Shown: positions 1 through 64,000 of the stretch, piece by piece
Layout of the letters: each line of letters opens with the position of its first letter
How positions within the stretch are numbered: position 1 is the stretch's first letter
Source: Gammaproteobacteria bacterium
GTDB taxonomy: Bacteria > Pseudomonadota > Gammaproteobacteria > GCA-001735895
Direction: 5' to 3'
Length of the DNA: 64,000 bases
NCBI GenBank assembly: GCA_024225395.1
Contig: JAAEMR010000105.1
Span: 5,562 to 69,561 of the forward strand
Program-made: the position numbers and the translations under genes
Notes under the pieces: generated by a model
Told to the model about the DNA's origin: nothing
Database searches by the model: none
The model's input: the letters and a program-made list of their open reading frames with translations, nothing else

Positions 1-213
1 CATGGGCTGAATGCCAAGTCTTTCCATGTCGAATCGAGATGTCATTGCCGGTGGTAATTCAATTGCGCCACAGCCAGTACAATAGTGCAGCATGAACATG
101 GAACGGGATCGGCAAAAGCTGACCAGTTCATTAAATACATTAGCGAATGGATTGCTACGCTTTGCTACCGGCTTCTGGTTTACTTCAATGTTAGAGAGGT
201 CTGTATTACTCAT
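1..213 (-). CDS. nuoB: NuoB/MbxJ-like Fe-S subunit, 5' part only (runs off the left edge; not in the ORF track)
   Basis: Manual translation from ATG at 213: MSNTDLSNIEVNQKPVAKRSNPFANVFNELVSFCRSRSMFMLHYCTGCGAIELPPAMTSRFDMERLGIQPM. The CTGCGxIExPPxMTSRxDxERxG segment is the NuoB family in its Mbx/MBS variant. Directly follows the NuoH-like gene. Confidence 0.85.
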   Translation of the reverse strand, partial: MSNTDLSNIEVNQKPVAKRSNPFANVFNELVSFCRSRSMFMLHYCTGCGAIELPPAMTSRFDMERLGIQPM

Positions 214-238
214 TAGGTTTTCTCATCGATTGGCTTCA

Positions 239-1147
239 TTAATTCATCACAAATGCGATGCCGATCAGTGCCAGCATGACAGGCCACTTCCATACCAGAC
301 GAACCAGGTCATCGGTGCGATAACGAGGGAACAGGTAAGCGATAACAACGGGAATGGCCAGCACTCCAAAACTCTTCAGCAAGAAGGTGATCCAGTTTTC
401 GCCACCTCCGAGGAATAGTGAAACGTAAAGAACGCTGGCAGTGTAGAGTTGAAAACTTTGCATCACGAACAGTCCACCCAGAAACTTTCCACCCATTTCG
501 ACCATAGGGCCAGTGGCTATTTCTGCTGGTGCGATATAAATTTCAAAAGGTTGTTTGCCGAGCGATGCATGCATCGCAAATAAACCGGCAACAGCAAGTA
601 CTGGCATTTCACTGATACCCCAGGTGCTGAATCCACCGGCTTGCTGGGTAGCGATAATGTCGACCAGATTGGTGCTGCTGAATTGATAAGCAACACCAAA
701 TATAACGATGATAAAAGGAATATCGTAAGCCAGCATAGATGTCAGTGCACGAGAGATACCAATTGAACCATTCGGGTTAGCACATTGGCCAACACCGAGT
801 GCCAGACCAAGGGAAGGCACCATGGTCAGATATGCCAGTGTGATCAATCCACCTTTTGCAGCGATCCCATCCATGCCTGGAACCGGAAGTAAGGCTTCGG
901 CAGCGACGTAACCACCAACGGCCATGATAATGCCAATATCGTGGATCATACCGTGTGATATTTGAGTCTGTTTGCCATACAGTTTAACGATGTCAAACAG
1001 TGGTTGAAACAGGGGGGGGCCGACTCGTCGCTGTAATCTGGCCGCAAGCTTGCGCATCATCAAAACCATGAACAGGCCTATGATAAAAGCCACAATGGGC
1101 ATCAATATGACTTCCATGATGGTAAGTAATGTAACTTGCATTTCCAT
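239..1147 (-). CDS. nuoH: Complex I subunit 1 family (NuoH/MbxM-like) membrane subunit
   Basis: RKLAARLQRRVGPP..QP..D..KL motif, PFEI..A..EI..G...E..G motif, terminal PRYRTD motif; multiple TM segments. Confidence 0.85.
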   Translation of the reverse strand: MEMQVTLLTIMEVILMPIVAFIIGLFMVLMMRKLAARLQRRVGPPLFQPLFDIVKLYGKQTQISHGMIHDIGIIMAVGGYVAAEALLPVPGMDGIAAKGGLITLAYLTMVPSLGLALGVGQCANPNGSIGISRALTSMLAYDIPFIIVIFGVAYQFSSTNLVDIIATQQAGGFSTWGISEMPVLAVAGLFAMHASLGKQPFEIYIAPAEIATGPMVEMGGKFLGGLFVMQSFQLYTASVLYVSLFLGGGENWITFLLKSFGVLAIPVVIAYLFPRYRTDDLVRLVWKWPVMLALIGIAFVMN

Positions 1148-3022
1148 CTAGCCTATAAAAAAATAAAGTGAAAGTGTTGCTGTAATCAATAAAAACAGTG
1201 CCGGATGATAACTGTGGAAAAGGATCTGTGTTAAACCACTTAACAGGCTGACTATTGATATCAGAGACGATTCGAGCCACTTAAATGTACCTCGATACCA
1301 ACCACCTATGTGGTGCATCAGACCGGCATAAAAATTATTACTGTAATGGTAGCGAGTATCTGCTGTGAGGAAATGTCCGCCTGCATAATTATCCAGTTGA
1401 TGTACTCGTTTAGCCTTGTTTCCACCTCCATAAAACAACAGGGCTCCAACACCAAACCCGCCGAACAAAACACCGCATAACCAGATCATATCAAGACTTC
1501 CCCTGGCTGTTTCAACACCACCCAGCGTATATGCCAGTGGCGTAAATCCTAATGCTGCCTGAGCCGAAGCGACCCAGTCGAGTACCAGTCCCGGCATAAA
1601 ACCGGTGATGAAAATAATGGTTGCAACGACTAACATGGGTGCCAGCATGCTCCAGGGGACTTCACGAATATGTTCATGCTCAAGGCGTAACTGGCCCAGA
1701 AAAGTGTTATGAATTAATTTGTAAACTGAAAGAATGGTCCCCAGAGTGCCAATGACGGTGGCAACAAATAGCAAAGGCATGCCTTCTATGATTAACGAGC
1801 GATAAATGAGCCATTTGGATACAAAACCATTCATTGGTGGAATGCCTGCCAGACCAATAATGCCGACCAGTAATACTAGAAAAGTAAGCGGCATACGGTT
1901 AACCAGGCCACCCAGACGGTTCAGATCAGCGGTATGTGTGCGATAGACGACGGCGGTAATGGCAAGAAATAAAGCCGCCTGATTGGTGGCATAATTGAAT
2001 ACATGTAATAAACCACCAGCACTACCAACAGGATCAAGTAGCAATAGCCCCATCATCATATAACCACCCTGACCGATGCCGTGCCAGGCCAGTAAATATC
2101 TTGCATCATTTTGGCGCAATGCGGTATAGGTTGGAAAAATAATGGTAAATGCTGCTACCCACATCAGCAGGTCACGCAAAGATAAAAAGGTAAAAGGAAT
2201 TTCTACGGCTATCATCTTTCCCAGACCGATAAGCTGGAATACAACGATCAGCATGGCATACAACCCCATGCGCGAAGAGATAGCACCAAGAAAAGCAGAA
2301 CCGGGACCAGGTGTTTCTGCATAAGCGCCTGCCTGCCATAAATGAAATGGCAATAAGCCCATTTTGACACCAAAGCCAGCGATGAAAAGCAGGCTGAGCA
2401 CAACGACATGTGTGGTACTGAATGTTGATGCTGCCGCCGCTAGGTCGGCATAGGCGAAAGAACCGGTTAAGTGGTAAATAATACCGATGCCTGCCAGTAT
2501 CGACATTGCGCCAGCCGTTGCATAAACGATATAACGTAATCCCCATTGGGTGGCTATTCCTCCAGCCAGAACCATCAATAACAGACTGGCCCAGCTGACC
2601 AGTTCCCAACCGATAAATAAGGATAGTAAATCGCCACTGGCCAGTAATACCAGCATGGTAAAAACATTGAGCGACATGGCGAACTGTAATAACCCGGGAT
2701 TGCCACCGTGCTTTTTATATTTTTTAGCCCATATTCCTGCTGCGAAAAATGAGCTGGCCATGGCTGCACCGATAGTGATCAGAGCAAAAAACCAGGAAAG
2801 TCCGTCAAAGCGCCAGCTAAGGGGTTGACCAAGAATGGTCAGGTTGACTGCAGACTCGATGACTGTGCCCCCATAACCCAGGCTGCTGATGCTTAATAAA
2901 GCAAGAAACTGAACGGTCAATAAGATAGCAGTAGCCCAGCCGATCAGCTGATGTCGTCGGCCAAGTCCTGAAATCAGGGCGGTTATCAAAGAGATTAGTA
3001 GTAAGGTATCAAGCTGATTCAT
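1148..3022 (-). CDS. Antiporter-like proton-translocating subunit (MbxH'/NuoL-like)
   Basis: Proton_antipo_M motifs (FIGWELVS, GFGVKMGLLPFHLW, GIPPMNGFVSKW); 624 aa, highly hydrophobic. Confidence 0.8.
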   Translation of the reverse strand: MNQLDTLLLISLITALISGLGRRHQLIGWATAILLTVQFLALLSISSLGYGGTVIESAVNLTILGQPLSWRFDGLSWFFALITIGAAMASSFFAAGIWAKKYKKHGGNPGLLQFAMSLNVFTMLVLLASGDLLSLFIGWELVSWASLLLMVLAGGIATQWGLRYIVYATAGAMSILAGIGIIYHLTGSFAYADLAAAASTFSTTHVVVLSLLFIAGFGVKMGLLPFHLWQAGAYAETPGPGSAFLGAISSRMGLYAMLIVVFQLIGLGKMIAVEIPFTFLSLRDLLMWVAAFTIIFPTYTALRQNDARYLLAWHGIGQGGYMMMGLLLLDPVGSAGGLLHVFNYATNQAALFLAITAVVYRTHTADLNRLGGLVNRMPLTFLVLLVGIIGLAGIPPMNGFVSKWLIYRSLIIEGMPLLFVATVIGTLGTILSVYKLIHNTFLGQLRLEHEHIREVPWSMLAPMLVVATIIFITGFMPGLVLDWVASAQAALGFTPLAYTLGGVETARGSLDMIWLCGVLFGGFGVGALLFYGGGNKAKRVHQLDNYAGGHFLTADTRYHYSNNFYAGLMHHIGGWYRGTFKWLESSLISIVSLLSGLTQILFHSYHPALFLLITATLSLYFFIG

Positions 3023-4515
3023 TGAACTTTACTCTGTTGTTTGATGAGGCTGATTTGTTTTCTCACCGGAGTGTGCCTGGCTGCAAATGTGGTGTTAATG
3101 TACAAAGCCCTGTCGCTACTTTCTGCAGCGATATGTTGAAGTTTGTTGCCTAATGGCGCCATGGTAATCAGGGCCGTAATCAGGACAACGGCGAACACCG
3201 AAATAATGGTTAAAGTAAACGGCGTTTGATGTAATTTTTTGACCTGTTTCTTTTTACCTTTGGAATACATCCGGATAGCCGTGTGCATCAGATAATGTGC
3301 TTCAATAACGGTAGCACTTAATAGAACGGCCAGAGCAGTAAGATACAGCGGTGTATTGGCTTCAACCAGACCGGTTACCAGTAATAATTTTGCCCAGAAA
3401 CCGGGGAAAGGAGGCACGCCAATCAGTGACAATGCAAATAACATAAATAAAACAGCCGCTAAAGGTGAACTTTTTGCTGCACCGGCCAGTTTGTTTAACG
3501 ATCCATTCCAGTGTTCAGTGAGCATGAATAAACCGGGTTTAACCACAAGATGATGTAACATCATAGCGATACCTGCGACCATGCCTGCTTCGCCGGGGAT
3601 AGAAAAAGCCACCAGTACCATGCCCAGTTGTCCGATAGATGAAAATGAAAGCATGCGTTTCAGGTCTTTCGAGCGCCAGGCAGACAATTCACCCCAGATG
3701 ATACCGAGCATACCCAGTACCAGTAATAAGGTTAAAGCTTCGGGTCCCTGATAGGCCACTACCAGTAGCCTGACAATAACCAGAACCGCCAGTTTTGAAA
3801 TGAGTCCTGCGAGTAAGGCACTGATACGGGGGCTGGCGGTAGAATAAACTTCTGGAACCCAGCCGTTTACTGGAAAGATTTCAGCTTTGACACCAATTCC
3901 GATAACGATTAGAGCAAATGCCGACAGTCCAGCAGGGTTATTAAGCTGTGAAGCCAGCAAACCTATATGAGCTAAATTGAGTGTGCCGGTCTGGGTGTAT
4001 ATAAGACCGATACCGGTTAAAGCCAAAACCGTGCCCAGTCCACTCATGACCAGGTAACGAAAAGTGGCTGCAAAAGCAGCACCTGTACGATTGGCTGCAG
4101 CGAGTCCAAAGGAAGCAACAGAAAGTAGTTCATAGAAAACGTAGATGTTAAACAGGTCACCGGATAAAGCCAGTCCACTCGCTGAACCGGCCAGCAGTAA
4201 TAACAAAGATTCTTCACGATAGCCTTCTATGTTGGCGTAGGGCCATAGCACTAACATGATTAACGGAATAATGCTGGCCATTAATAATGAAAGATTATCC
4301 AGATGAAATGTTATGCCAAGCGGTGGACGGAACCCACCCAGGGCAATGGCTACAGGATGTTCCAGCATATTAAAGTAAGCCAGTGAGAACCCAAGCATTG
4401 CCAGCAGAACGAAGGGGCCGATAAAGCGAGCCGCTGACTTTGAGCTATTACTTATGATGGGTAGTAGAAATGCAGCGAGCAAAGGTAGCGCGACAGTGAA
4501 AGCAATGTTATTCAT
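3019..4515 (-). CDS. mnhD: MnhD/MrpD-like antiporter subunit (MbxH)
   Basis: GDLFNIYVFYELL, GIGVKAEIFPVNGW, GVPPFPGFWAK motifs; 4-bp overlaps with both neighbours. Confidence 0.8.
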   Translation of the reverse strand: MNNIAFTVALPLLAAFLLPIISNSSKSAARFIGPFVLLAMLGFSLAYFNMLEHPVAIALGGFRPPLGITFHLDNLSLLMASIIPLIMLVLWPYANIEGYREESLLLLLAGSASGLALSGDLFNIYVFYELLSVASFGLAAANRTGAAFAATFRYLVMSGLGTVLALTGIGLIYTQTGTLNLAHIGLLASQLNNPAGLSAFALIVIGIGVKAEIFPVNGWVPEVYSTASPRISALLAGLISKLAVLVIVRLLVVAYQGPEALTLLLVLGMLGIIWGELSAWRSKDLKRMLSFSSIGQLGMVLVAFSIPGEAGMVAGIAMMLHHLVVKPGLFMLTEHWNGSLNKLAGAAKSSPLAAVLFMLFALSLIGVPPFPGFWAKLLLVTGLVEANTPLYLTALAVLLSATVIEAHYLMHTAIRMYSKGKKKQVKKLHQTPFTLTIISVFAVVLITALITMAPLGNKLQHIAAESSDRALYINTTFAARHTPVRKQISLIKQQSKVQ

Positions 4516-4997
4516 TTGTCACCGCCCTGATTTAGCTGAGCAGTTTCATGTTGTGCTGATGGCTCAGGCAGAGGGCGTTCACCCGCAGGTTGCTCGCTGC
4601 TTAACAGAGAAATCACGCCGCTACTGTTGTCGATGTCAGTCGATAGTTGTTGGTGAATTTCACCTATATCGAGAGTTTTGTAGTTTTGATAAACTTTAAC
4701 AACCAACGCCAGCGCCAGAGCCTGAATACCGACACCGATGACAATAGAAGTTAATACCATAGCCTGTGGAACGGGATCGACCATCAACTGGTTAGCTGAT
4801 GATCCAGTTAAAATGGGCGCAATTGCATCGAAGCGATAACCGGCAATCACCAGTAACAGGTTAGCTCCCGCTTCAGCGATGGCCAGAGCCAGGACGATGC
4901 GGAAGATATTGTTCAGTGTAACCACTCCGACAATACCTATAACGATTAAACCCATAGCTCCGCCGTAGAGTAACCAGTGAATCAGGTCTGTAGTCAT
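4512..4997 (-). CDS. mnhC: MnhC/MrpC-like subunit (MbxG)
   Basis: DPVPQAMVLTSIVIG motif; three TM helices. Confidence 0.85.
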   Translation of the reverse strand: MTTDLIHWLLYGGAMGLIVIGIVGVVTLNNIFRIVLALAIAEAGANLLLVIAGYRFDAIAPILTGSSANQLMVDPVPQAMVLTSIVIGVGIQALALALVVKVYQNYKTLDIGEIHQQLSTDIDNSSGVISLLSSEQPAGERPLPEPSAQHETAQLNQGGDK

Positions 4998-5752
4998 GAT
5001 CCGTTACTCTCCGTTTGCATTGATGATGCCTGTAGATCAGTTGATTCCGGCACTATTTCACCAATCTCTGCTAAATTAGCCAGTAAGCCAGAAAGTTCTG
5101 CGCCCACTTTCAAACCAACAGCGGTGTAAAGTAATGGCAATGTACCGGCTGAAACTAGTGACCCCATTTCCCCGTGACCAAAGAAAGGCTGTAGAAAAGC
5201 ATTGCCCTGGAATAACGCGATAATGCCAATTATGATGAATGATGCGCCGGCAAAACCTTCGACCAGAGCAAGACCGCTGTGATTGACCCCGCGTCCGGGT
5301 ACTGCTAGCAGGGGTAGAAAGAAGGCTGCTGCCAGGATAACACCGCCCTGGAAACCACCGCCCGGTGTTAAATGGCCGTGTAGAATAATGTACATACCCA
5401 GGGTGATGAGTAGAGGGAAAAACAAACTGGCACTACTGGCCAGGATAGTGCCGTCATCTCTGATGACTACCTTTTTGCTGGAAGATGTTTTAGCAGATAA
5501 TGAGCTTAAAACCAGTGACGTTGCGGTAGATGCGGTAAAAAGAATGGCAATTTCTCCCAGAGTATCTATACCCCTGTAACCCAGAACCACTGAAGTGACC
5601 AGGTTTGCACTACCGATTTTGTCGGCTCCCTGTTGTAATATTGCTTCACCGATTAACATCGGAGCACCACCAACCACGAATTGCCAGGTGATGACCAGCA
5701 GTAAAAAGGCAAGGCCTGAAGCAAAAACTAAAGCACTGACATTACGCATCAT
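4994..5752 (-). CDS. mnhB: MnhB-like subunit (fused MbhE/MbhF-type; MbxE)
   Basis: NLVTSVVLGYRGIDTLGE (MbhE-like) followed by HGHLTPGGGFQGG (MnhB). Confidence 0.85.
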   Translation of the reverse strand: MMRNVSALVFASGLAFLLLVITWQFVVGGAPMLIGEAILQQGADKIGSANLVTSVVLGYRGIDTLGEIAILFTASTATSLVLSSLSAKTSSSKKVVIRDDGTILASSASLFFPLLITLGMYIILHGHLTPGGGFQGGVILAAAFFLPLLAVPGRGVNHSGLALVEGFAGASFIIIGIIALFQGNAFLQPFFGHGEMGSLVSAGTLPLLYTAVGLKVGAELSGLLANLAEIGEIVPESTDLQASSMQTESNGS

Positions 5753-6008
5753 TTTGCTCCGACGGTTGTTTACCGTGCTTTTTATTAATTCGGAATAAAG
5801 CCAGTGCCAGAATAACAGTGCTTAAACCAGAACCAACTACGGCTTCGGTCATCGCTACATCAGGAGCTTGCAGGATGACGAATAATACCGACAGGGCGAG
5901 TGATACTGCCGATGTGGCTGCAATGGCAGAGACATGGCTCTCTACAAATAAAACGGTGATAGCCCCGGCTAACATTATGATAACCATCAATGCGATAACC
6001 CAGATCAT
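5742..6008 (-). CDS. DUF4040/MbhD-like small membrane subunit (MbxD)
   Basis: APDVAMTEAVVG motif; 88 aa, three TM segments. Confidence 0.8.
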   Translation of the reverse strand: MIWVIALMVIIMLAGAITVLFVESHVSAIAATSAVSLALSVLFVILQAPDVAMTEAVVGSGLSTVILALALFRINKKHGKQPSEQNDA

Positions 6009-6334
6009 GATTTTTCACCAGAGGTGTTTAATGGTTTCTGCTGTCTGGAAGGTTTAACCCAGGGTTTAATACCTGACAGGTACACAGCGCGGGAAAGCAC
6101 AGAAGAGCTGACCGGGCTGGTAAATAATAGAAAGCCGATAATGCAGAGTAACTTTGTCCACCAGTCAGGGTAAAGTAGACCCACGCCTAAAATGATCGCT
6201 ATTGAACCTAATGTTGCCGCCTTGGTGCCTGCTTGAATTCGGTTGTAAATATCGGGCATACGAATCAGCCCCAATGCGCCTAAAAAGCAAAATATTGCCC
6301 CTAGAAGCAGTATGACATCGGCAATAAGTCTCAT
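6005..6334 (-). CDS. mnhG: MnhG/MrpG-like subunit (MbxC)
   Basis: GLIRMPDIYNRIQAGTKAATLG motif. Confidence 0.9.
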   Translation of the reverse strand: MRLIADVILLLGAIFCFLGALGLIRMPDIYNRIQAGTKAATLGSIAIILGVGLLYPDWWTKLLCIIGFLLFTSPVSSSVLSRAVYLSGIKPWVKPSRQQKPLNTSGEKS

Positions 6335-6597
6335 GATTTTCCTCCCTCAATAACTCGGGAGATTGCAATTATTCCGATAAAGGAGATAGCGCCATAAACC
6401 AGTGCTACATCGAGAAAAAGAGCACTATTAAAATAGGCTGCAAATACGGTCAGTCCGGCTGTAATAATGACAGACATGGTGTCAGCACTGATAACCCGGT
6501 CAGGAGCATCAGGTCCGATAATGAGTCGAATGAGACCCAGTAGCAAGGCGGCTCCGATAAAGCCAGCCGCAATTTGTTCCAGCAGGTTAAAGGTCAC
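6331..6597 (-). CDS. mnhF: MnhF/MrpF-like subunit (MbxB)
   Basis: RLIIGPDAPDRVISAD and LDVALVYGAISFIG motifs. Confidence 0.9.
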   Translation of the reverse strand: MTFNLLEQIAAGFIGAALLLGLIRLIIGPDAPDRVISADTMSVIITAGLTVFAAYFNSALFLDVALVYGAISFIGIIAISRVIEGGKS

Positions 6598-7103
6598 TTG
6601 AGGAATCCTGAAATATGTTTTTCGAAGCCGGTGGCTATATCTTTAGTTGCCTGTTCCAGGCTAATACCTTCGGGGGCGGCTATCCAGTGTACTAATATTT
6701 TGTTATGCCTTAACTCGACAGCTAAAGTGCCCGGTGTCAGAGTGATGCTATTCGCCAGCAGCATCTGGCCAAGCCTGGATTCAAGTTTTGTTTCGATTTC
6801 GAGCAGATCAGGACTGATGGGTAAGGAAGGAGAAAGAACCCGTCGAGCCATGTCCAAATTAGCTTTAATCAGTGCAATAAAAAAATAGCCCAGATAGGTA
6901 AGTAATGAAACTATTGCGGTCGGAGTGTATCGAATTCCATCAAAAATATTGATATAGGGAGCAGAGATCATTGAAACCACGGCTGCAACGATGACACCTG
7001 CAATCAGTTCATCCAGCGCCACAGAACCTGTTAATAAAATCCATAGCAACAGCATGGTCGCGAATAGAAAAAGATGGTGATGTAAATTGAGACGGTTAAG
7101 CAT
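6594..7103 (-). CDS. mnhE: MnhE/MrpE-like subunit (MbxA), first gene of the operon
   Basis: ANSITLTPGTL motif, LVHWI, FEKHI. Confidence 0.9.
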   Translation of the reverse strand: MLNRLNLHHHLFLFATMLLLWILLTGSVALDELIAGVIVAAVVSMISAPYINIFDGIRYTPTAIVSLLTYLGYFFIALIKANLDMARRVLSPSLPISPDLLEIETKLESRLGQMLLANSITLTPGTLAVELRHNKILVHWIAAPEGISLEQATKDIATGFEKHISGFLK

Positions 7104-7191
7104 TCAATCAGGTTTTCCAGTAGTGTGGCGAACTAACTATCAATGTATTGTTTAATTGGTGGGTATTATCTATTTTTTTGCATGATTTACT

Positions 7192-7233
7192 ACATTAGAA
7201 TCTGCTAGAGTAGCTTATTATGATATAGGTCAA
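7192..7233 (-). promoter_or_regulatory. Candidate FNR/CRP-family class II promoter of the mbx-like operon
   Basis: TTGAC-CTAT-ATCAT (7233-7220; 8/10 match to TTGAT-N4-ATCAA), centred 29.5 bp upstream of a TAATGT -10 hexamer starting at 7197, i.e. at -41.5. Confidence 0.5.
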
Positions 7234-7385
7234 ATGCGCTATGACAGCGAGTGATTTTGCAGATATAAATCATGCTACAGGATCTAAATAAAGAGTAGGG
7301 ACTTCCCTTGCGGATGCCCTTTGCAATCAGTGCCTGAAACCGATAAAACTTTCGCTTGCAAGATTATTTTTACTATTCATTTAAT

Positions 7386-8666
7386 CTAATCTAACAGGTC
7401 ATCATCTGGTAACTCGAGTAATGGAACTGATTGTAGCGCATTGCCCGCAATACCTTTGATTGACCCGTACATCCCGGTTGTATTCAACAGAACTTTTTCG
7501 ATTTGTTTTTCTCTTTTTTTCCATATTCCCCTCATTGAACGTTGCTCTGACTCAAGGTCTGTTTTCATTTGAGTGAAACCTTCAACGATTGCTTCAATTT
7601 GCAATTTAAATTCATTGCTGGTGAGAAAATCATACAGCATGCCCATTTTGTCTCCCCGATTATCCTGAGCAACAATTGCCGTACTGATTTGAATAATTGA
7701 TTCACGGAGGACGGTGCATAAGCCCTTAAATTCTTCAAATGAACATATCCATATACCATCTTTCATGCCAAGACGTTGCAAATCCTGAGGCATAACCTCG
7801 GTGACCAGGACACCGATATTTGCATTTTTATCGCGGATATCAGCTTTGAATTTTTCTATCCAGTTAGGTTGAAATGCTTTTGTGCGTTTACTTTCATAGT
7901 AAATAGAACCACAGTTCTGATGTGTTCGAGTGTGTACGATTTGCAAACAATCTGCCCCACGCTCACCTTTTTTAATTTCCTGAATAGTGTCTAATGGAAA
8001 TTTATCGGATAACCATTCTTCTATGCCTAGCTCCTGCACTTCTCCCTGAGTTTGCATTGAACCCTGTTCCTGCTTGCGTTTCATTTCTTCCGTTAATTTT
8101 TTCTGATCTTCTAACTGCTTTTCAAGTTCTTTAAATTTAAATTCATTTTTTTCATTTTCCTGCTGTTGAATTTTAGCCTTTTCCCTGGTCAACTTATGAC
8201 TTAACTCTTTTTCAGCTTCTGCTTTAAGTGAATCTGCAAGCTCATTTTTTTCTCTTTTAAGCTTTTCAAGCTCAATGGTTGTTTTATTAAGTAGTTTTAT
8301 TTTTCCTGATTTTTCCTCAAGTTCATCGCGTAGAGAACTGATAGCTTCGGATTGTTCTTCCGCAGCTTCAGCCTTGAATTTTTTCTTCAGGTTGGTTTCT
8401 CTGTCTTTTAGTTCATCTTTAACCTGTTTTTCAATTTCCTGCTGTTGATTTTTCTTTTCCTCAACAAATTTTTCCCGTTCCCTGGTTAATTTCGAAGACT
8501 CGGCTTGATACTTTTCTTTTTCCCTGGATAGCTCATCGTTGTACTGTTTTTTTAATTGCTGATCTACCTGATGGTATAAAATATCATTCACATCTATTTC
8601 TTCACCGCAATTCGGACAATTTATTTTACTTTTTTCTGTGCTCATAATTGTATATAAATTCTTCAT
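7386..8666 (-). CDS. DUF2130 family coiled-coil protein
   Basis: N-terminal CPNC, long K/E-rich coiled coil, GSMQTQGEVQE and YESKRTK motifs. Confidence 0.8.
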   Translation of the reverse strand: MKNLYTIMSTEKSKINCPNCGEEIDVNDILYHQVDQQLKKQYNDELSREKEKYQAESSKLTREREKFVEEKKNQQQEIEKQVKDELKDRETNLKKKFKAEAAEEQSEAISSLRDELEEKSGKIKLLNKTTIELEKLKREKNELADSLKAEAEKELSHKLTREKAKIQQQENEKNEFKFKELEKQLEDQKKLTEEMKRKQEQGSMQTQGEVQELGIEEWLSDKFPLDTIQEIKKGERGADCLQIVHTRTHQNCGSIYYESKRTKAFQPNWIEKFKADIRDKNANIGVLVTEVMPQDLQRLGMKDGIWICSFEEFKGLCTVLRESIIQISTAIVAQDNRGDKMGMLYDFLTSNEFKLQIEAIVEGFTQMKTDLESEQRSMRGIWKKREKQIEKVLLNTTGMYGSIKGIAGNALQSVPLLELPDDDLLD

Positions 8667-8858
8667 TTATTCTGCCAGCTCCGGAAATCTAAAATGGCAG
8701 ATGATGACTGACAGGGGTATTATTTCTCATGTTACAGAATTTAAGCTACAAAAGCTTTTAAGACTGTCCATTCTTGGCGAAAACCGGATAGTCGAGTTCA
8801 TCTAATAGAGTCATAATACTCCTGTATTATATTTTCTAAAATTAATCCTAAACTCGCT

Positions 8859-10865
8859 ATGCCATTTTTAAATTCGTTAATCACAATTGTTGTCCTGTTA
8901 ATATCCGGTTGTATCAATATGACCGGGAAACAGTCACCAGCAGCATCTTCTCTAAAAGGTATTGATATTTCAGGAATAAAATCTGATTTCAGTGGTAAGG
9001 AATATACGCTTCATTGTGATGCTGTGTTAAAACAGGCTAATGAGCAATTTACTCTTCTGGAGATGGATACTTCAGTGGCTACACTGGATTCCGTGATGGG
9101 GAAATACGACGAGTTGAGTATAGGATTACAAAGGATTGATCAAACCAGTTATTTAAAATCCGTACATCCGGATACCGGGCTACGTGAGTCAGCGATAAAA
9201 TGTTCCGAAAAATATTCTGAGTTTTATTCCCGGGTCGGTATGTCTCGACTTTTCTATGATCGACTTGCAGCCATAGATTTATCAGAGGTCACTGATGAAG
9301 AGAAGTTTATGGTTGAAAATTCGTTGCAGAGTTTTAGACGGGCAGGGGTTAATAAAGATGAGCCGACCCGTGAAAAAATTCGCCTGTTAAGAAAAGAAAT
9401 CAGTGTTACTGGTAACAAGTTTTCCAATAATATTCAGCAGGATGTGCGCTCGGTAAAAACGACCCTGGCAGGCTTAAAAGGTTTACCGGATGACTTCATA
9501 AAGTCACATCCTGCTGATGACCAGGGCGTTATTAGCATAACTACCAATTACCCGGATTACAGCCCTGTGATGAAATATGCAGAAGATGAAGATTTGCGCT
9601 TTAGATTACGTAAGGCTTTTCGCTCACGCGCTTACCCTGAAAATGAAAGTATATTAAAAGAGCTGTTAACCAAACGTTATCAACTGGCTCAATTACTCGG
9701 TTTTGATAACTGGGCCGAATACTCTATGAGTAACAAGATGATTGGTAACCCGGAGCAGGCGCGTGATTTTTTAACCACACTCGGTCAGGCACTCAAAGAG
9801 CCGGTGAAAAGAGAGCTAGAAGTAGAGTTGACTCAGCTTCAAAAAATTAAACCAGGTGCTGAGGTTGTTCAGATTTGGCAGGTTGGTTATTTGGATAACC
9901 TTATTCGAAAGCAGCAGTACCAACTGGATGCAAAAGAAGTCCGTGAGTATTTTTCATATCAGAATGTTCGTGATGGAATTTTTAAACTGACTGGAAGTTT
10001 GTTCGATGTTGAAATAAGACCCTGGAAAACACAAACCTGGCATGAAGATGTAGAGTCCTATGAAATTCTGGAGCAGGGTGAATTACTGGGCAGGTTCTAC
10101 CTCGATAGCCACCCACGTGAAGGTAAATATAAACATGCTGCACATTTCACCTTACGTTCCGGAATTAAAGACCTGCAAATTCCTCTATCTGCCCTGGCAC
10201 AAAATTTTCCTCAAGGGTTAATGGAACATGGCCAGGTAGAAACCTTCCTGCATGAGTTTGGACATTTGCTGCATAACATGTTTGCTGGAAAGCAGAAGTG
10301 GCTCGGGCAATCGGGTATGGGTGTCGAAAGAGATTTTGTAGAGGCTCCGTCGCAAATGCTGGAAGAGTGGGTGTGGGACTATGACACCTTAAAAACATTT
10401 GCTAAAAATCAACAAGGTGAAGTTATCCCGAAAACGCTGGTCGTAAAAATGAATAAAGCACGGAATTTTGGAAAAGCTACAAGTACTGCCTCTCAGTTGT
10501 ATCTTGCCAATTTGTCATTGAGTTTTTATGACCGCGATCCTGATAGTTTTGACCTAAAGACATTAACTCAACAATTATCTGCTGAGTTCAGTCCTTACCC
10601 TTTTATGGAAGGCAGTTGTTTTTATTGTAACTTTGGGCACTTGAGAGGATACACCTCGAACTATTATACATACCAGTGGTCACTGGCTATTGCTACGGAT
10701 ATGTTTTCCAGGTTTCAGAAAGAAGGCATGCACAATTCACAGGTTGCCAGGGAGTATAGAGAAAAAGTGTTGGCACCGGGAAGCAGTAAATCCGCGCGAC
10801 TCACGGTCACTGATTTTCTGGGTAGAGAGTTTTCTACGGAAGCCTATATAGCCAGCTTAAAATAA
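8859..10865 (+). CDS. M3 family Zn metallopeptidase (thimet oligopeptidase-like), probable lipoprotein
   Basis: FLHEFGHLLH zinc motif, DFVEAPSQMLEEW, FYLDSHPREGKY; N-terminal LISGC lipobox. Confidence 0.9.
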   Translation: MPFLNSLITIVVLLISGCINMTGKQSPAASSLKGIDISGIKSDFSGKEYTLHCDAVLKQANEQFTLLEMDTSVATLDSVMGKYDELSIGLQRIDQTSYLKSVHPDTGLRESAIKCSEKYSEFYSRVGMSRLFYDRLAAIDLSEVTDEEKFMVENSLQSFRRAGVNKDEPTREKIRLLRKEISVTGNKFSNNIQQDVRSVKTTLAGLKGLPDDFIKSHPADDQGVISITTNYPDYSPVMKYAEDEDLRFRLRKAFRSRAYPENESILKELLTKRYQLAQLLGFDNWAEYSMSNKMIGNPEQARDFLTTLGQALKEPVKRELEVELTQLQKIKPGAEVVQIWQVGYLDNLIRKQQYQLDAKEVREYFSYQNVRDGIFKLTGSLFDVEIRPWKTQTWHEDVESYEILEQGELLGRFYLDSHPREGKYKHAAHFTLRSGIKDLQIPLSALAQNFPQGLMEHGQVETFLHEFGHLLHNMFAGKQKWLGQSGMGVERDFVEAPSQMLEEWVWDYDTLKTFAKNQQGEVIPKTLVVKMNKARNFGKATSTASQLYLANLSLSFYDRDPDSFDLKTLTQQLSAEFSPYPFMEGSCFYCNFGHLRGYTSNYYTYQWSLAIATDMFSRFQKEGMHNSQVAREYREKVLAPGSSKSARLTVTDFLGREFSTEAYIASLK

Positions 10866-11354
10866 ACTTAGAAAGGGCTTTAATGAGTGAATTTAGAAGA
10901 ATTGAAGGTGGTTACATCGTAATTATGGTGTGATTTTAACTCTTGCCAGACAGATTCTGAACTGATGATCCTGTCATGATCCCGCTCTTTTGGTCTCTTA
11001 ATTGTTTTTGTTTGTTGAGTGTTATGCAGCTATAACTGAGAAGTAATCTGGCCTTCTGCCCATTTGGGTGCAACCCGGTTCCAGATTAAACGGAATTTGC
11101 TAAACAGTGATAAATTTCCAGTTTTAAAGATTGACATGACCCGTACAGACTAACTGTATATTTATGCGTAAATTTAATTATTTGGATCTGCATAAAACTC
11201 ATGTTGAGTAGGATTTTGCTGTCATTTCAACCCCTGGTTTTCTAACGGTGCGTCCCTGCATCACTTCTCCATCTAAATACATGACGGAATGATGTTTGAT
11301 TTGTTAAATGATTTGACGTTAAAAGCTTCACTAAATGCTTCAAACAAGTGATTA

Positions 11355-13001
11355 TTAGATTTCTTCAGCAATCATTGTAATTGCACCACAGGGGCATTCT
11401 GCCTCACACATGCCACAGCCTTTACAGTAGTCATATTTGAATTCAAAACCTTTTCCAACACCCAGTTTAGTGATGGCATTGTCCGGACAAATTCCATAGC
11501 AGTTATCACATTCAAAACAGTTGCCACAGGACATACAGCGCCTGGCTTCAAATTTGGCACTGTCCAGATCCAGGTCACCCACGACTTCTGAAAAACCGCT
11601 TTTGCGTCTGACGGATTCCAGGTAGGGTTGAACGGTTCTCGGAGCATCACTGTAGTACCAGGGTTCCATTTTATCGAAACTGGCGACTTCATTCTGTGGG
11701 ACGGGCTGCCAGGTTTGGTCATGTAACCAGGCATTGATGGTTCTGGCTGCTTTTTTACCGTGACCCAGAGCAGTGGTAACCGATCGTTGAGAGGGTACTG
11801 CATCACCGGCTGCGAAAATGCCTTGCTGAGCCGTTTGCATAATTTCGTCTATCTGTATGCTGTTGTTTTCAAAGTTAATCTGCGGGTTATTGTTTAATAT
11901 CTGCGCATCCACCAACTGACCAATGGCGAGCACGACCACATCGGCTTCTATGGTTTCATGTTCGCCTGTTTCTACGACTCTGGCTCTGCCAGAATAATAT
12001 TCTTCACTGGCCTTCAATAGTTCGAGAGTAATTTGATTGCCATTGATTGCTTTAATGGAGCGTAAACTGAGAATACTGGTGCCTTCTTCCAATGCTTCTT
12101 TTATTTCAAACTGGTGAGCTGACATATTATCCTGTTCGTAGCGACTAACCACGACGACATCCTGCGCACCCATGCGAACAGCGGTTCGAGCAACGTCCAT
12201 AGCCGAGTTACCACCACCATAGACTACAACCCTGCCAATTAACTGGTTACGCTTTTCTTCTTCGGTATCGCGTAATACTTTCAAGGCATCAAGAACAGGA
12301 ATAGTGGATTCACCTTCAAATTCTATATGATTGGATTTTTGCGCGCCGATACTGATTAAAACCGCGTTAAAGTTACCTTCTTCACGAGTTTTATCAATAT
12401 CGTTGATGCGATGCCTGAATTTGAATTCCACACCCATTTGTTCAATACGATAAATTTCGGCATTGAGTTTTTCTCTCGGAAGGCGATATTTTGGAATGCC
12501 ATAACGCAACATGCCGCCGGGTTTTTCTGATGCTTCGAAAACAGTGACCTGATGCCCGAACAAACGCAAATGATAGGCAGCAGCTAATCCGGCAGGGCCA
12601 GCGCCGATAATCATTACTTTTTTACCCGTGTCTGCGCCAGCGGTAAATTGCCAGTTGTTCACCAGACCCTGTTCACCGATAAAACGTTCAACGGAGTTAA
12701 TGCCGACGGGTAGATCGAGCTCACCACGATTGCATATATTTTCACAGGGGTGGTAGCAAACCCGTCCCATAATGGCAGGGAAGGGATTATCTTTAGTGAG
12801 TAATTCCCAGGCGGCTTTATAATTTTCTTCTTCGGTCAGGCTTAACCAGCCCTGGATATTTTCTCCACAGGGGCAGGCCTTATTGCAAGGTGGCATGCGG
12901 TTCACATACAGTGGCTTCATGCTACGCCAGCTACCGGTTTTATTCAGGTGGCTGGTACCTACATCCAGGGTGATGGCAAAGGGTTTATTTTGTTCAGTCA
13001 T
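11355..13001 (-). CDS. FAD/NAD(P)-dependent oxidoreductase (GltD/SudA-like) with C-terminal 2[4Fe-4S] PorD-like domain
   Basis: PPCNKACP and GRVCYHPCE Fe-S motifs, GAGPAG and GGGNSA nucleotide-binding motifs, C-terminal CFECDNCYGICP and CKGCGMCEAECP. Confidence 0.85.
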   Translation of the reverse strand: MTEQNKPFAITLDVGTSHLNKTGSWRSMKPLYVNRMPPCNKACPCGENIQGWLSLTEEENYKAAWELLTKDNPFPAIMGRVCYHPCENICNRGELDLPVGINSVERFIGEQGLVNNWQFTAGADTGKKVMIIGAGPAGLAAAYHLRLFGHQVTVFEASEKPGGMLRYGIPKYRLPREKLNAEIYRIEQMGVEFKFRHRINDIDKTREEGNFNAVLISIGAQKSNHIEFEGESTIPVLDALKVLRDTEEEKRNQLIGRVVVYGGGNSAMDVARTAVRMGAQDVVVVSRYEQDNMSAHQFEIKEALEEGTSILSLRSIKAINGNQITLELLKASEEYYSGRARVVETGEHETIEADVVVLAIGQLVDAQILNNNPQINFENNSIQIDEIMQTAQQGIFAAGDAVPSQRSVTTALGHGKKAARTINAWLHDQTWQPVPQNEVASFDKMEPWYYSDAPRTVQPYLESVRRKSGFSEVVGDLDLDSAKFEARRCMSCGNCFECDNCYGICPDNAITKLGVGKGFEFKYDYCKGCGMCEAECPCGAITMIAEEI

Positions 13002-13010
13002 GATGTGTCC

Positions 13011-14009
13011 CTAAAGCAGGTTGTAGCGTTTGATGTTTCTTTTGGCCAGCGCTCGAATAGAGGCCAGCTGGTGCTGATTCGCCGGTTTCAAGATATGTGA
13101 ATAACGACGTTGTAATTGCAGGTAATCCTCTACCGGTATTCGATAACGTATTTTTGTGGAGTCGGTTAAATCACCATTTTCTGCTTCAAATAATGGAATC
13201 AGGCCACACTCAACACCCATGCGAGCCAGCTTAATGGTTAGCGCCGGTTCACTGCCCCAGCCAAGAGGGCAGGGCACATTAATTTGAATGTAGCGTGCTC
13301 CACGATAAGTCATTGCCTTTTCAACTTTACGCTCAAGGTCGTGTAAGTCATGAACTGAAGCGGTAGCGACATAAGGAATTTCATGTGCCATTGCGATGGC
13401 AGGTAAAAATTTACCCGTATTAAATGAGCTGCCGGGGTTATCACCTACCGGCATGGTGGTGGATGTTCTGGCACCGCCAGGTGTAGCACTGGATCGCTGC
13501 ACGCCGGTATTCATGTATCCGCCGTTGTCATAACAGATATAAAGTACATCATCGTTGCGATCGAACATGCCGGACAGCGTAGCAAAACCGATATCGGTCG
13601 ACCCTCCGTCACCGCCCTGGGCTATGACCCGGGTTTCTGTATCGCCCTTGGCTTTAAGCGAAGCGGCAATGCCCGAGGCGACCGAAGCGACATTACCAAA
13701 TAAAGAATGTATCCACGGAATGTTCCAGGCAGTTTCCGGGTAAGGGGTGGTAAAAACTTCCAGGCAACCGGTTGCATTTGCGGCGATGATTTTATTGTTT
13801 GAAGCTCGCATTGCGGCATCCAGCGCATAACGTGCACCCAGTGCCTGACCACAACCCTGACATGCCCGATGACCGGAATCTATGGTGTTGCAACGTTCCT
13901 GAGTGGCCTGAACGGTACGGAAATCTTCTTCTAATAAACGGTTACCGACGGTGAAAGTTCCGGTTTGATAAAACTTTACCGTTTGATGGTTGGAATCCTG
14001 TTTAGCCAT
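13011..14009 (-). CDS. porB: 2-oxoacid (pyruvate):ferredoxin oxidoreductase beta subunit (TPP-binding)
   Basis: GHRACQGC, NATGCLEV, GGDGG...YDNGGYMNTGVQRS, PCPLGW. Confidence 0.85.
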   Translation of the reverse strand: MAKQDSNHQTVKFYQTGTFTVGNRLLEEDFRTVQATQERCNTIDSGHRACQGCGQALGARYALDAAMRASNNKIIAANATGCLEVFTTPYPETAWNIPWIHSLFGNVASVASGIAASLKAKGDTETRVIAQGGDGGSTDIGFATLSGMFDRNDDVLYICYDNGGYMNTGVQRSSATPGGARTSTTMPVGDNPGSSFNTGKFLPAIAMAHEIPYVATASVHDLHDLERKVEKAMTYRGARYIQINVPCPLGWGSEPALTIKLARMGVECGLIPLFEAENGDLTDSTKIRYRIPVEDYLQLQRRYSHILKPANQHQLASIRALAKRNIKRYNLL

Positions 14010-14044
14010 TTTTATAACTCTTTCATTGTCGTATTAGGATAGCT

Positions 14045-15301
14045 TTAATGTGTTTTAGATGCGGAAACCACACCCATGTCGCGTAGAATATTTTCAGCGG
14101 TTGATCCCGATGATGGCTCTGTTTGCTGTCGTTTTATTTCCTTCTCTACCGTTTCAAGATCCAGATCCATAAAGGTTTCATGTTCCAGTTCACCTTTTTT
14201 TGCCATTTCAACAATTTTCTTCAGTGATTTAACGGTTATGGTTCGACCACCCAGGCCTCCAATGATGGAGTTGATTTTTATGTGTAAACCATGGGTTGCC
14301 ATGTGAACTTCACTGGCCAGAATGCCACCCATACCGACCGCAAAACTTTTTTCAAATACGATAATCTGTTGTGCCGATTTTAATGCGTTGCGTATGGCTT
14401 TAATCGGAAAAGGTCGAAAAGAACGTAGGCTCAAGATGCCGATTGACTGTCCCTGTTCACGTAACTCTGATGTTAATGCCTGTAAGGTTCCAACGACAGA
14501 ACCCATGGCGACAAAAACGATATCAGAGTTTTCAGCATCGTAAGATTTAACCAGTCCACCAGAATCTCGATCGAATATCTTTTCAAACTGTTTAGCCTGT
14601 TTTTCGATTACGGTTAGTGCCTGTTGCTGTTTTTCATGCGCCAGGTAACGTACTTCGGTAAAGGCGTCAGGGCCGACCATCGCGCCTATGGTTAAAGCTG
14701 CCGAAGTGTCGAGTAATTGACGTGGAACAAAGGAGGGCAAAAACTCATCGACCTGTTGTTGATCGGGCATATCAACACGAGTGATTGCATGGGTCAGGAT
14801 AAATCCATCCATGTTGACCATCACCGGCAGGCTCAAAGCCTCGGCCAGTTTAAATGCCTGAATATGCACATCGATAGCCTGCTGATTATTCTCTACAAAC
14901 AACTGTATCCAGCCGGCATCACGCACCGACATGGCATCGGAATGATCATTCCAGATATTGATCGGCGCACCGATGGCTCTGTTTCCCAATGTCATGACGA
15001 TAGGTAGCCCCAGGCCGGATGCGTTATAAACGGCTTCCATCATATATAACAAACCCTGACTGGCGGTTGCGGTATAGCTGCGAGCACCGGCAGCTGAAGA
15101 GCCGATGCAAACACTCATGGCAGCAAATTCTGATTCTACATTCTCGTAGGTACATTTTTTTAATTCGCCACTTTTTACCAGCGTACTAAGGTGTTCAACA
15201 ATGTGTGTTTGTGGCGTTATCGGGTAACAAGGCACCACTTCGGGTCGGCACAGGGCAACGGCTTTGGCAACGGCTATGGAGCCACTAATTTGCATTAACA
15301 T
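14045..15301 (-). CDS. porA: 2-oxoacid (pyruvate):ferredoxin oxidoreductase alpha subunit
   Basis: YPITPQT, VESEFAA, TATASQGL, GLGGR motifs. Confidence 0.85.
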   Translation of the reverse strand: MLMQISGSIAVAKAVALCRPEVVPCYPITPQTHIVEHLSTLVKSGELKKCTYENVESEFAAMSVCIGSSAAGARSYTATASQGLLYMMEAVYNASGLGLPIVMTLGNRAIGAPINIWNDHSDAMSVRDAGWIQLFVENNQQAIDVHIQAFKLAEALSLPVMVNMDGFILTHAITRVDMPDQQQVDEFLPSFVPRQLLDTSAALTIGAMVGPDAFTEVRYLAHEKQQQALTVIEKQAKQFEKIFDRDSGGLVKSYDAENSDIVFVAMGSVVGTLQALTSELREQGQSIGILSLRSFRPFPIKAIRNALKSAQQIIVFEKSFAVGMGGILASEVHMATHGLHIKINSIIGGLGGRTITVKSLKKIVEMAKKGELEHETFMDLDLETVEKEIKRQQTEPSSGSTAENILRDMGVVSASKTH

Positions 15302-15303
15302 GT

Positions 15304-15885
15304 CTAAACTCCCCTTGCCTCTTGTAGTTTTTGCATAATCAAATTGTATCCGGCAGTGGTTGCGGTGATATTAGGTTTGGCGATTCGGCTGGGAAACTTA
15401 CCCATTATGGCTTTCTCCAGTGCAGGGATTTGAACCATTTGACTCATTGCAGCGAAGGCTCCGAGCAGTACGGTATTGGGCTTAGGTTGTTTGATGTATT
15501 TAAGTGCCAGTTCGGTTGCAGGGATAGCCATGACATGATGTGATGGAAATTGAGAAGTTACGTCTTCAATACCCAGCTCTTCAGCTGTTTTAGAGCTATT
15601 AATCAGCAGATATCCGTCGGTTTTAGCGCCTTCAAATACATCAATAGCATTAAACAGTGTCGGATCCTGAATGATCAACATATCCGGTTCCATCACGGGT
15701 TCGCGAATGGTGATAGCCCGGTCGCTGATTCGTGCAAAAGCCTGAACAGGTGCTCCCATGCGCTCAGAGCCAAAACTCGGAAATGACTGTGAATATTTGC
15801 CCTCTTCAAATGCAGCAACTGAAAGCAGTTCTGATGCAGAGACAACGCCCTGACCACCGCGCCCATGAATTCGGATCTGGAACAT
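15304..15885 (-). CDS. porC: 2-oxoacid (pyruvate):ferredoxin oxidoreductase gamma subunit
   Basis: IRIHGRGGQGVV and FPSFGSERMGAPV motifs. Confidence 0.85.
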   Translation of the reverse strand: MFQIRIHGRGGQGVVSASELLSVAAFEEGKYSQSFPSFGSERMGAPVQAFARISDRAITIREPVMEPDMLIIQDPTLFNAIDVFEGAKTDGYLLINSSKTAEELGIEDVTSQFPSHHVMAIPATELALKYIKQPKPNTVLLGAFAAMSQMVQIPALEKAIMGKFPSRIAKPNITATTAGYNLIMQKLQEARGV

Positions 15886-16053
15886 GATTTAGCCTGTTAA
15901 TTAGATGTTTTAGACTTTTATTTGATGACTGAAGTTTAGCAAAAAATAACTAGAGTACCTGACTATTTCACAGGATTCCTGATCGTTACAGTCACTAAGG
16001 TATTACAATTGTATTTGAATGATTAGTTTAAGCTGTAGAACTGGTCTTTAGAA

Positions 16054-16095
16054 ATGATTTAAGTCAATGGCTAGTGAACACAATTTGTTTAATAT
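16054..16095 (+). promoter_or_regulatory. Candidate FNR/CRP-family class II promoter of the napF-like/cbcL-like operon
   Basis: ATGAT-TTAA-GTCAA at 16054-16067 (8/10 FNR match), centred 29.5 bp upstream of TAATAT at 16090. Confidence 0.5.
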
Positions 16096-16131
16096 TCCTG
16101 TTCCATTCTATTTTTCTTACAGGTTTATATT

Positions 16132-16617
16132 TTGGTCTCTAGAAGACAAATATTGCAGGGCGTTTTATCGGGACATCGCGAACAGTTTTATCCGCCATGG
16201 TCAATAGCATCAGAAAAGTTTACTGAAAAATGTACTCGTTGTGATGACTGTATTAAAACTTGTCCGCAGAAAATTTTGCAAAGGAATGATGAGGGGTATC
16301 CCGTTGTTGATTACTCTTTGGCCGGGTGTACGTTTTGTACTGAATGTGCCAACGCCTGCAAAACAGGAAGCCTTTCCATGATGGAGTTCATCGGTGCTGA
16401 ACCATGGAATGTAAAGGCCGTTATTACCAAATTTTGTGTGAATTACAGTGGCACGATTTGCCAGATGTGTTCGTCTGGCTGTCAGTATAATGCAATAAAA
16501 TTTCGAGTTCATAGCGGTAATATGACACTGCCTGAAATTGACCTGGATGAGTGCAATGGCTGTGGTGATTGTTATCGAAGCTGCCCTAAACTGGCGATTG
16601 ATATAAAACCACATTAA
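16132..16617 (+). CDS. napF: NapF-like polyferredoxin
   Basis: SRR..L N-terminus, PPW..F...CTRCDDCIKTCP, CTFCTECANAC, C..C..CSSGC, CNGCGDCYRSCP; TTG start. Confidence 0.75.
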   Translation: MVSRRQILQGVLSGHREQFYPPWSIASEKFTEKCTRCDDCIKTCPQKILQRNDEGYPVVDYSLAGCTFCTECANACKTGSLSMMEFIGAEPWNVKAVITKFCVNYSGTICQMCSSGCQYNAIKFRVHSGNMTLPEIDLDECNGCGDCYRSCPKLAIDIKPH

Positions 16618-16743
16618 GTTTGAAATTTTATTGCTGGGGAAACTTGAACTACTGGCATTCGATAATCTGGAATTATTATTAAATATATCATGGGTATAAT
16701 CCTCGACAATAACCACATTACTATAAAATCTAAGGGTGCTGGT

Positions 16744-18708
16744 ATGCGTTTTCACCTTAAGGCTATTTCGGCCTTTCTCATCTATTTAATTCTGGGGTGC
16801 TTTATTTCTGCACCTGTCGTTGCTGAATCGGGCTCGAGTTCATCAGTACATAAGGTATTTAAATCTATTCCCAGTAAAAAATGTAACAAGTGTCATGATG
16901 ATGAAGACGATACAACATGGGAGTACGATGAAGGACCTTTAGCTGGTACCGAAAAAAATATCTATGTACCCTCTGAAATTATTGAAAACAGTGTACATGG
17001 CGAGCTAAATTGTAATGATTGTCACACCAATGTTTCTCTTAAAAGAAAGGAACATGCCGAGTACACTCCGGTCACAGTCAGTTGTATCAAGTGTCACAAG
17101 GAAAAGGTCGAAGCACAAAAAGACAATCCTGACCCGGAGTTTAAGCGTCTAAAAGTTGTCATGGAGCAGGTCGATAGCTATATGCATTCAGTGCATGCTC
17201 AACCCAGCATAAACGACCAGTCCAAAACTAATGCCAGCTGTTATGACTGCCATGAAGCGCATAATATAGGTACGCTTGGAAGTGAAGCTCGAGCTGAATA
17301 CCGTCTTAAAAATCCCGAAGTTTGTGGTCAATGTCATGAGGAGCAAAAACAGGCGTATGTGAGCTCGATTCATGGTAAAGAAGTGCTGGAAAAGAAAAAC
17401 AGCGAGGCGGCAGTTTGTTCTGATTGTCACACAGCACATAATATTGCAGCAACAGAAAAAGACAACACAAAGCTGAATATCACTCAAAACTGTGGAACTT
17501 GTCATGAAAAATCACTGGAGACTTATTTAACCTCCTATCACGGTCAGGTCAGTCGTTTGGGTTATGCGCACACTGCCAAGTGCTTTGATTGTCATGGTGG
17601 TCATGAAGTACAAAAAGTAGACGACCCTTCCTCTCAAATTCATAAAGATAACCGGCTCGAAACCTGTAACCGGTGTCATGAAGATGCGACGGAAGGATTT
17701 CTCAGTTTTAATGCGCATGGTGATGCCAATAATTTTGAAGCCTATCCATTTATTTATGTCACTACCAAGTTCATGCAGGCATTGATTATTGGTGTTTTCC
17801 TGTTCTTCTGGACCCACGTTATTTTATGGGGTTATCGAGAGTTTAGAGATCGTCAACAGGGTAAGGGCTATGTTCCTCCACTGACTGAGGATACGGTTTA
17901 TTTCAGGCGTTTTAGTCGAACATGGCGTGTACTGCACCTGTTGTTCGCGGTGAGTACAATGATATTGGCATTATCAGGTTCAACTTTGCTGTTCTCTCAT
18001 ACGGCCTGGGCACCTTTTATCATCGGCTTAATGGGCGGACCGGAAGTTGAGGCTATTATCCACCGCACTGCAGGTGTTACCTGGTTAAGTGTATTTATAA
18101 TTCACTTTGGCACGGTCATGTACAATATTGCATCGAACTATAAGTCTTTCCGCTGGTTTGGCCCCACATCCATGGTTCCGAACTGGCAGGATCTACGTGA
18201 TGTCGGTGCCATGTTTAGATGGTTCTTTGGCAAAAGTGAAAGACCGACTTTTGATCGTTGGTCCTACTGGCAGAAGTTTGATTACTGGGCGCCATTCTGG
18301 GGTGCTGGTATCATAGGCTTTAGCGGTATTATGTTGTTTGCACCCACGATAACAGCCGCTATATTACCTGGTTATGTGTTTAATATTGCGACCATTATTC
18401 ATCAGGAAGAGGCATTACTTGCCACCATATTCCTGTTCACTGTGCATTTCTTTAATGCGCATTTCAGGCCTGATAAATTTCCAATGAGTACAACAATATT
18501 TACCGGCTCGATACCTCTGGATGAATTTAAACATGAACATCAGTTGGAGTATGAACGACTTAAAGCCAGTGGTGAGCTTGAGAAGCATCTGGTGAAGAAG
18601 CCATCAAGACTGGTTAGAACAGGTTCTAACATGCTGGGCATTCTGCTAATTATGGCCGGCCTGACACTGTTGACGCTTGTTCTTATTGGTTATACAACTA
18701 TGCATTAG
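16744..18708 (+). CDS. Nine-haem cytochrome c fused to a cytochrome b membrane domain (CbcL-like)
   Basis: Nine CxxCH motifs (CNKCH, CNDCH, CIKCH, CYDCH, CGQCH, CSDCH, CGTCH, CFDCH, CNRCH), then an FdnI/HydC-like domain with conserved His residues and the QKFDYWAPFWG motif. ATG at 16744 precedes a signal peptide (ORF track start is 16690). Confidence 0.85.
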   Translation: MRFHLKAISAFLIYLILGCFISAPVVAESGSSSSVHKVFKSIPSKKCNKCHDDEDDTTWEYDEGPLAGTEKNIYVPSEIIENSVHGELNCNDCHTNVSLKRKEHAEYTPVTVSCIKCHKEKVEAQKDNPDPEFKRLKVVMEQVDSYMHSVHAQPSINDQSKTNASCYDCHEAHNIGTLGSEARAEYRLKNPEVCGQCHEEQKQAYVSSIHGKEVLEKKNSEAAVCSDCHTAHNIAATEKDNTKLNITQNCGTCHEKSLETYLTSYHGQVSRLGYAHTAKCFDCHGGHEVQKVDDPSSQIHKDNRLETCNRCHEDATEGFLSFNAHGDANNFEAYPFIYVTTKFMQALIIGVFLFFWTHVILWGYREFRDRQQGKGYVPPLTEDTVYFRRFSRTWRVLHLLFAVSTMILALSGSTLLFSHTAWAPFIIGLMGGPEVEAIIHRTAGVTWLSVFIIHFGTVMYNIASNYKSFRWFGPTSMVPNWQDLRDVGAMFRWFFGKSERPTFDRWSYWQKFDYWAPFWGAGIIGFSGIMLFAPTITAAILPGYVFNIATIIHQEEALLATIFLFTVHFFNAHFRPDKFPMSTTIFTGSIPLDEFKHEHQLEYERLKASGELEKHLVKKPSRLVRTGSNMLGILLIMAGLTLLTLVLIGYTTMH

Positions 18709-18714
18709 GGCAGT

Positions 18715-19491
18715 ATGCACAACAGCAGCGGTGAGGTTATGAATAATTATTTAAAAAGATTGATGAATGTGAAAATGAAATTCTTTTTTAGCACCGTTGG
18801 CATGGTCCTGGCTTTTAATGTTAATGCGGCTCAATTAGCCGACCTGGATGTGACTATCCAGCAGGCAATAAGCGCTACGCCCAATATTGAAAAAGGTAAA
18901 GCACTTTATCGTAACTGTGCGGTATGCCATTCGCCTGAAGGCTGGGGAACATCTTCGGGGCATTTCCCGCAAATTGCGGGGCAGCATAAAAGCGTGATAA
19001 TCAAGCAGCTCGAAGACATTCAATTAGGTAATCGCGATAACCCGACTATGCGCCCTTTTGCAGACCCGGTGATTAAACTGGGAAGTCAGGCTGTCGCCGA
19101 TGTAGCGGCCTATATCAGCCAGCTACCGATGGTACCGGAGAATAGCGTAGGTTATGGTGCGCAACTCGATAGAGGAAAAGAACTCTACGAAGAAAACTGT
19201 AAGCAATGTCATAAAGAAAATGGAGAGGGAAAAGCTGATAAATTTTACCCCAGAATTCAGGGACAACATTTTAACTATTTAAAACGGCAGCTACACTGGA
19301 TAAAAACAGGCAAGCGAAGAAATGCAGATATTAAAATGGTAAAGCAGCTACGTGATTTTAGCCTTCAGGATATCGATTTAGTCTCAGATTATGTGTCCCG
19401 GTTAAGACCGGATAAATCATTGACAGCTAAAAGTATACACTGGAAAAATCCTGATTTTAGAAAGGGCTTCCGTGCAGCTCCCAGAAACTAA
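18715..19491 (+). CDS. Dihaem cytochrome c4-like protein
   Basis: CAVCH and CKQCH, each followed by P.I.GQH..Y/V...QL; signal peptide; true start probably further downstream. Confidence 0.85.
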   Translation: MHNSSGEVMNNYLKRLMNVKMKFFFSTVGMVLAFNVNAAQLADLDVTIQQAISATPNIEKGKALYRNCAVCHSPEGWGTSSGHFPQIAGQHKSVIIKQLEDIQLGNRDNPTMRPFADPVIKLGSQAVADVAAYISQLPMVPENSVGYGAQLDRGKELYEENCKQCHKENGEGKADKFYPRIQGQHFNYLKRQLHWIKTGKRRNADIKMVKQLRDFSLQDIDLVSDYVSRLRPDKSLTAKSIHWKNPDFRKGFRAAPRN

Positions 19492-19511
19492 TTTATAGTA
19501 AGGAAATAAGT

Positions 19512-20453
19512 ATGTTACACGTTAAAATAATATTATTTTTTATAGCACCCATTATTGTAACTCTTTCGAGTGTTGTTAATGCTGATGTAGAGCTGGATAA
19601 ACAACTTAGAGAGGTTGCTGCAGGAGGTACGACCAATCAGCTGACAGGTTTAATCAGTAAAGGAGCCGGTGTAAATGCGCCGGGTAAATATGGTAAACGC
19701 CCCATTATGTTTGCTGCCGAGTCAGGCAATATTAATATTATCGCAGTGCTGCTTTCTTATGGTGCAGAAGTTAATGCCAGAACCAGAAAGGGTGATACCG
19801 CACTCACCATAGCCACAGAAAACAATAACGCACAGATAACAGCGCTACTGATAGAATTTGGTGCTAATATTCATGATCGAACACGTACCGGTCTGGATTC
19901 ACTAATGATTGCCTCGAAAAAAGGTAATGCATTAATTGTTAAGCAGTTACTGCAATTTGGAGCCGATGCACGTTCCTCTGACAGCCTGGGAAATACAGCT
20001 TTAATGCATGCAATAAAAGCAGGTCATACCGATGTTGTGAAAGCTCTGCTGGGCAACAGTCAGGTTATGCCATGCACTCCGAATAATATTGGCGTAACAC
20101 CGCTTATGACAGCAATTATTAAAGGCAATAAAGATATTCTGGAAATTATTTTGCCGGGTATAAACTGTATCAACTTCCAGGATAACTTTGGAACCATTGC
20201 GCTCCATTATGCTGCAGAAAATAATAATCTTGAGGTGGTTAAATACCTGGTTGAAAATCAAGCACTGGTTAACCAGGAAGATTTAGACAATGAAACGCCT
20301 TTGTTTTACGCTGTAAAAGCAGAGAATGAGGAAATTGTTAAATACCTTTTGGAAAATAATGCCAATAAATCACATAAAAACAGTTCCGGTTTAACACCCT
20401 ACCAGCTAGCATCCGAGAAGAACAACCGGGTAATAATGGATTTATTAAAGTAA
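19512..20453 (+). CDS. Exported ankyrin-repeat protein
   Basis: About eight G-x-T-[AP]-L-x-x-A repeats; N-terminal signal peptide; AGGA RBS. Confidence 0.85.
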   Translation: MLHVKIILFFIAPIIVTLSSVVNADVELDKQLREVAAGGTTNQLTGLISKGAGVNAPGKYGKRPIMFAAESGNINIIAVLLSYGAEVNARTRKGDTALTIATENNNAQITALLIEFGANIHDRTRTGLDSLMIASKKGNALIVKQLLQFGADARSSDSLGNTALMHAIKAGHTDVVKALLGNSQVMPCTPNNIGVTPLMTAIIKGNKDILEIILPGINCINFQDNFGTIALHYAAENNNLEVVKYLVENQALVNQEDLDNETPLFYAVKAENEEIVKYLLENNANKSHKNSSGLTPYQLASEKNNRVIMDLLK

Positions 20454-20663
20454 GGAATCTATGACCAATTCATGTACTCATATTATGTACCCAGGAAACT
20501 CAGCTTCTGTGTTGCCGACAAGGATGTAGGTGAGGGGCAGGAGCAGGAAGCGATAAGCTTTTGCGAATCTTCGCAATAGCCCGCTATAACGTGCGATTTG
20601 ACGCCTTAAATGGGAATTTATGAGCACAATCTATTTCGTCCAGAATTAATCTGAGGCTCCTTA
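20451..20663. mobile_element. MITE-like non-autonomous element
   Basis: Imperfect 21-bp terminal inverted repeats: TAAGGAATCTATGACCAATTC versus right-end reverse complement TAAGGAGCCTCAGATTAATTC (15/21). Non-coding interior; lies between convergent genes. Confidence 0.5.
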
Positions 20664-20690
20664 AGACTGTTTTTATGAGCAGTAAAGTTT

Positions 20691-22118
20691 TTAACCTGAG
20701 TGTTCCAGTGGCTCTGTTTCCATAAAATCTTCGATATCTACTTCTTCATTTTCAGTTCCGCAGGGATCAACCATATTATGTTGCTTGATGATTCGTCGTA
20801 GACGGGGACGGGATATACCAAGAATCTTGCAACTTTCCCCTTTGTGCCAGTTGGTGAAATTTAATACCCTGGCCACATGAATTTTCTCCATTTCTTCCAG
20901 GCTGGTTTGAACGGGTATACCCGGATCACTATTAATGACGTGTTTTTCACTGATAAATTCAGGAATTAAATCCAGTGTTATGGTGTCGGTGGGTGACAGT
21001 GCAACGGCCTTGGTTAAAACATTTTCCAGCTCACGTACATTGCCCGGCCAGCGATAGCCGTTGAATGAATTAATAACTTCCATAGATAAGCGGCACACTG
21101 AATTGGACATTTCCCGGTTAATTCGTCCCAGTAGATTCTGGATCAGGTCCATAAGATCTTCTTTGCGTTCGCGAAGAGGCGGAATGTTAATATTGACGAC
21201 TTGCAGTCTATAAAACAGGTCTTCTCTGAATAAACCCAGTTTTACCTTTTCCTGAAGATCATTATTGGTTGCCGCGATAATACGGGCATTTGATTTGATG
21301 ACATTTGTGCCACCGACTGGAATGTATTCCTTTTCCTGGATTACGCGTAACAATTTTGCCTGTATGGCGGGTGATAGTTCGCCCACTTCATCCAGAAAAA
21401 GTGTGCCATTTTCAGCTATCGAAAACTTGCCCGGGTGTTTGTTGATGGCTCCGGTAAAGGCTCCTTTTTCATGCCCAAATAAATCGGATTCAAGCAAGCT
21501 TTCTACCAGTGCAGCGCAGTTTACCGCAACATAGGGTCCTTCTGAGCGATTGCTGGATTCATGGATTGCCTTGGCGACCAGTTCCTTACCTGTTCCACTT
21601 TCCCCGGTAATCAGTACATTGATCGGTTTGTTTGCGATCAGACCAATGGTTTTATAAATTTCCCGCATGGCTGTGCTGTGACCTGCCATGCGATTATTGT
21701 TTTTCTGGACTTTGTTGCTGTCTTCTTCGGGTATTGAAAGCTTGGTGTTTTCTTCGTTAGATCTGATTAAAGTGCGTTCTACCGCCTGATCCAGTTCGTT
21801 GATATCGACTGGTTTATGAATGTAATCATCTGCACCATTTTGCATGGCGGCAATGGTGGTTTCCATATCATGATAGGCAGTAATCATGATGATGGGTATA
21901 TTAGGAACAACTTCACGAAAATCAGGCAAACTTTCAAGCCCCGATTTAATTGGCATCTGGTTATCGAGTATGATCAGGTCAATTTCATTTGATGCAGCCG
22001 CCAGCAGTCCATCATTCACACTATGGGCTGTGATGACCTGGTGCGACAGACTGGTGTAGTGCAATTGCAAGGTTCGACAAATTGCAATGTCATCATCAAT
22101 AATCAGCAGTGAACTCAT
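20691..22118 (-). CDS. Sigma54-dependent response regulator (NtrC/AtoC family)
   Basis: Receiver domain (IIDDD..LD..), Walker A GESGTGKE, GAFTGA loop, LFLDEVGE, WPGNVRELEN, C-terminal HTH. Confidence 0.92.
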   Translation of the reverse strand: MSSLLIIDDDIAICRTLQLHYTSLSHQVITAHSVNDGLLAAASNEIDLIILDNQMPIKSGLESLPDFREVVPNIPIIMITAYHDMETTIAAMQNGADDYIHKPVDINELDQAVERTLIRSNEENTKLSIPEEDSNKVQKNNNRMAGHSTAMREIYKTIGLIANKPINVLITGESGTGKELVAKAIHESSNRSEGPYVAVNCAALVESLLESDLFGHEKGAFTGAINKHPGKFSIAENGTLFLDEVGELSPAIQAKLLRVIQEKEYIPVGGTNVIKSNARIIAATNNDLQEKVKLGLFREDLFYRLQVVNINIPPLRERKEDLMDLIQNLLGRINREMSNSVCRLSMEVINSFNGYRWPGNVRELENVLTKAVALSPTDTITLDLIPEFISEKHVINSDPGIPVQTSLEEMEKIHVARVLNFTNWHKGESCKILGISRPRLRRIIKQHNMVDPCGTENEEVDIEDFMETEPLEHSG

Positions 22119-22194
22119 AACTTAAATAAATCTCGGTAATGTTGGGCATCTGACAGGCTCCCCTGAATATCATACGCTTTGTTGAGGAAATTAC

Positions 22195-25137
22195 TCATTG
22201 CGCTGGGTCAATATTTAATTTAACAGTAGCTGTAGTTCCGTCGTTTTCTGCTGACTGTAATTGCAGGGTGCCATGTTGTAACTCTATAAATCGTCTGGCG
22301 ATGGCCAGTCCAAGCCCTGTTCCTTTGGCCCGGCTGGTGTAAAACGGTTCGAATAAATCTTCAACTTTATCATTATCAATCCCGCAACCATTATCCTGAA
22401 TAGTTATTTTAATGTAAGAACTGGTTTCAGTGAGGTCTAGCTGAACGGTAAGATTAATAACAGGTGTTACATCCTGCAGCGATTCTACTGATTGCATGGC
22501 ATTGGTCAGTAGATTGGATATGACCTGGCGTAGTTTTCTTGAATCTGCGTTGATAACGGGTAAACCTTTTTCATACCAGGTATTGATTTTAGCCTTAAAT
22601 AAATCAATGTCTTTCTGCACCAGTCCGATACTGTGCTCAACTACTTTCTGGATATCAATCCATTCGAGCTTAATGGCATCGGGTCGAGAATAACTCATTA
22701 AATCTTCCAGAATCTCTTCCATGTACAGCACCTGTTCAAGTGCAATCTGATTCAGTTCAATGGCATCTTCCTGGCTGATTTTATTGGATTGTTTTTGAAA
22801 AATCTGTAATCCCATTTTGATTGAGGAAAGTGGGTTACGTAAATCATGGGCAATCATGTTGGCCATTTTTCCGACCGTATTCAGTGCCTGATTACGACTT
22901 ATTTCATCATTACGTTGTAGCAATTTGTTTTCCAGTTCGATGCGTGCGGTGAGGTCTATAACGGCTGAAATATTTAATTTTCCTTCCAGGGTAGGGGCTG
23001 AGCTATAGCCTATTTCCACCGGAAAAATTTCCCCAGATTTTTTATGTGCCAGGAAGTCCATGCGATTACCTGATGATTTATCAGTTTCTACCAGGGTGGT
23101 AAGTTGCTGGGATATTAATTGTTTCGCTTCGCTTTTTTCAGGGATGACCAGGCTGATGGACTGCCCTACCAGATCCTCTTCTTCATAACCGTACAGGTTC
23201 TGTAAAGTTTCATTGGTGAGTAAAATTTCACCGTTGGAGTCTGTCATGACCATTGCAACGGGTGCCGAGTTAAAACAATGTTTAAAACGTTCTTCAAGCA
23301 TTTTTTGTTCTGTAATATCTTCTTTTACGGCGAGAAAATGGGTGATTTCACCTTCAGGGTTTTTAATGCCTGAAATAGAAGCAGATTCCCAGTACAGTTC
23401 CCCATTCTTTTTTCGATTATGTAAAATACCACGCCAGATTTCACCCTTTTTGACCTTATTCCATAATTGGGAATAATCTTCTTTACTCATTTCACCAGAT
23501 TTCAGAACACTTGGGTTTAACCCTTTAATATCATCCAGTTTGTAACCGGTTAAATGTTCAAACTTTGGGTTGATATATTCAATTTTACCGTATTGATCAG
23601 TTAACATGACAGAAGCCGGGCTCTGCTCAACTGCTTCTGAAAGATGACGAATTTTTATTTCATTCTCACGATATTGAGTGATGTCTTCGCCCATAAAGAT
23701 CAGACCAATCAGGTTGCCCTCGGTATCTGTCATGGATGTATCATGCCAGCGAATCAGGTATTCATTTCCAATTCGATCCTGTAACCAGCTTTCGTGAGTG
23801 GTGGTGCATTTATTATCATCTTTAGATTGCTGGAAAATTTTGCTACAGATATTTTTATAGCGGTTAACCACCAGCGTTTCTATCCAGTTTTTACCGATAA
23901 GCTGAGCTCTATTCCAGCCCAGTAAATTCAACAGAGAATCATTACAGAAGGAAATATTTCCGTCCAGGTCGACGGCTAAAACATTAAGTTCTATCGATTC
24001 GAGCACTTTTCTGAAGTGTTGTTCAAACTCTACCTGTATTTCAGTAATTTGCTGATTGACTCTTAGACGGGCAATAATATGCGTGCCGAGAAGAAACAGT
24101 GCAAAAATAATCAGGTAGAAAAACAGGTTGTTTCTAATAAAAGCTTTAGGCAGGCTATTGAGTTCTTCGGGTGTAATAAGTGCTATCAAATTCCATGGTT
24201 GATTGTAAGTTTTCGGGTTGGACTGACCACTGTTATATTCTTTACTTAAACCGGTTATTTCCAGCCCTGGATATATTGTAGAGTAACTGAATAAGCCATT
24301 TTGAGTTTCAAATTGGCCAGACTGAGAGCTTGATATCTGTTTCCATTCAGTATTGAAATCAGTAGCAAAACTTTGCTCAAGATCAAGCATAAAACCCCAT
24401 TCAAGATTCCGGTTATGATGACTTAACCAGTAACCTTCATGGTTAAGCAGCATTACATTTTTAGAGATATTTGAGGTGGCAGTACGAAAGTTATTGAGTA
24501 ACCGGTTGCCCAGATAATTCAGAATGAGAACTCCGACTTTGATACCTTTTGAATTAAAAACCGGTGTGCCAAATCGAATAACCGGTTTTAACGGTAATTG
24601 TATCTTTCCATGCTCTATGTTCAGGTCAAAGGGTGAAATATAAATTTCATTACGATTAAGTAACAGGCTTTCTATAAAATAGTACCGGCTTTTTTTATTT
24701 TGTAAATTCTCTTTGTCGACTATTGTTGATTTTCCATTCTGATTATTTATTCGAATGACTTCCATGCCATTTATTCCGATTAATCGTATTTGGTCATAGA
24801 TAATTTTTTTATCTGAAAATAACTGGAAGTCATGGGCCATAATTGCCAGAGTTTTGGCATTCAGATTATCAAAGTAGCCATGTAATTCAGCCTGACGCGC
24901 AAGAAAATTGACGTCTGACTGTATATTCGAAAGCTCGGTGACAATGGTTGTTTTACCAAGTTTTAAATTCAATGTCTGCTGGTTATTGCGCTGAGTGCTT
25001 TCTGATGAGATATAAATGTTGTAGTGGATAGTAATGATGGTTATTAATATGACCATACAGATGAGGGCGTACCACAGGCTCTGCTGTAATATTCGCTGAT
25101 TTTTACTCACATTGTGGTCGTGGTTATGGCTAATCAT
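22195..25137 (-). CDS. Membrane sensor histidine kinase (periplasmic Cache-like domain plus three PAS domains)
   Basis: Two TM segments around a periplasmic domain, three PAS/PAC units, AHDLRNPL H-box, NLLTNA, DNGCG, GTGLGL. Confidence 0.9.
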   Translation of the reverse strand: MISHNHDHNVSKNQRILQQSLWYALICMVILITIITIHYNIYISSESTQRNNQQTLNLKLGKTTIVTELSNIQSDVNFLARQAELHGYFDNLNAKTLAIMAHDFQLFSDKKIIYDQIRLIGINGMEVIRINNQNGKSTIVDKENLQNKKSRYYFIESLLLNRNEIYISPFDLNIEHGKIQLPLKPVIRFGTPVFNSKGIKVGVLILNYLGNRLLNNFRTATSNISKNVMLLNHEGYWLSHHNRNLEWGFMLDLEQSFATDFNTEWKQISSSQSGQFETQNGLFSYSTIYPGLEITGLSKEYNSGQSNPKTYNQPWNLIALITPEELNSLPKAFIRNNLFFYLIIFALFLLGTHIIARLRVNQQITEIQVEFEQHFRKVLESIELNVLAVDLDGNISFCNDSLLNLLGWNRAQLIGKNWIETLVVNRYKNICSKIFQQSKDDNKCTTTHESWLQDRIGNEYLIRWHDTSMTDTEGNLIGLIFMGEDITQYRENEIKIRHLSEAVEQSPASVMLTDQYGKIEYINPKFEHLTGYKLDDIKGLNPSVLKSGEMSKEDYSQLWNKVKKGEIWRGILHNRKKNGELYWESASISGIKNPEGEITHFLAVKEDITEQKMLEERFKHCFNSAPVAMVMTDSNGEILLTNETLQNLYGYEEEDLVGQSISLVIPEKSEAKQLISQQLTTLVETDKSSGNRMDFLAHKKSGEIFPVEIGYSSAPTLEGKLNISAVIDLTARIELENKLLQRNDEISRNQALNTVGKMANMIAHDLRNPLSSIKMGLQIFQKQSNKISQEDAIELNQIALEQVLYMEEILEDLMSYSRPDAIKLEWIDIQKVVEHSIGLVQKDIDLFKAKINTWYEKGLPVINADSRKLRQVISNLLTNAMQSVESLQDVTPVINLTVQLDLTETSSYIKITIQDNGCGIDNDKVEDLFEPFYTSRAKGTGLGLAIARRFIELQHGTLQLQSAENDGTTATVKLNIDPAQ

Positions 25138-25145
25138 AATAAAAT

Positions 25146-25493
25146 CTAGTTACATTGATTAAGCATGAAATAATTTAAACGACGAAGATAATCCGGCTTA
25201 CTTTCATCCTGATGCATGGGGTTTAGAAATAATAGTTTAGCCGCAATCATCGTTTGTCTTCTTTGCTCGGTATGTATACTGGCTTCGTCATCTAGTAATT
25301 TAGACAGTTGATGTAAAGTTTGTTGCGGATCTTTGCAAAAACGTGGCAGAGTCACATTACTGGCATACCATTGAGCCATCAGCGATACGGATAACAGGGC
25401 GATTAATACAGGCAGTATGACTTTAAGCGGATTAAAGGGAGCTTTAATTAAACCCTGGGTATGATCTTCTGTCTGTAAAGTCGGTTGGTTCAT
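25146..25493 (-). CDS. Hypothetical membrane-anchored protein
   Basis: One TM segment and two Cys; ATGA overlap with hemY; 8 bp before the kinase start. Confidence 0.65.
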   Translation of the reverse strand: MNQPTLQTEDHTQGLIKAPFNPLKVILPVLIALLSVSLMAQWYASNVTLPRFCKDPQQTLHQLSKLLDDEASIHTEQRRQTMIAAKLLFLNPMHQDESKPDYLRRLNYFMLNQCN

Positions 25494-26908
25494 GGCGTGA
25501 CTCGCTGAACATTAATAGAAACAGTGGTTGTTGATTGATGCGAGTGTTGTCTGAGGGTTGAGTAAACCTGATCTGATACTGATTTAGCCTGAATTATTCT
25601 GTCTCGAATTGAAATACCATGAAGGTAATTAGCCACAAAGTGCAGTCCGTTTGATTGATGTGCCCGGTGTTGTATGGCTTTCGTTAAATCTGAATATTTA
25701 CCATGATATAAAGGCAAGCCCTGCTGATGGCGGTTTATCCTGACCATTTCAGGAGATTGCCTGATACCTGTTAATTTCTGTAAAGATGAAAGAGTCTGAT
25801 CGATGAGCACAGCATCTGATTTTTTTAGCGCGTCCATCTGGCAGCCTCCACCCACAAAATTACTGGTGAGTAATTTATTTTCAGGTGCTCGATGTTTGAC
25901 CAGGTTACTCATCCAGAGGCTACCACGCAAGTCCATGTTTTCCCGACTGGGTATCAGGAAGCCATTTCCATCCAGAGATTTATTTAAGCCTGATTTATCA
26001 AAGCCCATGTGAATTTGGGCGATAGGCGCATATTCAATTTTATTGAGTAGTTCGGCAAGTTTTGACTTTACTGGTTGTAGTAAAGCAGCCGCAATGTTGG
26101 CAGGAGTAGAGAATATTAGCTGTTTAGTTAAATATTGATACTCCTGATTATCTGCTTTACTGGTAACTCTCCATCCTGATTTAGTGGGTTCTACGGCCAA
26201 TACCTTTTGCCCGTTGTGAATATCGGTTAACGGGTTTTGAGAAAGAGTCTGAGTTAATGTTTTCATGCCGCCGGAAAAAGAAAATGCTTCCTGTGGTAAT
26301 CCTTTTTTACCCGGTAATAATTTTTTAGCGATAATGCCAGCCGTGAAACTTCCAAAATTTCTTTCCAGAGAAGTCAGTCGGGGCAGGGTACTACGAGCAC
26401 AGGCTTTTTCAGGGTCACAGGCGAGTACCGCAGAAACATAAGGGTCAATTGCCAGATCCAGAATTTCCTGTCCCAGTCGTCGTCTGATAAATTCTGCGAC
26501 CGTCTCATGATCAGTCATGGAGTGAGACCTGAATGGCTCTGACATTAATTTCAGACGGGTTTTAAGTGAAAATAAATCTGAATATAAAATGCCCCTGATG
26601 TTTTCTGGAACCTGCTTAAGTTGATTGTTTTTTAATACGTATCGCCTGGAAATTTTATTACGATTTACCCTGTAATCCTGCAAGCCAGAACGGCTAATAA
26701 ATTGTGTGACCTGTGTATTGAAATTAAGCACCATGGATGCAGCATGATCGGTGACATAGCCGTCCTGCTGTGTCGTGTCGATCAAACCGCCTGTTCTATC
26801 AGATTGTTCGAGAATTGTTGAGCGAATACCTTTTTGTGCTAACCACCAGGCCGAAGCCAAACCTGATACTCCACCACCAATAATCAATACATCGGTATGT
26901 TTGATCAT
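25490..26908 (-). CDS. hemY: HemY-type proto-/coproporphyrinogen oxidase (FAD)
   Basis: GGGVSGL FAD motif, RTGG, ETVAEFIRRRLG, GGMKTL, GNGFLIP, LPLYH. Start at 26908 gives an ATGA overlap with the radical SAM gene stop (ORF track start is 26938). Confidence 0.8.
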   Translation of the reverse strand: MIKHTDVLIIGGGVSGLASAWWLAQKGIRSTILEQSDRTGGLIDTTQQDGYVTDHAASMVLNFNTQVTQFISRSGLQDYRVNRNKISRRYVLKNNQLKQVPENIRGILYSDLFSLKTRLKLMSEPFRSHSMTDHETVAEFIRRRLGQEILDLAIDPYVSAVLACDPEKACARSTLPRLTSLERNFGSFTAGIIAKKLLPGKKGLPQEAFSFSGGMKTLTQTLSQNPLTDIHNGQKVLAVEPTKSGWRVTSKADNQEYQYLTKQLIFSTPANIAAALLQPVKSKLAELLNKIEYAPIAQIHMGFDKSGLNKSLDGNGFLIPSRENMDLRGSLWMSNLVKHRAPENKLLTSNFVGGGCQMDALKKSDAVLIDQTLSSLQKLTGIRQSPEMVRINRHQQGLPLYHGKYSDLTKAIQHRAHQSNGLHFVANYLHGISIRDRIIQAKSVSDQVYSTLRQHSHQSTTTVSINVQRVTP

Positions 26909-28179
26909 GGCTTTTGTCCAGTGTCTGGACGTTTCCACGGCAGTTTATTACCAAAACGTCTGGCTGATAACTGCTGCATATGCTCGACAGTTATTAACTC
27001 TTCACCCAGGTCTAAAACATAACTTTCCGTTCTCTTTTTCACCATATTACGGATGAAGCCGGGAATGCGGTTGAGTTTTTCACTGGCGTCCTGTGACCAG
27101 CTTAAGTTGCTGGTTTCAAATTGAGTGACCGGTTCGATGACCTTGCCATTTTGAGGAATATAACCACAGGAAGCATCTTCATTCATCAATTGTTGACCCG
27201 CTGCCAGGGGTCTTGCGCGACAGCCTCCGCACAGTTTACGAAACTCACATTCTCCACACTTGCCGTTAAGTTGAGGGTTTCTCAGAGATTTAAAATCTTC
27301 TGCAGATTGCCAGATTTGATTTAAGCTCTGTTGTTTAATATTACCGACACTTTTTTCGATGTAAGGGCAGGCGGTAACATCACCTTCCGGGGTTATGCGA
27401 CAATAGTGAGTCCCTGCAATACATCCATCACCTTCCTGCCCGCTGATGCGGTTAAGTGCAGATTCCGGAGCCATCTGCCACGCGATCCTTTTAAAGTAGG
27501 GTGCACAGCGAGGCCGAATAATCAGTTTTTCATATTTTTTCTGACACTCGATTATTTTCTTAATACCTGCTTCGTAATTAACAGCAGAAATATTTCCAAC
27601 AGATTCAGCGCGCCCCGTGCAAATGATGAAAAAGAAATTGATCACTCTGGCCCCTGACATTTCAGCAAAATTAATAATGTCTTCAATTTCGTGATGGTTG
27701 TCGTCGGTAATAGAAAAATGAATTTGAAAATCGAATTGATGTTTTCGGCAATGTTCGATGCCGGTCATGGTCTTTACCCAGCTACCGGTTTGGCCTCTGA
27801 AAGCATCATGAAGAGCAGGATTGAGTGAATCGACGCTAATGCCGATGCCCATAGCACCTGCAGTTTTCAATGATATAACTCGACGTTCAGTCAGTAAAGC
27901 GCCGTTACTACCGATAACAACCATCAGTCCAAGCTCTTTACCATGACTGCAAAGCTCTTCAAGATCGGTTCTGATTAGAGGTTCACCACCGGTTAACACA
28001 ACCATAGCGCCATCATGATCTTGTGCAACTTGATCCAGAAGTGCTTTAACATTCTCTGTCGTTAATTCATTCGGGGAGGGAGTGTTTAATTCATCAGCGT
28101 TCAGGTAACAATGCTCGCAGGCAAGGTTACACCGCCTTGTCAGGTTGATTGCAATAATCTGGAGCTGATGATTATCCAT
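26905..28179 (-). CDS. Radical SAM/SPASM enzyme of the AhbD/AhbC/NirJ-like group with a C-terminal PCP_red (BchB C-terminal-like) domain
   Basis: CNLACEHC, TGGEPL, SPASM cysteines (CIAG...CPY...CGECEFRKLCGGCRAR...C); tail WSQDASEKLNRIPGFIRNMVKKRTE...IT. Confidence 0.8.
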   Translation of the reverse strand: MDNHQLQIIAINLTRRCNLACEHCYLNADELNTPSPNELTTENVKALLDQVAQDHDGAMVVLTGGEPLIRTDLEELCSHGKELGLMVVIGSNGALLTERRVISLKTAGAMGIGISVDSLNPALHDAFRGQTGSWVKTMTGIEHCRKHQFDFQIHFSITDDNHHEIEDIINFAEMSGARVINFFFIICTGRAESVGNISAVNYEAGIKKIIECQKKYEKLIIRPRCAPYFKRIAWQMAPESALNRISGQEGDGCIAGTHYCRITPEGDVTACPYIEKSVGNIKQQSLNQIWQSAEDFKSLRNPQLNGKCGECEFRKLCGGCRARPLAAGQQLMNEDASCGYIPQNGKVIEPVTQFETSNLSWSQDASEKLNRIPGFIRNMVKKRTESYVLDLGEELITVEHMQQLSARRFGNKLPWKRPDTGQKP

Positions 28180-28186
28180 AAGAATA

Positions 28187-28282
28187 TTTATTCACTACAG
28201 AGCACACAGAGACTTAACTGGGTAGTGCATAAAATACTTACATTCTTTAGCTCAGTGTCCCTCTGAGTCCTCTGAGGTGCAA
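28187..28282. repeat. Intergenic inverted-repeat element with 9-nt periodic arms (copy A)
   Basis: TTTATTCACTACAGAGCACACAGAG ... CTCAGTGTCCCTCTGAGTCCTCTGAGGTGCAA; ends nearly identical to those of the element at 30606. Confidence 0.6.
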
Positions 28283-28296
28283 AAGGTTTTTTAATG

Positions 28297-30444
28297 TTAT
28301 GCATTATTCCTCGGATCATCTGGATCGAGGTGGAATTGCTTGCTCTGGCTCCATTTAGATTTAATGGCTTCTACAATTTTCAGAGTGATTTCAGATTTAT
28401 CATTCTGGTTTGCCCAGGTTTCTATTTCATGCACCAGCATGCCTCTGACCATATCCGGTGCACTGGCTATGCTGTCTCTGGCGTCTTGTTGCCAGTCCAG
28501 AGTTTCTACGACTTTTGCAGAGCCTTTGTGGAAAGTTTCCAGGGTGGATTTAACAAATTCCTTATCGATGGAAACTAAACCCATTTTGCCGGCGATAGTT
28601 ATCATCGCATTGGCAGTCATGTCGCGGCAGTAACCTTCAGGTACATTGGCCAGTAATTCTTGACTGCCAGCCAGCCATTCAAGTTTAGTCTCAGGTTTAT
28701 CCTGTTGCAGAGTCATTCCGGCAAAGGGGCATTTACTGGCTTTTTTAGGGGCGGGCTTTTCTCCACTTTTAACCTGTTGTTCCATGGCCTGTCGTGATAT
28801 CTCCAGACCTTTTTCAGCAACTTCGAGAGATATGCTGGAAATGTTGTTATCGGTAGCGTAAGTTTCAATGTTTCTTTTAGCGGCATCTCGCATGAAACCT
28901 TCGGGTGCTCGCATCAAACGAGCTATGGCTGCTGTTTCCCAGCGTAGCTCTTCAGTATCCTGTTGTTGAAGGAAAGCCTGTATATGCTGGATATCGACCT
29001 GCCAGGTTTTATCGGCACGTGCTTTTTTTTCAGCTCGACCTTTTATATTTTCTCGAAGTGAAGGTTCTTCGATGGACTGTAGTAACTGATCAGCCCGGTC
29101 AGTCCAGATCATTGGTTTTGTCGTTACGTATGTTTTCAATTCACCACGGTCGGCTGCTTCGATGATTTCCTGTATGGCATTCTCAGCATGTCCCGGCATT
29201 AGCTCAGCGGTTGCCGCTTCTACAATACTTTCAGTGATGACGGTATGACCTTTTTCCTGTGCGTAACGCAAAATAGCCATTTTGGCCATAGGACGGACGA
29301 AAACCGGTACTTTTAACATGCGTTTTTCTGCTTCGACAGACCAGGATGTGGTGGCTGCAGCAATTCTTTCTATACGAGGCTGGTGTTCCTGCATGCCCAG
29401 TAAGATGGAACAGTTAATATTGCGTAACAGGTTTTCGGCATTGCCCCCTATATCCAGTTCCGGGTCGGCATGAATGCCCAGTTTGCCAATGATTAACAGG
29501 GATGCATCGACGCTGGATACGTATTTTTCAATAGCATCGTAGGCTTTTCCGTCGAGCAATTTTGTTTCTATGTTGATGCCATAGTCTTCGGCTATGGATT
29601 CGGCCACGTCAAGATGCCCCTGGTAAATTTTAGCAAGACCCGAATCGATAATATCTTCGTGTAATTTTTCCTGCTCTTTAAATTTGAAAACTTTACCGGC
29701 TTCTTCTGATAAAACATCGGCAATTTTATTAAAAGCGACATAGTGATAATAAGGATCAAAGGTTGAGATAACCTTGAGTTCTACTTCCCATTGATGGGAT
29801 AGTGAAAAAGCAGTGAGAAGAGCGCCATAAGATTTTCTGGAACCGTCGATGGCCACAACGATGGGGCCTTTGTTAATCATTTTTTGAGGTTGTTTGATAA
29901 CCAGGGTATCAATATTAGTTCGACGTACAGTTCGGTCACAAACAGTTCCTATACGGCTGCCTTCTATAGCACCGACACCGATGGAACCCAGGACCAGTAA
30001 GTCATAATCACTTTTGTTGGCTTCATTCACCAGAGCGCGGTAATTCTTACCTTCGAGTGAGGAGCGCTGAAATTCAATTTTTTCCTGCTGGCATTGTTTG
30101 TCAATTTGATCGAGATAAGACTCTGTAATAATCGACAGGCCTCGAGTGATCAAATCATCATGCACTTCGCGTTGATGTTCGAGCTCCTGTTCAACCCGAT
30201 ATTGTTCGGGTAAACCACCTTCCATCTGGCGGAAGCGGATATCATGCATTTTGGCGGCGTAGGCATGAGTACCTGTTATTTTACTGCCCCAGGCTTTAGC
30301 CAGTTGGACAGATTCTAAAATTGCCTGGTTTGAATGATCGGATGAATCCACTGCCACCAGAATAGACCGGTACCGGGTTAAAGGGTCGAGAGATTCATTT
30401 GTTTGTGGAGCAATAGCCGTCATAGGTGCTTTTATCCAGTTCAA
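28297..30444 (-). CDS. Tandem universal-stress-protein (USP) domains followed by five PCP_red-like repeats
   Basis: ILVAVDSS and IVVAIDGS USP starts with G..G..G motifs; five W...A...L...P...R......E..A......IT-type repeats; a KCPF motif; probable start ATG at 30423. Confidence 0.8.
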   Translation of the reverse strand: MNWIKAPMTAIAPQTNESLDPLTRYRSILVAVDSSDHSNQAILESVQLAKAWGSKITGTHAYAAKMHDIRFRQMEGGLPEQYRVEQELEHQREVHDDLITRGLSIITESYLDQIDKQCQQEKIEFQRSSLEGKNYRALVNEANKSDYDLLVLGSIGVGAIEGSRIGTVCDRTVRRTNIDTLVIKQPQKMINKGPIVVAIDGSRKSYGALLTAFSLSHQWEVELKVISTFDPYYHYVAFNKIADVLSEEAGKVFKFKEQEKLHEDIIDSGLAKIYQGHLDVAESIAEDYGINIETKLLDGKAYDAIEKYVSSVDASLLIIGKLGIHADPELDIGGNAENLLRNINCSILLGMQEHQPRIERIAAATTSWSVEAEKRMLKVPVFVRPMAKMAILRYAQEKGHTVITESIVEAATAELMPGHAENAIQEIIEAADRGELKTYVTTKPMIWTDRADQLLQSIEEPSLRENIKGRAEKKARADKTWQVDIQHIQAFLQQQDTEELRWETAAIARLMRAPEGFMRDAAKRNIETYATDNNISSISLEVAEKGLEISRQAMEQQVKSGEKPAPKKASKCPFAGMTLQQDKPETKLEWLAGSQELLANVPEGYCRDMTANAMITIAGKMGLVSIDKEFVKSTLETFHKGSAKVVETLDWQQDARDSIASAPDMVRGMLVHEIETWANQNDKSEITLKIVEAIKSKWSQSKQFHLDPDDPRNNA

Positions 30445-30472
30445 GAAATGTGTTATTGATTAAACCAGGCTA

Positions 30473-30601
30473 TTAACCAAATAAAACCCAGTATCCAAAA
30501 AGATAGCTAATTACCAGAATATTAATTGCTGCACCGGCAAAAACGAAATAATCAAAACCTGTCAGGTTCTGGTACCATTTATTTGTTACTACTGTTTTCA
30601 T
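30473..30601 (-). CDS. Small single-pass membrane protein, 42 aa (not in the ORF track)
   Basis: MKTVVTNKWYQNLTGFDYFVFAGAAINILVISYLFGYWVLFG; co-oriented within the operon and fills the gap before the USP gene. Confidence 0.6.
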   Translation of the reverse strand: MKTVVTNKWYQNLTGFDYFVFAGAAINILVISYLFGYWVLFG

Positions 30602-30605
30602 ATTT

Positions 30606-30735
30606 TTTATTCACCACAGAGGACACGGAGGACATAGAAATTATCAGGCTAGAGCTATTCTCAAGCTAGAGCTATTCTCAAGGAGCCTGTATCAACAGGT
30701 TTACCTCTGTGCTCTCTATGACCTCTGTGGTGCAA
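30606..30735. repeat. Intergenic inverted-repeat element with 9-nt periodic arms (copy B), containing a 17-bp tandem duplication
   Basis: TTTATTCACCACAGAGGACACGGAGGACATAG ... CTCTGTGCTCTCTATGACCTCTGTGGTGCAA; GCTAGAGCTATTCTCAA twice at 30648-30681. Confidence 0.65.
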
Positions 30736-30740
30736 TGTCT

Positions 30741-31490
30741 TTATTTTTTCTTAAACATGAAATCGACGGTTTGAGTATCTCCACCGGCTAAGGTTGCTTT
30801 ACCTTTTTGAGTTCCCAGAGTTCCGTGGAAAGCCCTTACTTTATATTTTCCGGCTGGAATATTGTCGATAGTATAGGTACCGTCTTCGGCAACTTTTGCG
30901 TAGTAAGGATTTTTAGCGACAAACACAAAACCATGCATGAAGTCATGAGCGTCACATTCGATCTTCATGCCTACACCACGCTTGAGTTTGATCTTTTTAT
31001 TGATGGTGCCTTTATCAGGTTGACTGATGTTCATCACGGTCTTTTTTGCTCTACCGATAATTTCGTAACTGTGGATGTTATGTAATACAGGGTCATCGTT
31101 AATGATTTCAGCATTGCCTTCGTTGTGCATGATTTGCATATAAGGCATGAATTCACAGCCTTTCTGTAAAATTTTAGAGTCTTTATTTGTGTCGTCAAAT
31201 GCCTTGCCCTGTTTTACTTTGTCCAGGTAAACCACAACCTCTGTCAGTGCGTCACCGTTAACTCTGACGTAATCAATTTCGCGGTTACCGACTCCGCATA
31301 CATCATTATCTTTTGAAATCTTGAAGACCAGCGGAGAGGGGTCTTTACCGGTAAATGAAACCTTACCGGAGATACTTCCCCCATTGGCAACATCAACTGT
31401 TTTATATTTTGCAGCCATGATTGCCGGGCTAGCACTTATGGCCAGAGTCAGGCCTGCAATTATTGATAGTTTTTTAAACATATATTTCAC
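30741..31490 (-). CDS. Exported cupredoxin-like / carboxypeptidase-regulatory-like domain protein
   Basis: Signal peptide, GSISGKV, CEFMP, DPVLHNIH ... CDAHDFM (H..CxxHxxM, type-1-copper-like), NPYYA..EDGTYTIDNIPAGKY. Confidence 0.75.
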   Translation of the reverse strand: MKYMFKKLSIIAGLTLAISASPAIMAAKYKTVDVANGGSISGKVSFTGKDPSPLVFKISKDNDVCGVGNREIDYVRVNGDALTEVVVYLDKVKQGKAFDDTNKDSKILQKGCEFMPYMQIMHNEGNAEIINDDPVLHNIHSYEIIGRAKKTVMNISQPDKGTINKKIKLKRGVGMKIECDAHDFMHGFVFVAKNPYYAKVAEDGTYTIDNIPAGKYKVRAFHGTLGTQKGKATLAGGDTQTVDFMFKKK

Positions 31491-31512
31491 CTTAGGATTT
31501 TCATTTATAGTT

Positions 31513-33897
31513 TTATGATACTTCCGCTAATGGAGCTGTACGGTACATTTCTTCAAGCATTTCAATAGCAAATCGTCTTTCATAACTTGTGGGCAGGTCT
31601 GACAGTAATTCAACAAGCCTTGCTGTACCCTGAACAGGTTCTATCGCTTTCAATACGAGTGCCATATCACGAGTTCTTCCACCAGCATTTTTGAATGGAC
31701 TTTGCACAATTTGTTCGATGGCTTTTGCCATTAACTCCTGTTGCTGATTAATTTCTTCCACCATCAGGCAGCGTTTCAGATTACTTACAGCGCTATAACG
31801 AACACCGGCTTCCTTGTCCTGCAGCATGTCGATTAATAAATTCACCCAGTCAGTCAGGGTGATGGGCGTTTCGGGTATGTGGGCGTTTTTAAGCAGTTCG
31901 TCACCATTTAATTCAAGTTCGGTGATGGATTCAATAGCCTGGATACGCAAAGCAGCACGTCTATGTTCTAAAGCCGTCATTAAAATTGGGATGGCAGCAC
32001 GATTATGAATGGCACCAAGGGCCTTGATACAAGCTAGTTTCAAGTCCCACTGTTCATTATGGAACTGGGTAATCAAACCGCCATAGGCGTATTCAATGCC
32101 ACCGATCGTTGGGTTATTCCTGGCTATTTCGGAGATTGAGTCGGCAGCATAAGTACTGAGTTTTATATCTGCTGAATGTAACGCCGTTATCAAGCTATCA
32201 ATCGTTTTCTTTGCTTTCTCTTCTGACAACTGTTCAGGCAGTTTAGCCAGTATTCTGGCAGCCAGATGTTGAACATCCTGGGCCACGGAAATTTCTTCAT
32301 TTTTGTTTTTAAATAACCACTCACCTTTGGTGACGTTATCCTGCACCAGGTTATGAAACTCTTCCATATCAGGGTCCTGTTCGGTTTCACTGTCGTGCTG
32401 ATTATCCGCTTGTTGCAGTTTTTGCTCGACAACAAGGCTATCCTGCATGATAGATTCCAGTGTGGACAAAACTTCTGCAGGCTGGGCTTCTTCGATGGGC
32501 TCTTCCTCGATCTCTTCGGTGATATTTTCAGCTTGCTTGGGCACTAATGATGCAACTTCAATTTCAAGTACCACGCGGCCATTGAGTGTTTCGTTGATGA
32601 TATCCAGCGGTGTTTTTACCTGGGAAGAATCAAATTCTGCCTGATCGATATTTTTCTCAATAGTCATCAAAGCCTGCATGGTAATCAGCCTGATGGGTTG
32701 GTCATTATGGTTGATCAAACGTGTCATTATTCTGGAGATATTGACATTCCATCTGGATATCTGAGCCAGTGTATCGATACAGGTCCTAAGAATTTTATCA
32801 GCAAGTTTGGGTCTTGAAATGAGTTGAATTAAACGAGCTTCAGAGGCTTCCTTATCCGCCAACTTCAGCAATAAGGGTATGGCGGCCAGGATAACAATCT
32901 CATTTTTATCATTAAAGGCTGTGGAAATATGCTCCAGTAACTGTTCATCGCTGAGGTTTACATTTTCTGCCTGTAGAGATTGTAAATAGGTTGCTCTGAC
33001 TTCTGCATCCGGATCATTCAGTAAATGATCATTTGCTTTGTGTTTCGGATTTTTAGAATTAATACCGGCACTGAGTGTGTCATAAGCAGTGATGGCTGCC
33101 TGGCGTACTTTTTCAGAGCGATCCTTTTTTAATAATTCAATGGCTGACAGGTACTTTGTTGCATTTCGACTCACTAATGCCTGTAATGCGTTTAAACGAA
33201 CATCATCTGAGGAATCTGTAAAAGCGGAAGTTAACGCCTTCAGTGATTGTTTTGTGGATGAAAAAGATAACGCATGTGCAGATCTTCTACGGGTAAGAGC
33301 AGATGCATCTTTCAACAGTCCAATCACGCGTTCTTCACCTTCATTGCCGATGGATACCAGGGCATCAAGAATGACATGTTCAATGTCGAGAACATCTTCA
33401 CTATCCAGTAAATTCATTAATACCTGTGTCGCTGGTTGGGCTTTCATTTTTCCCAGTGCAACGATTGCCTCCTTCTGCATGTCCCACCAGTCATCCCAGT
33501 CTTCATTACTATCAATGATCATATTTTGCGGATGATGTTCAGCTATTTCCAGTAAGACTGGAATGCTGGATGGATTTTTAATATCACCCAGTGCTCTTAC
33601 GATGGCTGTTTTTAATTCGCCGTCGGGGTCATTTTTTAATGATTCGATCAATTGAGGTACAACCTTGGTAGCATTCAATTTTCCTAATGCTTCGGCGGCA
33701 TCGATACAAACGTCGATATCTTCATCTCGAAGTTTTATGACCAGATCATTAATGGCCTCAGTAGCACCTATAGTGCCTAATGCCCGACTGGCATTACATT
33801 TATCAACCTCATCACCACTATTCAATAAACCGCGCAGGCTATGCACAACGTTAGTTCTGGGCTCAGTTGAAGGTTTGTCTGTATTTGTTGATAGCAC
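31513..33897 (-). CDS. HEAT/PBS-lyase repeat protein
   Basis: Many D..VR..A..ALG repeats. GTG at 33897 with an AAGGT RBS is preferred because the ORF-track TTG at 33948 lies inside the sigma54 promoter. Confidence 0.8.
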   Translation of the reverse strand: MLSTNTDKPSTEPRTNVVHSLRGLLNSGDEVDKCNASRALGTIGATEAINDLVIKLRDEDIDVCIDAAEALGKLNATKVVPQLIESLKNDPDGELKTAIVRALGDIKNPSSIPVLLEIAEHHPQNMIIDSNEDWDDWWDMQKEAIVALGKMKAQPATQVLMNLLDSEDVLDIEHVILDALVSIGNEGEERVIGLLKDASALTRRRSAHALSFSSTKQSLKALTSAFTDSSDDVRLNALQALVSRNATKYLSAIELLKKDRSEKVRQAAITAYDTLSAGINSKNPKHKANDHLLNDPDAEVRATYLQSLQAENVNLSDEQLLEHISTAFNDKNEIVILAAIPLLLKLADKEASEARLIQLISRPKLADKILRTCIDTLAQISRWNVNISRIMTRLINHNDQPIRLITMQALMTIEKNIDQAEFDSSQVKTPLDIINETLNGRVVLEIEVASLVPKQAENITEEIEEEPIEEAQPAEVLSTLESIMQDSLVVEQKLQQADNQHDSETEQDPDMEEFHNLVQDNVTKGEWLFKNKNEEISVAQDVQHLAARILAKLPEQLSEEKAKKTIDSLITALHSADIKLSTYAADSISEIARNNPTIGGIEYAYGGLITQFHNEQWDLKLACIKALGAIHNRAAIPILMTALEHRRAALRIQAIESITELELNGDELLKNAHIPETPITLTDWVNLLIDMLQDKEAGVRYSAVSNLKRCLMVEEINQQQELMAKAIEQIVQSPFKNAGGRTRDMALVLKAIEPVQGTARLVELLSDLPTSYERRFAIEMLEEMYRTAPLAEVS

Positions 33898-33931
33898 AAT
33901 GTAATACCTTATGTAGATTTCCAGCTTGTTA

Positions 33932-33948
33932 TGCATGAATAGTGCCAA
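33932..33948 (-). promoter_or_regulatory. Sigma54 (-24/-12) promoter for the leftward HEAT...hemY...NtrC arm
   Basis: Minus strand TTGGCACTATTCATGCA = GG-N10-GC with a TGGCAC core. Confidence 0.75.
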
Positions 33949-33966
33949 AAGGAATCTGTCTTTATC

Positions 33967-33979
33967 TAAGTTATTGATT
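33967..33979 (-). promoter_or_regulatory. IHF binding site (left)
   Basis: AATCAATAACTTA matches WATCAANNNNTTR; lies between the left sigma54 promoter and the enhancer sites. Confidence 0.55.
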
Positions 33980-34035
33980 AATTGCGGTTTAAACTTATTT
34001 TATCTGTTTGATATGGGAGCACTATCATGCTCCGA

Positions 34036-34147
34036 TTGAATGATTCGTTACATTCAATTTGAACAAAAAAAGCAGTTGAACGAATCGTTCAACTACCGAG
34101 AGTAGCATGATTTGATCAGGCAAAATTAAAGTTTTGAACATTTCGTT
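34036..34147. promoter_or_regulatory. Candidate enhancer (UAS) sites for the NtrC-type activator
   Basis: Palindrome AGTTGAACGA-A-TCGTTCAACT at 34074-34094, plus related TTGAATGATTCGTT (34036) and TTGAACATTTCGTT (34134). Confidence 0.6.
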
Positions 34148-34217
34148 AATTTTTTCAGGGCTTAGATTTTTGCTTTTTTATCTGAAGTTAAATACTGGCG
34201 GAATCATTTTATTTTTC

Positions 34218-34230
34218 TAAGTAATTGATT
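34218..34230 (-). promoter_or_regulatory. IHF binding site (right)
   Basis: AATCAATTACTTA matches WATCAANNNNTTR; lies between the enhancer sites and the right sigma54 promoter. Confidence 0.55.
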
Positions 34231-34282
34231 TAAAAAGCAAAGATTTTCAAGTTCTTTTTGAAAGAGTCAGTTGGTCCACAAT

Positions 34283-34299
34283 TTGGCAGGAAAATTGCA
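34283..34299 (+). promoter_or_regulatory. Sigma54 (-24/-12) promoter for the rightward cydA-like arm
   Basis: TTGGCAGGAAAATTGCA = GG-N10-GC with TTGCA; about 34 bp before the first small ORF. Confidence 0.75.
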
Positions 34300-34332
34300 T
34301 TTGGCTGTTTTAAAGTAATCATAGGATAAGTT

Positions 34333-34494
34333 ATGTCTGATAAAGAGAACGAAGCACAACAAGATGCAATGGAATCAGCACACGATGAGTCAACCACCTG
34401 GGGACCGAAACTATTTTACGGCGTATTAATTGCCGTTTTAGTCTTTTTCTGGTGGATGGTTATTTATCCTCATGGCGTAGCGCCTACTCATTAA
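34333..34494 (+). CDS. Small single-pass membrane protein, 53 aa (not in the ORF track)
   Basis: AGGA RBS; MSDKENEAQQDAMESAHDESTTWGPKLFYGVLIAVLVFFWWMVIYPHGVAPTH. Confidence 0.7.
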   Translation: MSDKENEAQQDAMESAHDESTTWGPKLFYGVLIAVLVFFWWMVIYPHGVAPTH

Positions 34495-34560
34495 ACTCGT
34501 CAGAAATACAGATTAACGACATTATTTCGCGTGAATGGGGAAACCTTAAGGTAACAAAAT

Positions 34561-34695
34561 ATGAATATGAAGAATCCACTGATTAACTGGGTACTTGCTA
34601 TTGTGATAGTCGTAGCGATTTTTTACGGGCTTAACCACGGGGTGATGTCGATGCAGGGTTTGCCATTAAACATAGATTTAACGCCAGCTCAATAA
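34561..34695 (+). CDS. Small single-pass membrane protein, 44 aa (not in the ORF track)
   Basis: AAGGT RBS; MNMKNPLINWVLAIVIVVAIFYGLNHGVMSMQGLPLNIDLTPAQ. Confidence 0.65.
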   Translation: MNMKNPLINWVLAIVIVVAIFYGLNHGVMSMQGLPLNIDLTPAQ

Positions 34696-34716
34696 GTGCT
34701 CACTGAAGGTATTATT

Positions 34717-36603
34717 ATGAATCCAGGTTTATCAATTAATAACAATTTCAGGGTTGTTCTTAGTTTACTTTTTGCCTTGATGCTGGCGACAGTGTTTTCC
34801 CTGTCATTTTCGGACAGTGTTTATGCTGCAACTGGAACATCCAGTATTGAGGACAGGATTCGCTCGGTGGATACCGGTGGCCTGACAGCTGAACAATTTC
34901 AGGTCGAACCGAAAGAAGTCGGCTTTCCTCCTTTTTCAGCACCAAAATTAAAAACTAAAGATTATCCCAAGATTATGGGTGTGAGCAGTCGTTCGATTGT
35001 CTGGGTAGTTGCCCAGATGCATCTGTTTTTTGCAGCCTTTGTTCTGGCCGTTCCATTGTTTGTGCTGGTTATCGAATGGATTGGGGTTAAGTCCGGCGAT
35101 GAACGTTATGACGACATGGCGCATGAGTGTATGAAAATCAGTATGACTGCCTTTTCCATTACAGCTATTTTTGGTGGTTTACTGGCGTTTGCGTTATTCA
35201 TTTTATATCCACAGTTTATGGGTTACATGATGAATGTGTTTAACACCCAGGTGCTGCTGTATGCGCTGTTATTTTTTGCAGAAAGCTTTTTTCTGTATCT
35301 CTATTACTACAGCTGGTATGCCTACCGTTGGGGTAATAAGAAATGGGTACACCTGACTTTAGGTCTTATGCTCAATGTGGTTGGAACGACTATCCTTTTA
35401 CTGGCAAATGCCTGGGTCACTTTCATGATGGCACCTTCCGGTGTGGATGATACTGGAGCTGTTACCGGTGGAATCTGGGAAATCATCCGTGGCCCTTTAT
35501 GGAACCCTATTAACTTACACCGCTTCATCGCCAACATTGCTTTTGGTGGAGCTGTTATTGGTGCTTATGCGGCCTATAAATTTCTGTCGGCTACCGACTT
35601 AAGAGCCAGGGCACATTACGACTGGATGGGTTACACCGCTAATTTTATCGCGATTCTGGCATTCTTACCGTTGCCGTTTGCAGGTTACTGGTTGATGGCT
35701 GAAATCTATGCCTATTCTCAGCAAATGGGCATTACCGCGATGGGTGGAATTCTGGCCTGGCTGTTTATTGTTCAGGCCGTGTTGATTGGTACCATTTTAC
35801 TGGCGGGTAATTATTATTTGTGGTCCGGTATGTCGCGGACTCAAGGTTCATCACGATATACCTGGATGATTAAATATATTGCGATGGTGCTGGTGACCTG
35901 TTTCCTGATCTGGGTAACACCCCATACGTTAATTTTAAGTGCTTCAGAGATGAAGTTGCTGGGCGGTAGTCATCATCATTTACTTGGGCCTCTGGGCATC
36001 ATGCCGGCCAAGAATATCGCAGTAAATCTGATGCTGATCTTTACCTTCCTGTCTTTTCAGTTATATAGACGATCGGATAAAGAGGTCACTGTTGGCTGGG
36101 CAGGCTTTGGTAATGCGTTGATGGTTAGTATTTATGTGGTCGCCATTGTTAACGTAATTTTTGCTGGAGTGTATTACGGCTATTTTACCAATACTGTTTA
36201 TAAAGTAGGTTCCAGTGTGACTCAGGTGGTTTCAACGCTGGTGGTTATTGTTTCCGGTGTCATCATCGATACCTATATGTTTAAAGGTGCGAAAACATTG
36301 CCATCGGAATGGGGAAAAGTTTCTAACCGGGCACAATATGCCTTGTTTGCATTACCCGTCGCATTTACCTGGTTGATGGCGTTGATGGGTTATGTTCGTT
36401 CATCGGTCAGAACCAACTGGCATGTGTACACGGTGATGAAAGATAACTCGCCGGATAATTATATTCCTGCCATTGGATTTGCCGGAAACATGATGACGAT
36501 TGTGACTGTATTATTCCTGATCTGTGTGTTATTTATTTTCTGGGTAGCGTCTTTGAGTGAGACAAAACAGTCCAGACCCGCTTTTCTGACGGGAGATAAA
36601 TAA
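34717..36603 (+). CDS. Cytochrome bd subunit I (CydA)-like protein, divergent bd-like type with no CydB partner
   Basis: AQMHLFF (His19-like), FFAES, ANAW..FM..P, NLHRF (His186-like), GYVRSSVRTNW in place of GW..AE.GRQPW; many TM helices; ATG at 34717 with AAGGT RBS. Confidence 0.75.
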   Translation: MNPGLSINNNFRVVLSLLFALMLATVFSLSFSDSVYAATGTSSIEDRIRSVDTGGLTAEQFQVEPKEVGFPPFSAPKLKTKDYPKIMGVSSRSIVWVVAQMHLFFAAFVLAVPLFVLVIEWIGVKSGDERYDDMAHECMKISMTAFSITAIFGGLLAFALFILYPQFMGYMMNVFNTQVLLYALLFFAESFFLYLYYYSWYAYRWGNKKWVHLTLGLMLNVVGTTILLLANAWVTFMMAPSGVDDTGAVTGGIWEIIRGPLWNPINLHRFIANIAFGGAVIGAYAAYKFLSATDLRARAHYDWMGYTANFIAILAFLPLPFAGYWLMAEIYAYSQQMGITAMGGILAWLFIVQAVLIGTILLAGNYYLWSGMSRTQGSSRYTWMIKYIAMVLVTCFLIWVTPHTLILSASEMKLLGGSHHHLLGPLGIMPAKNIAVNLMLIFTFLSFQLYRRSDKEVTVGWAGFGNALMVSIYVVAIVNVIFAGVYYGYFTNTVYKVGSSVTQVVSTLVVIVSGVIIDTYMFKGAKTLPSEWGKVSNRAQYALFALPVAFTWLMALMGYVRSSVRTNWHVYTVMKDNSPDNYIPAIGFAGNMMTIVTVLFLICVLFIFWVASLSETKQSRPAFLTGDK

Positions 36604-37475
36604 TGAATTTACCTGTCAGAAAGTTACGTAAAACTCAATCCGGTACGGTTTTATTTAATATTTTACTATTCAGTTTTTCTTTAACTCTGGTGTTTACACT
36701 GGTAGCTAATTTATTACCCCAGGTGGAAGGCGAAGCACCGCTAGAAGTGGAAATTGATTTGAGCGCGATGACGATGGATAGTTTTGTTTCCCTGGGAGAA
36801 AACATCTTTTCCGGTAAAGGCACCTGCACACTGTGTCATAACAACATGGGACGTGCACCGGATATTTTACAGCTCAGTATGGTGGAAACCGCGAAACAAC
36901 GGTTGGCAGATGAACGTTATAAAGGTGTTGCCACAACAGTTGAAGATTATTTTCGTGAATCGATGGTAGACCCGAGTCTTTACGTGGTTGCAGGTTTTGG
37001 CCAGAAAGGTAGCAACGATACAGTTTCGCCCATGCCTGTTGCTAATAAAGCACCCATTTTATTAACAGATATTGAAATGGATGCAGTGATTGCATTTATG
37101 CAGGCTAAAGATGGAAATGATGTCACCGTTTCTCTACCGGAAGGATTACCTGAAACTGTGGCAGAAGAGCAGGGTGGAGCTACCGCCGTGGCAGCTGTAC
37201 AGGGACCGGCTGAAACAGCAGAACAAGCGTTGGCTAAATTTACCTGCACCGCCTGTCATGCTGTTGCGGGCAGTGAATCGATGGTAGGACCTGAGTTGAA
37301 CACAGTCGGTAGTCGACTGGACAAAGATCAAATTCGCGAGAGTATTTTGAACCCTGAAGCTGTCATTACCGAGGGCTTTGATGGTGGCATGATGCCAGCC
37401 GATTTTGCAAAGAAAATGACCATCAGTGAGTTGGACATGGTGACTGAGTACTTACTCAAACAGGGAGGACAGTAA
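36603..37475 (+). CDS. Membrane-anchored dihaem cytochrome c
   Basis: N-terminal TM; CTLCH and CTACH; YFRES..DP and IRESILNP motifs with downstream MP; 1-bp overlap with the cydA-like gene. Confidence 0.85.
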   Translation: MNLPVRKLRKTQSGTVLFNILLFSFSLTLVFTLVANLLPQVEGEAPLEVEIDLSAMTMDSFVSLGENIFSGKGTCTLCHNNMGRAPDILQLSMVETAKQRLADERYKGVATTVEDYFRESMVDPSLYVVAGFGQKGSNDTVSPMPVANKAPILLTDIEMDAVIAFMQAKDGNDVTVSLPEGLPETVAEEQGGATAVAAVQGPAETAEQALAKFTCTACHAVAGSESMVGPELNTVGSRLDKDQIRESILNPEAVITEGFDGGMMPADFAKKMTISELDMVTEYLLKQGGQ

Positions 37476-37477
37476 TC

Positions 37478-39880
37478 ATGAGAATCCCTGTTTTATTACA
37501 GGCCGTTCTGGTCATAGTTATTGCTTACCTGGTTTTAGATAATGCTTTTCCACCAGTATTGCCTCAAACCCTGATGATTCAGTACATGCTGATCACGGTG
37601 GTCGGCGTATTACTGTATTTTTCTTTTGATGATGAGCGCTGGGCAGAGTTTTTATCACCCATTCAGGCTGTTTTACGCAATGACAATCAATGGCTGTTAC
37701 GTGGATTTTTCCTTATTGCAATTCCGGTTTTAGTAGGCTGGGTCACTTTTCAGATCGTTAGACCTTCACTCGATTCTCCCATCGAGCTGCGCCAGGTGCA
37801 TCCGGCACCGCCATCCAGTCTTAATGTTTTTAACAAAAAGTATGATCTAACCAGTCTTGAAAATCCGATTCGAGCGGAAGTTATTGAAAAATATCCAACT
37901 GATAAAGATGCCGCGATGCAGGTTTATAACGATGGTGTGTTAGCGGGCAGGGACGTTTATTACCAGAACTGTTTTTATTGTCATGGTGATTTACTCGATG
38001 GCACCGGACCTTTTGCCGATGGTTTTACCAATCCACTGCCCATCAACTTTCAGGATGTAGGCACGATTGCGCAGTTACAGGAAGCCTTTTTGTTCTGGCG
38101 TATTTCTACCGGTGGTCCCGGGTTACCTAAAGAAGGCACACCGTGGAATTCAGCCATGCCCGTCTGGCATGAATTTTTGAATGAGAATGACGTGTGGAAT
38201 GTGATTACTTTTTTATACGATTATGTCGGGCAGGTTCCGAGAATCTGGGATCAGAATCAGTCCAAAATTGCTTCGGCAATCAAAGATGAGCTGGTATCCG
38301 AACGTGCCTCCATGATGGGAAAGGAGCTGTACGAATTTCGTTGTACCGTTTGTCACGGTGAGCAGGGTATGGCCGATGGGGTTGCTGCAGAACGAATGTA
38401 TCCTAGACCACGTGATTTTACGCTGGGACTGTTTAAATATAAAACCACTCCAGGTTCTTTACCCCCGAGTGATGATGACCTGTTGAATACTATTAAACAT
38501 GGTCTGACGGAAACGGGAATGCCTGGCTGGAGTAGTTTATTATCGGATGCACAGATTAAAAGTTTGGTCCCGGTGATTAAAGGTTTTGATATTGCCGCTA
38601 CCTGGCCACCTGAGGATGCGGATGATGACGCTTTTGATGATGATGGGCGTTATATCAAAGATGATTTTATATCTATAACTGAACGTGAACCTTTTGAAGG
38701 TGCTATCGATTACACCCCCGAATCACTGGTGCGTGGTAAAGAAGTGTTTGATAAAGCCTGTAAGGAATGTCATGGGGCGGAAGGCCGTGGCAATATCACG
38801 TCAGGCAAACGACTGGAAGATGACTGGGGCTATAGAATCTGGCCACGTGATTTGACCAAAGCCTGGACATATCGTGTGTCTGAAATTGAAAATGCAGACC
38901 CTGTCGTAGCGCGTAGTCAGACGATCCAGCGTATTTATGAACGTTTATCCATAGGTATTACCGGAACGCCGATGCCTGCTCACCGGGCAGTGGAAGAGGG
39001 TAATAAGGACCCCATCAGTCTGGATGATCGCTGGCATGTGTCGAACTATGTTTACTCCCTAAGAGAAACAGCAGCTCCGGTGCCGGGAGAATCCAATGTT
39101 TTATCTGCCAGTAAAGTAAGCAGTTTACCAACTGATGTGAATTCCGAGCAATGGGACCAGGCAAAGCCTGTTAGTTTCCGCCTGGTGCCAAATATCATCA
39201 AAGGTGAGCGTCATTTCACCCCGTTGTCGGATTCAGTCACGGTACGCTCGGTTTATAGTAAAGATAAAATAGCCTTCTTACTGGAAGTGGATGATCGAAC
39301 TGACAGCCGTCCGGGTGAACCCGTATCAGATGGCATTCAGGATGAAAATTTAACGATGTACTCTGATGCTTTAGCGGTTCAATTTCCTAAGCAGAATGCC
39401 TTTGAAACTTCACCGGTGGTGGTTAAACCTTTATACCGTCACGGTGATAAAAAGCATGAAACGACCATCTGGTACTGGAATGCAGGCAGCATACAACCTG
39501 AAAAGAAATCGATGTCAGCGCTGATAGATGCAAGTGGTCCGGATCAAAAACTGAAATTTCGTGAAGCCGGTGATTTGAATGCAGCGGGTTCATGGACTCA
39601 TGGTAAGTGGAAAGTGATGTTTACCCGACCTCGATTGAGCAGTGAAGGTAATGACGTGATTTTCGATGAAGGTCAGTTCATTCCAGTTTCATTCGCAAAC
39701 TGGGATGGCAGCAATGGCGAAGTGGGCTCTAAACATACCCTGACCACCTGGTACTGGCTGGTATTACCTCCTGAAACCAACTGGATGAAAGTTGCAGGTA
39801 TCCCACTAGGAATCGCTCTGTTTATCTTTCTGGCAGGATTAATGTTAGTCAACTCGCAACGCAAACTGGCTAAACAATAA
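37478..39880 (+). CDS. Membrane-bound trihaem cytochrome c fused to an ethylbenzene-dehydrogenase gamma-like (haem b DOMON, NxrC-like) domain
   Basis: Three N-terminal TM segments; CFYCH, CTVCH, CKECH; PRPRDFT; C-terminal SDALAVQFP, GKWKVMFTRP, SFANWDGSNGE..SK; C-terminal TM. Confidence 0.8.
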   Translation: MRIPVLLQAVLVIVIAYLVLDNAFPPVLPQTLMIQYMLITVVGVLLYFSFDDERWAEFLSPIQAVLRNDNQWLLRGFFLIAIPVLVGWVTFQIVRPSLDSPIELRQVHPAPPSSLNVFNKKYDLTSLENPIRAEVIEKYPTDKDAAMQVYNDGVLAGRDVYYQNCFYCHGDLLDGTGPFADGFTNPLPINFQDVGTIAQLQEAFLFWRISTGGPGLPKEGTPWNSAMPVWHEFLNENDVWNVITFLYDYVGQVPRIWDQNQSKIASAIKDELVSERASMMGKELYEFRCTVCHGEQGMADGVAAERMYPRPRDFTLGLFKYKTTPGSLPPSDDDLLNTIKHGLTETGMPGWSSLLSDAQIKSLVPVIKGFDIAATWPPEDADDDAFDDDGRYIKDDFISITEREPFEGAIDYTPESLVRGKEVFDKACKECHGAEGRGNITSGKRLEDDWGYRIWPRDLTKAWTYRVSEIENADPVVARSQTIQRIYERLSIGITGTPMPAHRAVEEGNKDPISLDDRWHVSNYVYSLRETAAPVPGESNVLSASKVSSLPTDVNSEQWDQAKPVSFRLVPNIIKGERHFTPLSDSVTVRSVYSKDKIAFLLEVDDRTDSRPGEPVSDGIQDENLTMYSDALAVQFPKQNAFETSPVVVKPLYRHGDKKHETTIWYWNAGSIQPEKKSMSALIDASGPDQKLKFREAGDLNAAGSWTHGKWKVMFTRPRLSSEGNDVIFDEGQFIPVSFANWDGSNGEVGSKHTLTTWYWLVLPPETNWMKVAGIPLGIALFIFLAGLMLVNSQRKLAKQ

Positions 39881-39958
39881 GCTGTTGTCTCCCAAATGTC
39901 GGGTGAAGCCGTGAAAGCGGGTTTACCAGTCATGCTTTGTTTTGAAATTAAGCATTTT

Positions 39959-39985
39959 AACTGGCCTTTTGGCCAGTTTTTTTTT
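39959..39985 (+). terminator. Rho-independent terminator of the cydA-like arm
   Basis: AACTGGCC-TTTT-GGCCAGTT stem-loop followed by a T run. Confidence 0.75.
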
Positions 39986-40103
39986 GCCCTGGAATATGCC
40001 TCACTTTGATGTGGATATGATTATCAACTGTAGTATCAAAATACAATCGTGGCACAGATTAAGTGTTCTTGCTATTTTAAAGCTATAAATTTGGAGGAAT
40101 TCT

Positions 40104-40472
40104 ATGAATACTGCTTTTTTGTTAATTTTGCTGACAACCAATGCAAATGCTATGCCTTCAGTTTCTTTTGTAAATGCAGAATCAGAAGCTCAATGCAAAG
40201 CCAGACAAACTATGATTACAGCTATTTTCAGGAATGGAAATATTACTATTGATCAAAGTCGTTGTATTGCCAGTGATTTACGCTTTACTAAATATAGCCA
40301 TAACCCCTCTTCAAATGCATCACGATATTTCTGGCTGGTAGATATGACAGAAAATGCTGAACAACTGACGTCTATGCCTGACATGAGCAGCTGCCGCTCT
40401 CATTTGAAAAAAATAGAAAACAACAAAAAATCTGCTATTTGTGCGGTAACGGACCAGGCTCGATTATATTGA
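40104..40472 (+). CDS. Hypothetical protein with four Cys, possibly exported
   Basis: GGAGG RBS, hydrophobic N-terminus, 122 aa. Confidence 0.6.
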   Translation: MNTAFLLILLTTNANAMPSVSFVNAESEAQCKARQTMITAIFRNGNITIDQSRCIASDLRFTKYSHNPSSNASRYFWLVDMTENAEQLTSMPDMSSCRSHLKKIENNKKSAICAVTDQARLY

Positions 40473-40483
40473 GCAAAGGCTAT

Positions 40484-40933
40484 CTAATTAAAACGTGGAC
40501 GAGTAACTGGTTTACCATCACGTAGCCAGTCAGTGATGCCATACTGAACATTATAAACCTGGGAGTATCCCATCTTTTCAACCAGATGACGTGCCAGTAC
40601 ATCGGTGCGGTTACCGGTGCGACAGATCAAAATTACTTTATCATCCTTTCCCACTGCAGAAGTAAATCGCGGTAAAAAGTCAGGTAATACACGCCCGCCA
40701 GCATCAACAAATGTGAGTAACTTACTATTGGCAATAACTCCTGTTTCTCGCCACTCTTCAGGCCGGCGAATGTCAAAAATTTGAGTTTTCTGTTGCAGCA
40801 TAGAGTCCAGTTGCTGATTGTCCAGGTTGTTATATGGAGGTGGCTCGAAACAGCCTGATAATGTAATTGCCACAATCAGTATGCCTGCTATACGTAGCAT
40901 GAAATGTTGTTTAAGCTTGTTCATTTGTACCAT
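40484..40933 (-). CDS. Rhodanese-like domain lipoprotein
   Basis: LSGC lipobox, DIRRPEEW..TG.I, active-site CRTGNR, GITDW. Confidence 0.85.
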   Translation of the reverse strand: MVQMNKLKQHFMLRIAGILIVAITLSGCFEPPPYNNLDNQQLDSMLQQKTQIFDIRRPEEWRETGVIANSKLLTFVDAGGRVLPDFLPRFTSAVGKDDKVILICRTGNRTDVLARHLVEKMGYSQVYNVQYGITDWLRDGKPVTRPRFN

Positions 40934-41325
40934 GTTTATTCCTGTTTACAGTTTTGTCGAAGTATATTTGACAGTATCATTTTCAATAATTATCACTTTT
41001 TGGCTAAAGTGACTTTCAGTAACAATCAATAAGTTCTATTGTTAAGCCTGTCCAGACGAATTACTGCATATAAATGATAAGGTTTTTCAATTTGGTTACA
41101 CGGAATATTGGGTGAAGAACGATACTTTGTTGGGTTGAAAGTTTTAGACGGGGCTGTTGCTTAGTATTCCGTGATATCACTTGCTACTGGCTGGTTTAAA
41201 AAACCTGTACCGGTGATGCAGTTTTTACCTTGTTTGACATGTCCGTGGCGGTGATTGTGTATTTCTATAAAAGATTTCACATTTTAACTCTGACTGAATA
41301 AGCTGGTACTTTTAAGGAGTGAAAG

Positions 41326-42504
41326 TTAAAAACTTGACTTAAAATTAATGATAATTGATTCACAGGCAAAAGACTGGAAGAGTTTATTCTTAAAACTGAT
41401 AAAATCAGGGTGTTCAGAAAAATTCTTAATTACCAGATGGTTAGCAAAACCTATAGTCCAGCAGAATTGATACTTTCCCCCATCATTAATAGCTTCTCTT
41501 ATATTCACCTCACGTATTCCTGGTATCCGTGATAACAGCAGTTTACTTTCTTCCATCATTTGAGAAATTTTATGCTTTTCTATACTGTAAACATTATGCA
41601 AAATGAGTTGTTCAACCATTACCCAGGGTTCACATTGGGTAAGAACTTCAGCGGCTCGTCCTGCACAACCCCATAGTTTCATACAACGATTCACTTCAGT
41701 AGATATTGCTTCTTTCACACCTTTTTTTAAATCGGTGAAACTCCCCGAGGAATTTTGCCTTGCCTGCAACCTCATAGTTTTAGCTGCCACATCTGACAGA
41801 GCCGTATAGTAGTTTATTTTTACTACACCCATCGTTGGTAGTTTTCGAAACTGATCATCATTCAAACCACTTCCACCGTGGATTACCAGAGGGATATTCA
41901 CTGCTTCATTGAGTTTTTTTAAACGCTGGAAATCCAGCTTTGCACGGCCCTTCACTCGCCCCTGTACAGTACCTATAGAGACCGCGAGAAAGTCAACACC
42001 GGTTTGCTCAACATAGCTTTTAGCTTCAGCAGGATGGGTCAGTGATATTTCGCCTGGATGCATTTCTGCGCCTTCGCCTTCACTGCCGGCAACGTAACCC
42101 ACTTCCCCAACAACAGGTATTCCACAGCTATGTGCCATTGCAACAACAGCTTGCGTAGCTTTAACATTTTCTCGTAAATCACGATCTGAAGCATCTATCA
42201 TCACACTGTTACAGCCTTTATTAATGGCTATGATTGCAGATTCCAGGCTATGACCATGATCAAGTTGAATTGCAACTGGAATCGATGCACGTTTTGCTGC
42301 CGCTTCTACTGCCGGCATCATCAAGTTAAAATCAAAGTGACTAAAATGAGGTTCGGCGATACTCAAAATGACTGGTGCACGACAACTTTCAGCTGCTTCA
42401 ATAACAGCTTCAAGAAAATCCAGGCTCACCAGGTCAAACGCACCCACGGCATAATTATTTTCATAAGCGTGATAAAGCATATCGCGCATATTGACCAGTG
42501 CCAT
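41326..42504 (-). CDS. fba: Class II fructose-bisphosphate aldolase family protein with a C-terminal Dabb-like extension
   Basis: YAVGAF, QLDHG, SVMIDAS, LAVSIGTVQG, LVIHGGSG, KINYYT; extra ~95 aa C-terminal domain (IPGIREV...F..HPD). Confidence 0.8.
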   Translation of the reverse strand: MALVNMRDMLYHAYENNYAVGAFDLVSLDFLEAVIEAAESCRAPVILSIAEPHFSHFDFNLMMPAVEAAAKRASIPVAIQLDHGHSLESAIIAINKGCNSVMIDASDRDLRENVKATQAVVAMAHSCGIPVVGEVGYVAGSEGEGAEMHPGEISLTHPAEAKSYVEQTGVDFLAVSIGTVQGRVKGRAKLDFQRLKKLNEAVNIPLVIHGGSGLNDDQFRKLPTMGVVKINYYTALSDVAAKTMRLQARQNSSGSFTDLKKGVKEAISTEVNRCMKLWGCAGRAAEVLTQCEPWVMVEQLILHNVYSIEKHKISQMMEESKLLLSRIPGIREVNIREAINDGGKYQFCWTIGFANHLVIKNFSEHPDFISFKNKLFQSFACESIIINFKSSF

Positions 42505-42535
42505 TACTCCTCCTGAAGTTTAATAGTAAATTTAA

Positions 42536-42904
42536 TTATGGAGCTGGATACAGTTTATGTAACCTGTGCTCGAGTTCCTGTTGCATGAGATCAAGCACCC
42601 GGTCACGAATTTTTTCAGCTGCAAAATGATAATAATTCATATTGCATTTAACCGGTGTGTGCAAGGTAGCACGCCCGTAATCATCAAACTCATTCCAGCA
42701 GATAACCGGTAAATCATTCAGGCTCTCATCCGCACACAACCATTCATGCTTATCCAGAATCATCACCAGACCACGCAATCCACTCAGCGAAAACCTCAGC
42801 GGAAAGTTCAAATGAGACTTTGCCCGGCGCCATAAATTATAGTGTGTGGCTGACACTTCCCAGTTCTGTCGCTGATAAACCAGCGTAGTATCGACCCGGC
42901 TCAT
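42536..42904 (-). CDS. Hypothetical protein in the cbb cluster
   Basis: 122-aa ORF starting 19 bp after cbbO, co-oriented. Confidence 0.65.
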   Translation of the reverse strand: MSRVDTTLVYQRQNWEVSATHYNLWRRAKSHLNFPLRFSLSGLRGLVMILDKHEWLCADESLNDLPVICWNEFDDYGRATLHTPVKCNMNYYHFAAEKIRDRVLDLMQQELEHRLHKLYPAP

Positions 42905-42923
42905 AACAAATTCACGTCGTCGG

Positions 42924-45266
42924 TTAACTGGTCAGATTGGCAAACAGAGTCGGTAACTGTTCCGGCAATCGATCCACATTATCGATAACGGTGTAGTTAT
43001 TCTGGCCAAAGATGCGTTTTACATAGTCATCAGCATTCGGGTCAAGCGTCAGACAATAAGTCAGAACACCGGTTGAATATAACTCTTCTACCGCCTTCCT
43101 GGTATCGTGACGTAAATGTTGCGGGTCACGTTCATCGATATCTGCCGGTTCACCATCAGTAACCAGTAAGATCAGTTTTCGTTTCTCGGCCTGTTTCAAA
43201 AGGTGGTTGCCAGCATGTCTTAATGCAGCTCCCATACGTGTAGATAGACCACCTTTCATGCCGGCGAGTCGTGACTTGGCATCATCATCAAAATGCTGAC
43301 TGAAATCCTTGAAACGATAATACTGCACATCATGCCGACCATCAGATGCAAAACCATGTAAAGCGTAAGGGTCACCAATACCTTCAATCGCTGTAGATAC
43401 CAGTGTTGCAGCTTCACGAGTTAACTGCAGTACTGTTTTATCAGAACCCTGCATGGTTTCATTGGTTGATTCGGATAAATCAAGTAGTACCACTACCGAC
43501 AGATCACGATTCTTTAACACGTTACGCATGGTGATACGGGTATTGGGCTGTTCCCCCATGCGAATAGAAACCATTGCGTCAATAGCCGCATTAATATCAA
43601 TTTCATCACCATCTTCCATGTTGCGTACGCGTTGAACCCCTTCCGGAGTCAACAGGTCAATGATCTGCTTGATGCGATGCGCGACCGGGCGATACTCGGT
43701 GATAATATCATGAATATCTTCCGGATCACCCTTCGGTTGGCGACGTTCGTATACGGTAACCCAGTCGGGTCGGTGTAACTGGATCTGGTAATCCCATTCC
43801 TGGTAATGGAATGGATCAGAGACTGGTTCCTTGCCCCACATGTCGTTAAAGCTGATCTGTTCTTCGGTCAAATCATCTTCATAGGGTCGCATGTTGGTGG
43901 AACAGGTCCAAATTTCCTGAGCATCATCACCCGCCAGCTCGCAATCGACTTCGTTGGCCATCTCTATAACGCTGACCTGACGGCGTACCTGTCGCTGACT
44001 GGCCGGTACATATTCAATTTCGGTATCCCAGGAAAATTCCTCGAATTCCCACACATAACGATTGTCATCGCGGTAGGGGATATCGATACGTTCCAGGATA
44101 CGCAAACTCGGTACTTCCTTGCGCGTAGTAAACAGGTTGAACACTTCCAGACCCAGATGCCAACTGAACTGGTTGTCATCCTGCTTTTCTTCAATCTGGT
44201 CGTGAAACTTCTGTGCCAGCGTATTCAGCTCGGCATCACCACATGTGATCGAATCATCAATGAGCATCTGTGCAAATCGCTCCAGTATCGGCATGGTGCG
44301 ATGCTCAGGCTGCTCTTCATGAGGCACCTGCATAATAGCCAGCCACAGTCTCTTCAGGCCGGGAAATTCTTTGGTCGCCTTATATTCAATACGGGCATCT
44401 TCGATCAGGCCGACAAAAAACATCTGGGCCGGACTTAAACCTTCTGCAGAAATGGGCTCGGAAGAATAAATCATGTGTGCAGCCATGTGCGCAGCTGTGG
44501 CACGATACACTTCCAGACCGGCTATATCTGCATAGTCATCAAGCGCATCCGGTAAATGCAGAATACGGTGTTCAATATAAGGCCGGAAATCGGCAAAATC
44601 GGCACCGGTCGGACGCAGGAAGAAATCCCGTCCCCATAATGCGCGCAAATAAAAATTCAGTTTTCGCTGCACTTTGATAAACAGTACACCACGACGCTCT
44701 TTCTGCAGCATCGCACGACTATCAGCCGATTCAAGATTGAAGTAGGACGTCAGGTTATTGTAATCACGGCGATATGCCTTAGCGCCAAAATTGGCCCAGC
44801 GACGTAACCCACTCAGTGTTAACTTACCCAGCAATTCATCGATATGATTCAGCATCGGGCGTACGCCACGTGAAGCGGTGGATGCCAGTTGATGAATCAG
44901 CGTCAGGTATCCGCGAAACAGCTCAGCATCACCCAGGTTTCTGGCTGCAGATGGCATACTGCCGAACAACAAAGCTACTACTGCGCCAGAGGTCATGGAG
45001 GACAGTTTCATTGCGGCCGTGATACAGTCATCGACCACATCTTCACCACATTCTTTCGCCACCAGGGGCATTTCCTGAAGGTAGGAAGTAACGACATCGG
45101 AGCCACGGCCTAGTTTGCACAGGCTGCTGGCACCATCCAGGTAATCCTGTAATCCATTGGGAGACATCACACGGGATGCTTCCTGAAAGGTTCCCTCCAG
45201 CACATCACGTATTTCTGGTGCAACGTCTTCCAGGAACTCTTCGTAATCTTCGAGTTTTATCGACAT
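42924..45266 (-). CDS. cbbO: RuBisCO activase adaptor CbbO (vWA)
   Basis: C-terminal vWA MIDAS DLSES, STRMGAALRHA, VTDGEPAD; directly after cbbQ. Confidence 0.93.
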   Translation of the reverse strand: MSIKLEDYEEFLEDVAPEIRDVLEGTFQEASRVMSPNGLQDYLDGASSLCKLGRGSDVVTSYLQEMPLVAKECGEDVVDDCITAAMKLSSMTSGAVVALLFGSMPSAARNLGDAELFRGYLTLIHQLASTASRGVRPMLNHIDELLGKLTLSGLRRWANFGAKAYRRDYNNLTSYFNLESADSRAMLQKERRGVLFIKVQRKLNFYLRALWGRDFFLRPTGADFADFRPYIEHRILHLPDALDDYADIAGLEVYRATAAHMAAHMIYSSEPISAEGLSPAQMFFVGLIEDARIEYKATKEFPGLKRLWLAIMQVPHEEQPEHRTMPILERFAQMLIDDSITCGDAELNTLAQKFHDQIEEKQDDNQFSWHLGLEVFNLFTTRKEVPSLRILERIDIPYRDDNRYVWEFEEFSWDTEIEYVPASQRQVRRQVSVIEMANEVDCELAGDDAQEIWTCSTNMRPYEDDLTEEQISFNDMWGKEPVSDPFHYQEWDYQIQLHRPDWVTVYERRQPKGDPEDIHDIITEYRPVAHRIKQIIDLLTPEGVQRVRNMEDGDEIDINAAIDAMVSIRMGEQPNTRITMRNVLKNRDLSVVVLLDLSESTNETMQGSDKTVLQLTREAATLVSTAIEGIGDPYALHGFASDGRHDVQYYRFKDFSQHFDDDAKSRLAGMKGGLSTRMGAALRHAGNHLLKQAEKRKLILLVTDGEPADIDERDPQHLRHDTRKAVEELYSTGVLTYCLTLDPNADDYVKRIFGQNNYTVIDNVDRLPEQLPTLFANLTS

Positions 45267-45354
45267 ATCGGGCTTCTATATTTTTCAGAACAAGGGTTAT
45301 ATGAAAACCGGATTAGTATTCAGTCCTCATGCTCAAACTTACTCTTTAAATGCC

Positions 45355-46176
45355 TTAGCCAAAAAAGGTCTCTACTGCAGCATTCAGGGTATCACGCATA
45401 TCAGGGTCATCCGTCAACGGAGTCACCATTGTCATGATGCAGGCATCTTTGGCATCCACACCTTTGGCAATCAACTGACCGGAGTAAACCAGCAGACGGG
45501 TTGAAATACCTTCATCCAGACCGTGACCTTTCAGGTTACGTGCACGTTGAGCAATATGCACCAGCTTTTCTGCGGCATCACGGTCTACACCGGATTCTTT
45601 GGATACGATATCAATTTCAATATTTTCTTCCGGGTAATCAAAATCCATCGCGCCAAAACGCTGCTTGGTCGATTGTTTGAGGTCCTTCATCAAAGATTGA
45701 TAACCAGGGTTATAAGAGATAACCAGTTGAAAGTCTGGATGCGCATCGATCAGCTCACCTTTTTTATCGAGCGGTAAAGTACGACGATGATCGGTCAATG
45801 GGTGTATCACAACCGTGGTATCCTGGCGTGCTTCGACGATTTCATCGAGATAACAGATTGCACCGATACGGGCCGCAGTGGTTAAAGGACCGTCCTGCCA
45901 CTTGGTGCCGTCCTTATCCAGCAGGAATCGCCCCACCAGATCAGAAGCAGTCATATCTTCGTTACAGGCGACAGTAATTAGAGGCCTGCCGAGTTTCCAC
46001 GCCATGTGTTCTACAAAGCGGGATTTACCACAGCCGGTTGGCCCCTTGATCATCATCGGCATACGCACATCGTAAGCAGATTCGTATAAAGTTAACTCAT
46101 TGCCTACTGGCTCATAATAAGGTTCTCTGGTAATTTTATATTGAACGGGGTCTACAACATTCTCGGTAACAGACAT
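45355..46176 (-). CDS. cbbQ: RuBisCO activase CbbQ (AAA+, MoxR type)
   Basis: KGPTGCGKSRF, CNEDMTASDLVGR, YLDEIVEARQD, SYNPGYQ. Confidence 0.95.
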   Translation of the reverse strand: MSVTENVVDPVQYKITREPYYEPVGNELTLYESAYDVRMPMMIKGPTGCGKSRFVEHMAWKLGRPLITVACNEDMTASDLVGRFLLDKDGTKWQDGPLTTAARIGAICYLDEIVEARQDTTVVIHPLTDHRRTLPLDKKGELIDAHPDFQLVISYNPGYQSLMKDLKQSTKQRFGAMDFDYPEENIEIDIVSKESGVDRDAAEKLVHIAQRARNLKGHGLDEGISTRLLVYSGQLIAKGVDAKDACIMTMVTPLTDDPDMRDTLNAAVETFFG

Positions 46177-46295
46177 AGTAAGTCTCTCTCGTTTGATTAA
46201 CTGTATTAAAAGGTTTTATATATGCCGTGCGTAATGCGTAGCCCGTGGCTGCACTCACTATATAAAAGCTTTACGGTTTAAAAATTAAATTCGAA

Positions 46296-46607
46296 CTATT
46301 TTTCGTCTTCGGTTTCAACTTCTCCGGACCAGCCTGAGGCACGTGCTTTTTCCATTGCTTCACCATGAAACTTTTGATGACGTTCAAACAATTCATGCGG
46401 CAGGTGACTCACCAGGCAACCGTACTTATCCCACTCTTTATTGACCTTATCGAGTAAAGCATCGACACCAGCAAAGTTCCAGCCTTCACAGGTTTCTGTT
46501 TCATCGATCAAGTCAAATACCCAGGCATCACGAATGATTTTTCCTATTGTGGTCATACCACCATTAACATCGTTATCAATGCCAACGTATTTATCAGGTC
46601 TAGCCAT
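46296..46607 (-). CDS. Conserved-looking hypothetical protein between cbbS and cbbQ
   Basis: 103-aa acidic ORF, co-oriented, with GKIIRDAWVF..I.ETETC.GW and YGCLVSHLP. Confidence 0.7.
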   Translation of the reverse strand: MARPDKYVGIDNDVNGGMTTIGKIIRDAWVFDLIDETETCEGWNFAGVDALLDKVNKEWDKYGCLVSHLPHELFERHQKFHGEAMEKARASGWSGEVETEDEK

Positions 46608-46696
46608 TTTGAATACTCAATACAGTAAAAATTATGATTCTATTAACGCCGATCCGACTTCCTGTCTCTCTCGGCATACAGTATATCCCTATACAT

Positions 46697-46735
46697 AAAA
46701 AGCCCCTGACCAATAAAATCAGGGCAGAGGCTTTT
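46697..46735 (-). terminator. Probable terminator after cbbS
   Basis: Minus strand GCCCTGA...TCAGGGGC stem followed by TTTTT, just after the cbbS stop. Confidence 0.6.
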
Positions 46736-46760
46736 AAGCGATACCGATTATCCCGTGTGC

Positions 46761-47120
46761 TTAAACAGCAACACCACGGTAGATAACCATCGCTGCACCA
46801 GCAGACTGGGCAAAGTTATCAAAACCCATTAAACGGATATGATTGTTCGGATGGGCTTTCTTACAGTTGTCCAGCTCTTCCAGAATAGTGTCAACATTGT
46901 CTTCACCAAACATAGGCAGTTTCCACATGTACCAGAAGTTGCCAGACGCATTATCAGGTTCTGTGTGCTCAATACCCGGGTTCCAGCCTTTATCAACAAT
47001 ATACTGAATTTGAGCGCGAGTAGACTCTGCTGTCAGTGGCGGCAGGTATGAAAAAGTTTCGAACTTACGGCTTGCATCCGCATCGCTCAGACTTGATTTG
47101 TAATCTTGTACATCACTCAT
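46761..47120 (-). CDS. cbbS: RuBisCO small subunit, form IA
   Basis: [33 protein letters not shown]. Confidence 0.97.
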
Positions 47121-47160
47121 GTGATTTACTCCTGTTTAAATTTAATTTAGTAATCATGAA

Positions 47161-47257
47161 GTGTTAAATAGTGCGATCTGGCAAGGCGCGAAAAGGTGAG
47201 TGTATTAGAAATACACGATCCTTTTCAGCAACGCCGCCAGAGCGCGCTAAATGACAC
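47161..47257. repeat. ~100-bp palindromic element between cbbL and cbbS
   Basis: GTGTTAAATAGTGCGATCTGGCAAGGCG ... CAACGCCGCCAGAGCGCGCTAAATGACAC outer arms, with inner GAAAAGG/CCTTTTC and GTGTATT/AATACAC pairs. Confidence 0.55.
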
Positions 47258-47258
47258 T

Positions 47259-48677
47259 TTATTTGTGAGCAACGTCGATTTTATCGACTGTATCGAATTC
47301 GAACTTGATCTCTTTCCAGGTGTCCATAGCAGCACCCAGTTCCGGGCTATGCCTGGCAGCGGCAGTCAGAATGTCCTTACCTTCTTTCTCAAGCTCACGA
47401 CCCTGGTTACGAGCCTCAACACAGGCTTCAACCGCAACACGGTTAGCAGCAGCGCCAGCAGCGTTACCCCAGGGATGACCCAGCGTACCACCACCGAACT
47501 GCAGTACAGAATCGTCACCGAAAATGCTAACCAGAGCAGGCATGTGCCATACGTGGATACCACCAGAAGCAACAGGGATTACGCCAGGCATTGAACCCCA
47601 GTCCTGATCGAAGAAGATACCGCGTGAACGATCTTCTTTAATGTATGAATCACGCATGATGTCGATCCAGCCCAGAGTCGCGTCACGGTCGCCTTCCAGC
47701 TTACCCACAACCGTACCAGAGTGCAGATGATCACCACCAGACAGACGTAATACCTTAGTCAGTACGCGGAAGTGAATACCGTGGTGCGGGTTACGATCAA
47801 GAACCGCATGCATGGCGCGGTGAATGTGTAACAGCATACCGTTATCCTGGCACCATTGGGCCAGCTGAGTATTTGCTGATAAACCACCGGTCAGGTAATC
47901 ATGCATGATGATAGGTGCACCGATTTCTTTTGCATATTCAGCACGCTTCATCATTTCGTCAGAAGTAGGGGCTGTAACGTTCAGGTAGTGACCTTTACGC
48001 TCACCCGTTTCAGCTTCAGCCTTCTGGATAGCTTCCATAACGAAATCAAAGCGATGTCTCCAACGCATGAATGGCTGAGAGTTAACATTCTCATCATCTT
48101 TAGTGAAGTCTAAACCACCGCGTAGACCTTCGTAGCAGGCACGACCGTAGTTCTTGGCAGACAGACCCAGCTTAGGCTTGATAGTACAACCCAGCATAGG
48201 ACGGCCATATTTATTCATGATGTCACGCTCAACCTGGATACCTTGCGGTGGTCCATTACAGGTCATAACATAAGCAACCGGGAAACGAATATCTTCTAAA
48301 CGCAGTGCACGTAATGCTTTGAAACCAAATACATTACCCACCAGTGAAGTCAGTACGTTTACCACTGAACCTTCTTCAAACAGATCAATCGGGTAAGCAA
48401 CAAAAGCATAGAAACATGTGTCATCGCCGGGTACGTCTTCGATCGCATAAGCACGACCTTTGTAGTAATCCAGATCAGTCAGCAGGTCAGTCCATACTGT
48501 TGTCCAGGTACCCGTTGAAGATTCTGCGGCAACCGCTGCTGCAACTTCTTCACGTGGAACGCCTTCCTGTGGAGTAATTTTAAAACAGGCCAGAAGATCT
48601 GTATCTTTCGGAGTGTATTCCGGCATCCAATAAGTTTCGCGGTATTCTTTTACACCCGCATCATAGACTTTTGCCAT
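47259..48677 (-). CDS. cbbL: RuBisCO large subunit, form IA (IAq context: cbbQO, no carboxysome genes)
   Basis: [40 protein letters not shown]. Confidence 0.98.
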
Positions 48678-48941
48678 TTTCTTAGCACCTCTATAGGTTT
48701 ATTTATGAGCCGAAGCTCGCTTAATTTCAGACTGTTAAACAGTCCATTACTGAAGTTATCTTCAATTCGACTCACACATATCATCTATCCATAAGTCAAA
48801 AAAAATGAAACTTTTCACCCCGATTAGATGTGGTTTTACAACCGGCTAATCAGGAAAGACCCGCACTATAATCATGAAAAATCATTTATAATAATTATAT
48901 TTTGTTATAAAATTCATTTACTTTTGTTTATGGTTGAAGCA

Positions 48942-49862
48942 ATGCATCTGACATTACAGCAATTGAAACTCTTCGAAGCAGTCTCAAGAAACAGAAGCTA
49001 CACTAAAGCAGCTGAAGAATTACACCTGACCCAACCAGCTGTTTCGATACAGATAAAACGCCTGGAAGATCAGGCCGGCCTACCCCTGTTTGAACAGGTT
49101 GGAAAAAAAATTTTTTCTACTGCTGCTGGTGAAATCATGTATCGGGCCAGTAGGGACATCCTGTCCAGAGTGGAGGAATTAAAAATTTCACTGGATGAAA
49201 TAGAGGGTGTAGTGAAAGGGCCTTTACAGGTAGCAGTGGTTACCACCACTAAATATTTTATGCCGCACCTGTTAGGGAAATTCCTGCTAGATTATCCTGA
49301 CGTAGAACCCAAATTTAAATTCACCAACAGGGCTCGCGTAGTAGATCGTTTAATGAATAACGAAGATGACTTTGTCGTTATGGGACAAATACCAAAAGAT
49401 AAAAACCTTGAAACTTATCCATTTTTAAATAATGTTTTATGCATGGTCGCGCCCCCCTCCCACGCTCTTGCCAACAAAAAAAACATTACTCTCAAGGAAT
49501 TGACTGGTGAGCGCTTCCTGGGAAGAGAAGCAGGATCGGGTACGCGACTGGTTTTTAATAGATTACTGGCTGCCAATGATCTTCACATTGAACCCTACAT
49601 GGAACTTGGTAGTAGTGAAGCGATAAAACAGGGCGTCATGGCTGGCCTTGGAGTAGCTGTTTTATCCATGCATGCTATTCAGCTAGAACTGAATGCAGGT
49701 AAAATATGCATTTTGAATGTTAATGATTTTCCAATTAAACGTCGTTGGTATGCAGTTCATTTAAAAGGCAAAAAACTTTCCCTGGTCGCAAGAACATTCC
49801 TCGACTATATTCTTGCCAGAAGTCCAGAAATTCTTAGTCTGGATAGTGAAAAAGTAAAGTGA
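48942..49862 (+). CDS. cbbR: LysR-type regulator CbbR
   Basis: MHLTLQQL..F..V....SYTKAAEELHLTQPAVS, REAGSGTR, LGSSEAIKQ; divergent from cbbL; ATG at 48942 preferred to 48828. Confidence 0.9.
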   Translation: MHLTLQQLKLFEAVSRNRSYTKAAEELHLTQPAVSIQIKRLEDQAGLPLFEQVGKKIFSTAAGEIMYRASRDILSRVEELKISLDEIEGVVKGPLQVAVVTTTKYFMPHLLGKFLLDYPDVEPKFKFTNRARVVDRLMNNEDDFVVMGQIPKDKNLETYPFLNNVLCMVAPPSHALANKKNITLKELTGERFLGREAGSGTRLVFNRLLAANDLHIEPYMELGSSEAIKQGVMAGLGVAVLSMHAIQLELNAGKICILNVNDFPIKRRWYAVHLKGKKLSLVARTFLDYILARSPEILSLDSEKVK

Positions 49863-50140
49863 CCATCAGCCTGGATTAGAGATTGCTGATTAGATTGGCA
49901 GAATATCCAGATACTAGTCATTAATATTTCGGAGCTATCAGGCAAGTCAGTGCAAATAAAAAAGTCCCCGCCGCAAGCGGACGGAGTATTTAGTAGAATA
50001 CGCTGCTTCGCTTAACTACATGTTTATTCGCAGTATGTAGCTCATTAATCGATTGATAGAATGATTTTATAGGGAAATGCAGCTGGTTTCCTCCTCCAGC
50101 TATTTTAATCATCAAATTATTAATCTGGATTAAGACGAGG

Positions 50141-50165
50141 GTTACATTTCGTTACATTTCGTTAC
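50141..50165 (+). promoter_or_regulatory. Tandem OmpR-family binding site (RstA/CpxR-box-like)
   Basis: GTTACATTTC-GTTACATTTC-GTTAC with 10-bp periodicity; contains TACATTTCGTTACA, which fits the RstA box TACATNTNGTTACA. Confidence 0.6.
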
Positions 50166-50234
50166 GCTGTTGAAAAGCTTGTTACAGGCTTAAGTCTTAC
50201 AGTTTCTCCTGTAAACATTAACTGGAGAAACAAC

Positions 50235-50705
50235 ATGAAAAAGTTTAGTAAAATTATTATCGTGAGCGCTTTAACCCTGGGTTTAGCCGGTGGAGCTTTT
50301 GCATTCGGTTCACACCATTATTTTTTATCAATGAGCATGCAGGAAAAAGCTGATATGTTTAGTGATCATGTTTCTAAACGGCTTGATTTAAATGTCGTCC
50401 AGGAAGACAAACTTGATCAATTGACAGGTCGTGTCGCTACTATCATGCAGCAGGTAAAACAAAATCGTGAATCTCATCAGCAGTTTCTGGATCAGTTGAT
50501 TACTGATCAGCCACTGGATCAGGCTGAACTGTTAGCTAAAATCAATCAAAAAACAGCCGTGGTTAATGATAATGCTCCTGAAATGGTAGGTTTGCTGGCA
50601 GAGTTTGTGGACTCTCTAAATGCGGACCAGAAAGCAGAGATTAAGGCCATGATCGAAAAGAGAAGAGGGCATCGTTCTGGCCGCAATGGTGGCTGGTCAG
50701 ATTAA
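50235..50705 (+). CDS. Spy/CpxP-like periplasmic protein
   Basis: Signal peptide; LDLNVVQ and SLNADQK (LTxxQ-like) motifs; helical; upstream of a two-component system. Confidence 0.7.
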   Translation: MKKFSKIIIVSALTLGLAGGAFAFGSHHYFLSMSMQEKADMFSDHVSKRLDLNVVQEDKLDQLTGRVATIMQQVKQNRESHQQFLDQLITDQPLDQAELLAKINQKTAVVNDNAPEMVGLLAEFVDSLNADQKAEIKAMIEKRRGHRSGRNGGWSD

Positions 50706-50719
50706 AGCTATGTGTATAG

Positions 50720-50754
50720 CACTTGCCAGTTAATTCTGGCGAGTGTTTCGTTTT
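50720..50754 (+). terminator. Stem-loop / weak terminator after the spy-like gene
   Basis: CACTTGCCAG-TTAATT-CTGGCGAGTG followed by TTTCGTTTT. Confidence 0.45.
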
Positions 50755-50771
50755 ATCTTTAAAATGTCACC

Positions 50772-51449
50772 ATGAAGAAGCTATTTCTTATCGATGATGA
50801 TGAACGTCTGGCAGAGCCACTCAAAACTTTTTTCAAGCAATATGACTTTGAATTATTGAGTGAGACCCATCCACTGAAGGCTATTGAATTTCTGCGTAGC
50901 CAGAGCGTTGAGCTGGTTATTCTGGATGTCATGCTGCCCGACATAGACGGATTTGAAACTTGCCGTCGTATTCGGCACTTTTCTAATATCCCGATTCTGA
51001 TGTTGACTGCCCGGGGTGATGTGATGGACAGGGTGGTAGGTCTTGAACTGGGTGCGGATGATTACCTGCCTAAACCCTTTGAGCCACGTGAGCTGGTGGC
51101 AAGAATTCAGAATATTCTTAAACGCTCAAACTGTCAGTCAGTAATAACTGATGAACTATTGTTTGACGGACTGACTATTCATCAGCCATCACAGTCAGTG
51201 AAAAAAGATAACCAGCTGGTTGATTTAACGTCTGCTGAATATCGGCTATTACTTTTGTTAGCGAATCAGCCTGACAGGGTGTTTAGTCGGGACGATATCA
51301 TGCTGGAGCTTAATGGTATCGATGCTGATATTTATAGTCGGGCTATTGATATTTTGATTAGCCGGTTGCGGCAGAAATTGAAACCACTCGACGTTATCAA
51401 AACGATTCGATCTCGAGGCTATCAATTTGTTTTACAGCCAGGAGCGTAG
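50772..51449 (+). CDS. OmpR-family response regulator
   Basis: IDDD, LDVMLP, GADDYLPKPF, winged-helix RAIDILISRLRQK. Confidence 0.93.
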   Translation: MKKLFLIDDDERLAEPLKTFFKQYDFELLSETHPLKAIEFLRSQSVELVILDVMLPDIDGFETCRRIRHFSNIPILMLTARGDVMDRVVGLELGADDYLPKPFEPRELVARIQNILKRSNCQSVITDELLFDGLTIHQPSQSVKKDNQLVDLTSAEYRLLLLLANQPDRVFSRDDIMLELNGIDADIYSRAIDILISRLRQKLKPLDVIKTIRSRGYQFVLQPGA

Positions 51450-51452
51450 GGC

Positions 51453-52745
51453 ATGTTAAAACAATTTAGAAAATCCCTGATTACCCGGTTGATAATGTAT
51501 TTCCTGATAGCCGGATTTTTGTTTGTGCTGTTATTTGCGGTGAATATTTCACATGGCCTTAAGGTGCATTTCAAACAGGAAATTTTACCAAATATTGCTC
51601 AGTATCTGGAGTATGTGACTGAGGATATTGGCTCACCACCGAATTTGCATAAAGCCGGTCAGCTTACTCAAAACCTGTCTTTTGAATTGAGTATTCGTGG
51701 TGCTGATTTGAACTGGAAATCCAGCAGCAATATACCCGAAATCAATCAATTACAGCTGGAACAGGGGCCTGAACCCTATCAAAAATATAAAATCGCGCAT
51801 TATCTCGAGCATAACTATGTATTGCTTCAGTTTGGTGATTATGAGTATTTGTATGTCATTGGAAAACCCTTTAAAGGTTCAAGGCATATACGAAGTCTGG
51901 GTTTGATTTTGATCATAATCTTTTCCCTGCTGGTTCTATTTTATTTAATTAGATCAAGCCTGAAACCGTTGAAGGTGATTGGGACCGGGGTCAAAAATAT
52001 TGCCGCTGGTGACCTCGACAGCCCGATAGTGGTCAATCAGACGACTGAATTTGATCGGCTGGCTAAAGGCATCAATGACATGGCCTTTCAAATAAAATCC
52101 ATGCTGGAAGGCAAACAACAATTGCTGCTGGCAATTAGCCATGAGTTACGTTCACCATTAACTCGAGCTAAGGTGAATCTGGCTTTACTGGAAGAAAGCC
52201 CGGGCACACTGGCTTTACAGGAAGATATTAATGAAATGGAAGCGTTAATCAGTCAGATTCTGGAATCTGAGAGGCTTAACCAGCGTCATGCGGTATTGAA
52301 TAAATCTGAGTTTTATCTGGATAAGCTGGTTGAAGAAGTGATCAATTTATATTTTCCTGAAGCTGGAATTAGCTGTGAACTTGAACCGCTGAAACTTACA
52401 GCTGATAAAACTCGAATTATTCTGCTGATCAAGAACCTGGTAGATAACGCGATTAAATATACAGAGCAGGGAGGTCAACCTCCAGTGGTGCGGGTTTATG
52501 CCAAAAATTCTATCATTATCGTTGAAGTCAAAGATTACGGTTGTGGTATAGAGACTTCTGAGCTTGAAAAAATTACCCAGGCTTTTTACCGTATTGATAA
52601 AGCCCGTCAGCGTAGCACCGGTGGTTTTGGTCTGGGTCTTTACCTGTGCCAGCTCATCGTATCGGTTCACCATGCAACCATGAATATCAGTTCCGGGCAG
52701 CAGGCCGGAACCCTGGTTAAAGTCGGATTTCCGCAAATTAATTAA
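51453..52745 (+). CDS. HAMP-domain sensor histidine kinase (CpxA/RstB-like)
   Basis: Two TM segments, HAMP, ISHELRSPL, NLVDNAIKY, DYGCG, GFGLGL. Confidence 0.92.
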   Translation: MLKQFRKSLITRLIMYFLIAGFLFVLLFAVNISHGLKVHFKQEILPNIAQYLEYVTEDIGSPPNLHKAGQLTQNLSFELSIRGADLNWKSSSNIPEINQLQLEQGPEPYQKYKIAHYLEHNYVLLQFGDYEYLYVIGKPFKGSRHIRSLGLILIIIFSLLVLFYLIRSSLKPLKVIGTGVKNIAAGDLDSPIVVNQTTEFDRLAKGINDMAFQIKSMLEGKQQLLLAISHELRSPLTRAKVNLALLEESPGTLALQEDINEMEALISQILESERLNQRHAVLNKSEFYLDKLVEEVINLYFPEAGISCELEPLKLTADKTRIILLIKNLVDNAIKYTEQGGQPPVVRVYAKNSIIIVEVKDYGCGIETSELEKITQAFYRIDKARQRSTGGFGLGLYLCQLIVSVHHATMNISSGQQAGTLVKVGFPQIN

Positions 52746-52795
52746 TACCTGAGTATATTAGTCAGGAATAATACTTGACCAAAATAGTCGGAATT
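52745..52795 (+). promoter_or_regulatory. Two tandem type-1 IscR binding sites
   Basis: ATACCTGAGTATATTAGTCAGGAAT (52745-52769) and ATACTTGACCAAAATAGTCGGAATT (52771-52795) resemble ATASYYGACTRWWWYAGTCRRSTAT; directly upstream of the iscR-like gene. Confidence 0.7.
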
Positions 52796-52834
52796 GTATA
52801 CTGACCCTACTTTAAACAAGCTTATGGTTTTATT

Positions 52835-53263
52835 ATGCGTTTATCGACAAAAAGTAGATACGCCGTGACTTCTCTTCTCGATATGGTTATGAATTCAGAT
52901 AAAGGTCCTGTTTCACTAGCTGAAATTTCAAAGCGGCAGGGTATATCACTGTCTTACCTGGAACAGTTGTTTGCAAAAATGAGACGTAATAACCTGGTGG
53001 TCAGTACACGAGGTCCGGGTGGTGGCTATAGTTTAAGTGCAGCTCCTGAAGAAGTTAGTATTTCGGATATTATTTGTGCCGTCGATGAAAAAGTGGAAGT
53101 GACGAACAAAGATGCACTGGTTGGAAGCGCTGCCTACGAACCCTGCCTGACGGAACAGTTATGGGAAGAATTAAGTGATCAGATTTCAACCTATCTAACC
53201 AATATATCGCTGGCAGACATGATAAAAAATCAGCCGGAAACCGCAGTGATTGTGAAGCATTAA
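52835..53263 (+). CDS. iscR: Rrf2-family regulator, IscR-like
   Basis: MRLSTKSRYAV, GISLSYLEQLF, STRGPGGGY; first gene of the isc cluster. Confidence 0.85.
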   Translation: MRLSTKSRYAVTSLLDMVMNSDKGPVSLAEISKRQGISLSYLEQLFAKMRRNNLVVSTRGPGGGYSLSAAPEEVSISDIICAVDEKVEVTNKDALVGSAAYEPCLTEQLWEELSDQISTYLTNISLADMIKNQPETAVIVKH

Positions 53264-53284
53264 TTTTTAAAAGCTGAATTCAAC

Positions 53285-54439
53285 ATGTCTATTTACCTGG
53301 ATCATAATTCATCAGCTCCGTTGCACCCCGAGGTGCTTGAAGAGATGCTGCCTTTTCTTAAATCGACTCATGGCAATGCATCGAGTTTACATCAACGCGG
53401 TCGATTTTTACGCAGTGCCATTGAAACAGCGCGCTCCAGGGTGGCTGAACTGGTCAATTGCAGTCCTGAAAATATCATCTTTACCAGTGGTGGTACCGAG
53501 GCTAATAATTTTGCCTTGAAGGGATTTCTGGAAATGGGGCAGCAAAGCTCGCTAATGAGTAGTCAAATTGAACATGCCAGTGTGCTGCATCCGCTGCAAC
53601 AGGTTAAACAGGCTGGATGTGCCACTCAACTTCTACCATGTACCAATGATGGAAAAATAGATGTTGAGGAAAGTTTGGCGCTGATACAGCAGCACTCTCC
53701 TGACCTTCTTTCACTTCAACTGGCTAATAATGAAACGGGTGTTATTCAACCTGTTGAGCAATTAGCTCGATTTGCTCATAAAAGTGGTGTGAAAATTGTA
53801 CATACCGATGCGACTCAGGCCGTTGGAAAAGTAAAGGTTGATATGCAACAGTTAGATGTCGATATGATGACATTATCCGGGCATAAATTTCAGGGGCCGC
53901 AATCCGTTGGAGCGCTAATCGTTAAGTCGGCAGGTGTGAAATCGCCGTTACTCAGTGGTGGATTTCAGGAGTCTGCAAACCGTGCAGGAACTGAAAGCGT
54001 GGCTAATTTGGCAGGATTAGGCAAGGCAGCTCAACTGGCTGCAATAAAATTACAGGAAAGACATTCATATCTGCTAGAATTGCGCCGCTATTTTGAGCAG
54101 CAACTAGCAGAGATAACTGGAGTGGAGATTTTTGGAGCGAATTCTGAAAGACTTCCGAATACCAGTTTTTTTGCGATTCCCTATTACCACGGGGAAACAT
54201 TGCTGATGCAACTGGACAAAGCTGGTTTTGAATTAGCCAGTGGTTCAGCATGCCATAGCGAAGTGACTTTACCCAGTCATGTTCTTTCTGCCATGGGCAT
54301 AGATGAAGATCTGGCGTTAAATGCGGTGAGAGTGAGCTTTGGTATGGACAATACGCGACAGCAAGTCGATCAGCTGATCGCTACTTTAAATGATTTGATT
54401 AATCAGTTACCCGCTGTCATGAGACAGGTCGCTATATAA
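53285..54439 (+). CDS. iscS: Cysteine desulfurase (IscS/NifS group I family)
   Basis: YLDHN, FTSGGTEANN, ANNETG, HTDATQ, SGHK (PLP lysine), SGSAC catalytic Cys. Confidence 0.8.
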   Translation: MSIYLDHNSSAPLHPEVLEEMLPFLKSTHGNASSLHQRGRFLRSAIETARSRVAELVNCSPENIIFTSGGTEANNFALKGFLEMGQQSSLMSSQIEHASVLHPLQQVKQAGCATQLLPCTNDGKIDVEESLALIQQHSPDLLSLQLANNETGVIQPVEQLARFAHKSGVKIVHTDATQAVGKVKVDMQQLDVDMMTLSGHKFQGPQSVGALIVKSAGVKSPLLSGGFQESANRAGTESVANLAGLGKAAQLAAIKLQERHSYLLELRRYFEQQLAEITGVEIFGANSERLPNTSFFAIPYYHGETLLMQLDKAGFELASGSACHSEVTLPSHVLSAMGIDEDLALNAVRVSFGMDNTRQQVDQLIATLNDLINQLPAVMRQVAI

Positions 54440-54482
54440 ATCCGGGATTTGGATTTATATACTAATTGAGGAGTTTTAGATT

Positions 54483-54806
54483 ATGGCTATTAACTTAACT
54501 GAAAAAGCAGCAGAAAGAGTAAAAGGTTTTTTGCACAGTAGAGGCAAAGGTCTGGGCCTGAGAATTGGCATTAAAACGACCGGCTGTTCCGGCATGGCTT
54601 ACGTGCTTGAGTTTGTTGACGATGTCAATGATGACGATGAAGTGTTCGAAAGCCAGGGTGTGAAGGTTATTATCGACCCCAAGAGCATGGTTTACCTGGA
54701 TGGAACAAAAGTAGACTTTGCTAAAGAAGGGCTGAATGAAGGTTTTCAATTTATTAATCCGAATGCCAAAGACGAGTGTGGCTGTGGTGAGAGTTTTACC
54801 GTTTAG
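54483..54806 (+). CDS. iscA: Fe-S assembly protein IscA
   Basis: TTGCSGMAY and ECGCGESF. Confidence 0.95.
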
Positions 54807-54817
54807 ACGTTATTATT

Positions 54818-55360
54818 ATGCAAGTTGATATCACCCAAAATTATTTTGAGCTTTTCGGAGTTCCGGTTGATTTTCATCTGGACAAAGATGTTTTACATGC
54901 TGCTCATCTGAAGTTACAGGCTGCCTTTCATCCTGATCGATTTATTAATGGTACTGAACAGGAAAAACGTCTGGCGGTTCAAAAGGCTGCGTGGATCAAT
55001 GAAGCCTACGAAGTGTTAAAAAACCCGGTTAAACGAGCTCGATATATGCTGGAAGTGAGTGGTCTTGAAATGAATGATGACCATGAAACAACATCTGATA
55101 CTGCATTTTTGATAGAACAAATTGAATTACGCGAAGAAATGGACGAATGTCGTAGTTGCAAGGATCCCATGCGTTGTTGTGATCATATCACCGGTAAACT
55201 GGATCAACGTTCTAAGGAGTTTTCAACCAGTTTCATCTCTCTTTATCAACAGGGTTACCTGGAACAGGCTCGTCAGGTCAGCAAGAAAATGCAATTTGTT
55301 GAACGCATACTTGAGCAGATTGATGAGTACCAGTTAGAACTCGAAGACGATATTCTCTAA
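54818..55360 (+). CDS. hscB: Fe-S co-chaperone HscB
   Basis: NYFELF, HPD J-domain motif, INEAY..LK.P..RA.Y, FL.EQ.ELRE. Confidence 0.93.
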   Translation: MQVDITQNYFELFGVPVDFHLDKDVLHAAHLKLQAAFHPDRFINGTEQEKRLAVQKAAWINEAYEVLKNPVKRARYMLEVSGLEMNDDHETTSDTAFLIEQIELREEMDECRSCKDPMRCCDHITGKLDQRSKEFSTSFISLYQQGYLEQARQVSKKMQFVERILEQIDEYQLELEDDIL

Positions 55361-55397
55361 AAGTCACTCTCAAAGACCTTTAATTTAGATTTAGTTT

Positions 55398-57263
55398 ATG
55401 GCATTACTTCAAATTTCAGAACCGGGGCAAACAACGGCTCCTCATCAGCGCAACTACGCCGCAGGTATAGATCTAGGTACAACTAATTCACTGGTTGCTA
55501 TTAACCGCAGTGGACAGGTAGAAACCCTTCCAGATAATGATAATAACCACTTATTACCTTCGGTTGTTCATTATGCTGAAAATGACATTATTGTGGGCCA
55601 TGCTGCCCAGAATTTACAGGCTGCTGACCCGCTGAACACCTTATCTTCGGTCAAAAGAATTATGGGTCGTGGCATTGAAGACGTAAAAAGCCTGGGAAAT
55701 GTACTTCCCTATGAATTTGATGGTAACAATGATTCGGCTGTACCACGCATTATGACTCGCCAGAAAAGTGTCAGTGCTATTGAAGTTTCAGCAGAAATTT
55801 TGAGTGTTTTATCCAATCGAGCTGAACAGACCATGGGTGAAGCTTTATCCGGTGTGGTAATTACCGTTCCTGCCTATTTTGATGATGCCCAACGTCAGGC
55901 TACCCGTGATGCCGCGAAACTTGCGGACTTAAATGTCTACCGATTATTAAATGAACCCACTGCCGCTGCAGTTGCTTACGGACTCGATCAGCAGGCTGAG
56001 GGCATGATTGCAGTTTATGACCTGGGTGGCGGTACGTTTGATATTTCTATTCTTAATTTAACCAGGGGCGTTTTCGAAGTTTTAGCGACTGGTGGTAACA
56101 GTTCTCTGGGCGGTGATGATATGGATCATGCCATTGCCGAGTGGCTTATTGAGCAGGCTGAAATAAAGGCTATTGATGCTAAGGTGATACGAAACCTTCT
56201 TATCGCTTCGCGCAAAGCCAAAGAAGATCTGACACAGCAGGAATCAACACTAATTGATCTTCCACAGCTGGGTTTTTCATTGACGCTGGATAGAACTCAG
56301 TTTAATCATTTAGTTGAAGATCTGGTTAATAAAACCCTGATGTCCTGCCGACGTGCTTTACGCGATGCAAAAATTGAGAAAGAAGAGATCAATAATGTCG
56401 TGATGGTGGGTGGATCAACTCGCGTACCGCTGGTGGTTGATCAGGTGGGTAAGTTTTTTAATTGCACTCCGCTGACCGACCTGGATCCAGATCGTGTTGT
56501 CGCTATCGGAGCCGCCTTGCAGGCCGATGTGCTTGCCGGTAATAAACCCGATCAGGAATTGCTACTACTTGATGTGCTGCCACTTTCATTATGCATTGAA
56601 ACCATGGGTGGTTTAAGCGAAAAAATTATCTCGCGTAATACTCCTATACCCGTTGCCAGGGCGCAGGAATTTACCACCTTCAAAGATGGCCAGACAGCGA
56701 TGGCAATTCATGTGGTTCAGGGTGAAAGAGAGCTGGTTTCAGATTGTCGTTCACTGGCGCACTTCGAACTGCGTGGCATTCCTCCGATGACTGCTGGCGC
56801 TGCACGCATCAAGGTGACTTATCAGGTGGATGCGGACGGATTGATGTCTGTCATGGCAGAAGAGTTAAGCAGCGGGGTCAAAGCCGATATTGTGATCAAG
56901 CCTTCTTATGGTTTGACCGATGGTGAAATAGAAACCATGTTGCGTGATTCGATGAGTCATGCAAAAGAGGATATTGATGCCAGGATGCGGGCGGAACAGC
57001 AGGTTGAAGCTCAAAGAGTTATTGAAGCTATCGATTCAGCACTGACTAAAGATGGTCATGATCTGCTGAATGACAATGAGTTTAAGGCGATTACTGTCGC
57101 CAGAAACGAGTTGGAGAAAGTGCTTCAGTCAGCCACTACGGAAGAGTTAAAGGTTGCGATTAAATCTATTGAAGTCATTAGTGAAGAATACGTGGCTAAA
57201 CGAATGAATGCGAGTGTGCAAAAAGTACTCTCGGGTAAAAATATTAACGAGGTAGAGGTTTAA
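55398..57263 (+). CDS. hscA: Fe-S chaperone HscA (Hsp70)
   Basis: [42 protein letters not shown]. Confidence 0.95.
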
Positions 57264-57264
57264 C

Positions 57265-57603
57265 ATGCCCCAGATAATTGTTCTTCCCCATGAAGAAATT
57301 TGCCCGGAAGGGGCTGTCTTAAATGCAGAGCAGGGAATCAGCATTTGTGATGCTTTGTTGGAAAACGGTATTGAAATTGAACATGCCTGCGAAAAATCCT
57401 GCGCCTGTACCACCTGTCACGTTATTGTTCGTGAGGGATTCGACTCTTTGGAAGAGTCGGATGAAAATGAAGATGATTACCTGGACAAAGCCTGGGGACT
57501 GGAGCCTGAATCAAGACTAAGTTGTCAGGCCATGCTCGCTGCAGAAGATCTGGTTATTGAAATACCGAAATATACGATCAATATGGTGTCTGAGCACCAC
57601 TAG
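57265..57603 (+). CDS. fdx: ISC [2Fe-2S] ferredoxin
   Basis: IEHACEKSCACTTCH ... SRLSCQ. Confidence 0.95.
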   Translation: MPQIIVLPHEEICPEGAVLNAEQGISICDALLENGIEIEHACEKSCACTTCHVIVREGFDSLEESDENEDDYLDKAWGLEPESRLSCQAMLAAEDLVIEIPKYTINMVSEHH

Positions 57604-59941
57604 GTTGCTGCTGACTATAGGGTTTATTATAATCAGACGGACTCTTCAAAGATGTCATATAACTGGAGCAATATTGCTCCAGCTCAGAATATTGAATGCC
57701 TTTTGAATAAAAATATCCCTGCTGGATATCACAGTTAAAATCTGAAAGTAGCTCCCCTTGCTCCAGTGATTCAATTCCTTCAGCCACTATTTTTAATCCA
57801 AGATTTTTGGCAATATTCAAGATGTTTATAACCATTGATCTATCCTGGTGGTTATCCACTATGTGATCAATAAAGCTCTTGTCAATTTTCAGCTCGTCGA
57901 TGGGCAGTTTCTTTAACATACTTAAGGATGAGAAACCGGTACCAAAATCATCCAGAGAAATTTTAATTCCTAAGGCTCTTATTTCCTGAAACAGAGGCAG
58001 CATATATTCAAAATCATCGATGAAAATGCTTTCTGTGATTTCCAGGGTTAGCTGTTTCGATGGAAATTTATGAGTGACTAGCGAAGATTTCAACCTGTCG
58101 AGAAAACCTAGCTCCAGGAATTGTCTTACAGAAATATTGATAGAAAGCTGAAGATCGTAATTGTCATTCGTGTTGCTAAGCCGGGCAATGTCCTGAATTG
58201 ACTGGTCGATAATAAAATGTCCCAGTTCGAGAATGAAACCGCTATCTTCAGCGATGGGAATGAATTTATCCGGAGGAATGAAACCCTGTTCAGGATTATT
58301 CCAGCGTATCAGGGATTCAACGCCATACAGGGCTCCTTTACTGGCAATTTGTGGTTGATAAACCATGTGAAACTCATGTTGTCTTAGCCCGGTATGTAAT
58401 GCCTGCTCGATTTGGGATTTAAAGGAAATTTGATCCTTGAGCTCATTGGTGAAAATGAAATAATTGTTTTTGTTACTTTTTGCCCGGTACATGGCAGTAT
58501 CCGCAGCACTGAACAAACTGTCAAAATTATCTCCATCTGACGGATAACGGCAAATACCAATGCTGGCACCAATAGTAAATTTGTAATTATCAACCTTATA
58601 AGGTTTTGAAATTCGCTGTAAAACTTTTGAAGCAATTTGATTCAGGTCCTGTTGATCCGTTTTTCTACACAGAATGATAAATTCATCACCTCCCTGTCTA
58701 CATACAAGACTTTTTTCACTGAAGAGTAACAGCAATCGACCGGCTACCTGTTTCAGTATCATGTCTCCATAATTATGACCGTAGCTATCGTTAATATTTT
58801 TAAAGTTATCAAGATCTATAAACAGGACGCTAAAGGGTTCAGCATTATCATGCACCCATTCAGGTTCAACATATTTAAGGTATAGGCAGTTGCTTAAACC
58901 CGTCAAAAAATCATGATTTGCCTGATTGATCAGCTGTTGACGTTTGGACCGTTCAGCCTTGTTGATGTACCTGAAAAGAATAAAAATAATGCTGAAAACA
59001 AAGATGAAAATCAAAATATATTGAATAGCTGATGTGATGAGCTGGTTAACTAACAGTTCCCGGGGCAAGTGGGTTAATGACCATAGTTGATAACCCGGAA
59101 TATAAGACAGCGAGTACAATTTGCTTTTACCGTCTGCTCCCGGAGCAAAATATTCAGCAGAGTTTAAATTAACTCTAAGGTTGGACATTGATTCGCCAAG
59201 TTGCTGCTTTAATGATAGCTGGTGTTGCTCAATAAAATCACTGGATACTGGCAAACTGATAATATTTTTTATCGAGTCGGTATTGCTTATTCCACTGATG
59301 TAAGCATAAAAATAACTATTGTCATGAATGAGCATGGATTGATATGGAGTATTTTCCTGTTGCCTGTTCAGCTGGTTAAGACTGGGCAGTAACTCTTTTG
59401 GCTTTATGCCGGCAGTCATGACACCCATGAGCTTATTCTCTTCATCACGAATAGCCTTTCGAATAGGGATTACCCAGCTATTCAGGGCACCCAGAAAATA
59501 GGTTTTACCTAATATCATTCTTTGGCTATCCAGAGTTCTGAGGAATGACTCTCTACTGTCAGGGCTTTGTTTTAAACTTGGCATCTTGTTCAAATTTATA
59601 TTAGAACTGGCTTCTATTATCTTGCCGTCAACATTAGATAGCCCCAGGCCAACTAACGAAGAGTTTTGTTTTAATAGTTGGTCAAGAATACTGGTTTTTT
59701 CTGTTGCATCTACAGGGAGTTTTTTTTGGGTCAATTGCTGGCCTAATAATTCCAGCATAATTTCCTGCTGATCAAAGGTAGAAGTGATTGAAGACGAGAA
59801 AATTTTATTTAGATAGGATAATTCTTCACCAGTCTTAGTCTGAATATTACTCCAGAATGAATAAATGGTTGATACAAGAAATATTAAACCGGTAAACAGT
59901 AAGATATAAAAAATGAGCCAGATGTTTTTTTTAAGAAACAT
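57578..59941 (-). CDS. Membrane-bound Cache-GGDEF-EAL diguanylate cyclase/phosphodiesterase
   Basis: Two TM segments with a periplasmic domain; DLDNFK, GGDEF, ESLIRW, DDFGTGFSSL, KIDKSF. Confidence 0.9.
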   Translation of the reverse strand: MFLKKNIWLIFYILLFTGLIFLVSTIYSFWSNIQTKTGEELSYLNKIFSSSITSTFDQQEIMLELLGQQLTQKKLPVDATEKTSILDQLLKQNSSLVGLGLSNVDGKIIEASSNINLNKMPSLKQSPDSRESFLRTLDSQRMILGKTYFLGALNSWVIPIRKAIRDEENKLMGVMTAGIKPKELLPSLNQLNRQQENTPYQSMLIHDNSYFYAYISGISNTDSIKNIISLPVSSDFIEQHQLSLKQQLGESMSNLRVNLNSAEYFAPGADGKSKLYSLSYIPGYQLWSLTHLPRELLVNQLITSAIQYILIFIFVFSIIFILFRYINKAERSKRQQLINQANHDFLTGLSNCLYLKYVEPEWVHDNAEPFSVLFIDLDNFKNINDSYGHNYGDMILKQVAGRLLLLFSEKSLVCRQGGDEFIILCRKTDQQDLNQIASKVLQRISKPYKVDNYKFTIGASIGICRYPSDGDNFDSLFSAADTAMYRAKSNKNNYFIFTNELKDQISFKSQIEQALHTGLRQHEFHMVYQPQIASKGALYGVESLIRWNNPEQGFIPPDKFIPIAEDSGFILELGHFIIDQSIQDIARLSNTNDNYDLQLSINISVRQFLELGFLDRLKSSLVTHKFPSKQLTLEITESIFIDDFEYMLPLFQEIRALGIKISLDDFGTGFSSLSMLKKLPIDELKIDKSFIDHIVDNHQDRSMVINILNIAKNLGLKIVAEGIESLEQGELLSDFNCDIQQGYFYSKGIQYSELEQYCSSYMTSLKSPSDYNKPYSQQQPSGAQTPY

Positions 59942-60082
59942 TATTTAAATATTGATAAGTGATAAATTATTATTTATTGAATAGATACATAAGTTTTTTA
60001 CACAACATAATCTAAGCATAGTTGGTAAATAACAAATTGATTGGTTTATACTCGGTAAATAGTTAACTAATGAAGAGTAGAC

Positions 60083-60283
60083 ATGAGTTTAAAGTGGACA
60101 GATGTTTTAGATATTGCCATTGAACTGGAAGAAACCCACCCGGATGTAGATCCACAATACGTGCGTTTTACTGATCTGCATGACTGGGTTTGTGCACTCG
60201 AGGATTTTGATGACGATCCGGAACATTCTAATGAAAAAATTCTGGAAGCTATCCAGATGAACTGGATAGATGAACACGATTAG
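60083..60283 (+). CDS. iscX: Fe-S assembly protein IscX
   Basis: LKWTD..DIA..L...HPDVDP..VRFTDLH.W...[14 protein letters not shown]. Confidence 0.92.
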
Positions 60284-60302
60284 GTTAGTTTCAGGATTAG
60301 CT

Positions 60303-61577
60303 TTACTCTTTATCAGCCCAAACCACATAAACAGGATCTGAGTGCAGTAATTTATGAGCTAGCCTGTCATCCTCTGGCCGGAACAGTCCACGTTTGGAGT
60401 AACTGTTGAAGTTACCGAACCCACCACTTGCACGAAGATACGACAGTACAATTGCAGGGCGCTCAAACTCATGTGCTCCTGTCCACAGCTGAATCGCTTT
60501 CTGTGGAAATGAGCGATTACTAAAACTGATAATGACACGGCCAGAAGGTTTTAACACCCGTTTGATTTCCGCAAATATTAATTCAGGATTGATCACGTAC
60601 TCAATAGCAGCATGAATCAATACAATATCGAATTGATCGCTTTGAAAAGGCAAACTGCTGATGCTATTTACATCAACGCAAAAACGCTGATTACAACTTG
60701 AATTTTGTTCCATTTCAGCATCATTTAATCCTGCGCAGGTAATGCTGTTGACATCAATTTCTGCTTCCTGCAGGGGGCTGTGTGCACCTGCCATTAAATC
60801 CAGTACCTGTGCCTGGTCAGGGATCAGGGTTTCATACAGGTCTGATACTTGCCGCAGAGCTGTGCTATCCCAGAATGGGGTAAAATCGGGCTGTTTAAAA
60901 AATAATGCATCATCTTCCGAATCAACTCGGCTAAAAGGGTTGCTGCTTAAAAAGTCAGTCTCTGCATCGCTTAGAATATCCTGCATACCCGGTCCCTGAT
61001 CACAGGCAATGGAAGTAATATCATTACAACGTCCGCCACGTTCAGCAGCAGCTGTTTTGATGGAGTCAATTTGCATGATCATTTCGAAATCCTTGCCTGA
61101 CAGAGGGTGATTTAAATCGACAGAAATCCTGTTCTCTTCAACTGAAGTGACTCTGCAGGGAAATTTATTCCCTTCATAAATACCTTCTACACCGGTAAAA
61201 AAATCTTTTGGATAATATCGTCCGGTTAACGGCAGTATGGGCTCGAAACCTTTTCTGGGTGGTTGAAACTGGTTTTTTAATACGGAATGCTTTTGACTGG
61301 ATAAACTGTTTTCTATCAAATCTCCTGCTGAATATTTTTGAGTGATCTTGTCACCGCTGGTTTTACCCGGTAGTTTTGATTCAATTTCAGCAGGTAGATA
61401 GTCTCTCCACAAATTTATAGCTGGTATAAAACTCCAGTCAGTGAACTGGCAATCCTGACCTTGCCATTTAATGCCCACATGGGCAGAGAAGATACTGTTT
61501 TTCTGTATGCTATCCTGCTCAGGTTCCGACTTTTTTGTGTCGTCATGAAGCTGTGCGTCAGGTTCAATGATGGGCAT
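60303..61577 (-). CDS. Class I SAM-dependent methyltransferase with an N-terminal SlyD/FKBP-like region
   Basis: VDLNHPLSGK (SlyD-like) in the N-terminal half; VLDLMAG, LPFQSDQFD, RVLKPSG, SFSNR.FP.KA in the C-terminal half. Confidence 0.75.
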   Translation of the reverse strand: MPIIEPDAQLHDDTKKSEPEQDSIQKNSIFSAHVGIKWQGQDCQFTDWSFIPAINLWRDYLPAEIESKLPGKTSGDKITQKYSAGDLIENSLSSQKHSVLKNQFQPPRKGFEPILPLTGRYYPKDFFTGVEGIYEGNKFPCRVTSVEENRISVDLNHPLSGKDFEMIMQIDSIKTAAAERGGRCNDITSIACDQGPGMQDILSDAETDFLSSNPFSRVDSEDDALFFKQPDFTPFWDSTALRQVSDLYETLIPDQAQVLDLMAGAHSPLQEAEIDVNSITCAGLNDAEMEQNSSCNQRFCVDVNSISSLPFQSDQFDIVLIHAAIEYVINPELIFAEIKRVLKPSGRVIISFSNRSFPQKAIQLWTGAHEFERPAIVLSYLRASGGFGNFNSYSKRGLFRPEDDRLAHKLLHSDPVYVVWADKE

Positions 61578-61728
61578 CTTTTATATTCCAGATTAAAAAG
61601 CGTATTTTACCTGATGTTTAAACCGTCTAGACCCTATTTTGTCTGGGCGATTTGTTATATATCTCAGTTTTTTATAATAAATCTTCTCAAAACTGGCATT
61701 AATTCAATAATAGATCTATAACAACATA

Positions 61729-62439
61729 ATGCCTACACAACGAATTATAGTCAGCAACGCTAAAGGAGGTTGCGGGAAAACCACGATAGCCACGACTATC
61801 GCTTCTTATTATGCGTCTACAGGAAAACGAGTTCTGCTATTTGACTATGATACTCAGGGTTCAGCGATTCATTGGAAAAAACGAAGGTCAGAACAGTTTA
61901 CTGATATCAATGTTGTTGACGCGGCTCGTCGACCAGATAACCACATGACTCGATCATGGCAAATGCGGGTTCCTCCTGATACTGATACGGTGGTGATAGA
62001 TACCGCAGCGGGTATAAATGGTACAGAGTTGGCCGGTATGTTACAGCAGAACGATATAGTGGTGATTCCGGTTCTACCTTCACCCATTGATATTCAGGCC
62101 ACTGCTTATTTTATCAAAGATATATTATTAATAGGTAAAGCACGAAAAAAACAGATTCGAATTGCTGTAGTTGCCAACCGGGTTCGAAAAAATACCTTGA
62201 TGTATCTTTCTCTGGAACGATTTTTATATACTCTAAATCTACCTTTCATCAGTAGTTTTAGAGATACTCAGTTTTACAATAAAGCAATTGAAAAGGGGAT
62301 CGGTATCCTTGATATTAAAACGGCCAAAAATCGTATCGACCATGAGCAGTGGGCTCCACTGATCCGTTGGCTGGATATACCTTCTGAGAAATTAGAAGCA
62401 CAAATACGACCGTTATTTGGCGAAGAAGTTTCTTCCTGA
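61729..62439 (+). CDS. Orphan ParA/CbiA-family ATPase
   Basis: NAKGGCGKTT deviant Walker A, DYDTQGS, VIDTAAG, PVLPSPID. Confidence 0.85.
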   Translation: MPTQRIIVSNAKGGCGKTTIATTIASYYASTGKRVLLFDYDTQGSAIHWKKRRSEQFTDINVVDAARRPDNHMTRSWQMRVPPDTDTVVIDTAAGINGTELAGMLQQNDIVVIPVLPSPIDIQATAYFIKDILLIGKARKKQIRIAVVANRVRKNTLMYLSLERFLYTLNLPFISSFRDTQFYNKAIEKGIGILDIKTAKNRIDHEQWAPLIRWLDIPSEKLEAQIRPLFGEEVSS

Positions 62440-62515
62440 GTGATCCAAATAATCACACTAAAATAAATCAAGTCTATGATATGATCGGCAAAATTTTTTT
62501 TACCGATAGATTCTC

Positions 62516-63091
62516 ATGACATTTAAAATTATACGACCTTTTATAGCTCTTCTTTTTCTGCTTCCAGTAGTGGCTGAAGCCAACGACTTCGAAGCTGCTT
62601 TGAGCTCTGAAACTGCTCAGTTTACATTTCATTCGGATTCCAGCCTTATTGGTTGGGGTGGTGCTGAACTAGGCTTGGGAGTTTTCTATAATGATGATAG
62701 TGACTTTGTGGGTCAGTTAAGCATTATGCAACGTCGACAGGCATCTCAGGATATGCCTTTGACATTAGGTGTTGGTGTAAATACTTATCTGGGTATGCTG
62801 GACGATGATGAACAGGATATTTTTGCCGTAGCCATTAGTGGAGAAGTGCGTTACACCTTTCCCGGTGTGATGCCAATGTCGTTATATTTTACGGGTCACT
62901 ACGCACCAAAAATAACCAGTTTTTCAGATGCAGAAGAAATTCTCGATACCAATCTGGGTTTTCAGATTGAAGTTTTGCCTCAGACCATAGCTTTTGTTGG
63001 ACTAAGAAGTTTCAAGGTGGATGCGAATAATGGGAAAAGTCACGATATGGACGATGATCGTTTGCATATCGGCGTTCGTTTAACCTTCTAA
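62516..63091 (+). CDS. YfaZ-family outer membrane beta-barrel protein
   Basis: Signal peptide, YAPKITSFSDA motif, C-terminal GVRLTF. Confidence 0.75.
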   Translation: MTFKIIRPFIALLFLLPVVAEANDFEAALSSETAQFTFHSDSSLIGWGGAELGLGVFYNDDSDFVGQLSIMQRRQASQDMPLTLGVGVNTYLGMLDDDEQDIFAVAISGEVRYTFPGVMPMSLYFTGHYAPKITSFSDAEEILDTNLGFQIEVLPQTIAFVGLRSFKVDANNGKSHDMDDDRLHIGVRLTF

Positions 63092-63133
63092 ATCAGTAAC
63101 TACTCAGCGTAATTTAAAAAAGTTAAAAGGATA

Positions 63134-63263
63134 TCACCACGAAGGGCACGAAGGTTGATCATTATGTGGCATAAATTTTCAAAACTATGGCAATGACCTG
63201 GTTATCCAGCTACCTTTTAACGTGTCTTTTTTTCTTCGTGAGCTTCGTGCTCTTAATGGTAAA
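63134..63263. repeat. Intergenic inverted-repeat element with 9-nt periodic arms (copy C, CACGAAG variant)
   Basis: TCACCACGAAGGGCACGAAG ... CTTCGTGAGCTTCGTGCTCTTAATGGTAAA. Confidence 0.55.
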
Positions 63264-63357
63264 AATCTTTCTAAGTAATCGAATATTGAAACTCGATGAG
63301 TAGACACCTGGTTCATAGGTTTACCTACCCGGTCAGGACTCGAGGGTAGCTTCAGAA

Positions 63358-63999
63358 TTATTGACCGATAAATAAATCAGGATCCACCCAGGTTCCATTG
63401 AGTCCCACGCTCCAGTGAAGATGGGGCCCTGTGACACGTCCTGTCGCACCTACAGTACCAATAATCTGACCTTTCTCTACCTTGTCGCCAACCTTGACAT
63501 CAATCGTATTTAAATGCGCATAGAGGGTGATTAAGCCCTGGCCGTGGTGAATATAAACCAGGTTTCCGCTAAAGAAAAAATCACCACTTTCTATGACGGT
63601 TCCATCTGCGGGGCTGGCAATTGGAACACCTGTGTCAGCAGCGATGTCCATGCCACTGTGTGGTCGTTTGGGTTGACCGTTAAATACGCGTCGTCTTCCA
63701 TAACTGCCGGTCATGATTCCTTCTACCGGGGTTAGGAAATTTACATCAGCCGAACTGTTATCCCAAAATTTAGCGGCTTTCTTTTTTCTTTTCTGTTCAG
63801 GAATAATGCGATCCATATCCTGTTTGATCGGGTTCACTTTGCGCTTATCCTTGATGGTGATGTGTTGTGTTGTGTATTCTTTATCTGTCACCGTAAAAAA
63901 CTTTTTAACCAGTTGTTTTTTATTGCCATAATATCCGCTAATGAAATGTTCACCCGGTTTTAAGCTAAGTGAAAGACCGACAACAGCAATTGTTTTTTC
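63358..63999 (-). CDS. M23 family metallopeptidase, 5'-truncated by the right edge
   Basis: HSGMDIA, HGQGLITLYAHL, TGPHLH. The frame stays open upstream of 63891 to the window end (EKTIAVVGLSLSLKPGEHF...). Confidence 0.9.
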   Translation of the reverse strand, partial: EKTIAVVGLSLSLKPGEHFISGYYGNKKQLVKKFFTVTDKEYTTQHITIKDKRKVNPIKQDMDRIIPEQKRKKKAAKFWDNSSADVNFLTPVEGIMTGSYGRRRVFNGQPKRPHSGMDIAADTGVPIASPADGTVIESGDFFFSGNLVYIHHGQGLITLYAHLNTIDVKVGDKVEKGQIIGTVGATGRVTGPHLHWSVGLNGTWVDPDLFIGQ

Positions 64000-64000
64000 G

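Follow-up and report, generated by a model that had tools for sequence, protein, structure and literature searches.

What kind of enzyme is built around a CydA-like protein that is encoded beside c-type cytochromes, tetrapyrrole-type genes and its own regulator, and with what does it work? A sequence-only reading of the window (the whole 64-kb stretch of DNA that was analysed) had listed such genes between 20691 and 39985, and all of them were recovered in place by ORF calls and domain searches. Two arms diverge from a control region of ~435 bp, and the locus is a genuine, widely conserved gene cluster, encoding a cytochrome bd-like membrane complex that is uncharacterised, together with cofactor genes and a regulator of its own. 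Its features are:

20691-22118, minus: NtrC-type sigma54-dependent response regulator (Pfam Response_reg, Sigma54_activat, HTH_8)
22195-25137, minus: PAS sensor histidine kinase (2 TM, HK_sensor_dom_bact, 3 PAS, HisKA, HATPase_c)
25146-25493, minus: 115-aa protein with one TM, family not assigned (no Pfam or NCBIfam match)
25490-26938, minus: HemY-type FAD protoporphyrinogen oxidase homologue (TIGR00562)
26905-28179, minus: radical SAM/SPASM-PCP_red protein (Pfam)
28297-30444, minus: cytoplasmic protein with two USP domains and four solid and one weak PCP_red repeats (domain search)
30473-30601, minus: 42-aa TM protein, its gene flanked by those for the cupredoxin and USP-PCP_red (ORF call)
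30741-31490, minus: exported type-1-copper cupredoxin with a C-terminal CarboxypepD_reg-like beta-sandwich (fold search, invariant ligand set)
31513-~33897, minus: cytoplasmic HEAT/PBS-lyase-type repeat protein of ~795 aa (Pfam HEAT_2, HEAT_PBS)
33933-33947, minus: sigma54-type -24/-12 element of the left arm, one mismatch to TGGCAC-N5-TTGC
33961-34230, no strand: enhancer region with the palindrome TTGAAC-N5-GTTCAA and 19-nt boxes
34284-34298, plus: sigma54-type -24/-12 element of the right arm, with the first start codon 35 nt further on
34333-34494, plus: 53-aa single-TM protein, upstream of the CydA-like gene
34561-34695, plus: 44-aa single-TM protein (ORF call)
34717-36603, plus: 628-aa CydA-like protein, ~13-14 TM, no CxxCH (PF01654)
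36603-37475, plus: membrane-anchored dihaem cytochrome c (2 CxxCH)
37478-39880, plus: 800-aa trihaem c and EB_dh protein (3 CxxCH, domain search)
39959-39978, plus: intrinsic-terminator-like hairpin with a T run, seen in the sequence, closing the right arm

The genes are tightly spaced: the HemY/115-aa, radical SAM/HemY and CydA-like/dihaem pairs overlap, and two further junctions leave 2-8 nt. The HEAT gene probably starts at a GTG at 33897, downstream of the promoter-like site, its reading frame being open up to 33948; members of this family were found in 34 of 81 clustered sequences (80 loci and the window). The 800-aa protein runs from N-terminal TM helices through three CcoP-like CxxCH cytochrome c domains to EB_dh, a haem-b domain like the gamma subunit of type II DMSO reductases, and a C-terminal TM anchor.

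Fold and alignment support a relationship of the CydA-like protein to cytochrome bd: the top 10 PDB fold matches were all CydA chains, and H102 and H268 align to haem-ligand histidines of solved CydA. However, of the two glutamates that act as channel/ligand residues in solved CydA, one is matched in the alignment by an invariant tyrosine (Y182), and the match to PF01654 (72.5 bits) covers profile positions 2-251 of 418, so that the region of the quinol loop and Met ligand cannot be made out. Relatives occur in at least 592 genomes, and 175 alignment positions are at least 95% conserved in 76 sequences. The absence of CydB held up, as neither a CydB nor a second CydA was found in this 98.85%-complete genome, and so did the suggested affinity to Nitrospira-type proteins: the sequence of the CydA-like protein is in keeping with OR-N, an uncharacterised branch of the cytochrome bd superfamily. 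The sections of three papers that deal with the OR-N group describe its quinol site as missing, give its N1 and N2 types 14 TM, and present it as a putative cytochrome c-oxidising O2 reductase that is itself uncharacterised. Because OR-N enzymes are so far uncharacterised, O2 reduction by this complex is a property borrowed from the canonical family, and the presence of 9 COX1-family matches in the genome means that a need for an extra oxidase is not obvious. The O2/NO reductase activity that the sequence-only reading suggested is a putative one.

The right arm was invariant in all 62 loci with at least 3.5 kb of downstream sequence, the dihaem cytochrome c gene following the CydA-like gene in every one (26 + 14 + 22). 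Among 72 loci with enough flank, 40 encode the 53-aa protein ahead of the CydA-like gene, its gammaproteobacterial, alphaproteobacterial and Nitrospirota copies sharing a conserved motif, and 24 gave tblastn matches to the 44-aa protein. Modelled together, the 53-aa and CydA-like proteins gave an ipSAE of 0.81 (best control 0.00; 58 of 80 solved complexes and 2 of 110 mismatched pairs attain the mark applied), with at least 77% of contacts in common between runs and a partner pLDDT of at least 74. The 53-aa protein, which sits on CydA-like helices 206-228 and 254-266 in the model, is predicted to be a small subunit of the CydA-like protein. Since bd oxidases with small subunits already have solved structures, its pass may mirror likeness to these.

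Do the two arms belong together? Among 400 Gammaproteobacteria the CydA-like gene occurred in 16 genomes, the USP-PCP_red gene in 14 and both in 13, in 12 of which they shared a contig. At loci with at least 70% CydA identity, USP-PCP_red lay upstream on the opposite strand in 16 of 16, and USP-PCP_red, radical SAM and HemY genes were all present in 11 of 11. In alphaproteobacterial genomes these same genes were collinear just past the fetched flank (5/5; gene order confirmed in 2/2), and loci of other phyla, below 60% identity, retained radical SAM and USP-PCP_red genes in 6 of 8, rearranged. Linkage of the arms extends across phyla, the gene order taking three different forms. They co-occur at genome and locus level, as the sequence-only reading had supposed, so the separate occurrence that would speak against a single unit is not what we find; judged from gene content and position, the left and right arms are a conserved, co-inherited unit.

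The expectation of tetrapyrrole-type enzymes in the left arm was also borne out. The HemY-type protein scored 257.9 bits against TIGR00562 (cut-off 97.85), and its best solved relative was 2IVD (E 5.9e-54), the protoporphyrinogen oxidase of Myxococcus. It is the sole above-cut-off match in the genome and, by sequence comparison, an extra, cluster-specific copy besides a HemJ-family gene on contig C10. The radical SAM/SPASM enzyme appears nearest to AhbD/NirJ2 (haem b synthase type), scoring 305.9 bits for NirJ2 and 281.7 for AhbD, both below the cut-off of 500; it missed all NCBIfam cut-offs. Its C-terminal PCP_red domain matches 2KRU, the C-terminal domain of BchB, in which PCP_red is the tetrapyrrole-capping domain; PCP_red is not known to bind tetrapyrroles beyond BchB. 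Given the missed cut-offs and this confinement to BchB, a dedicated maturation role for these genes is a proposal. Atlas clusters combining Usp and PCP_red were found in Pseudomonadota and Nitrospinota.

The proposed cupredoxin was not detected as such by Pfam or by a PDB sequence profile, but a Foldseek search with its model (pLDDT 84.4) returned pseudoazurin, amicyanin and plastocyanin at probability 1.00 (TM 0.5-0.66 on target), and H137, C179, H182 and M185 were invariant in 16 of 16 sequences, which upholds the assignment. In 11 loci a SCO1/SenC gene separates those for EB_dh and the peroxidases.

The claim of a sigma54 divergon likewise stands, the site pair being beyond chance. Of five one-mismatch matches to TGGCAC-N5-TTGC in the window, two flank the control region and point outward. 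This paired layout recurred in 20 of 21 orthologous control regions, 20 of the 21 having a left-pointing site close to their left end; site density in these regions was 1.95 per 450 bp, the background being 0.40. Between the sites, TTGAAC-N5-GTTCAA occurs without mismatch at 34076-34092 and in degenerate form at 34036 and 34134. One copy of the 19-nt box stands on either side (33961-33979 and 34212-34230); we take this box to fit the IHF consensus and so call it IHF-like. For the enhancer elements, 10 matches were counted against 2.6 expected; related loci totalling 1.21 Mb contain nine exact palindromes, eight of them inside the 20 control regions, and 18 of 21 control regions carried the palindrome at no more than one mismatch. 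The genome encodes rpoN, and the activator has a receiver, an AAA+ sigma54-interaction domain with GAFTGA and a Fis-type HTH (Pfam, translation), its NCBIfam matches being generic NtrC/AtoC ones below cut-off. Its orthologues (56-60% identity) end the left arm in three of four gammaproteobacterial genomes fetched and in locus L030. The kinase, whose two TM flank a periplasmic HK_sensor_dom_bact domain, is conserved beside the activator, both being kept in three of four left-arm extensions fetched. The cluster therefore bears the sequence hallmarks of RpoN/activator control.

The cluster had been read as self-contained; co-inheritance stands, but self-containment is not complete, because in most gamma- and alphaproteobacterial relatives it is physically joined to genes for two dihaem peroxidases, a Rieske subunit and an AioA-like molybdoenzyme. 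Where at least 9 kb of downstream sequence was available, 12 of 15 gamma-type loci (at least 70% tier) and 11 of 11 alpha-type loci (60-69% tier) had the molybdoenzyme gene downstream in the same orientation; beyond these classes it was near the cluster in 1 of 8. By sequence this gene set is the published idrABP1P2 (iodate reductase) signature, and its linkage to the bd-like cluster is new here. As treated in the iodate-reducer paper, idr clusters are defined by AioAB-like genes with two peroxidases, and the genes around idrABP1P2 are poorly conserved (PMC8692401). Domain searches place an AioAB/IdrAB-type enzyme where a NarG/NxrA-type partner had been suggested, while a molybdoenzyme encoded elsewhere in this genome was rightly foreseen: an Idr-type module lies on contigs C183/C238. 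A sigma54-like site stands 74 nt upstream of it, and 17 of 30 relatives have a similar one; the 400-440 bp preceding this genome's idr-like operon yielded no match to the enhancer palindrome.

An IdrA-like gene was present in 11 of 16 CydA-positive gammaproteobacterial genomes, on the same contig in 8 of the 11, and a match was absent from five, one of them 69% complete; conversely, two of nine genomes with an IdrA-like protein of at least 70% identity had no CydA-like gene. The CydA-like/Idr partnership is, on this gene content, facultative. Pairwise distances of CydA-like protein and molybdoenzyme were correlated (Spearman 0.81; 17 loci, 136 non-independent pairs).

We propose a bd-like terminal reductase that is fed by cytochrome c/cupredoxin, has late-haem-type maturation genes dedicated to it and works with an Idr-type enzyme under one regulator, a reading to which we give a probability of about one half. 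The right arm would form a membrane complex with an OR-N-type bd-like core lacking CydB, one or two single-TM subunits, the dihaem cytochrome c and the trihaem-c/haem-b (EB_dh) subunit. Electrons may enter on the periplasmic side, donated by c-type cytochromes and by the blue-copper protein of the cluster, and reach a haem site within the conserved four-helix core, there reducing a small oxidant, most likely O2, or reactive oxygen or iodine species. The left arm could provision this complex with a HEAT scaffold protein, the cupredoxin and a late-haem-pathway-type pair (the AhbD/NirJ2-like radical SAM enzyme and HemY-type oxidase), and the two PCP_red-module proteins would produce the tetrapyrrole cofactors that it is loaded with, or pass them on. 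The PAS kinase and NtrC-type activator would switch on both sigma54 promoters by binding the TTGAAC-N5-GTTCAA enhancer that these share, a step that the sequence bears out in part.

The bd-like unit would then be the membrane partner of the periplasmic Idr-type system (AioAB-like molybdoenzyme and two dihaem peroxidases), the two forming one inducible low-oxygen respiratory system in which the molybdoenzyme reduces iodate, and the bd-like complex disposes of O2 or other oxidants, conserves energy and shields an oxygen-sensitive reductase. In the published account of the Roseovarius enzyme, IdrA (99.4 kDa) was the band cut from an iodate-reductase activity stain, activity needed low oxygen and iodate, and the authors suggest oxygen sensitivity (PMC11445184). 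A Chlor_dismutase-family gene was not found in this genome, leaving the published O2-releasing route from hypoiodous acid with no candidate enzyme here.

Of the smaller genes, the one for the 115-aa protein immediately precedes the small TM and CydA-like genes in alpha-type loci, in the same orientation (tblastn), and the 42-aa protein has same-position tblastn matches in 9 loci and one alphaproteobacterial genome. An in-situ RNA library contained 11 contigs at 99% identity or above, falling on both arms, which marks presence in an RNA library, short of proving transcription; one contig of 1103 nt spans 30472-31574.

In the window, two arms of genes read outward from one control region, and every gene that the sequence-only reading had named in them was found again in our ORF lists and domain scans.

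Features of the divergent cluster, with window positions and, in brackets, the basis of assignment
20691-22118, minus strand: NtrC-type activator (receiver domain; sigma54-interaction domain with GAFTGA)
Left arm, before the activator, minus strand: PAS histidine kinase (ORF lists, domain scans)
Left arm, past HemY, minus strand: 115-aa TM protein (ORF lists)
25490-26938, minus strand: HemY-type oxidase (domain scans)
26905-28179, minus strand: radical SAM/SPASM enzyme with terminal PCP_red domain (domain scans)
28297-30444, minus strand: protein with two USP domains and PCP_red repeats, USP-PCP_red (domain scans)
Between the USP-PCP_red and beta-sandwich genes, minus strand: 42-aa TM protein (ORF list)
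30741-31490, minus strand: exported beta-sandwich protein, predicted cupredoxin (ORF lists, domain scans, fold search)
31513 to about 33897, minus strand: HEAT-repeat protein (ORF lists, domain scans)
33947-33933, minus strand: sigma54-type element of the left arm (one mismatch, outward-pointing)
34284-34298, plus strand: sigma54-type element of the right arm (one mismatch, outward-pointing)
Start of right arm, plus strand: two small TM proteins (ORF lists)
34717-36603, plus strand: 628-aa CydA-like protein (domain scans)
Right arm, plus strand: dihaem cytochrome c (domain scans)
Right arm, plus strand: 800-aa trihaem-c/EB_dh protein (domain scans)
39959-39978, plus strand: hairpin and T run at the right-arm end

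The CydA-like protein can be assigned to cytochrome bd subunit I both by Pfam (PF01654, Cyt_bd_oxida_I, 72.5 bits against a cut-off of 26.2, covering profile positions 2-251 of 418 only) and by fold, the top 10 PDB matches of its model (of moderate confidence, pLDDT 67.4) all being CydA chains (E 1e-6 to 6e-4). When a profile of 23 relatives was aligned with solved CydA chains, H102 and H268, which are invariant in 76/76 sequences, fell on the ligand histidines of 5DOQ and 9R2G; E189 keeps one channel glutamate, the other glutamate position is an invariant Y182, and the Met ligand region was not alignable. The protein has 13-14 hydrophobic segments and no CxxCH motif, and it appears unusually constrained, with 175 positions at least 95% conserved in 76 sequences down to ~52% identity, seven histidines among them. 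More than 6,000 homologues exist, the best 120 at 72-100% identity; a tblastn search of a plasmid collection gave no match.

The likeness to the CydAB(X/S) quinol oxidases (four-helix haem-binding core, two aligned ligand histidines, one aligned channel glutamate, best fold matches) also takes in a predicted single-TM small subunit, but the window protein differs from them in having no recognisable Q-loop, ~five extra TM helices and five further invariant histidines, with cytochrome c partners in place of quinol. The source genome (98.85% complete) gave no PF02322 match for CydB and no second CydA-type gene. A canonical CydAB quinol oxidase was rejected on the missing CydB and on profile coverage that ends before the Q-loop, and the OR-C family because it needs haem c motifs in CydA. 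A 53-aa protein modelled against CydA-like helices 206-228 and 254-266 gave an ipSAE of 0.81 (best control 0.00), with at least 77% of contacts in common between runs and a partner pLDDT of at least 74. The ipSAE mark used is attained by 58/80 solved complexes and 2/110 mismatched pairs; because bd oxidases with small subunits are already solved, this model may show likeness and not binding.

The CydA-like protein fits the OR-N branch of the cytochrome bd superfamily, a placement predicted from the description of the family. In the accessible text of Murali et al., OR-N enzymes have no quinol site, 14 TM helices in N1/N2 and operons with alternative electron donors, and keep the oxygen-reduction architecture and the His19 equivalent; the accessible parts of reviews describe OR-N as a putative cytochrome c-oxidising oxidase of Nitrospirota and Nitrospinota, proposed as the terminal oxidase of Nitrospira- and Nitrospina-type nitrite oxidisers, and call it uncharacterised still. 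With the ‘CydAA’ proteins of these phyla (NIDE0901-like; Murali, Gennis, Hemp), as so described, the window protein shares the lack of a quinol loop and of a haem c motif, ~14 TM helices, the conserved His19 equivalent and a place in an operon beside genes for c-type cytochromes and an NxrC/EB_dh-like protein; at 55-60% identity, the copies in Nitrospirota and Nitrospinota MAGs still have the same three-gene right arm. The right arm is a member of a known, uncharacterised kind. What differs from the published ‘CydAA’ systems is the single CydA-like gene without a CydA' paralogue, the occurrence of window-type clusters in sulfur-oxidising and heterotrophic Gamma- and Alphaproteobacteria, and the presence here of a HEAT/cupredoxin/USP-PCP_red/radical-SAM/HemY arm, a sigma54 two-component switch and an Idr-type partner, features that came up in neither the accessible passages nor the literature searches and are detailed below.

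Among the left-arm products ‘cupredoxin-like’ had been the weakest item on the gene list, because Pfam and a PDB sequence profile detect only the C-terminal beta-sandwich of the exported protein and see no cupredoxin domain. Its AlphaFold model (pLDDT 84.4) matched pseudoazurin, amicyanin and plastocyanin at probability 1.00 in a fold search, and the copper-ligand set His137, Cys179, His182 and Met185 is invariant in 16/16 relatives; fold and ligands together back the earlier call and point to a type-1 copper cupredoxin. The five PCP_red repeats previously counted in the USP protein agree with the four solid and one weak repeats detected by an HMM made from the radical-SAM C-termini; PCP_red is the BchB domain, matching 2KRU. 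In some Atlas clusters of USP and PCP_red proteins a further domain, the rubrerythrin-type rubredoxin RUBY_RBDX, is present in 14-23% of the members, and one such cluster is commonest in Nitrospinota.

The radical SAM enzyme shares with AhbD and NirJ the CxxxCxxC core and the SPASM domain, and its best family matches are haem b synthase types (NirJ2 305.9 and AhbD 281.7 bits, against NCBIfam cut-offs of 500), but it lies below every cut-off and has the extra PCP_red domain; membership of AhbD/NirJ was rejected, and it would work like that family at best. The HemY homologue, as expected of a HemY (PgoX/CgoX) protein, passes its equivalog cut-off (TIGR00562, 257.9 bits against 97.85), which predicts its function, and its closest solved relative is a protoporphyrinogen oxidase (PDB 2IVD, E 5.9e-54). 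It is additional to a HemJ-family gene elsewhere in the source genome. AhbD-like radical SAM and HemY enzymes represent consecutive late steps of haem synthesis; as a cluster-specific pair beside a five-repeat PCP_red protein they differ from the known enzymes. Read most plainly, this set would serve a very haem-rich system as a private line for late-haem supply or hand-over; a bolder reading is that it makes a modified cofactor. For the kinase and the activator NCBIfam yielded no specific names, only generic matches below cut-off. Inside the activator gene, window 21020-21480 showed many loose ends in DNA run X3, and one contig joint there jumps over 21050-21447; rather than a variant of the locus, this most probably reflects conserved AAA+ activator genes of other organisms mapping here at 90% likeness.

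The non-co-occurrence that had been named beforehand as fatal to the idea that the two arms belong together was seen at neither locus nor genome level. In a pattern scan at least 592 genomes encoded a relative of the CydA-like protein; 80 loci were kept, the window proteins were mapped to them by tblastn, and they fall into three tiers by identity of the CydA-like protein to the window copy (at least 70%, gamma-type; 60-69%, mostly Alphaproteobacteria; below 60%, from Thermodesulfobacteriota, ‘Deltaproteobacteria’, Burkholderiales and Rhodospirillaceae). After the CydA-like gene come the dihaem and EB_dh genes in 26/26, 14/14 and 22/22 loci of these tiers with enough downstream sequence. In the closest tier USP-PCP_red lies upstream on the opposite strand in 16/16 loci, and USP-PCP_red, radical SAM and HemY genes are all present in 11/11 loci with both flanks; in the most distant tier the radical SAM and USP-PCP_red genes are kept in 6/8, located downstream and either co-directional or convergent.

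The middle tier was an apparent exception (left-arm genes in 0/8 within the initially fetched flanks), which dissolves because the genes sit just beyond the fetched flank: USP-PCP_red was found 2-3 kb past it in 5/5 genomes, and both of the extended alpha loci (2/2) read molybdoenzyme, HEAT, cupredoxin, (42-aa protein), USP-PCP_red, radical SAM and HemY, the left-arm order of the window, but collinear. Among 400 Gammaproteobacteria, 16 have the CydA-like gene, 14 USP-PCP_red and 13 both, 12 of these 13 on one contig. The cluster occurs in 15/321 genera and is absent from both same-family genomes searched. In three loci from other lineages (L064, L066, L071) the CydA-like/dihaem/EB_dh set is present twice in tandem, and many loci of the most distant tier have two ORFs in place of one for the EB_dh protein, followed by extra mono-/dihaem cytochromes (families f13, f14).

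The whole 64-kb window holds five one-mismatch sigma54-type matches, two of them the outward elements of the control region, between which a palindromic motif occurs three times, once as a perfect 17-mer (TTGAAC-N5-GTTCAA, 34076-34092); the palindromes are flanked by two copies of a 19-nt box, which we take to fit the IHF consensus. The orthologous intergenic region was extracted from 20 related loci, making 21 regions with the window. An outward GG-N10-GC site stands near each end in 20/21 of them, such sites number 1.95 per 450 bp there and 0.40 across the loci overall, and the palindrome is found at one mismatch or fewer in 18/21; of nine exact copies in 1.21 Mb of related loci, eight lie within these 20 control regions. 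Since the promoter pairs and palindromes are conserved in orthologous regions, phylogenetic footprinting supports the sigma54 divergon architecture that had been proposed, and together with the GAFTGA activator and the one rpoN of the source genome this layout predicts divergent, RpoN-dependent promoters. Elsewhere in the source genome the exact palindrome occurs only at C27:8693 and C147:2546, both intergenic, and these could be further targets of the activator; inspection by eye found no sigma54-type site beside either.

ORF clustering of the 80 loci gave three frequent families without a window counterpart, identified by Pfam and NCBIfam: two MauG/CCP-type dihaem peroxidases; a Rieske subunit, above the arsenite_ox_S cut-off; and a molybdopterin enzyme of ~890-900 aa with a 3Fe-4S ‘Rieske_3’ N-domain, scoring 400.6 and 412.9 bits for arsenite_ox_L (TIGR02693) against a cut-off of 359.05. 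In 11 loci a SCO1/SenC gene precedes these genes. Among loci with at least 9 kb of flank, the molybdoenzyme gene is found downstream and co-directional in 12/15, 11/11 and 0/16, from the closest tier to the most distant. The source genome's own four genes stand alone between housekeeping genes, running off the end of contig C183 (L089 11836-15393) and continuing at the start of C238 (L090 2-2416). A NarG/NxrA-type partner elsewhere in the genome had been suggested; the partner found, on C183/C238, is AioA-like.

In the accessible text of Reyes-Umana et al. (PMC8692401), AioAB-like subunits in synteny with two dihaem peroxidases separate Idr from arsenite oxidase, the neighbourhoods of which are without the two peroxidases; by this synteny the C183/C238 module is a putative iodate reductase. 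An arsenite oxidase AioAB passes by equivalog score but was rejected, two peroxidase genes lying directly before the Rieske gene. With idrABP1P2 of Pseudomonas sp. SCT, Denitromonas sp. IR-12 and Roseovarius azorensis the module shares the one-operon AioA-like/Rieske/two-peroxidase set, the AioA-like subunit having a 3Fe-4S N-domain and a length (~890-900 aa) that agrees with the size of the 99.4-kDa IdrA of R. azorensis. That organism, as the accessible text of Kine et al. (PMC11445184) has it, reduces iodate, with IdrA in the activity-stain band; induction needs static culture and iodate, and once induced the cells fail to reduce iodate under aerobic conditions, which leads the authors to suggest an oxygen-sensitive enzyme. 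As published (accessible text of PMC8692401), idrABP1P2 is a small four-gene island in poorly conserved surroundings, whereas most marine gamma and alpha relatives here join the four genes to the ~19-kb bd-like cluster.

Of the 16 CydA-positive gamma genomes, 11 have an IdrA-like match (8/11 on the same contig) and five do not, and 2/9 genomes with an IdrA-like protein at least 70% identical are without the CydA-like gene; the partnership is therefore frequent, not obligatory. USP-PCP_red occurs together with the CydA-like gene (13/14 carrying genomes) more consistently than with the IdrA-like gene (11/14). Sigma54-type sites are found on all three transcription units: the two arms and the idr-like operon of the source genome, where such a site lies 74 nt upstream (similar sites in 17/30 relatives) and no palindrome occurs at up to two mismatches in the 400-440 bp upstream. 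A related locus, L003, has the exact 17-nt palindrome not only in its divergon control region but again ~335 nt ahead of its first peroxidase gene (the ninth exact copy), with a sigma54-like site alongside; this is the only direct sequence hint that one activator might serve all three units. The kinase and activator genes come after HemY in 3/4 extended gamma genomes. At L095 (G196:C7:536000-553000), which has the bd-like cluster and no IdrA-like match, the left arm stops at HemY, and the 115-aa protein, kinase and activator are absent from the next ~11 kb; this single locus only hints that the regulator travels with the Idr-type module.

From parts conserved as a set, their promoter and enhancer layout and their fold assignments, we infer the following complex and functions. 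The right arm would form a membrane complex, similar in its c-type domains to CcoP, the electron-entry subunit of cbb3 oxidases; with the cupredoxin and periplasmic cytochromes c as electron donors, the complex would reduce a small oxidant at the conserved haem core. The left arm would supply assembly and cofactor functions. The source genome has nine COX1-family matches, spread over seven contigs (three on C149), and no chlorite-dismutase-family gene was found in it; for this reason a specialised function alongside the Idr-type enzyme (scavenging of O2 or other oxidants, protection of the reductase and added energy conservation) seems to us likelier than that of a general-purpose oxidase. Nine such matches are an unusually large haem-copper oxidase or NOR-type set for a 4.45-Mb genome. 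A chlorite-dismutase-dependent O2-releasing step in the source genome was rejected, there being no family match.

It seems to us rather unlikely that the cluster is instead a stand-alone high-affinity terminal oxidase, one more cytochrome c oxidase for microoxic growth, its adjacency to idr genes being co-transfer in a low-oxygen island. The gamma genomes that have the cluster without any Idr-type gene (5/16), the presence of an Idr-type gene nearby in only 1/8 loci from other phyla, the separation of cluster and idr-like operon in the source genome, and a patchy spread (15/321 genera, neither same-family genome searched) that fits a mobile accessory module would all agree with it, as would the discussion of OR-N, in the accessible literature, as the main oxidase of Nitrospirota and Nitrospinota. 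Such an oxidase does not account well for an Idr linkage that is kept in two gene orders, divergent in gamma and collinear in alpha genomes, the alpha order placing the left-arm genes after the molybdoenzyme gene; nor for sigma54-type sites on all three units or the exact enhancer palindrome repeated upstream of the L003 peroxidase genes.

More doubtful is an alternative complex III, and not an oxidase, in which the CydA-like protein would oxidise quinol at a non-canonical site and so feed electrons to the molybdoenzyme and peroxidases. The long haem wire of five c haems and an EB_dh haem b on membrane-anchored subunits would suit such an electron-input role, EB_dh domains wire type II molybdoenzymes (NCBIfam TIGR03477 match), one channel glutamate is replaced, and Idr enzymes require a periplasmic donor (accessible text of PMC8692401). 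OR-N, however, lacks quinol-site features and keeps its oxygen-reduction architecture and His19 equivalent (Murali et al., in the text accessible), the resemblance to CcoP is to an electron-entry subunit, and other phyla have the cluster without a nearby reductase.

The chain might also run in the oxidative direction, although we hold this to be decidedly improbable: an AioAB-like enzyme would oxidise a high-potential donor (arsenite, or iodide/hypoiodous acid toward iodate), and the bd-like oxidase would deliver the electrons to O2 after they had passed the Rieske subunit, the cupredoxin and the c haems, a self-contained lithotrophic chain like OR-N nitrite oxidation. The molybdoenzyme is above the arsenite-oxidase equivalog cut-off, azurin is a named partner of arsenite oxidase and a cupredoxin is encoded in the cluster, and a dehydrogenase, carriers and an oxidase in one cluster follow the usual logic of lithotrophic chains; aio operons are also under sigma54 two-component control, which counts for this direction. 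In nitrite oxidisers, according to the accessible literature, OR-N oxidases go with high-potential donors. Two dihaem peroxidases are nonetheless the published mark of iodate reductase clusters, absent by arsenite oxidases (accessible text of PMC8692401), and the Roseovarius with the size-matched IdrA reduces iodate, low oxygen being required (accessible text of PMC11445184). Highly improbable is a complex for detoxification of NO or other nitrosative/oxidative stress, which takes up the NO-reductase alternative of the sequence-only reading; the USP domains that are indeed present would then be the sign of a stress regulon. The accessible literature cites canonical bd oxidases for tolerance of NO and peroxide and the activator has a sizeable match to the NCBIfam NorR model (318 bits, below the cut-off of 476), but it has a receiver domain and not an NO-sensing domain type, no nitrogen-oxide enzyme recurs among the 80 clustered neighbourhoods, and nothing NO-specific was found.

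The Idr-tied, oxidant-reducing role that we favour has a bolder form, which we consider quite unlikely: that the three modules together are a complete iodine-oxyanion respiratory machine with a non-standard tetrapyrrole cofactor. If so, the missing step, membrane-bound and energy-conserving, would be the work of the bd-like complex (haem, possibly haem-copper), which would reduce hypoiodous acid or an iodate-derived oxidant or, in reverse, accept electrons from iodide/hypoiodite oxidation as a biological route to marine iodate; the AhbD-like radical SAM enzyme and HemY would make the non-standard tetrapyrrole, and the PCP_red modules would carry it; and the OR-N oxidases that nitrite oxidisers depend on would gain in this system their first model open to experiment.

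In the papers searched (supplements and figures aside) we found no account of the fixed accessory arm, the sigma54 enhancer design or the systematic idr-type link. None of the literature searched treats PCP_red/PF08369 in the tetrapyrrole-cluster sense, joins a bd-like oxidase with protoporphyrinogen oxidase or with radical SAM/HEAT/USP proteins, or (the Murali and Reyes-Umana supplements and figures aside) joins idrA with cytochrome bd or iodate with a bd-like enzyme; the symbiont and iodate papers had nothing on the cluster. The main interest of the cluster is that it brings OR-N enzymes within reach of genetics, in bacteria that can be cultivated, together with a partner that can be assayed. 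Nitrite oxidisers with OR-N are hard to manipulate; the three-gene core is also present in cultivated Gamma- and Alphaproteobacteria, where it comes with fixed accessory genes, a defined regulatory switch and, in the Idr-type enzyme with its assayable activity, a likely physiological partner, so that the open OR-N question becomes one of knock-out and purification experiments. Our findings also suggest that the published four-gene iodate island makes up no more than a third of a ~25-kb system across much of the marine Alpha-/Gammaproteobacteria, a point that matters for the coupling of iodate reduction to energy conservation and oxygen.

In one DNase-treated marine metatranscriptome, 11 contigs at 99% identity or more to the cluster fall on the activator, kinase, USP-PCP_red, HEAT, CydA-like and EB_dh genes, and one 1103-nt contig spans the 42-aa and cupredoxin genes (30472-31574). 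These are sequences present in an RNA library, which is not proof of transcription and is silent on levels; several window bins had no cover in sequencing run X7, and run X10, presumed to be RNA, gave no match to the window, neither of which bears on expression. Directly left of the activator gene lies another redox set (window 16690-20453, plus strand), with genes for a secreted protein of ankyrin repeats, a dihaem cytochrome c and a 672-aa multihaem cytochrome c (c7/MtrC-like) to which a membrane domain of cytochrome b561 type is fused. The flanking multihaem/b561, dihaem, ankyrin, 122-aa and rhodanese genes had no counterpart in the 80 loci except one rhodanese match, the gamma flanks among these loci stopping short of the side that bears them. 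The Calvin-cycle host described by the earlier reading agrees with a RuBisCO large-subunit gene at window ~47316-48242 on the minus strand (G000:C105:52877-53803 of the source genome; second copy on contig C69), a class II fructose-bisphosphate aldolase gene at 41326-42504 and AprBA-type genes on C183, which together fit a Calvin-cycle sulfur oxidiser.

Follow-up and report, generated by a model that had tools for sequence, protein, structure and literature searches.

The window analysed here is a 64,000-nucleotide stretch of DNA from a Gammaproteobacteria bacterium (GCA_024225395.1, JAAEMR010000105.1:5562-69561). A string of genes on its reverse strand includes one for a 715-residue tandem universal stress protein (USP) with five PCP_red repeats (28297..30444, TTG start; ORF and Pfam) and, next to it, one for a 424-residue AhbD/NirJ2-like radical SAM/SPASM enzyme that ends in a sixth PCP_red copy (26905..28179; ORF, Pfam and NCBIfam). 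These are the genes and boundaries given for 26905..30444 in an initial annotation made from the sequence alone, and its description of two USP domains, five repeats and a sixth copy on the adjacent enzyme is borne out by Pfam, a family profile, hhalign and structural models. The string continues on the same strand with a HemY-type FAD porphyrinogen oxidase of 482 residues (25490..26938, TIGR00562), a 115-residue protein with one hydrophobic stretch (25146..25493; ORF) and, closing it, a sensor kinase (980 residues) and a sigma-54-type response regulator (475 residues; 20691..25137), two ORFs whose labels were read from the sequence. Its upstream genes encode a HEAT-repeat protein (811 residues) and a secreted protein (249 residues; 30741..33948, reverse strand; Pfam). 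Divergent from the string, on the forward strand, lies a bd-like oxidase cluster (34696..39880; Pfam) consisting of a bd-like subunit (635 residues), a cytochrome c (290 residues) and a cytochrome c with an EB_dh haem-b domain (800 residues).

Over the whole USP protein, Pfam reports Usp at 109.5 bits in two stretches and PCP_red at 118.5 bits in three. Relatives number 2678 at E ≤ 0.001 (7999 candidates scored), and identity across proteobacterial classes is 56-60% along the whole length, with dozens of invariant residues. The USP ATP-motif consensus is G-x2-G-x9-G-(S/T). USP domain 1 (29893..30372, reverse strand, residues 25-184; Pfam stretch) agrees with it through G153-x2-G156-x9-G166-T167, where G153, G156 and G166 are invariant in 63 sequences. 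USP domain 2 (29395..29868, reverse strand, about residues 193-350), which comprises the second Usp stretch and appears as strands and helices in the AlphaFold2 model, deviates with the variant G320-x2-G323-x9-G333-G334; residues G320, G323, H325, D327, D331, G333 and N335 are invariant across the 63 sequences. The top Foldseek match to the modelled USP half is the ATP-bound tandem USP TTHA0350 (3AB8, E = 2.9e-13, target TM 0.79), followed by Rv2623 and UspE. The model thus folds like the ATP-bound tandem USPs, with the glycine motif kept. The window protein shares the two USP domains and the domain 1 glycine motif with these tandem-type proteins but, unlike them, carries a 355-residue C-terminal PCP_red array. 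It also differs from them in having fixed genomic partners and in the unusual conservation of the helical inserts of both USP domains, whose invariant residues are H60, H67, D68, R70 and F71, and D230-P231-Y232 and H234-N239.

The six PCP_red copies, all on the reverse strand, were scanned singly against PF08369, which has a gathering cut-off of 32.5 bits. In this search, proposed in the initial annotation together with the Usp model, four of the six copies pass: R1 (29209..29343, residues 368-412, 55.9 bits), R3 (28807..28941, residues 502-546, 37.2 bits), R5 (28360..28494, residues 651-695, 33.1 bits) and the radical SAM tail (26965..27099, residues 361-405, 56.5 bits). The divergent R2 (28972..29106, residues 447-491) scores 20.9 bits (E = 3.7e-4), under the cut-off, and R4 (28543..28677, residues 590-634) has no Pfam match. 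Before either had been included, an iterated family profile gave R4 a score of 31.9 bits and R2 one of 17.1 bits. When column blocks of the six copies from the family alignments were compared with hhalign, all 15 pairs aligned in register, with probabilities from 81.6% (R1-R2) to 99.4% (R3-R4); R2 reaches 81.6-98.2% and R4 97.2-99.4% with the other copies, and the radical SAM tail 98.2-99.0% with R1-R5. A strand-helix-helix-strand-helix pattern is common to all six copies in the AlphaFold2 models. Judged by these profile comparisons, R2 and R4 are true PCP_red copies despite failing Pfam. R1 is the best conserved, with a mean identity of 77% between 62 relatives and the window copy and with W368, P380 and G399-H400-T401-V402-I403 invariant in 63 sequences; in the conserved tail that follows R5, W698, F704 and H705 are likewise invariant.

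The proposed likeness to the C-terminus of BchB/ChlB also holds. PCP_red of the USP protein corresponds to positions 456-510 of the 512 in the BchB/ChlB model TIGR01278, against which the protein scores 69.3 bits, short of the 490-bit cut-off for full-length identity. Sequence matches in the PDB are 2XDQ_B (458-502), 3AEK_B (473-518) and the stand-alone domain 2KRU, the last with E = 2e-4 for the USP protein and 7.9e-6 for the radical SAM tail (phmmer). In whole-model fold searches the USP and radical SAM domains filled the match lists. All six copies, of about 45 residues, are sequence-homologous to PCP_red of BchB/ChlB and to stand-alone 2KRU and 2L09; unlike in BchB/ChlB, the domain here forms arrays of up to five copies and is fused to USP or radical SAM domains. 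In BchB it may cover the substrate pocket in trans. Repeat number varies among homologues, the USP protein having 1, 2, 3 or 5 copies and the radical SAM enzyme 1 or 3, in the USP plus radical SAM combinations 5+3, 3+3, 5+1, 1+1 and 3+1. The counts on the two proteins do not match, which argues against a simple one-to-one pairing. A literature search found no publications on PCP_red outside DPOR and no characterised or published example of the present gene set, in agreement with the initial annotation, which knew of none; the parts of the DPOR literature available contain no statement on the role of PCP_red within BchB.

The array also carries a Cys-Pro-Phe motif (28723..28731, reverse strand, residues 572-574) in the linker between R3 and R4, as part of KCPF at residues 571-574. 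The surrounding residues 564-585 are predicted to be disordered (pLDDT below 50 in the AlphaFold2 model), and C572, P573 and F574 are each at least 90% conserved in 63 sequences. Among the USP relatives, CP[FLVIM] follows R3 in 115 of 116 five-repeat proteins and occurs in 27 of 34 and 12 of 19 members of the other two sets. Small zinc-ribbon proteins, an independent architecture from an unrelated family, have the motif as well: in 114 of 122 it stands a median of 21 residues ahead of a PCP_red domain. This conservation and recurrence suggest that the Cys-Pro motif, singled out in the initial annotation as haem-regulatory, is a functional element. In haem-regulatory motifs, a flexible stretch of the protein carries Cys-Pro followed by a hydrophobic residue, and K571-C-P-F574 resembles them in sequence, predicted disorder and strong conservation. 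In contrast to such motifs, Nitrospirota and Methylomirabilota USP homologues contain a four-cysteine rubredoxin-like insert exactly at the CPF position. The motif has a second reading because CP aligns with the knuckle of this insert in the Nitrospirota proteins.

For the radical SAM enzyme, Pfam gives Radical_SAM 91 bits, SPASM 46.9 bits and PCP_red 51.3 bits (residues 361-403). NCBIfam matches it over the full length to NirJ2 (TIGR04055, 305.9 bits) and AhbD (TIGR04545, 281.7 bits), both below the 500-bit equivalog cut-offs; the scores against NirJ (158.8 bits) and AhbC (155.7 bits) are far weaker. The CX3CX2C motif and the SPASM auxiliary-cluster cysteines are present, and C17, C21, C24, C253, C271, C308, C311, C317, C320 and C338 are invariant in 67 sequences. 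The model (pLDDT 88.1, pTM 0.88) is structurally closest to the peptide-modifying SPASM enzymes SuiB (Z = 26.6), PqqE (Z = 26.4) and SkfB (Z = 25.9); no AhbD, AhbC or NirJ structure is among the matches, so this fold ranking cannot separate the classes. The enzyme thus resembles AhbD and NirJ2 in its full-length model match, CX3CX2C motif, complete SPASM cysteines and HemY neighbour, but scores far below their equivalog cut-offs and has a C-terminal PCP_red copy, of which most of its relatives have three. Unlike AhbD, it is not placed with AhbA, AhbB or AhbC and is an accessory gene in a proteobacterium with a protoporphyrin pathway. The start of the HemY gene overlaps the radical SAM gene by 34 bases. 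HemY passes TIGR00562 with 257.9 bits (cut-off 97.85 bits), and its PDB relatives are Myxococcus PPO 2IVD (186.8 bits), 1SEZ (165.5 bits) and 3I6D (149.2 bits). These scores place it somewhat nearer the Myxococcus than the Bacillus enzyme and do not decide between protoporphyrinogen and coproporphyrinogen as substrate.

In the divergent cluster, the bd-like subunit matches Cyt_bd_oxida_I (72.5 bits) over residues 98-352 only, and its partners match Cytochrom_C and EB_dh. The available part of the preprint by Murali et al. describes an OR-N group with CydA-like first helices, no quinol site, about 14 helices and other electron donors as partners; by this description, the window protein is a candidate for the group. 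According to the accessible literature, sulfur-, iron-, nitrite- and manganese-oxidising bacteria commonly have bd-like oxidases, for which a function and cofactors have been proposed but not established. We surveyed linkage in 80 genome loci, limiting each count to those with enough flank. In 44 of 71 loci the gene immediately downstream of the USP gene is the radical SAM gene, and in the other 27 it is not; HemY is present in 36 of 53, and the bd-like oxidase cluster in 34 of the 62 with at least 7 kb of flank. Linked loci span Gammaproteobacteria, Gallionellaceae, an alphaproteobacterium and Rhodothermaceae. The USP/radical SAM pair, usually accompanied by HemY, is kept in lineages from Gammaproteobacteria to Rhodothermaceae, and a bd-like oxidase with c-type cytochromes is often its neighbour. 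Many USP genes of Nitrospirota, Nitrospinota and Methylomirabilota stand without a radical SAM gene, and the USP gene of Methylomirabilota and Rhodothermaceae loci has haem-copper oxidase genes (COX1, COX3, DUF420) around it.

Within the host's order, 11 of 59 genomes contain the USP gene. The bd-like gene is found in 10 genomes and HemY above the cut-off in eight, all USP-positive, and one genome has two copies each of the USP and bd-like genes. This co-occurrence largely reflects co-inheritance of one island, and kin are not independent. Neither the variable repeat numbers nor the accessory island tied to the bd-like oxidase had been seen in the initial annotation.

The host is a CO2-fixing, non-photosynthetic bacterium. 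In its 98.85%-complete genome, PF08369 matches only the USP and radical SAM genes, and PF00148 (BchN/B, NifD/K) has no match, so no DPOR genes were found; the earlier remark that photosynthesis genes are lacking stands for DPOR, to which this search applies. HemF, HemN, HemJ and ferrochelatase are encoded elsewhere in the genome and belong to a complete ordinary haem pathway, which the initial annotation had not seen, and NirJ and haem d1 genes form a separate cluster on another contig. Given this pathway and the d1 cluster, the present set is not the housekeeping pathway. The host genome has a second ferrochelatase. Among USP-positive genomes a true second copy is present in 2 of 11, and among USP-negative ones in 2 of 48. 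The second ferrochelatase does not track the set, so a coproporphyrin-type branch would need the housekeeping enzyme.

Taken together, these genes belong to a widespread set that accompanies an unusual respiratory oxidase and probably produces the haem of this oxidase or supplies it. The tetrapyrrole theme of the initial annotation gains support from the AhbD/NirJ2-nearest enzyme, the HemY model match and the company of haem-rich oxidase clusters. The reading that we favour, at a probability of about 45%, is that the genes are an accessory set for processing haem and handing it to the oxidase next door, in which PCP_red plus Cys-Pro would form the tetrapyrrole-holding part. The radical SAM/SPASM enzyme, a putative sister of the coproheme decarboxylase AhbD, would most likely cut or alter propionate side chains of haem or a haem precursor, and the HemY-type flavoenzyme would oxidise the ring of a neighbouring intermediate. 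PCP_red may hold or cap a tetrapyrrole: the single copy on the radical SAM enzyme could serve as a substrate cap, and the tandem-USP protein, with its predicted ATP binding and five copies, as a carrier, buffer or gate that may contact this enzyme. CPF in the flexible linker may supply a thiolate ligand to iron. The proposal draws on six homologous copies of a domain otherwise known from the tetrapyrrole enzyme BchB/ChlB, the AhbD/NirJ2-type enzyme, the HemY score and gene overlap, the oxidase linkage and co-occurrence in the order, as well as the accessory status, the CPF conservation and recurrence, the haem-copper oxidase neighbours and the ATP-type USP fold. Against it count the missed AhbD and NirJ2 cut-offs, the unmatched repeat numbers, the 27 loci in which the radical SAM gene is not immediately downstream, a second ferrochelatase that does not track the set, co-occurrence that is largely shared ancestry, and Mrp/NUBPL neighbours in two loci that point to iron-sulfur handling.

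A bolder version, which we regard as doubtful, is that the AhbD-like enzyme and HemY make a modified haem used only by the bd-like (OR-N-type) oxidase, with the PCP_red/Cys-Pro arrays acting as haem carriers of a new class, which would keep the reactive intermediates bound and load the finished product. This would parallel the haem o and haem a synthases that travel with haem-copper oxidases. The haem-tailoring genes ctaA and ctaB stand beside such oxidases, and by analogy the present genes may likewise be cofactor-processing genes travelling with a terminal oxidase cluster; they belong to unrelated enzyme families, however, and the oxidase here is bd-like and is not known to use a modified haem. 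On the bolder reading, PCP_red would serve generally as a module for holding tetrapyrroles, and its occurrence on BchB would be accounted for as well. The gene set offers a direct handle on the function and cofactors of bd-like oxidases, for example a need for a haem of their own, and work on it would give a first function to PCP_red and to a 700-residue "universal stress protein".

The two Mrp/NUBPL loci lead to an unlikely alternative, in which PCP_red serves as an adaptor, either in supplying iron-sulfur clusters or in docking a P-loop ATPase, and marks iron-sulfur enzymes (BchB, radical SAM) and helper proteins, the CPF cysteine acting in cluster or sulfur transfer. In two distant loci, one from Methylomirabilota (L065) and one from Rhodothermaceae (L083), a gene for an Mrp/NUBPL-type ATPase (ParA 245 and 235 bits) comes after the USP gene, with one for a zinc-ribbon-CPF-PCP_red protein next in line. 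The rubredoxin-like insert at the CPF position fits an adaptor of this kind, as does the fact that both known enzyme carriers of PCP_red hold [4Fe-4S] clusters. However, the string here and most proteobacterial loci lack an Mrp/NUBPL gene, a cluster cannot be held by a lone cysteine, and HemY, the companion of the set, has no connection with iron-sulfur chemistry. The DPOR ATPase BchL binds BchB by salt bridges, but the available part of the literature does not tie this contact to the PCP_red part of BchB.

We likewise see little likelihood that the genes only back up the ordinary haem b supply under certain conditions, induced together with the oxidase, either through a coproporphyrin-type route with an AhbD-like decarboxylase or through a second coproporphyrinogen or protoporphyrinogen step; the USP protein would then be a general stress-type regulator and PCP_red a plain oligomerisation module. 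The steps catalysed by HemY and the radical SAM enzyme could be neighbouring ones, and the accessible part of a 2026 Chem Rev review reports AhbD acting outside the siroheme route, replacing ChdC in coproporphyrin-pathway organisms without other Ahb enzymes. A kinase and a sigma-54 regulator of its own close the string; the two are syntenic in Sedimenticola, Thiodiazotropha and Piscirickettsiaceae loci, and sigma-54-like sites lie in the divergent promoter region; general USPs beside respiratory operons of Nitrospira marina rise at low oxygen. Nevertheless, back-up steps would be redundant with the HemF, HemN, HemJ and ferrochelatase already present, a plain regulator is not expected to keep such identity and so many invariant residues across classes, and the recurrence of CPF-PCP_red in another family is left unexplained. 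That the radical SAM/SPASM enzyme is a peptide maturase, with PCP_red copies as peptide-recognition or substrate modules, is scarcely credible: the SuiB, PqqE and SkfB matches that favour it come from a ranking that cannot separate the classes, by sequence models the enzyme groups with AhbD/NirJ2, any peptide maturase scoring well below, no conserved short precursor gene was found alongside in the window or related loci, and the constant neighbour is HemY.

Some of the remaining genes of the string are also kept elsewhere. The 115-residue protein, which matches no Pfam family, follows HemY at the same position in related loci (tblastn matches). For the upstream genes, Pfam gives HEAT_2 155.1 bits, HEAT_PBS 61.1 bits and CarboxypepD_reg 27.3 bits, the last below its cut-off. 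The HEAT-repeat and secreted-protein genes lie upstream in 26 and 27, respectively, of the 52 loci with enough flank, and they are bridged by one RNA-library contig.

The analyses establish that the PCP_red module occurs six times, as the initial annotation had proposed: five repeats (R1 to R5, starting at residues 368, 447, 502, 590 and 651) on the 715-aa universal stress (USP) protein, and one copy at the C-terminal tail (residues 361-405) of the adjacent radical SAM enzyme. Pfam assigns two Usp domains and three PCP_red stretches to the former and one PCP_red domain to the latter. In single-copy scans judged against the 32.5-bit cut-off, R1 (55.9 bits), R3 (37.2 bits), R5 (33.1 bits) and the enzyme tail (56.5 bits) score above it; R2 reaches 20.9 bits and R4 gives no match. 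With a family-iterated profile, R4 reaches 31.9 bits and R2 reaches 17.1 bits, both prior to their inclusion. For hhalign, the six blocks were excised from the family alignments (63 USP and 67 radical SAM sequences); every one of the 15 pairs is in register, the probability ranging from 81.6% (R1-R2) to 99.4% (R3-R4). The AlphaFold2 models share a strand-helix-helix-strand-helix pattern across all six copies. The model of the radical SAM enzyme has a pLDDT of 88.1 and a pTM of 0.88; for the USP protein the values are 79.1 and 0.55, so its domains are well defined and their mutual arrangement is not. Taken together, these results bear out the six-module claim in full.

The proposed likeness to the C-terminus of BchB/ChlB, components of the chlorophyll-type enzyme DPOR, also holds, the match falling on the last 55 positions of TIGR01278 and, in BchB/ChlB chains of known structure, on the final 45 residues. 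For two free-standing PCP_red-type domains there are NMR structures (2KRU and 2L09). Whole-model fold searches were filled by radical SAM and USP domains, and a protein atlas look-up of R1 returned PCP_red clusters only, with a score of 0.81 that lies under the level that counts. DPOR itself was not found in the 98.85%-complete assembly, where PF08369 matches these two genes only and PF00148 matches none. No paper on PCP_red/PF08369 outside DPOR, nor one on this gene set (bd-like subunit with radical SAM enzyme, protoporphyrinogen oxidase and universal stress protein, including in Gallionellaceae), was found in a literature search, in agreement with the earlier statement that no characterized example is known. 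The available parts of the DPOR papers give no role for the BchB C-terminus.

Both genes lie in a string of six minus-strand ORFs in close succession. The string opens with genes for a HEAT-repeat protein of 811 aa (31513-33948) and a secreted protein of 249 aa (30741-31490) and continues with those for the USP protein (28297-30444) and the 424-aa radical SAM/SPASM enzyme (26905-28179). Next are a 482-aa HemY-type oxidase (25490-26938), the first 34 bases of whose gene overlap that of the radical SAM enzyme, and a 115-aa protein that has a single hydrophobic stretch (25146-25493). A sensor kinase of 980 aa and a sigma-54-type response regulator (20691-22118) follow. On the plus strand, divergent from the string, the gene for a bd-like oxidase subunit is accompanied by two for cytochromes c, the second of them fused to an EB_dh haem-b domain (34696-39880). 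Elsewhere the window carries RuBisCO with CbbQ, 2-oxoacid:ferredoxin oxidoreductase subunits and multihaem cytochromes, which identifies the source organism as a lithotroph that fixes CO2. Among named relatives, those nearest to the locus are uncultured Gammaproteobacteria and Beggiatoa-type bacteria. An Rfam scan of the window gave no match.

The radical SAM enzyme matches NirJ2 (305.9 bits) and AhbD (281.7 bits) over the full length of these models and reaches only about half these scores with NirJ, AhbC and NirJ1, all five being under their equivalog cut-offs; the radical SAM and SPASM cysteines are kept. HemY scores over its model cut-off and is somewhat nearer the Myxococcus protoporphyrinogen oxidase than the Bacillus enzyme. 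According to the available part of a 2026 review, AhbD is found in coproporphyrin-pathway organisms that have no other Ahb enzymes, and an AhbD-type enzyme beside HemY therefore has precedent. Three routes are candidates. Coproporphyrinogen may pass through HemY and ferrochelatase to the radical SAM enzyme, yielding protohaem; the radical SAM enzyme may be a coproporphyrinogen decarboxylase ahead of HemY; or the set may tailor finished haem.

Our preferred reading, to which we assign a probability of roughly 0.45, is that the USP protein, radical SAM enzyme and HemY supply cofactor to the neighboring oxidase, with PCP_red holding or capping a haem-type molecule. The anatomy and linkage of the set are as observed here, and it is the ligand, contacts and product that we infer. 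The radical SAM enzyme and HemY would act on the haem-type molecule, PCP_red, as a single copy on the enzyme and an array of five on the USP protein, would hold or cap it, and the latter protein, presumably ATP-binding, would serve as its carrier, buffer or gate; the cysteine of a Cys-Pro-Phe motif may be an iron ligand. Complex prediction for the radical SAM enzyme with USP residues 1-425, a construct that leaves the C-terminal repeats outside, scored 0.01 and 0.00 against a mark of 0.32, which gives no answer either way.

Linkage to the oxidase was followed in 80 loci from named genomes, with denominators restricted to loci with enough flank. In 44 of 71 loci the gene for the enzyme comes immediately downstream of that for the USP protein. 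HemY occurs in 36 of 53 and the bd-like subunit in 34 of 62, the HEAT protein in 26 of 52 and the secreted protein in 27 of 52. The bd-like/cytochrome c/EB_dh trio adjoins the pair in Gammaproteobacteria, in Gallionellaceae, in Rhodothermaceae and in one alphaproteobacterium. Haem-copper oxidase genes surround the USP gene in Methylomirabilota and Rhodothermaceae, and many USP genes of Nitrospirota, Nitrospinota and deltaproteobacteria have no radical SAM enzyme nearby. The boldest proposal compatible with the data, in which the product of the set is a haem peculiar to bd-like oxidases, we consider rather unlikely. The available part of the preprint by Murali et al., which describes the bd-like group OR-N, contains neither "radical SAM" nor "universal stress".

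The USP protein has 2678 relatives at E <= 0.001 among 7999 candidates scored, and the best 120 of these all combine Usp and PCP_red, the named ones being called only "universal stress protein". The radical SAM enzyme has 2204 relatives, named "radical SAM protein" or, in one source, "AdoMet-dependent heme synthase". PCP_red copy number is 1, 2, 3 or 5 on USP proteins and 1 or 3 on the enzyme. Where a locus has both, the combinations (USP + enzyme) are 5+3 (n = 19), 3+3 (n = 10), 5+1 (n = 8), 1+1 (n = 5) and 3+1 (n = 3), with a few others mostly from loci cut at contig ends. Most proteobacterial relatives (for example loci L011:10350-12380 and L023:9752-11890) have a radical SAM enzyme of 670-715 aa with three recognized PCP_red copies. 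About 75 unassigned residues lie between copies 2 and 3 of these longer enzymes and about 85 after copy 3, and further degenerate copies may be hidden there.

The Cys-Pro motif, KCPF, occupies residues 571-574 of the USP protein within a linker (564-585) of pLDDT <50. C572, P573 and F574 are at least 90% conserved and the flanks are variable. Of the five-repeat proteins in the family search set, 115 of 116 have Cys-Pro followed by F/L/V/I/M behind the third repeat; among proteins from genome loci the figures are 27 of 34 with five repeats and 12 of 19 with three, the underlying protein sets partly overlapping. The motif precedes R4 by a median of 20 residues in five-repeat proteins, and the three-repeat proteins of Gallionellaceae end only a few residues past it. 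It is absent from the radical SAM enzyme tails. A separate family of about 165 residues has an N-terminal CxxC...CxxC ribbon in 118 of 122 members and CPF/CPL at a median of 21 residues ahead of a single PCP_red in 114 of 122. The motif and its spacing of about 20 residues therefore form a Cys-Pro-Phe/PCP_red unit in two unrelated architectures, and this recurrence is the strongest sign that the cysteine acts jointly with the domain.

Nitrospirota and Methylomirabilota homologues carry a four-cysteine rubredoxin-like insert at the motif site, the motif aligning with its second knuckle, CPVC. At L065:10095-11767 (Methylomirabilota) and L083:10006-11436 (Rhodothermaceae), the USP gene is followed by genes for an Mrp/NUBPL-type P-loop ATPase and a small zinc-ribbon-CPF-PCP_red protein. 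The family of this small protein has 606 matches (E <= 0.001), annotated either as "hypothetical" or as "PCP reductase family protein". The rubredoxin-like insert and the Mrp/NUBPL neighbors suggest an explanation in which PCP_red is an adaptor for iron-sulfur supply, which we judge unlikely overall. Similarly doubtful is the view that the set is no more than a conditional reserve for haem b, in which the USP protein would serve as regulator.

The first 360 residues of the USP protein adopt a tandem-USP fold, best matched by ATP-bound TTHA0350 (3AB8, E = 2.9e-13), then by Rv2623 and UspE. Domain 1 keeps G153-x2-G156-x9-G166-T, which we take to be the ATP-binding motif and whose three glycines are all invariant; a modified form of it is conserved in domain 2. 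Conservation is unusually strong in the helical inserts of the two domains, where dozens of positions are invariant in 63 sequences reaching Nitrospirota and Zetaproteobacteria. Such constraint is more in keeping with a protein that has fixed partners or a ligand site than with a loosely acting stress regulator.

The genome encodes HemF, HemN, HemJ and two ferrochelatases, all outside the set; ChdC/HemQ was not found in it. The ferrochelatases have 321 aa (contig C69:35646-36611) and 378 aa (contig C157:7066-8202), the latter being of a longer type present in three more genomes of the genus. When the class was sampled evenly, the USP gene was found in 2 of 121 genomes, this one among them, which is too sparse for co-occurrence, and the order was used instead. 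Among its 59 genomes, USP is found in 11, the bd-like subunit in 10 and HemY over cut-off in eight, the latter two exclusively within the 11. The three USP-positive genomes lacking a HemY match and the one lacking a bd-like match have only partial USP matches; one genome has both USP and bd-like genes in two copies. Because these counts come from close kin and from genes on one island, they reflect common inheritance more than independent association, and the independent part is the cross-phylum linkage. Ferrochelatase is present in 56 of the 59 genomes, with a true second copy in two USP-positive and two USP-negative genomes, which places the second copy outside the set. As a coproporphyrin-type branch partner the C157 gene was rejected, since it does not track with the set in the order and its neighbors are uninformative.

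A true NirJ (629.9 bits) lies on another contig with haem d1 genes. This complete-looking set (C149:64000-77376, locus L094) includes NirJ, siroheme decarboxylase-like NirD/L/G/H and uroporphyrinogen methyltransferase, and adjoins a 937-aa NapC/NirT-type cytochrome fusion ending in a DMSO-reductase-type haem-b segment.

The best structural matches of the radical SAM model are peptide-modifying SPASM enzymes, a ranking that does not decide the class because no AhbD-type structure is among the matches. A role as peptide maturase we consider very improbable.

A sigma-54 consensus scan of the window gave 47 matches against 38.7 +/- 5.9 expected, no enrichment over chance. Four sites have at most one mismatch, and two of these fall in the 750-base divergent region: TGGCAC-N5-ATGCA (33932-33947, minus), on the strand of the HEAT operon, and TGGCAG-N5-TTGCA (34284-34299, plus), on that of the bd-like operon. 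These putative -24/-12 elements would fit the sigma-54-type regulator. Since the former falls within the HEAT gene's longest ORF, that gene probably starts further downstream. One marine metatranscriptome contains a 0.07 share of sampled words. Its three contigs, at least 99% identical, cover 28598-28893, 30472-31574 and 32160-32407, overlapping parts of the USP and HEAT genes, with one bridging the HEAT and secreted-protein genes; as RNA-library contigs may include DNA, this is a weak hint of expression, and uncovered parts are uninformative.

The secreted protein (30741-31490, minus) has a sub-threshold match to CarboxypepD_reg as its sole Pfam match and no sequence relative found in the PDB. 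H137, H140, C179, H182, M185 and H186 are kept in at least 90% of 31 homologues, and the H...C-x2-H-x2-M pattern is, we presume, reminiscent of a type-1 copper site. The HEAT protein, which was found in gammaproteobacterial versions of the cluster only, matches bilin-lyase-type HEAT proteins below threshold: NblB (78 bits against 300), CpcE and CpcF. Finally, two short open frames starting at 34334 and 34561 (34334-34695, plus), each with a hydrophobic stretch, separate the bd-like gene from the plus-strand sigma-54-like site and are possible small subunits of the oxidase.
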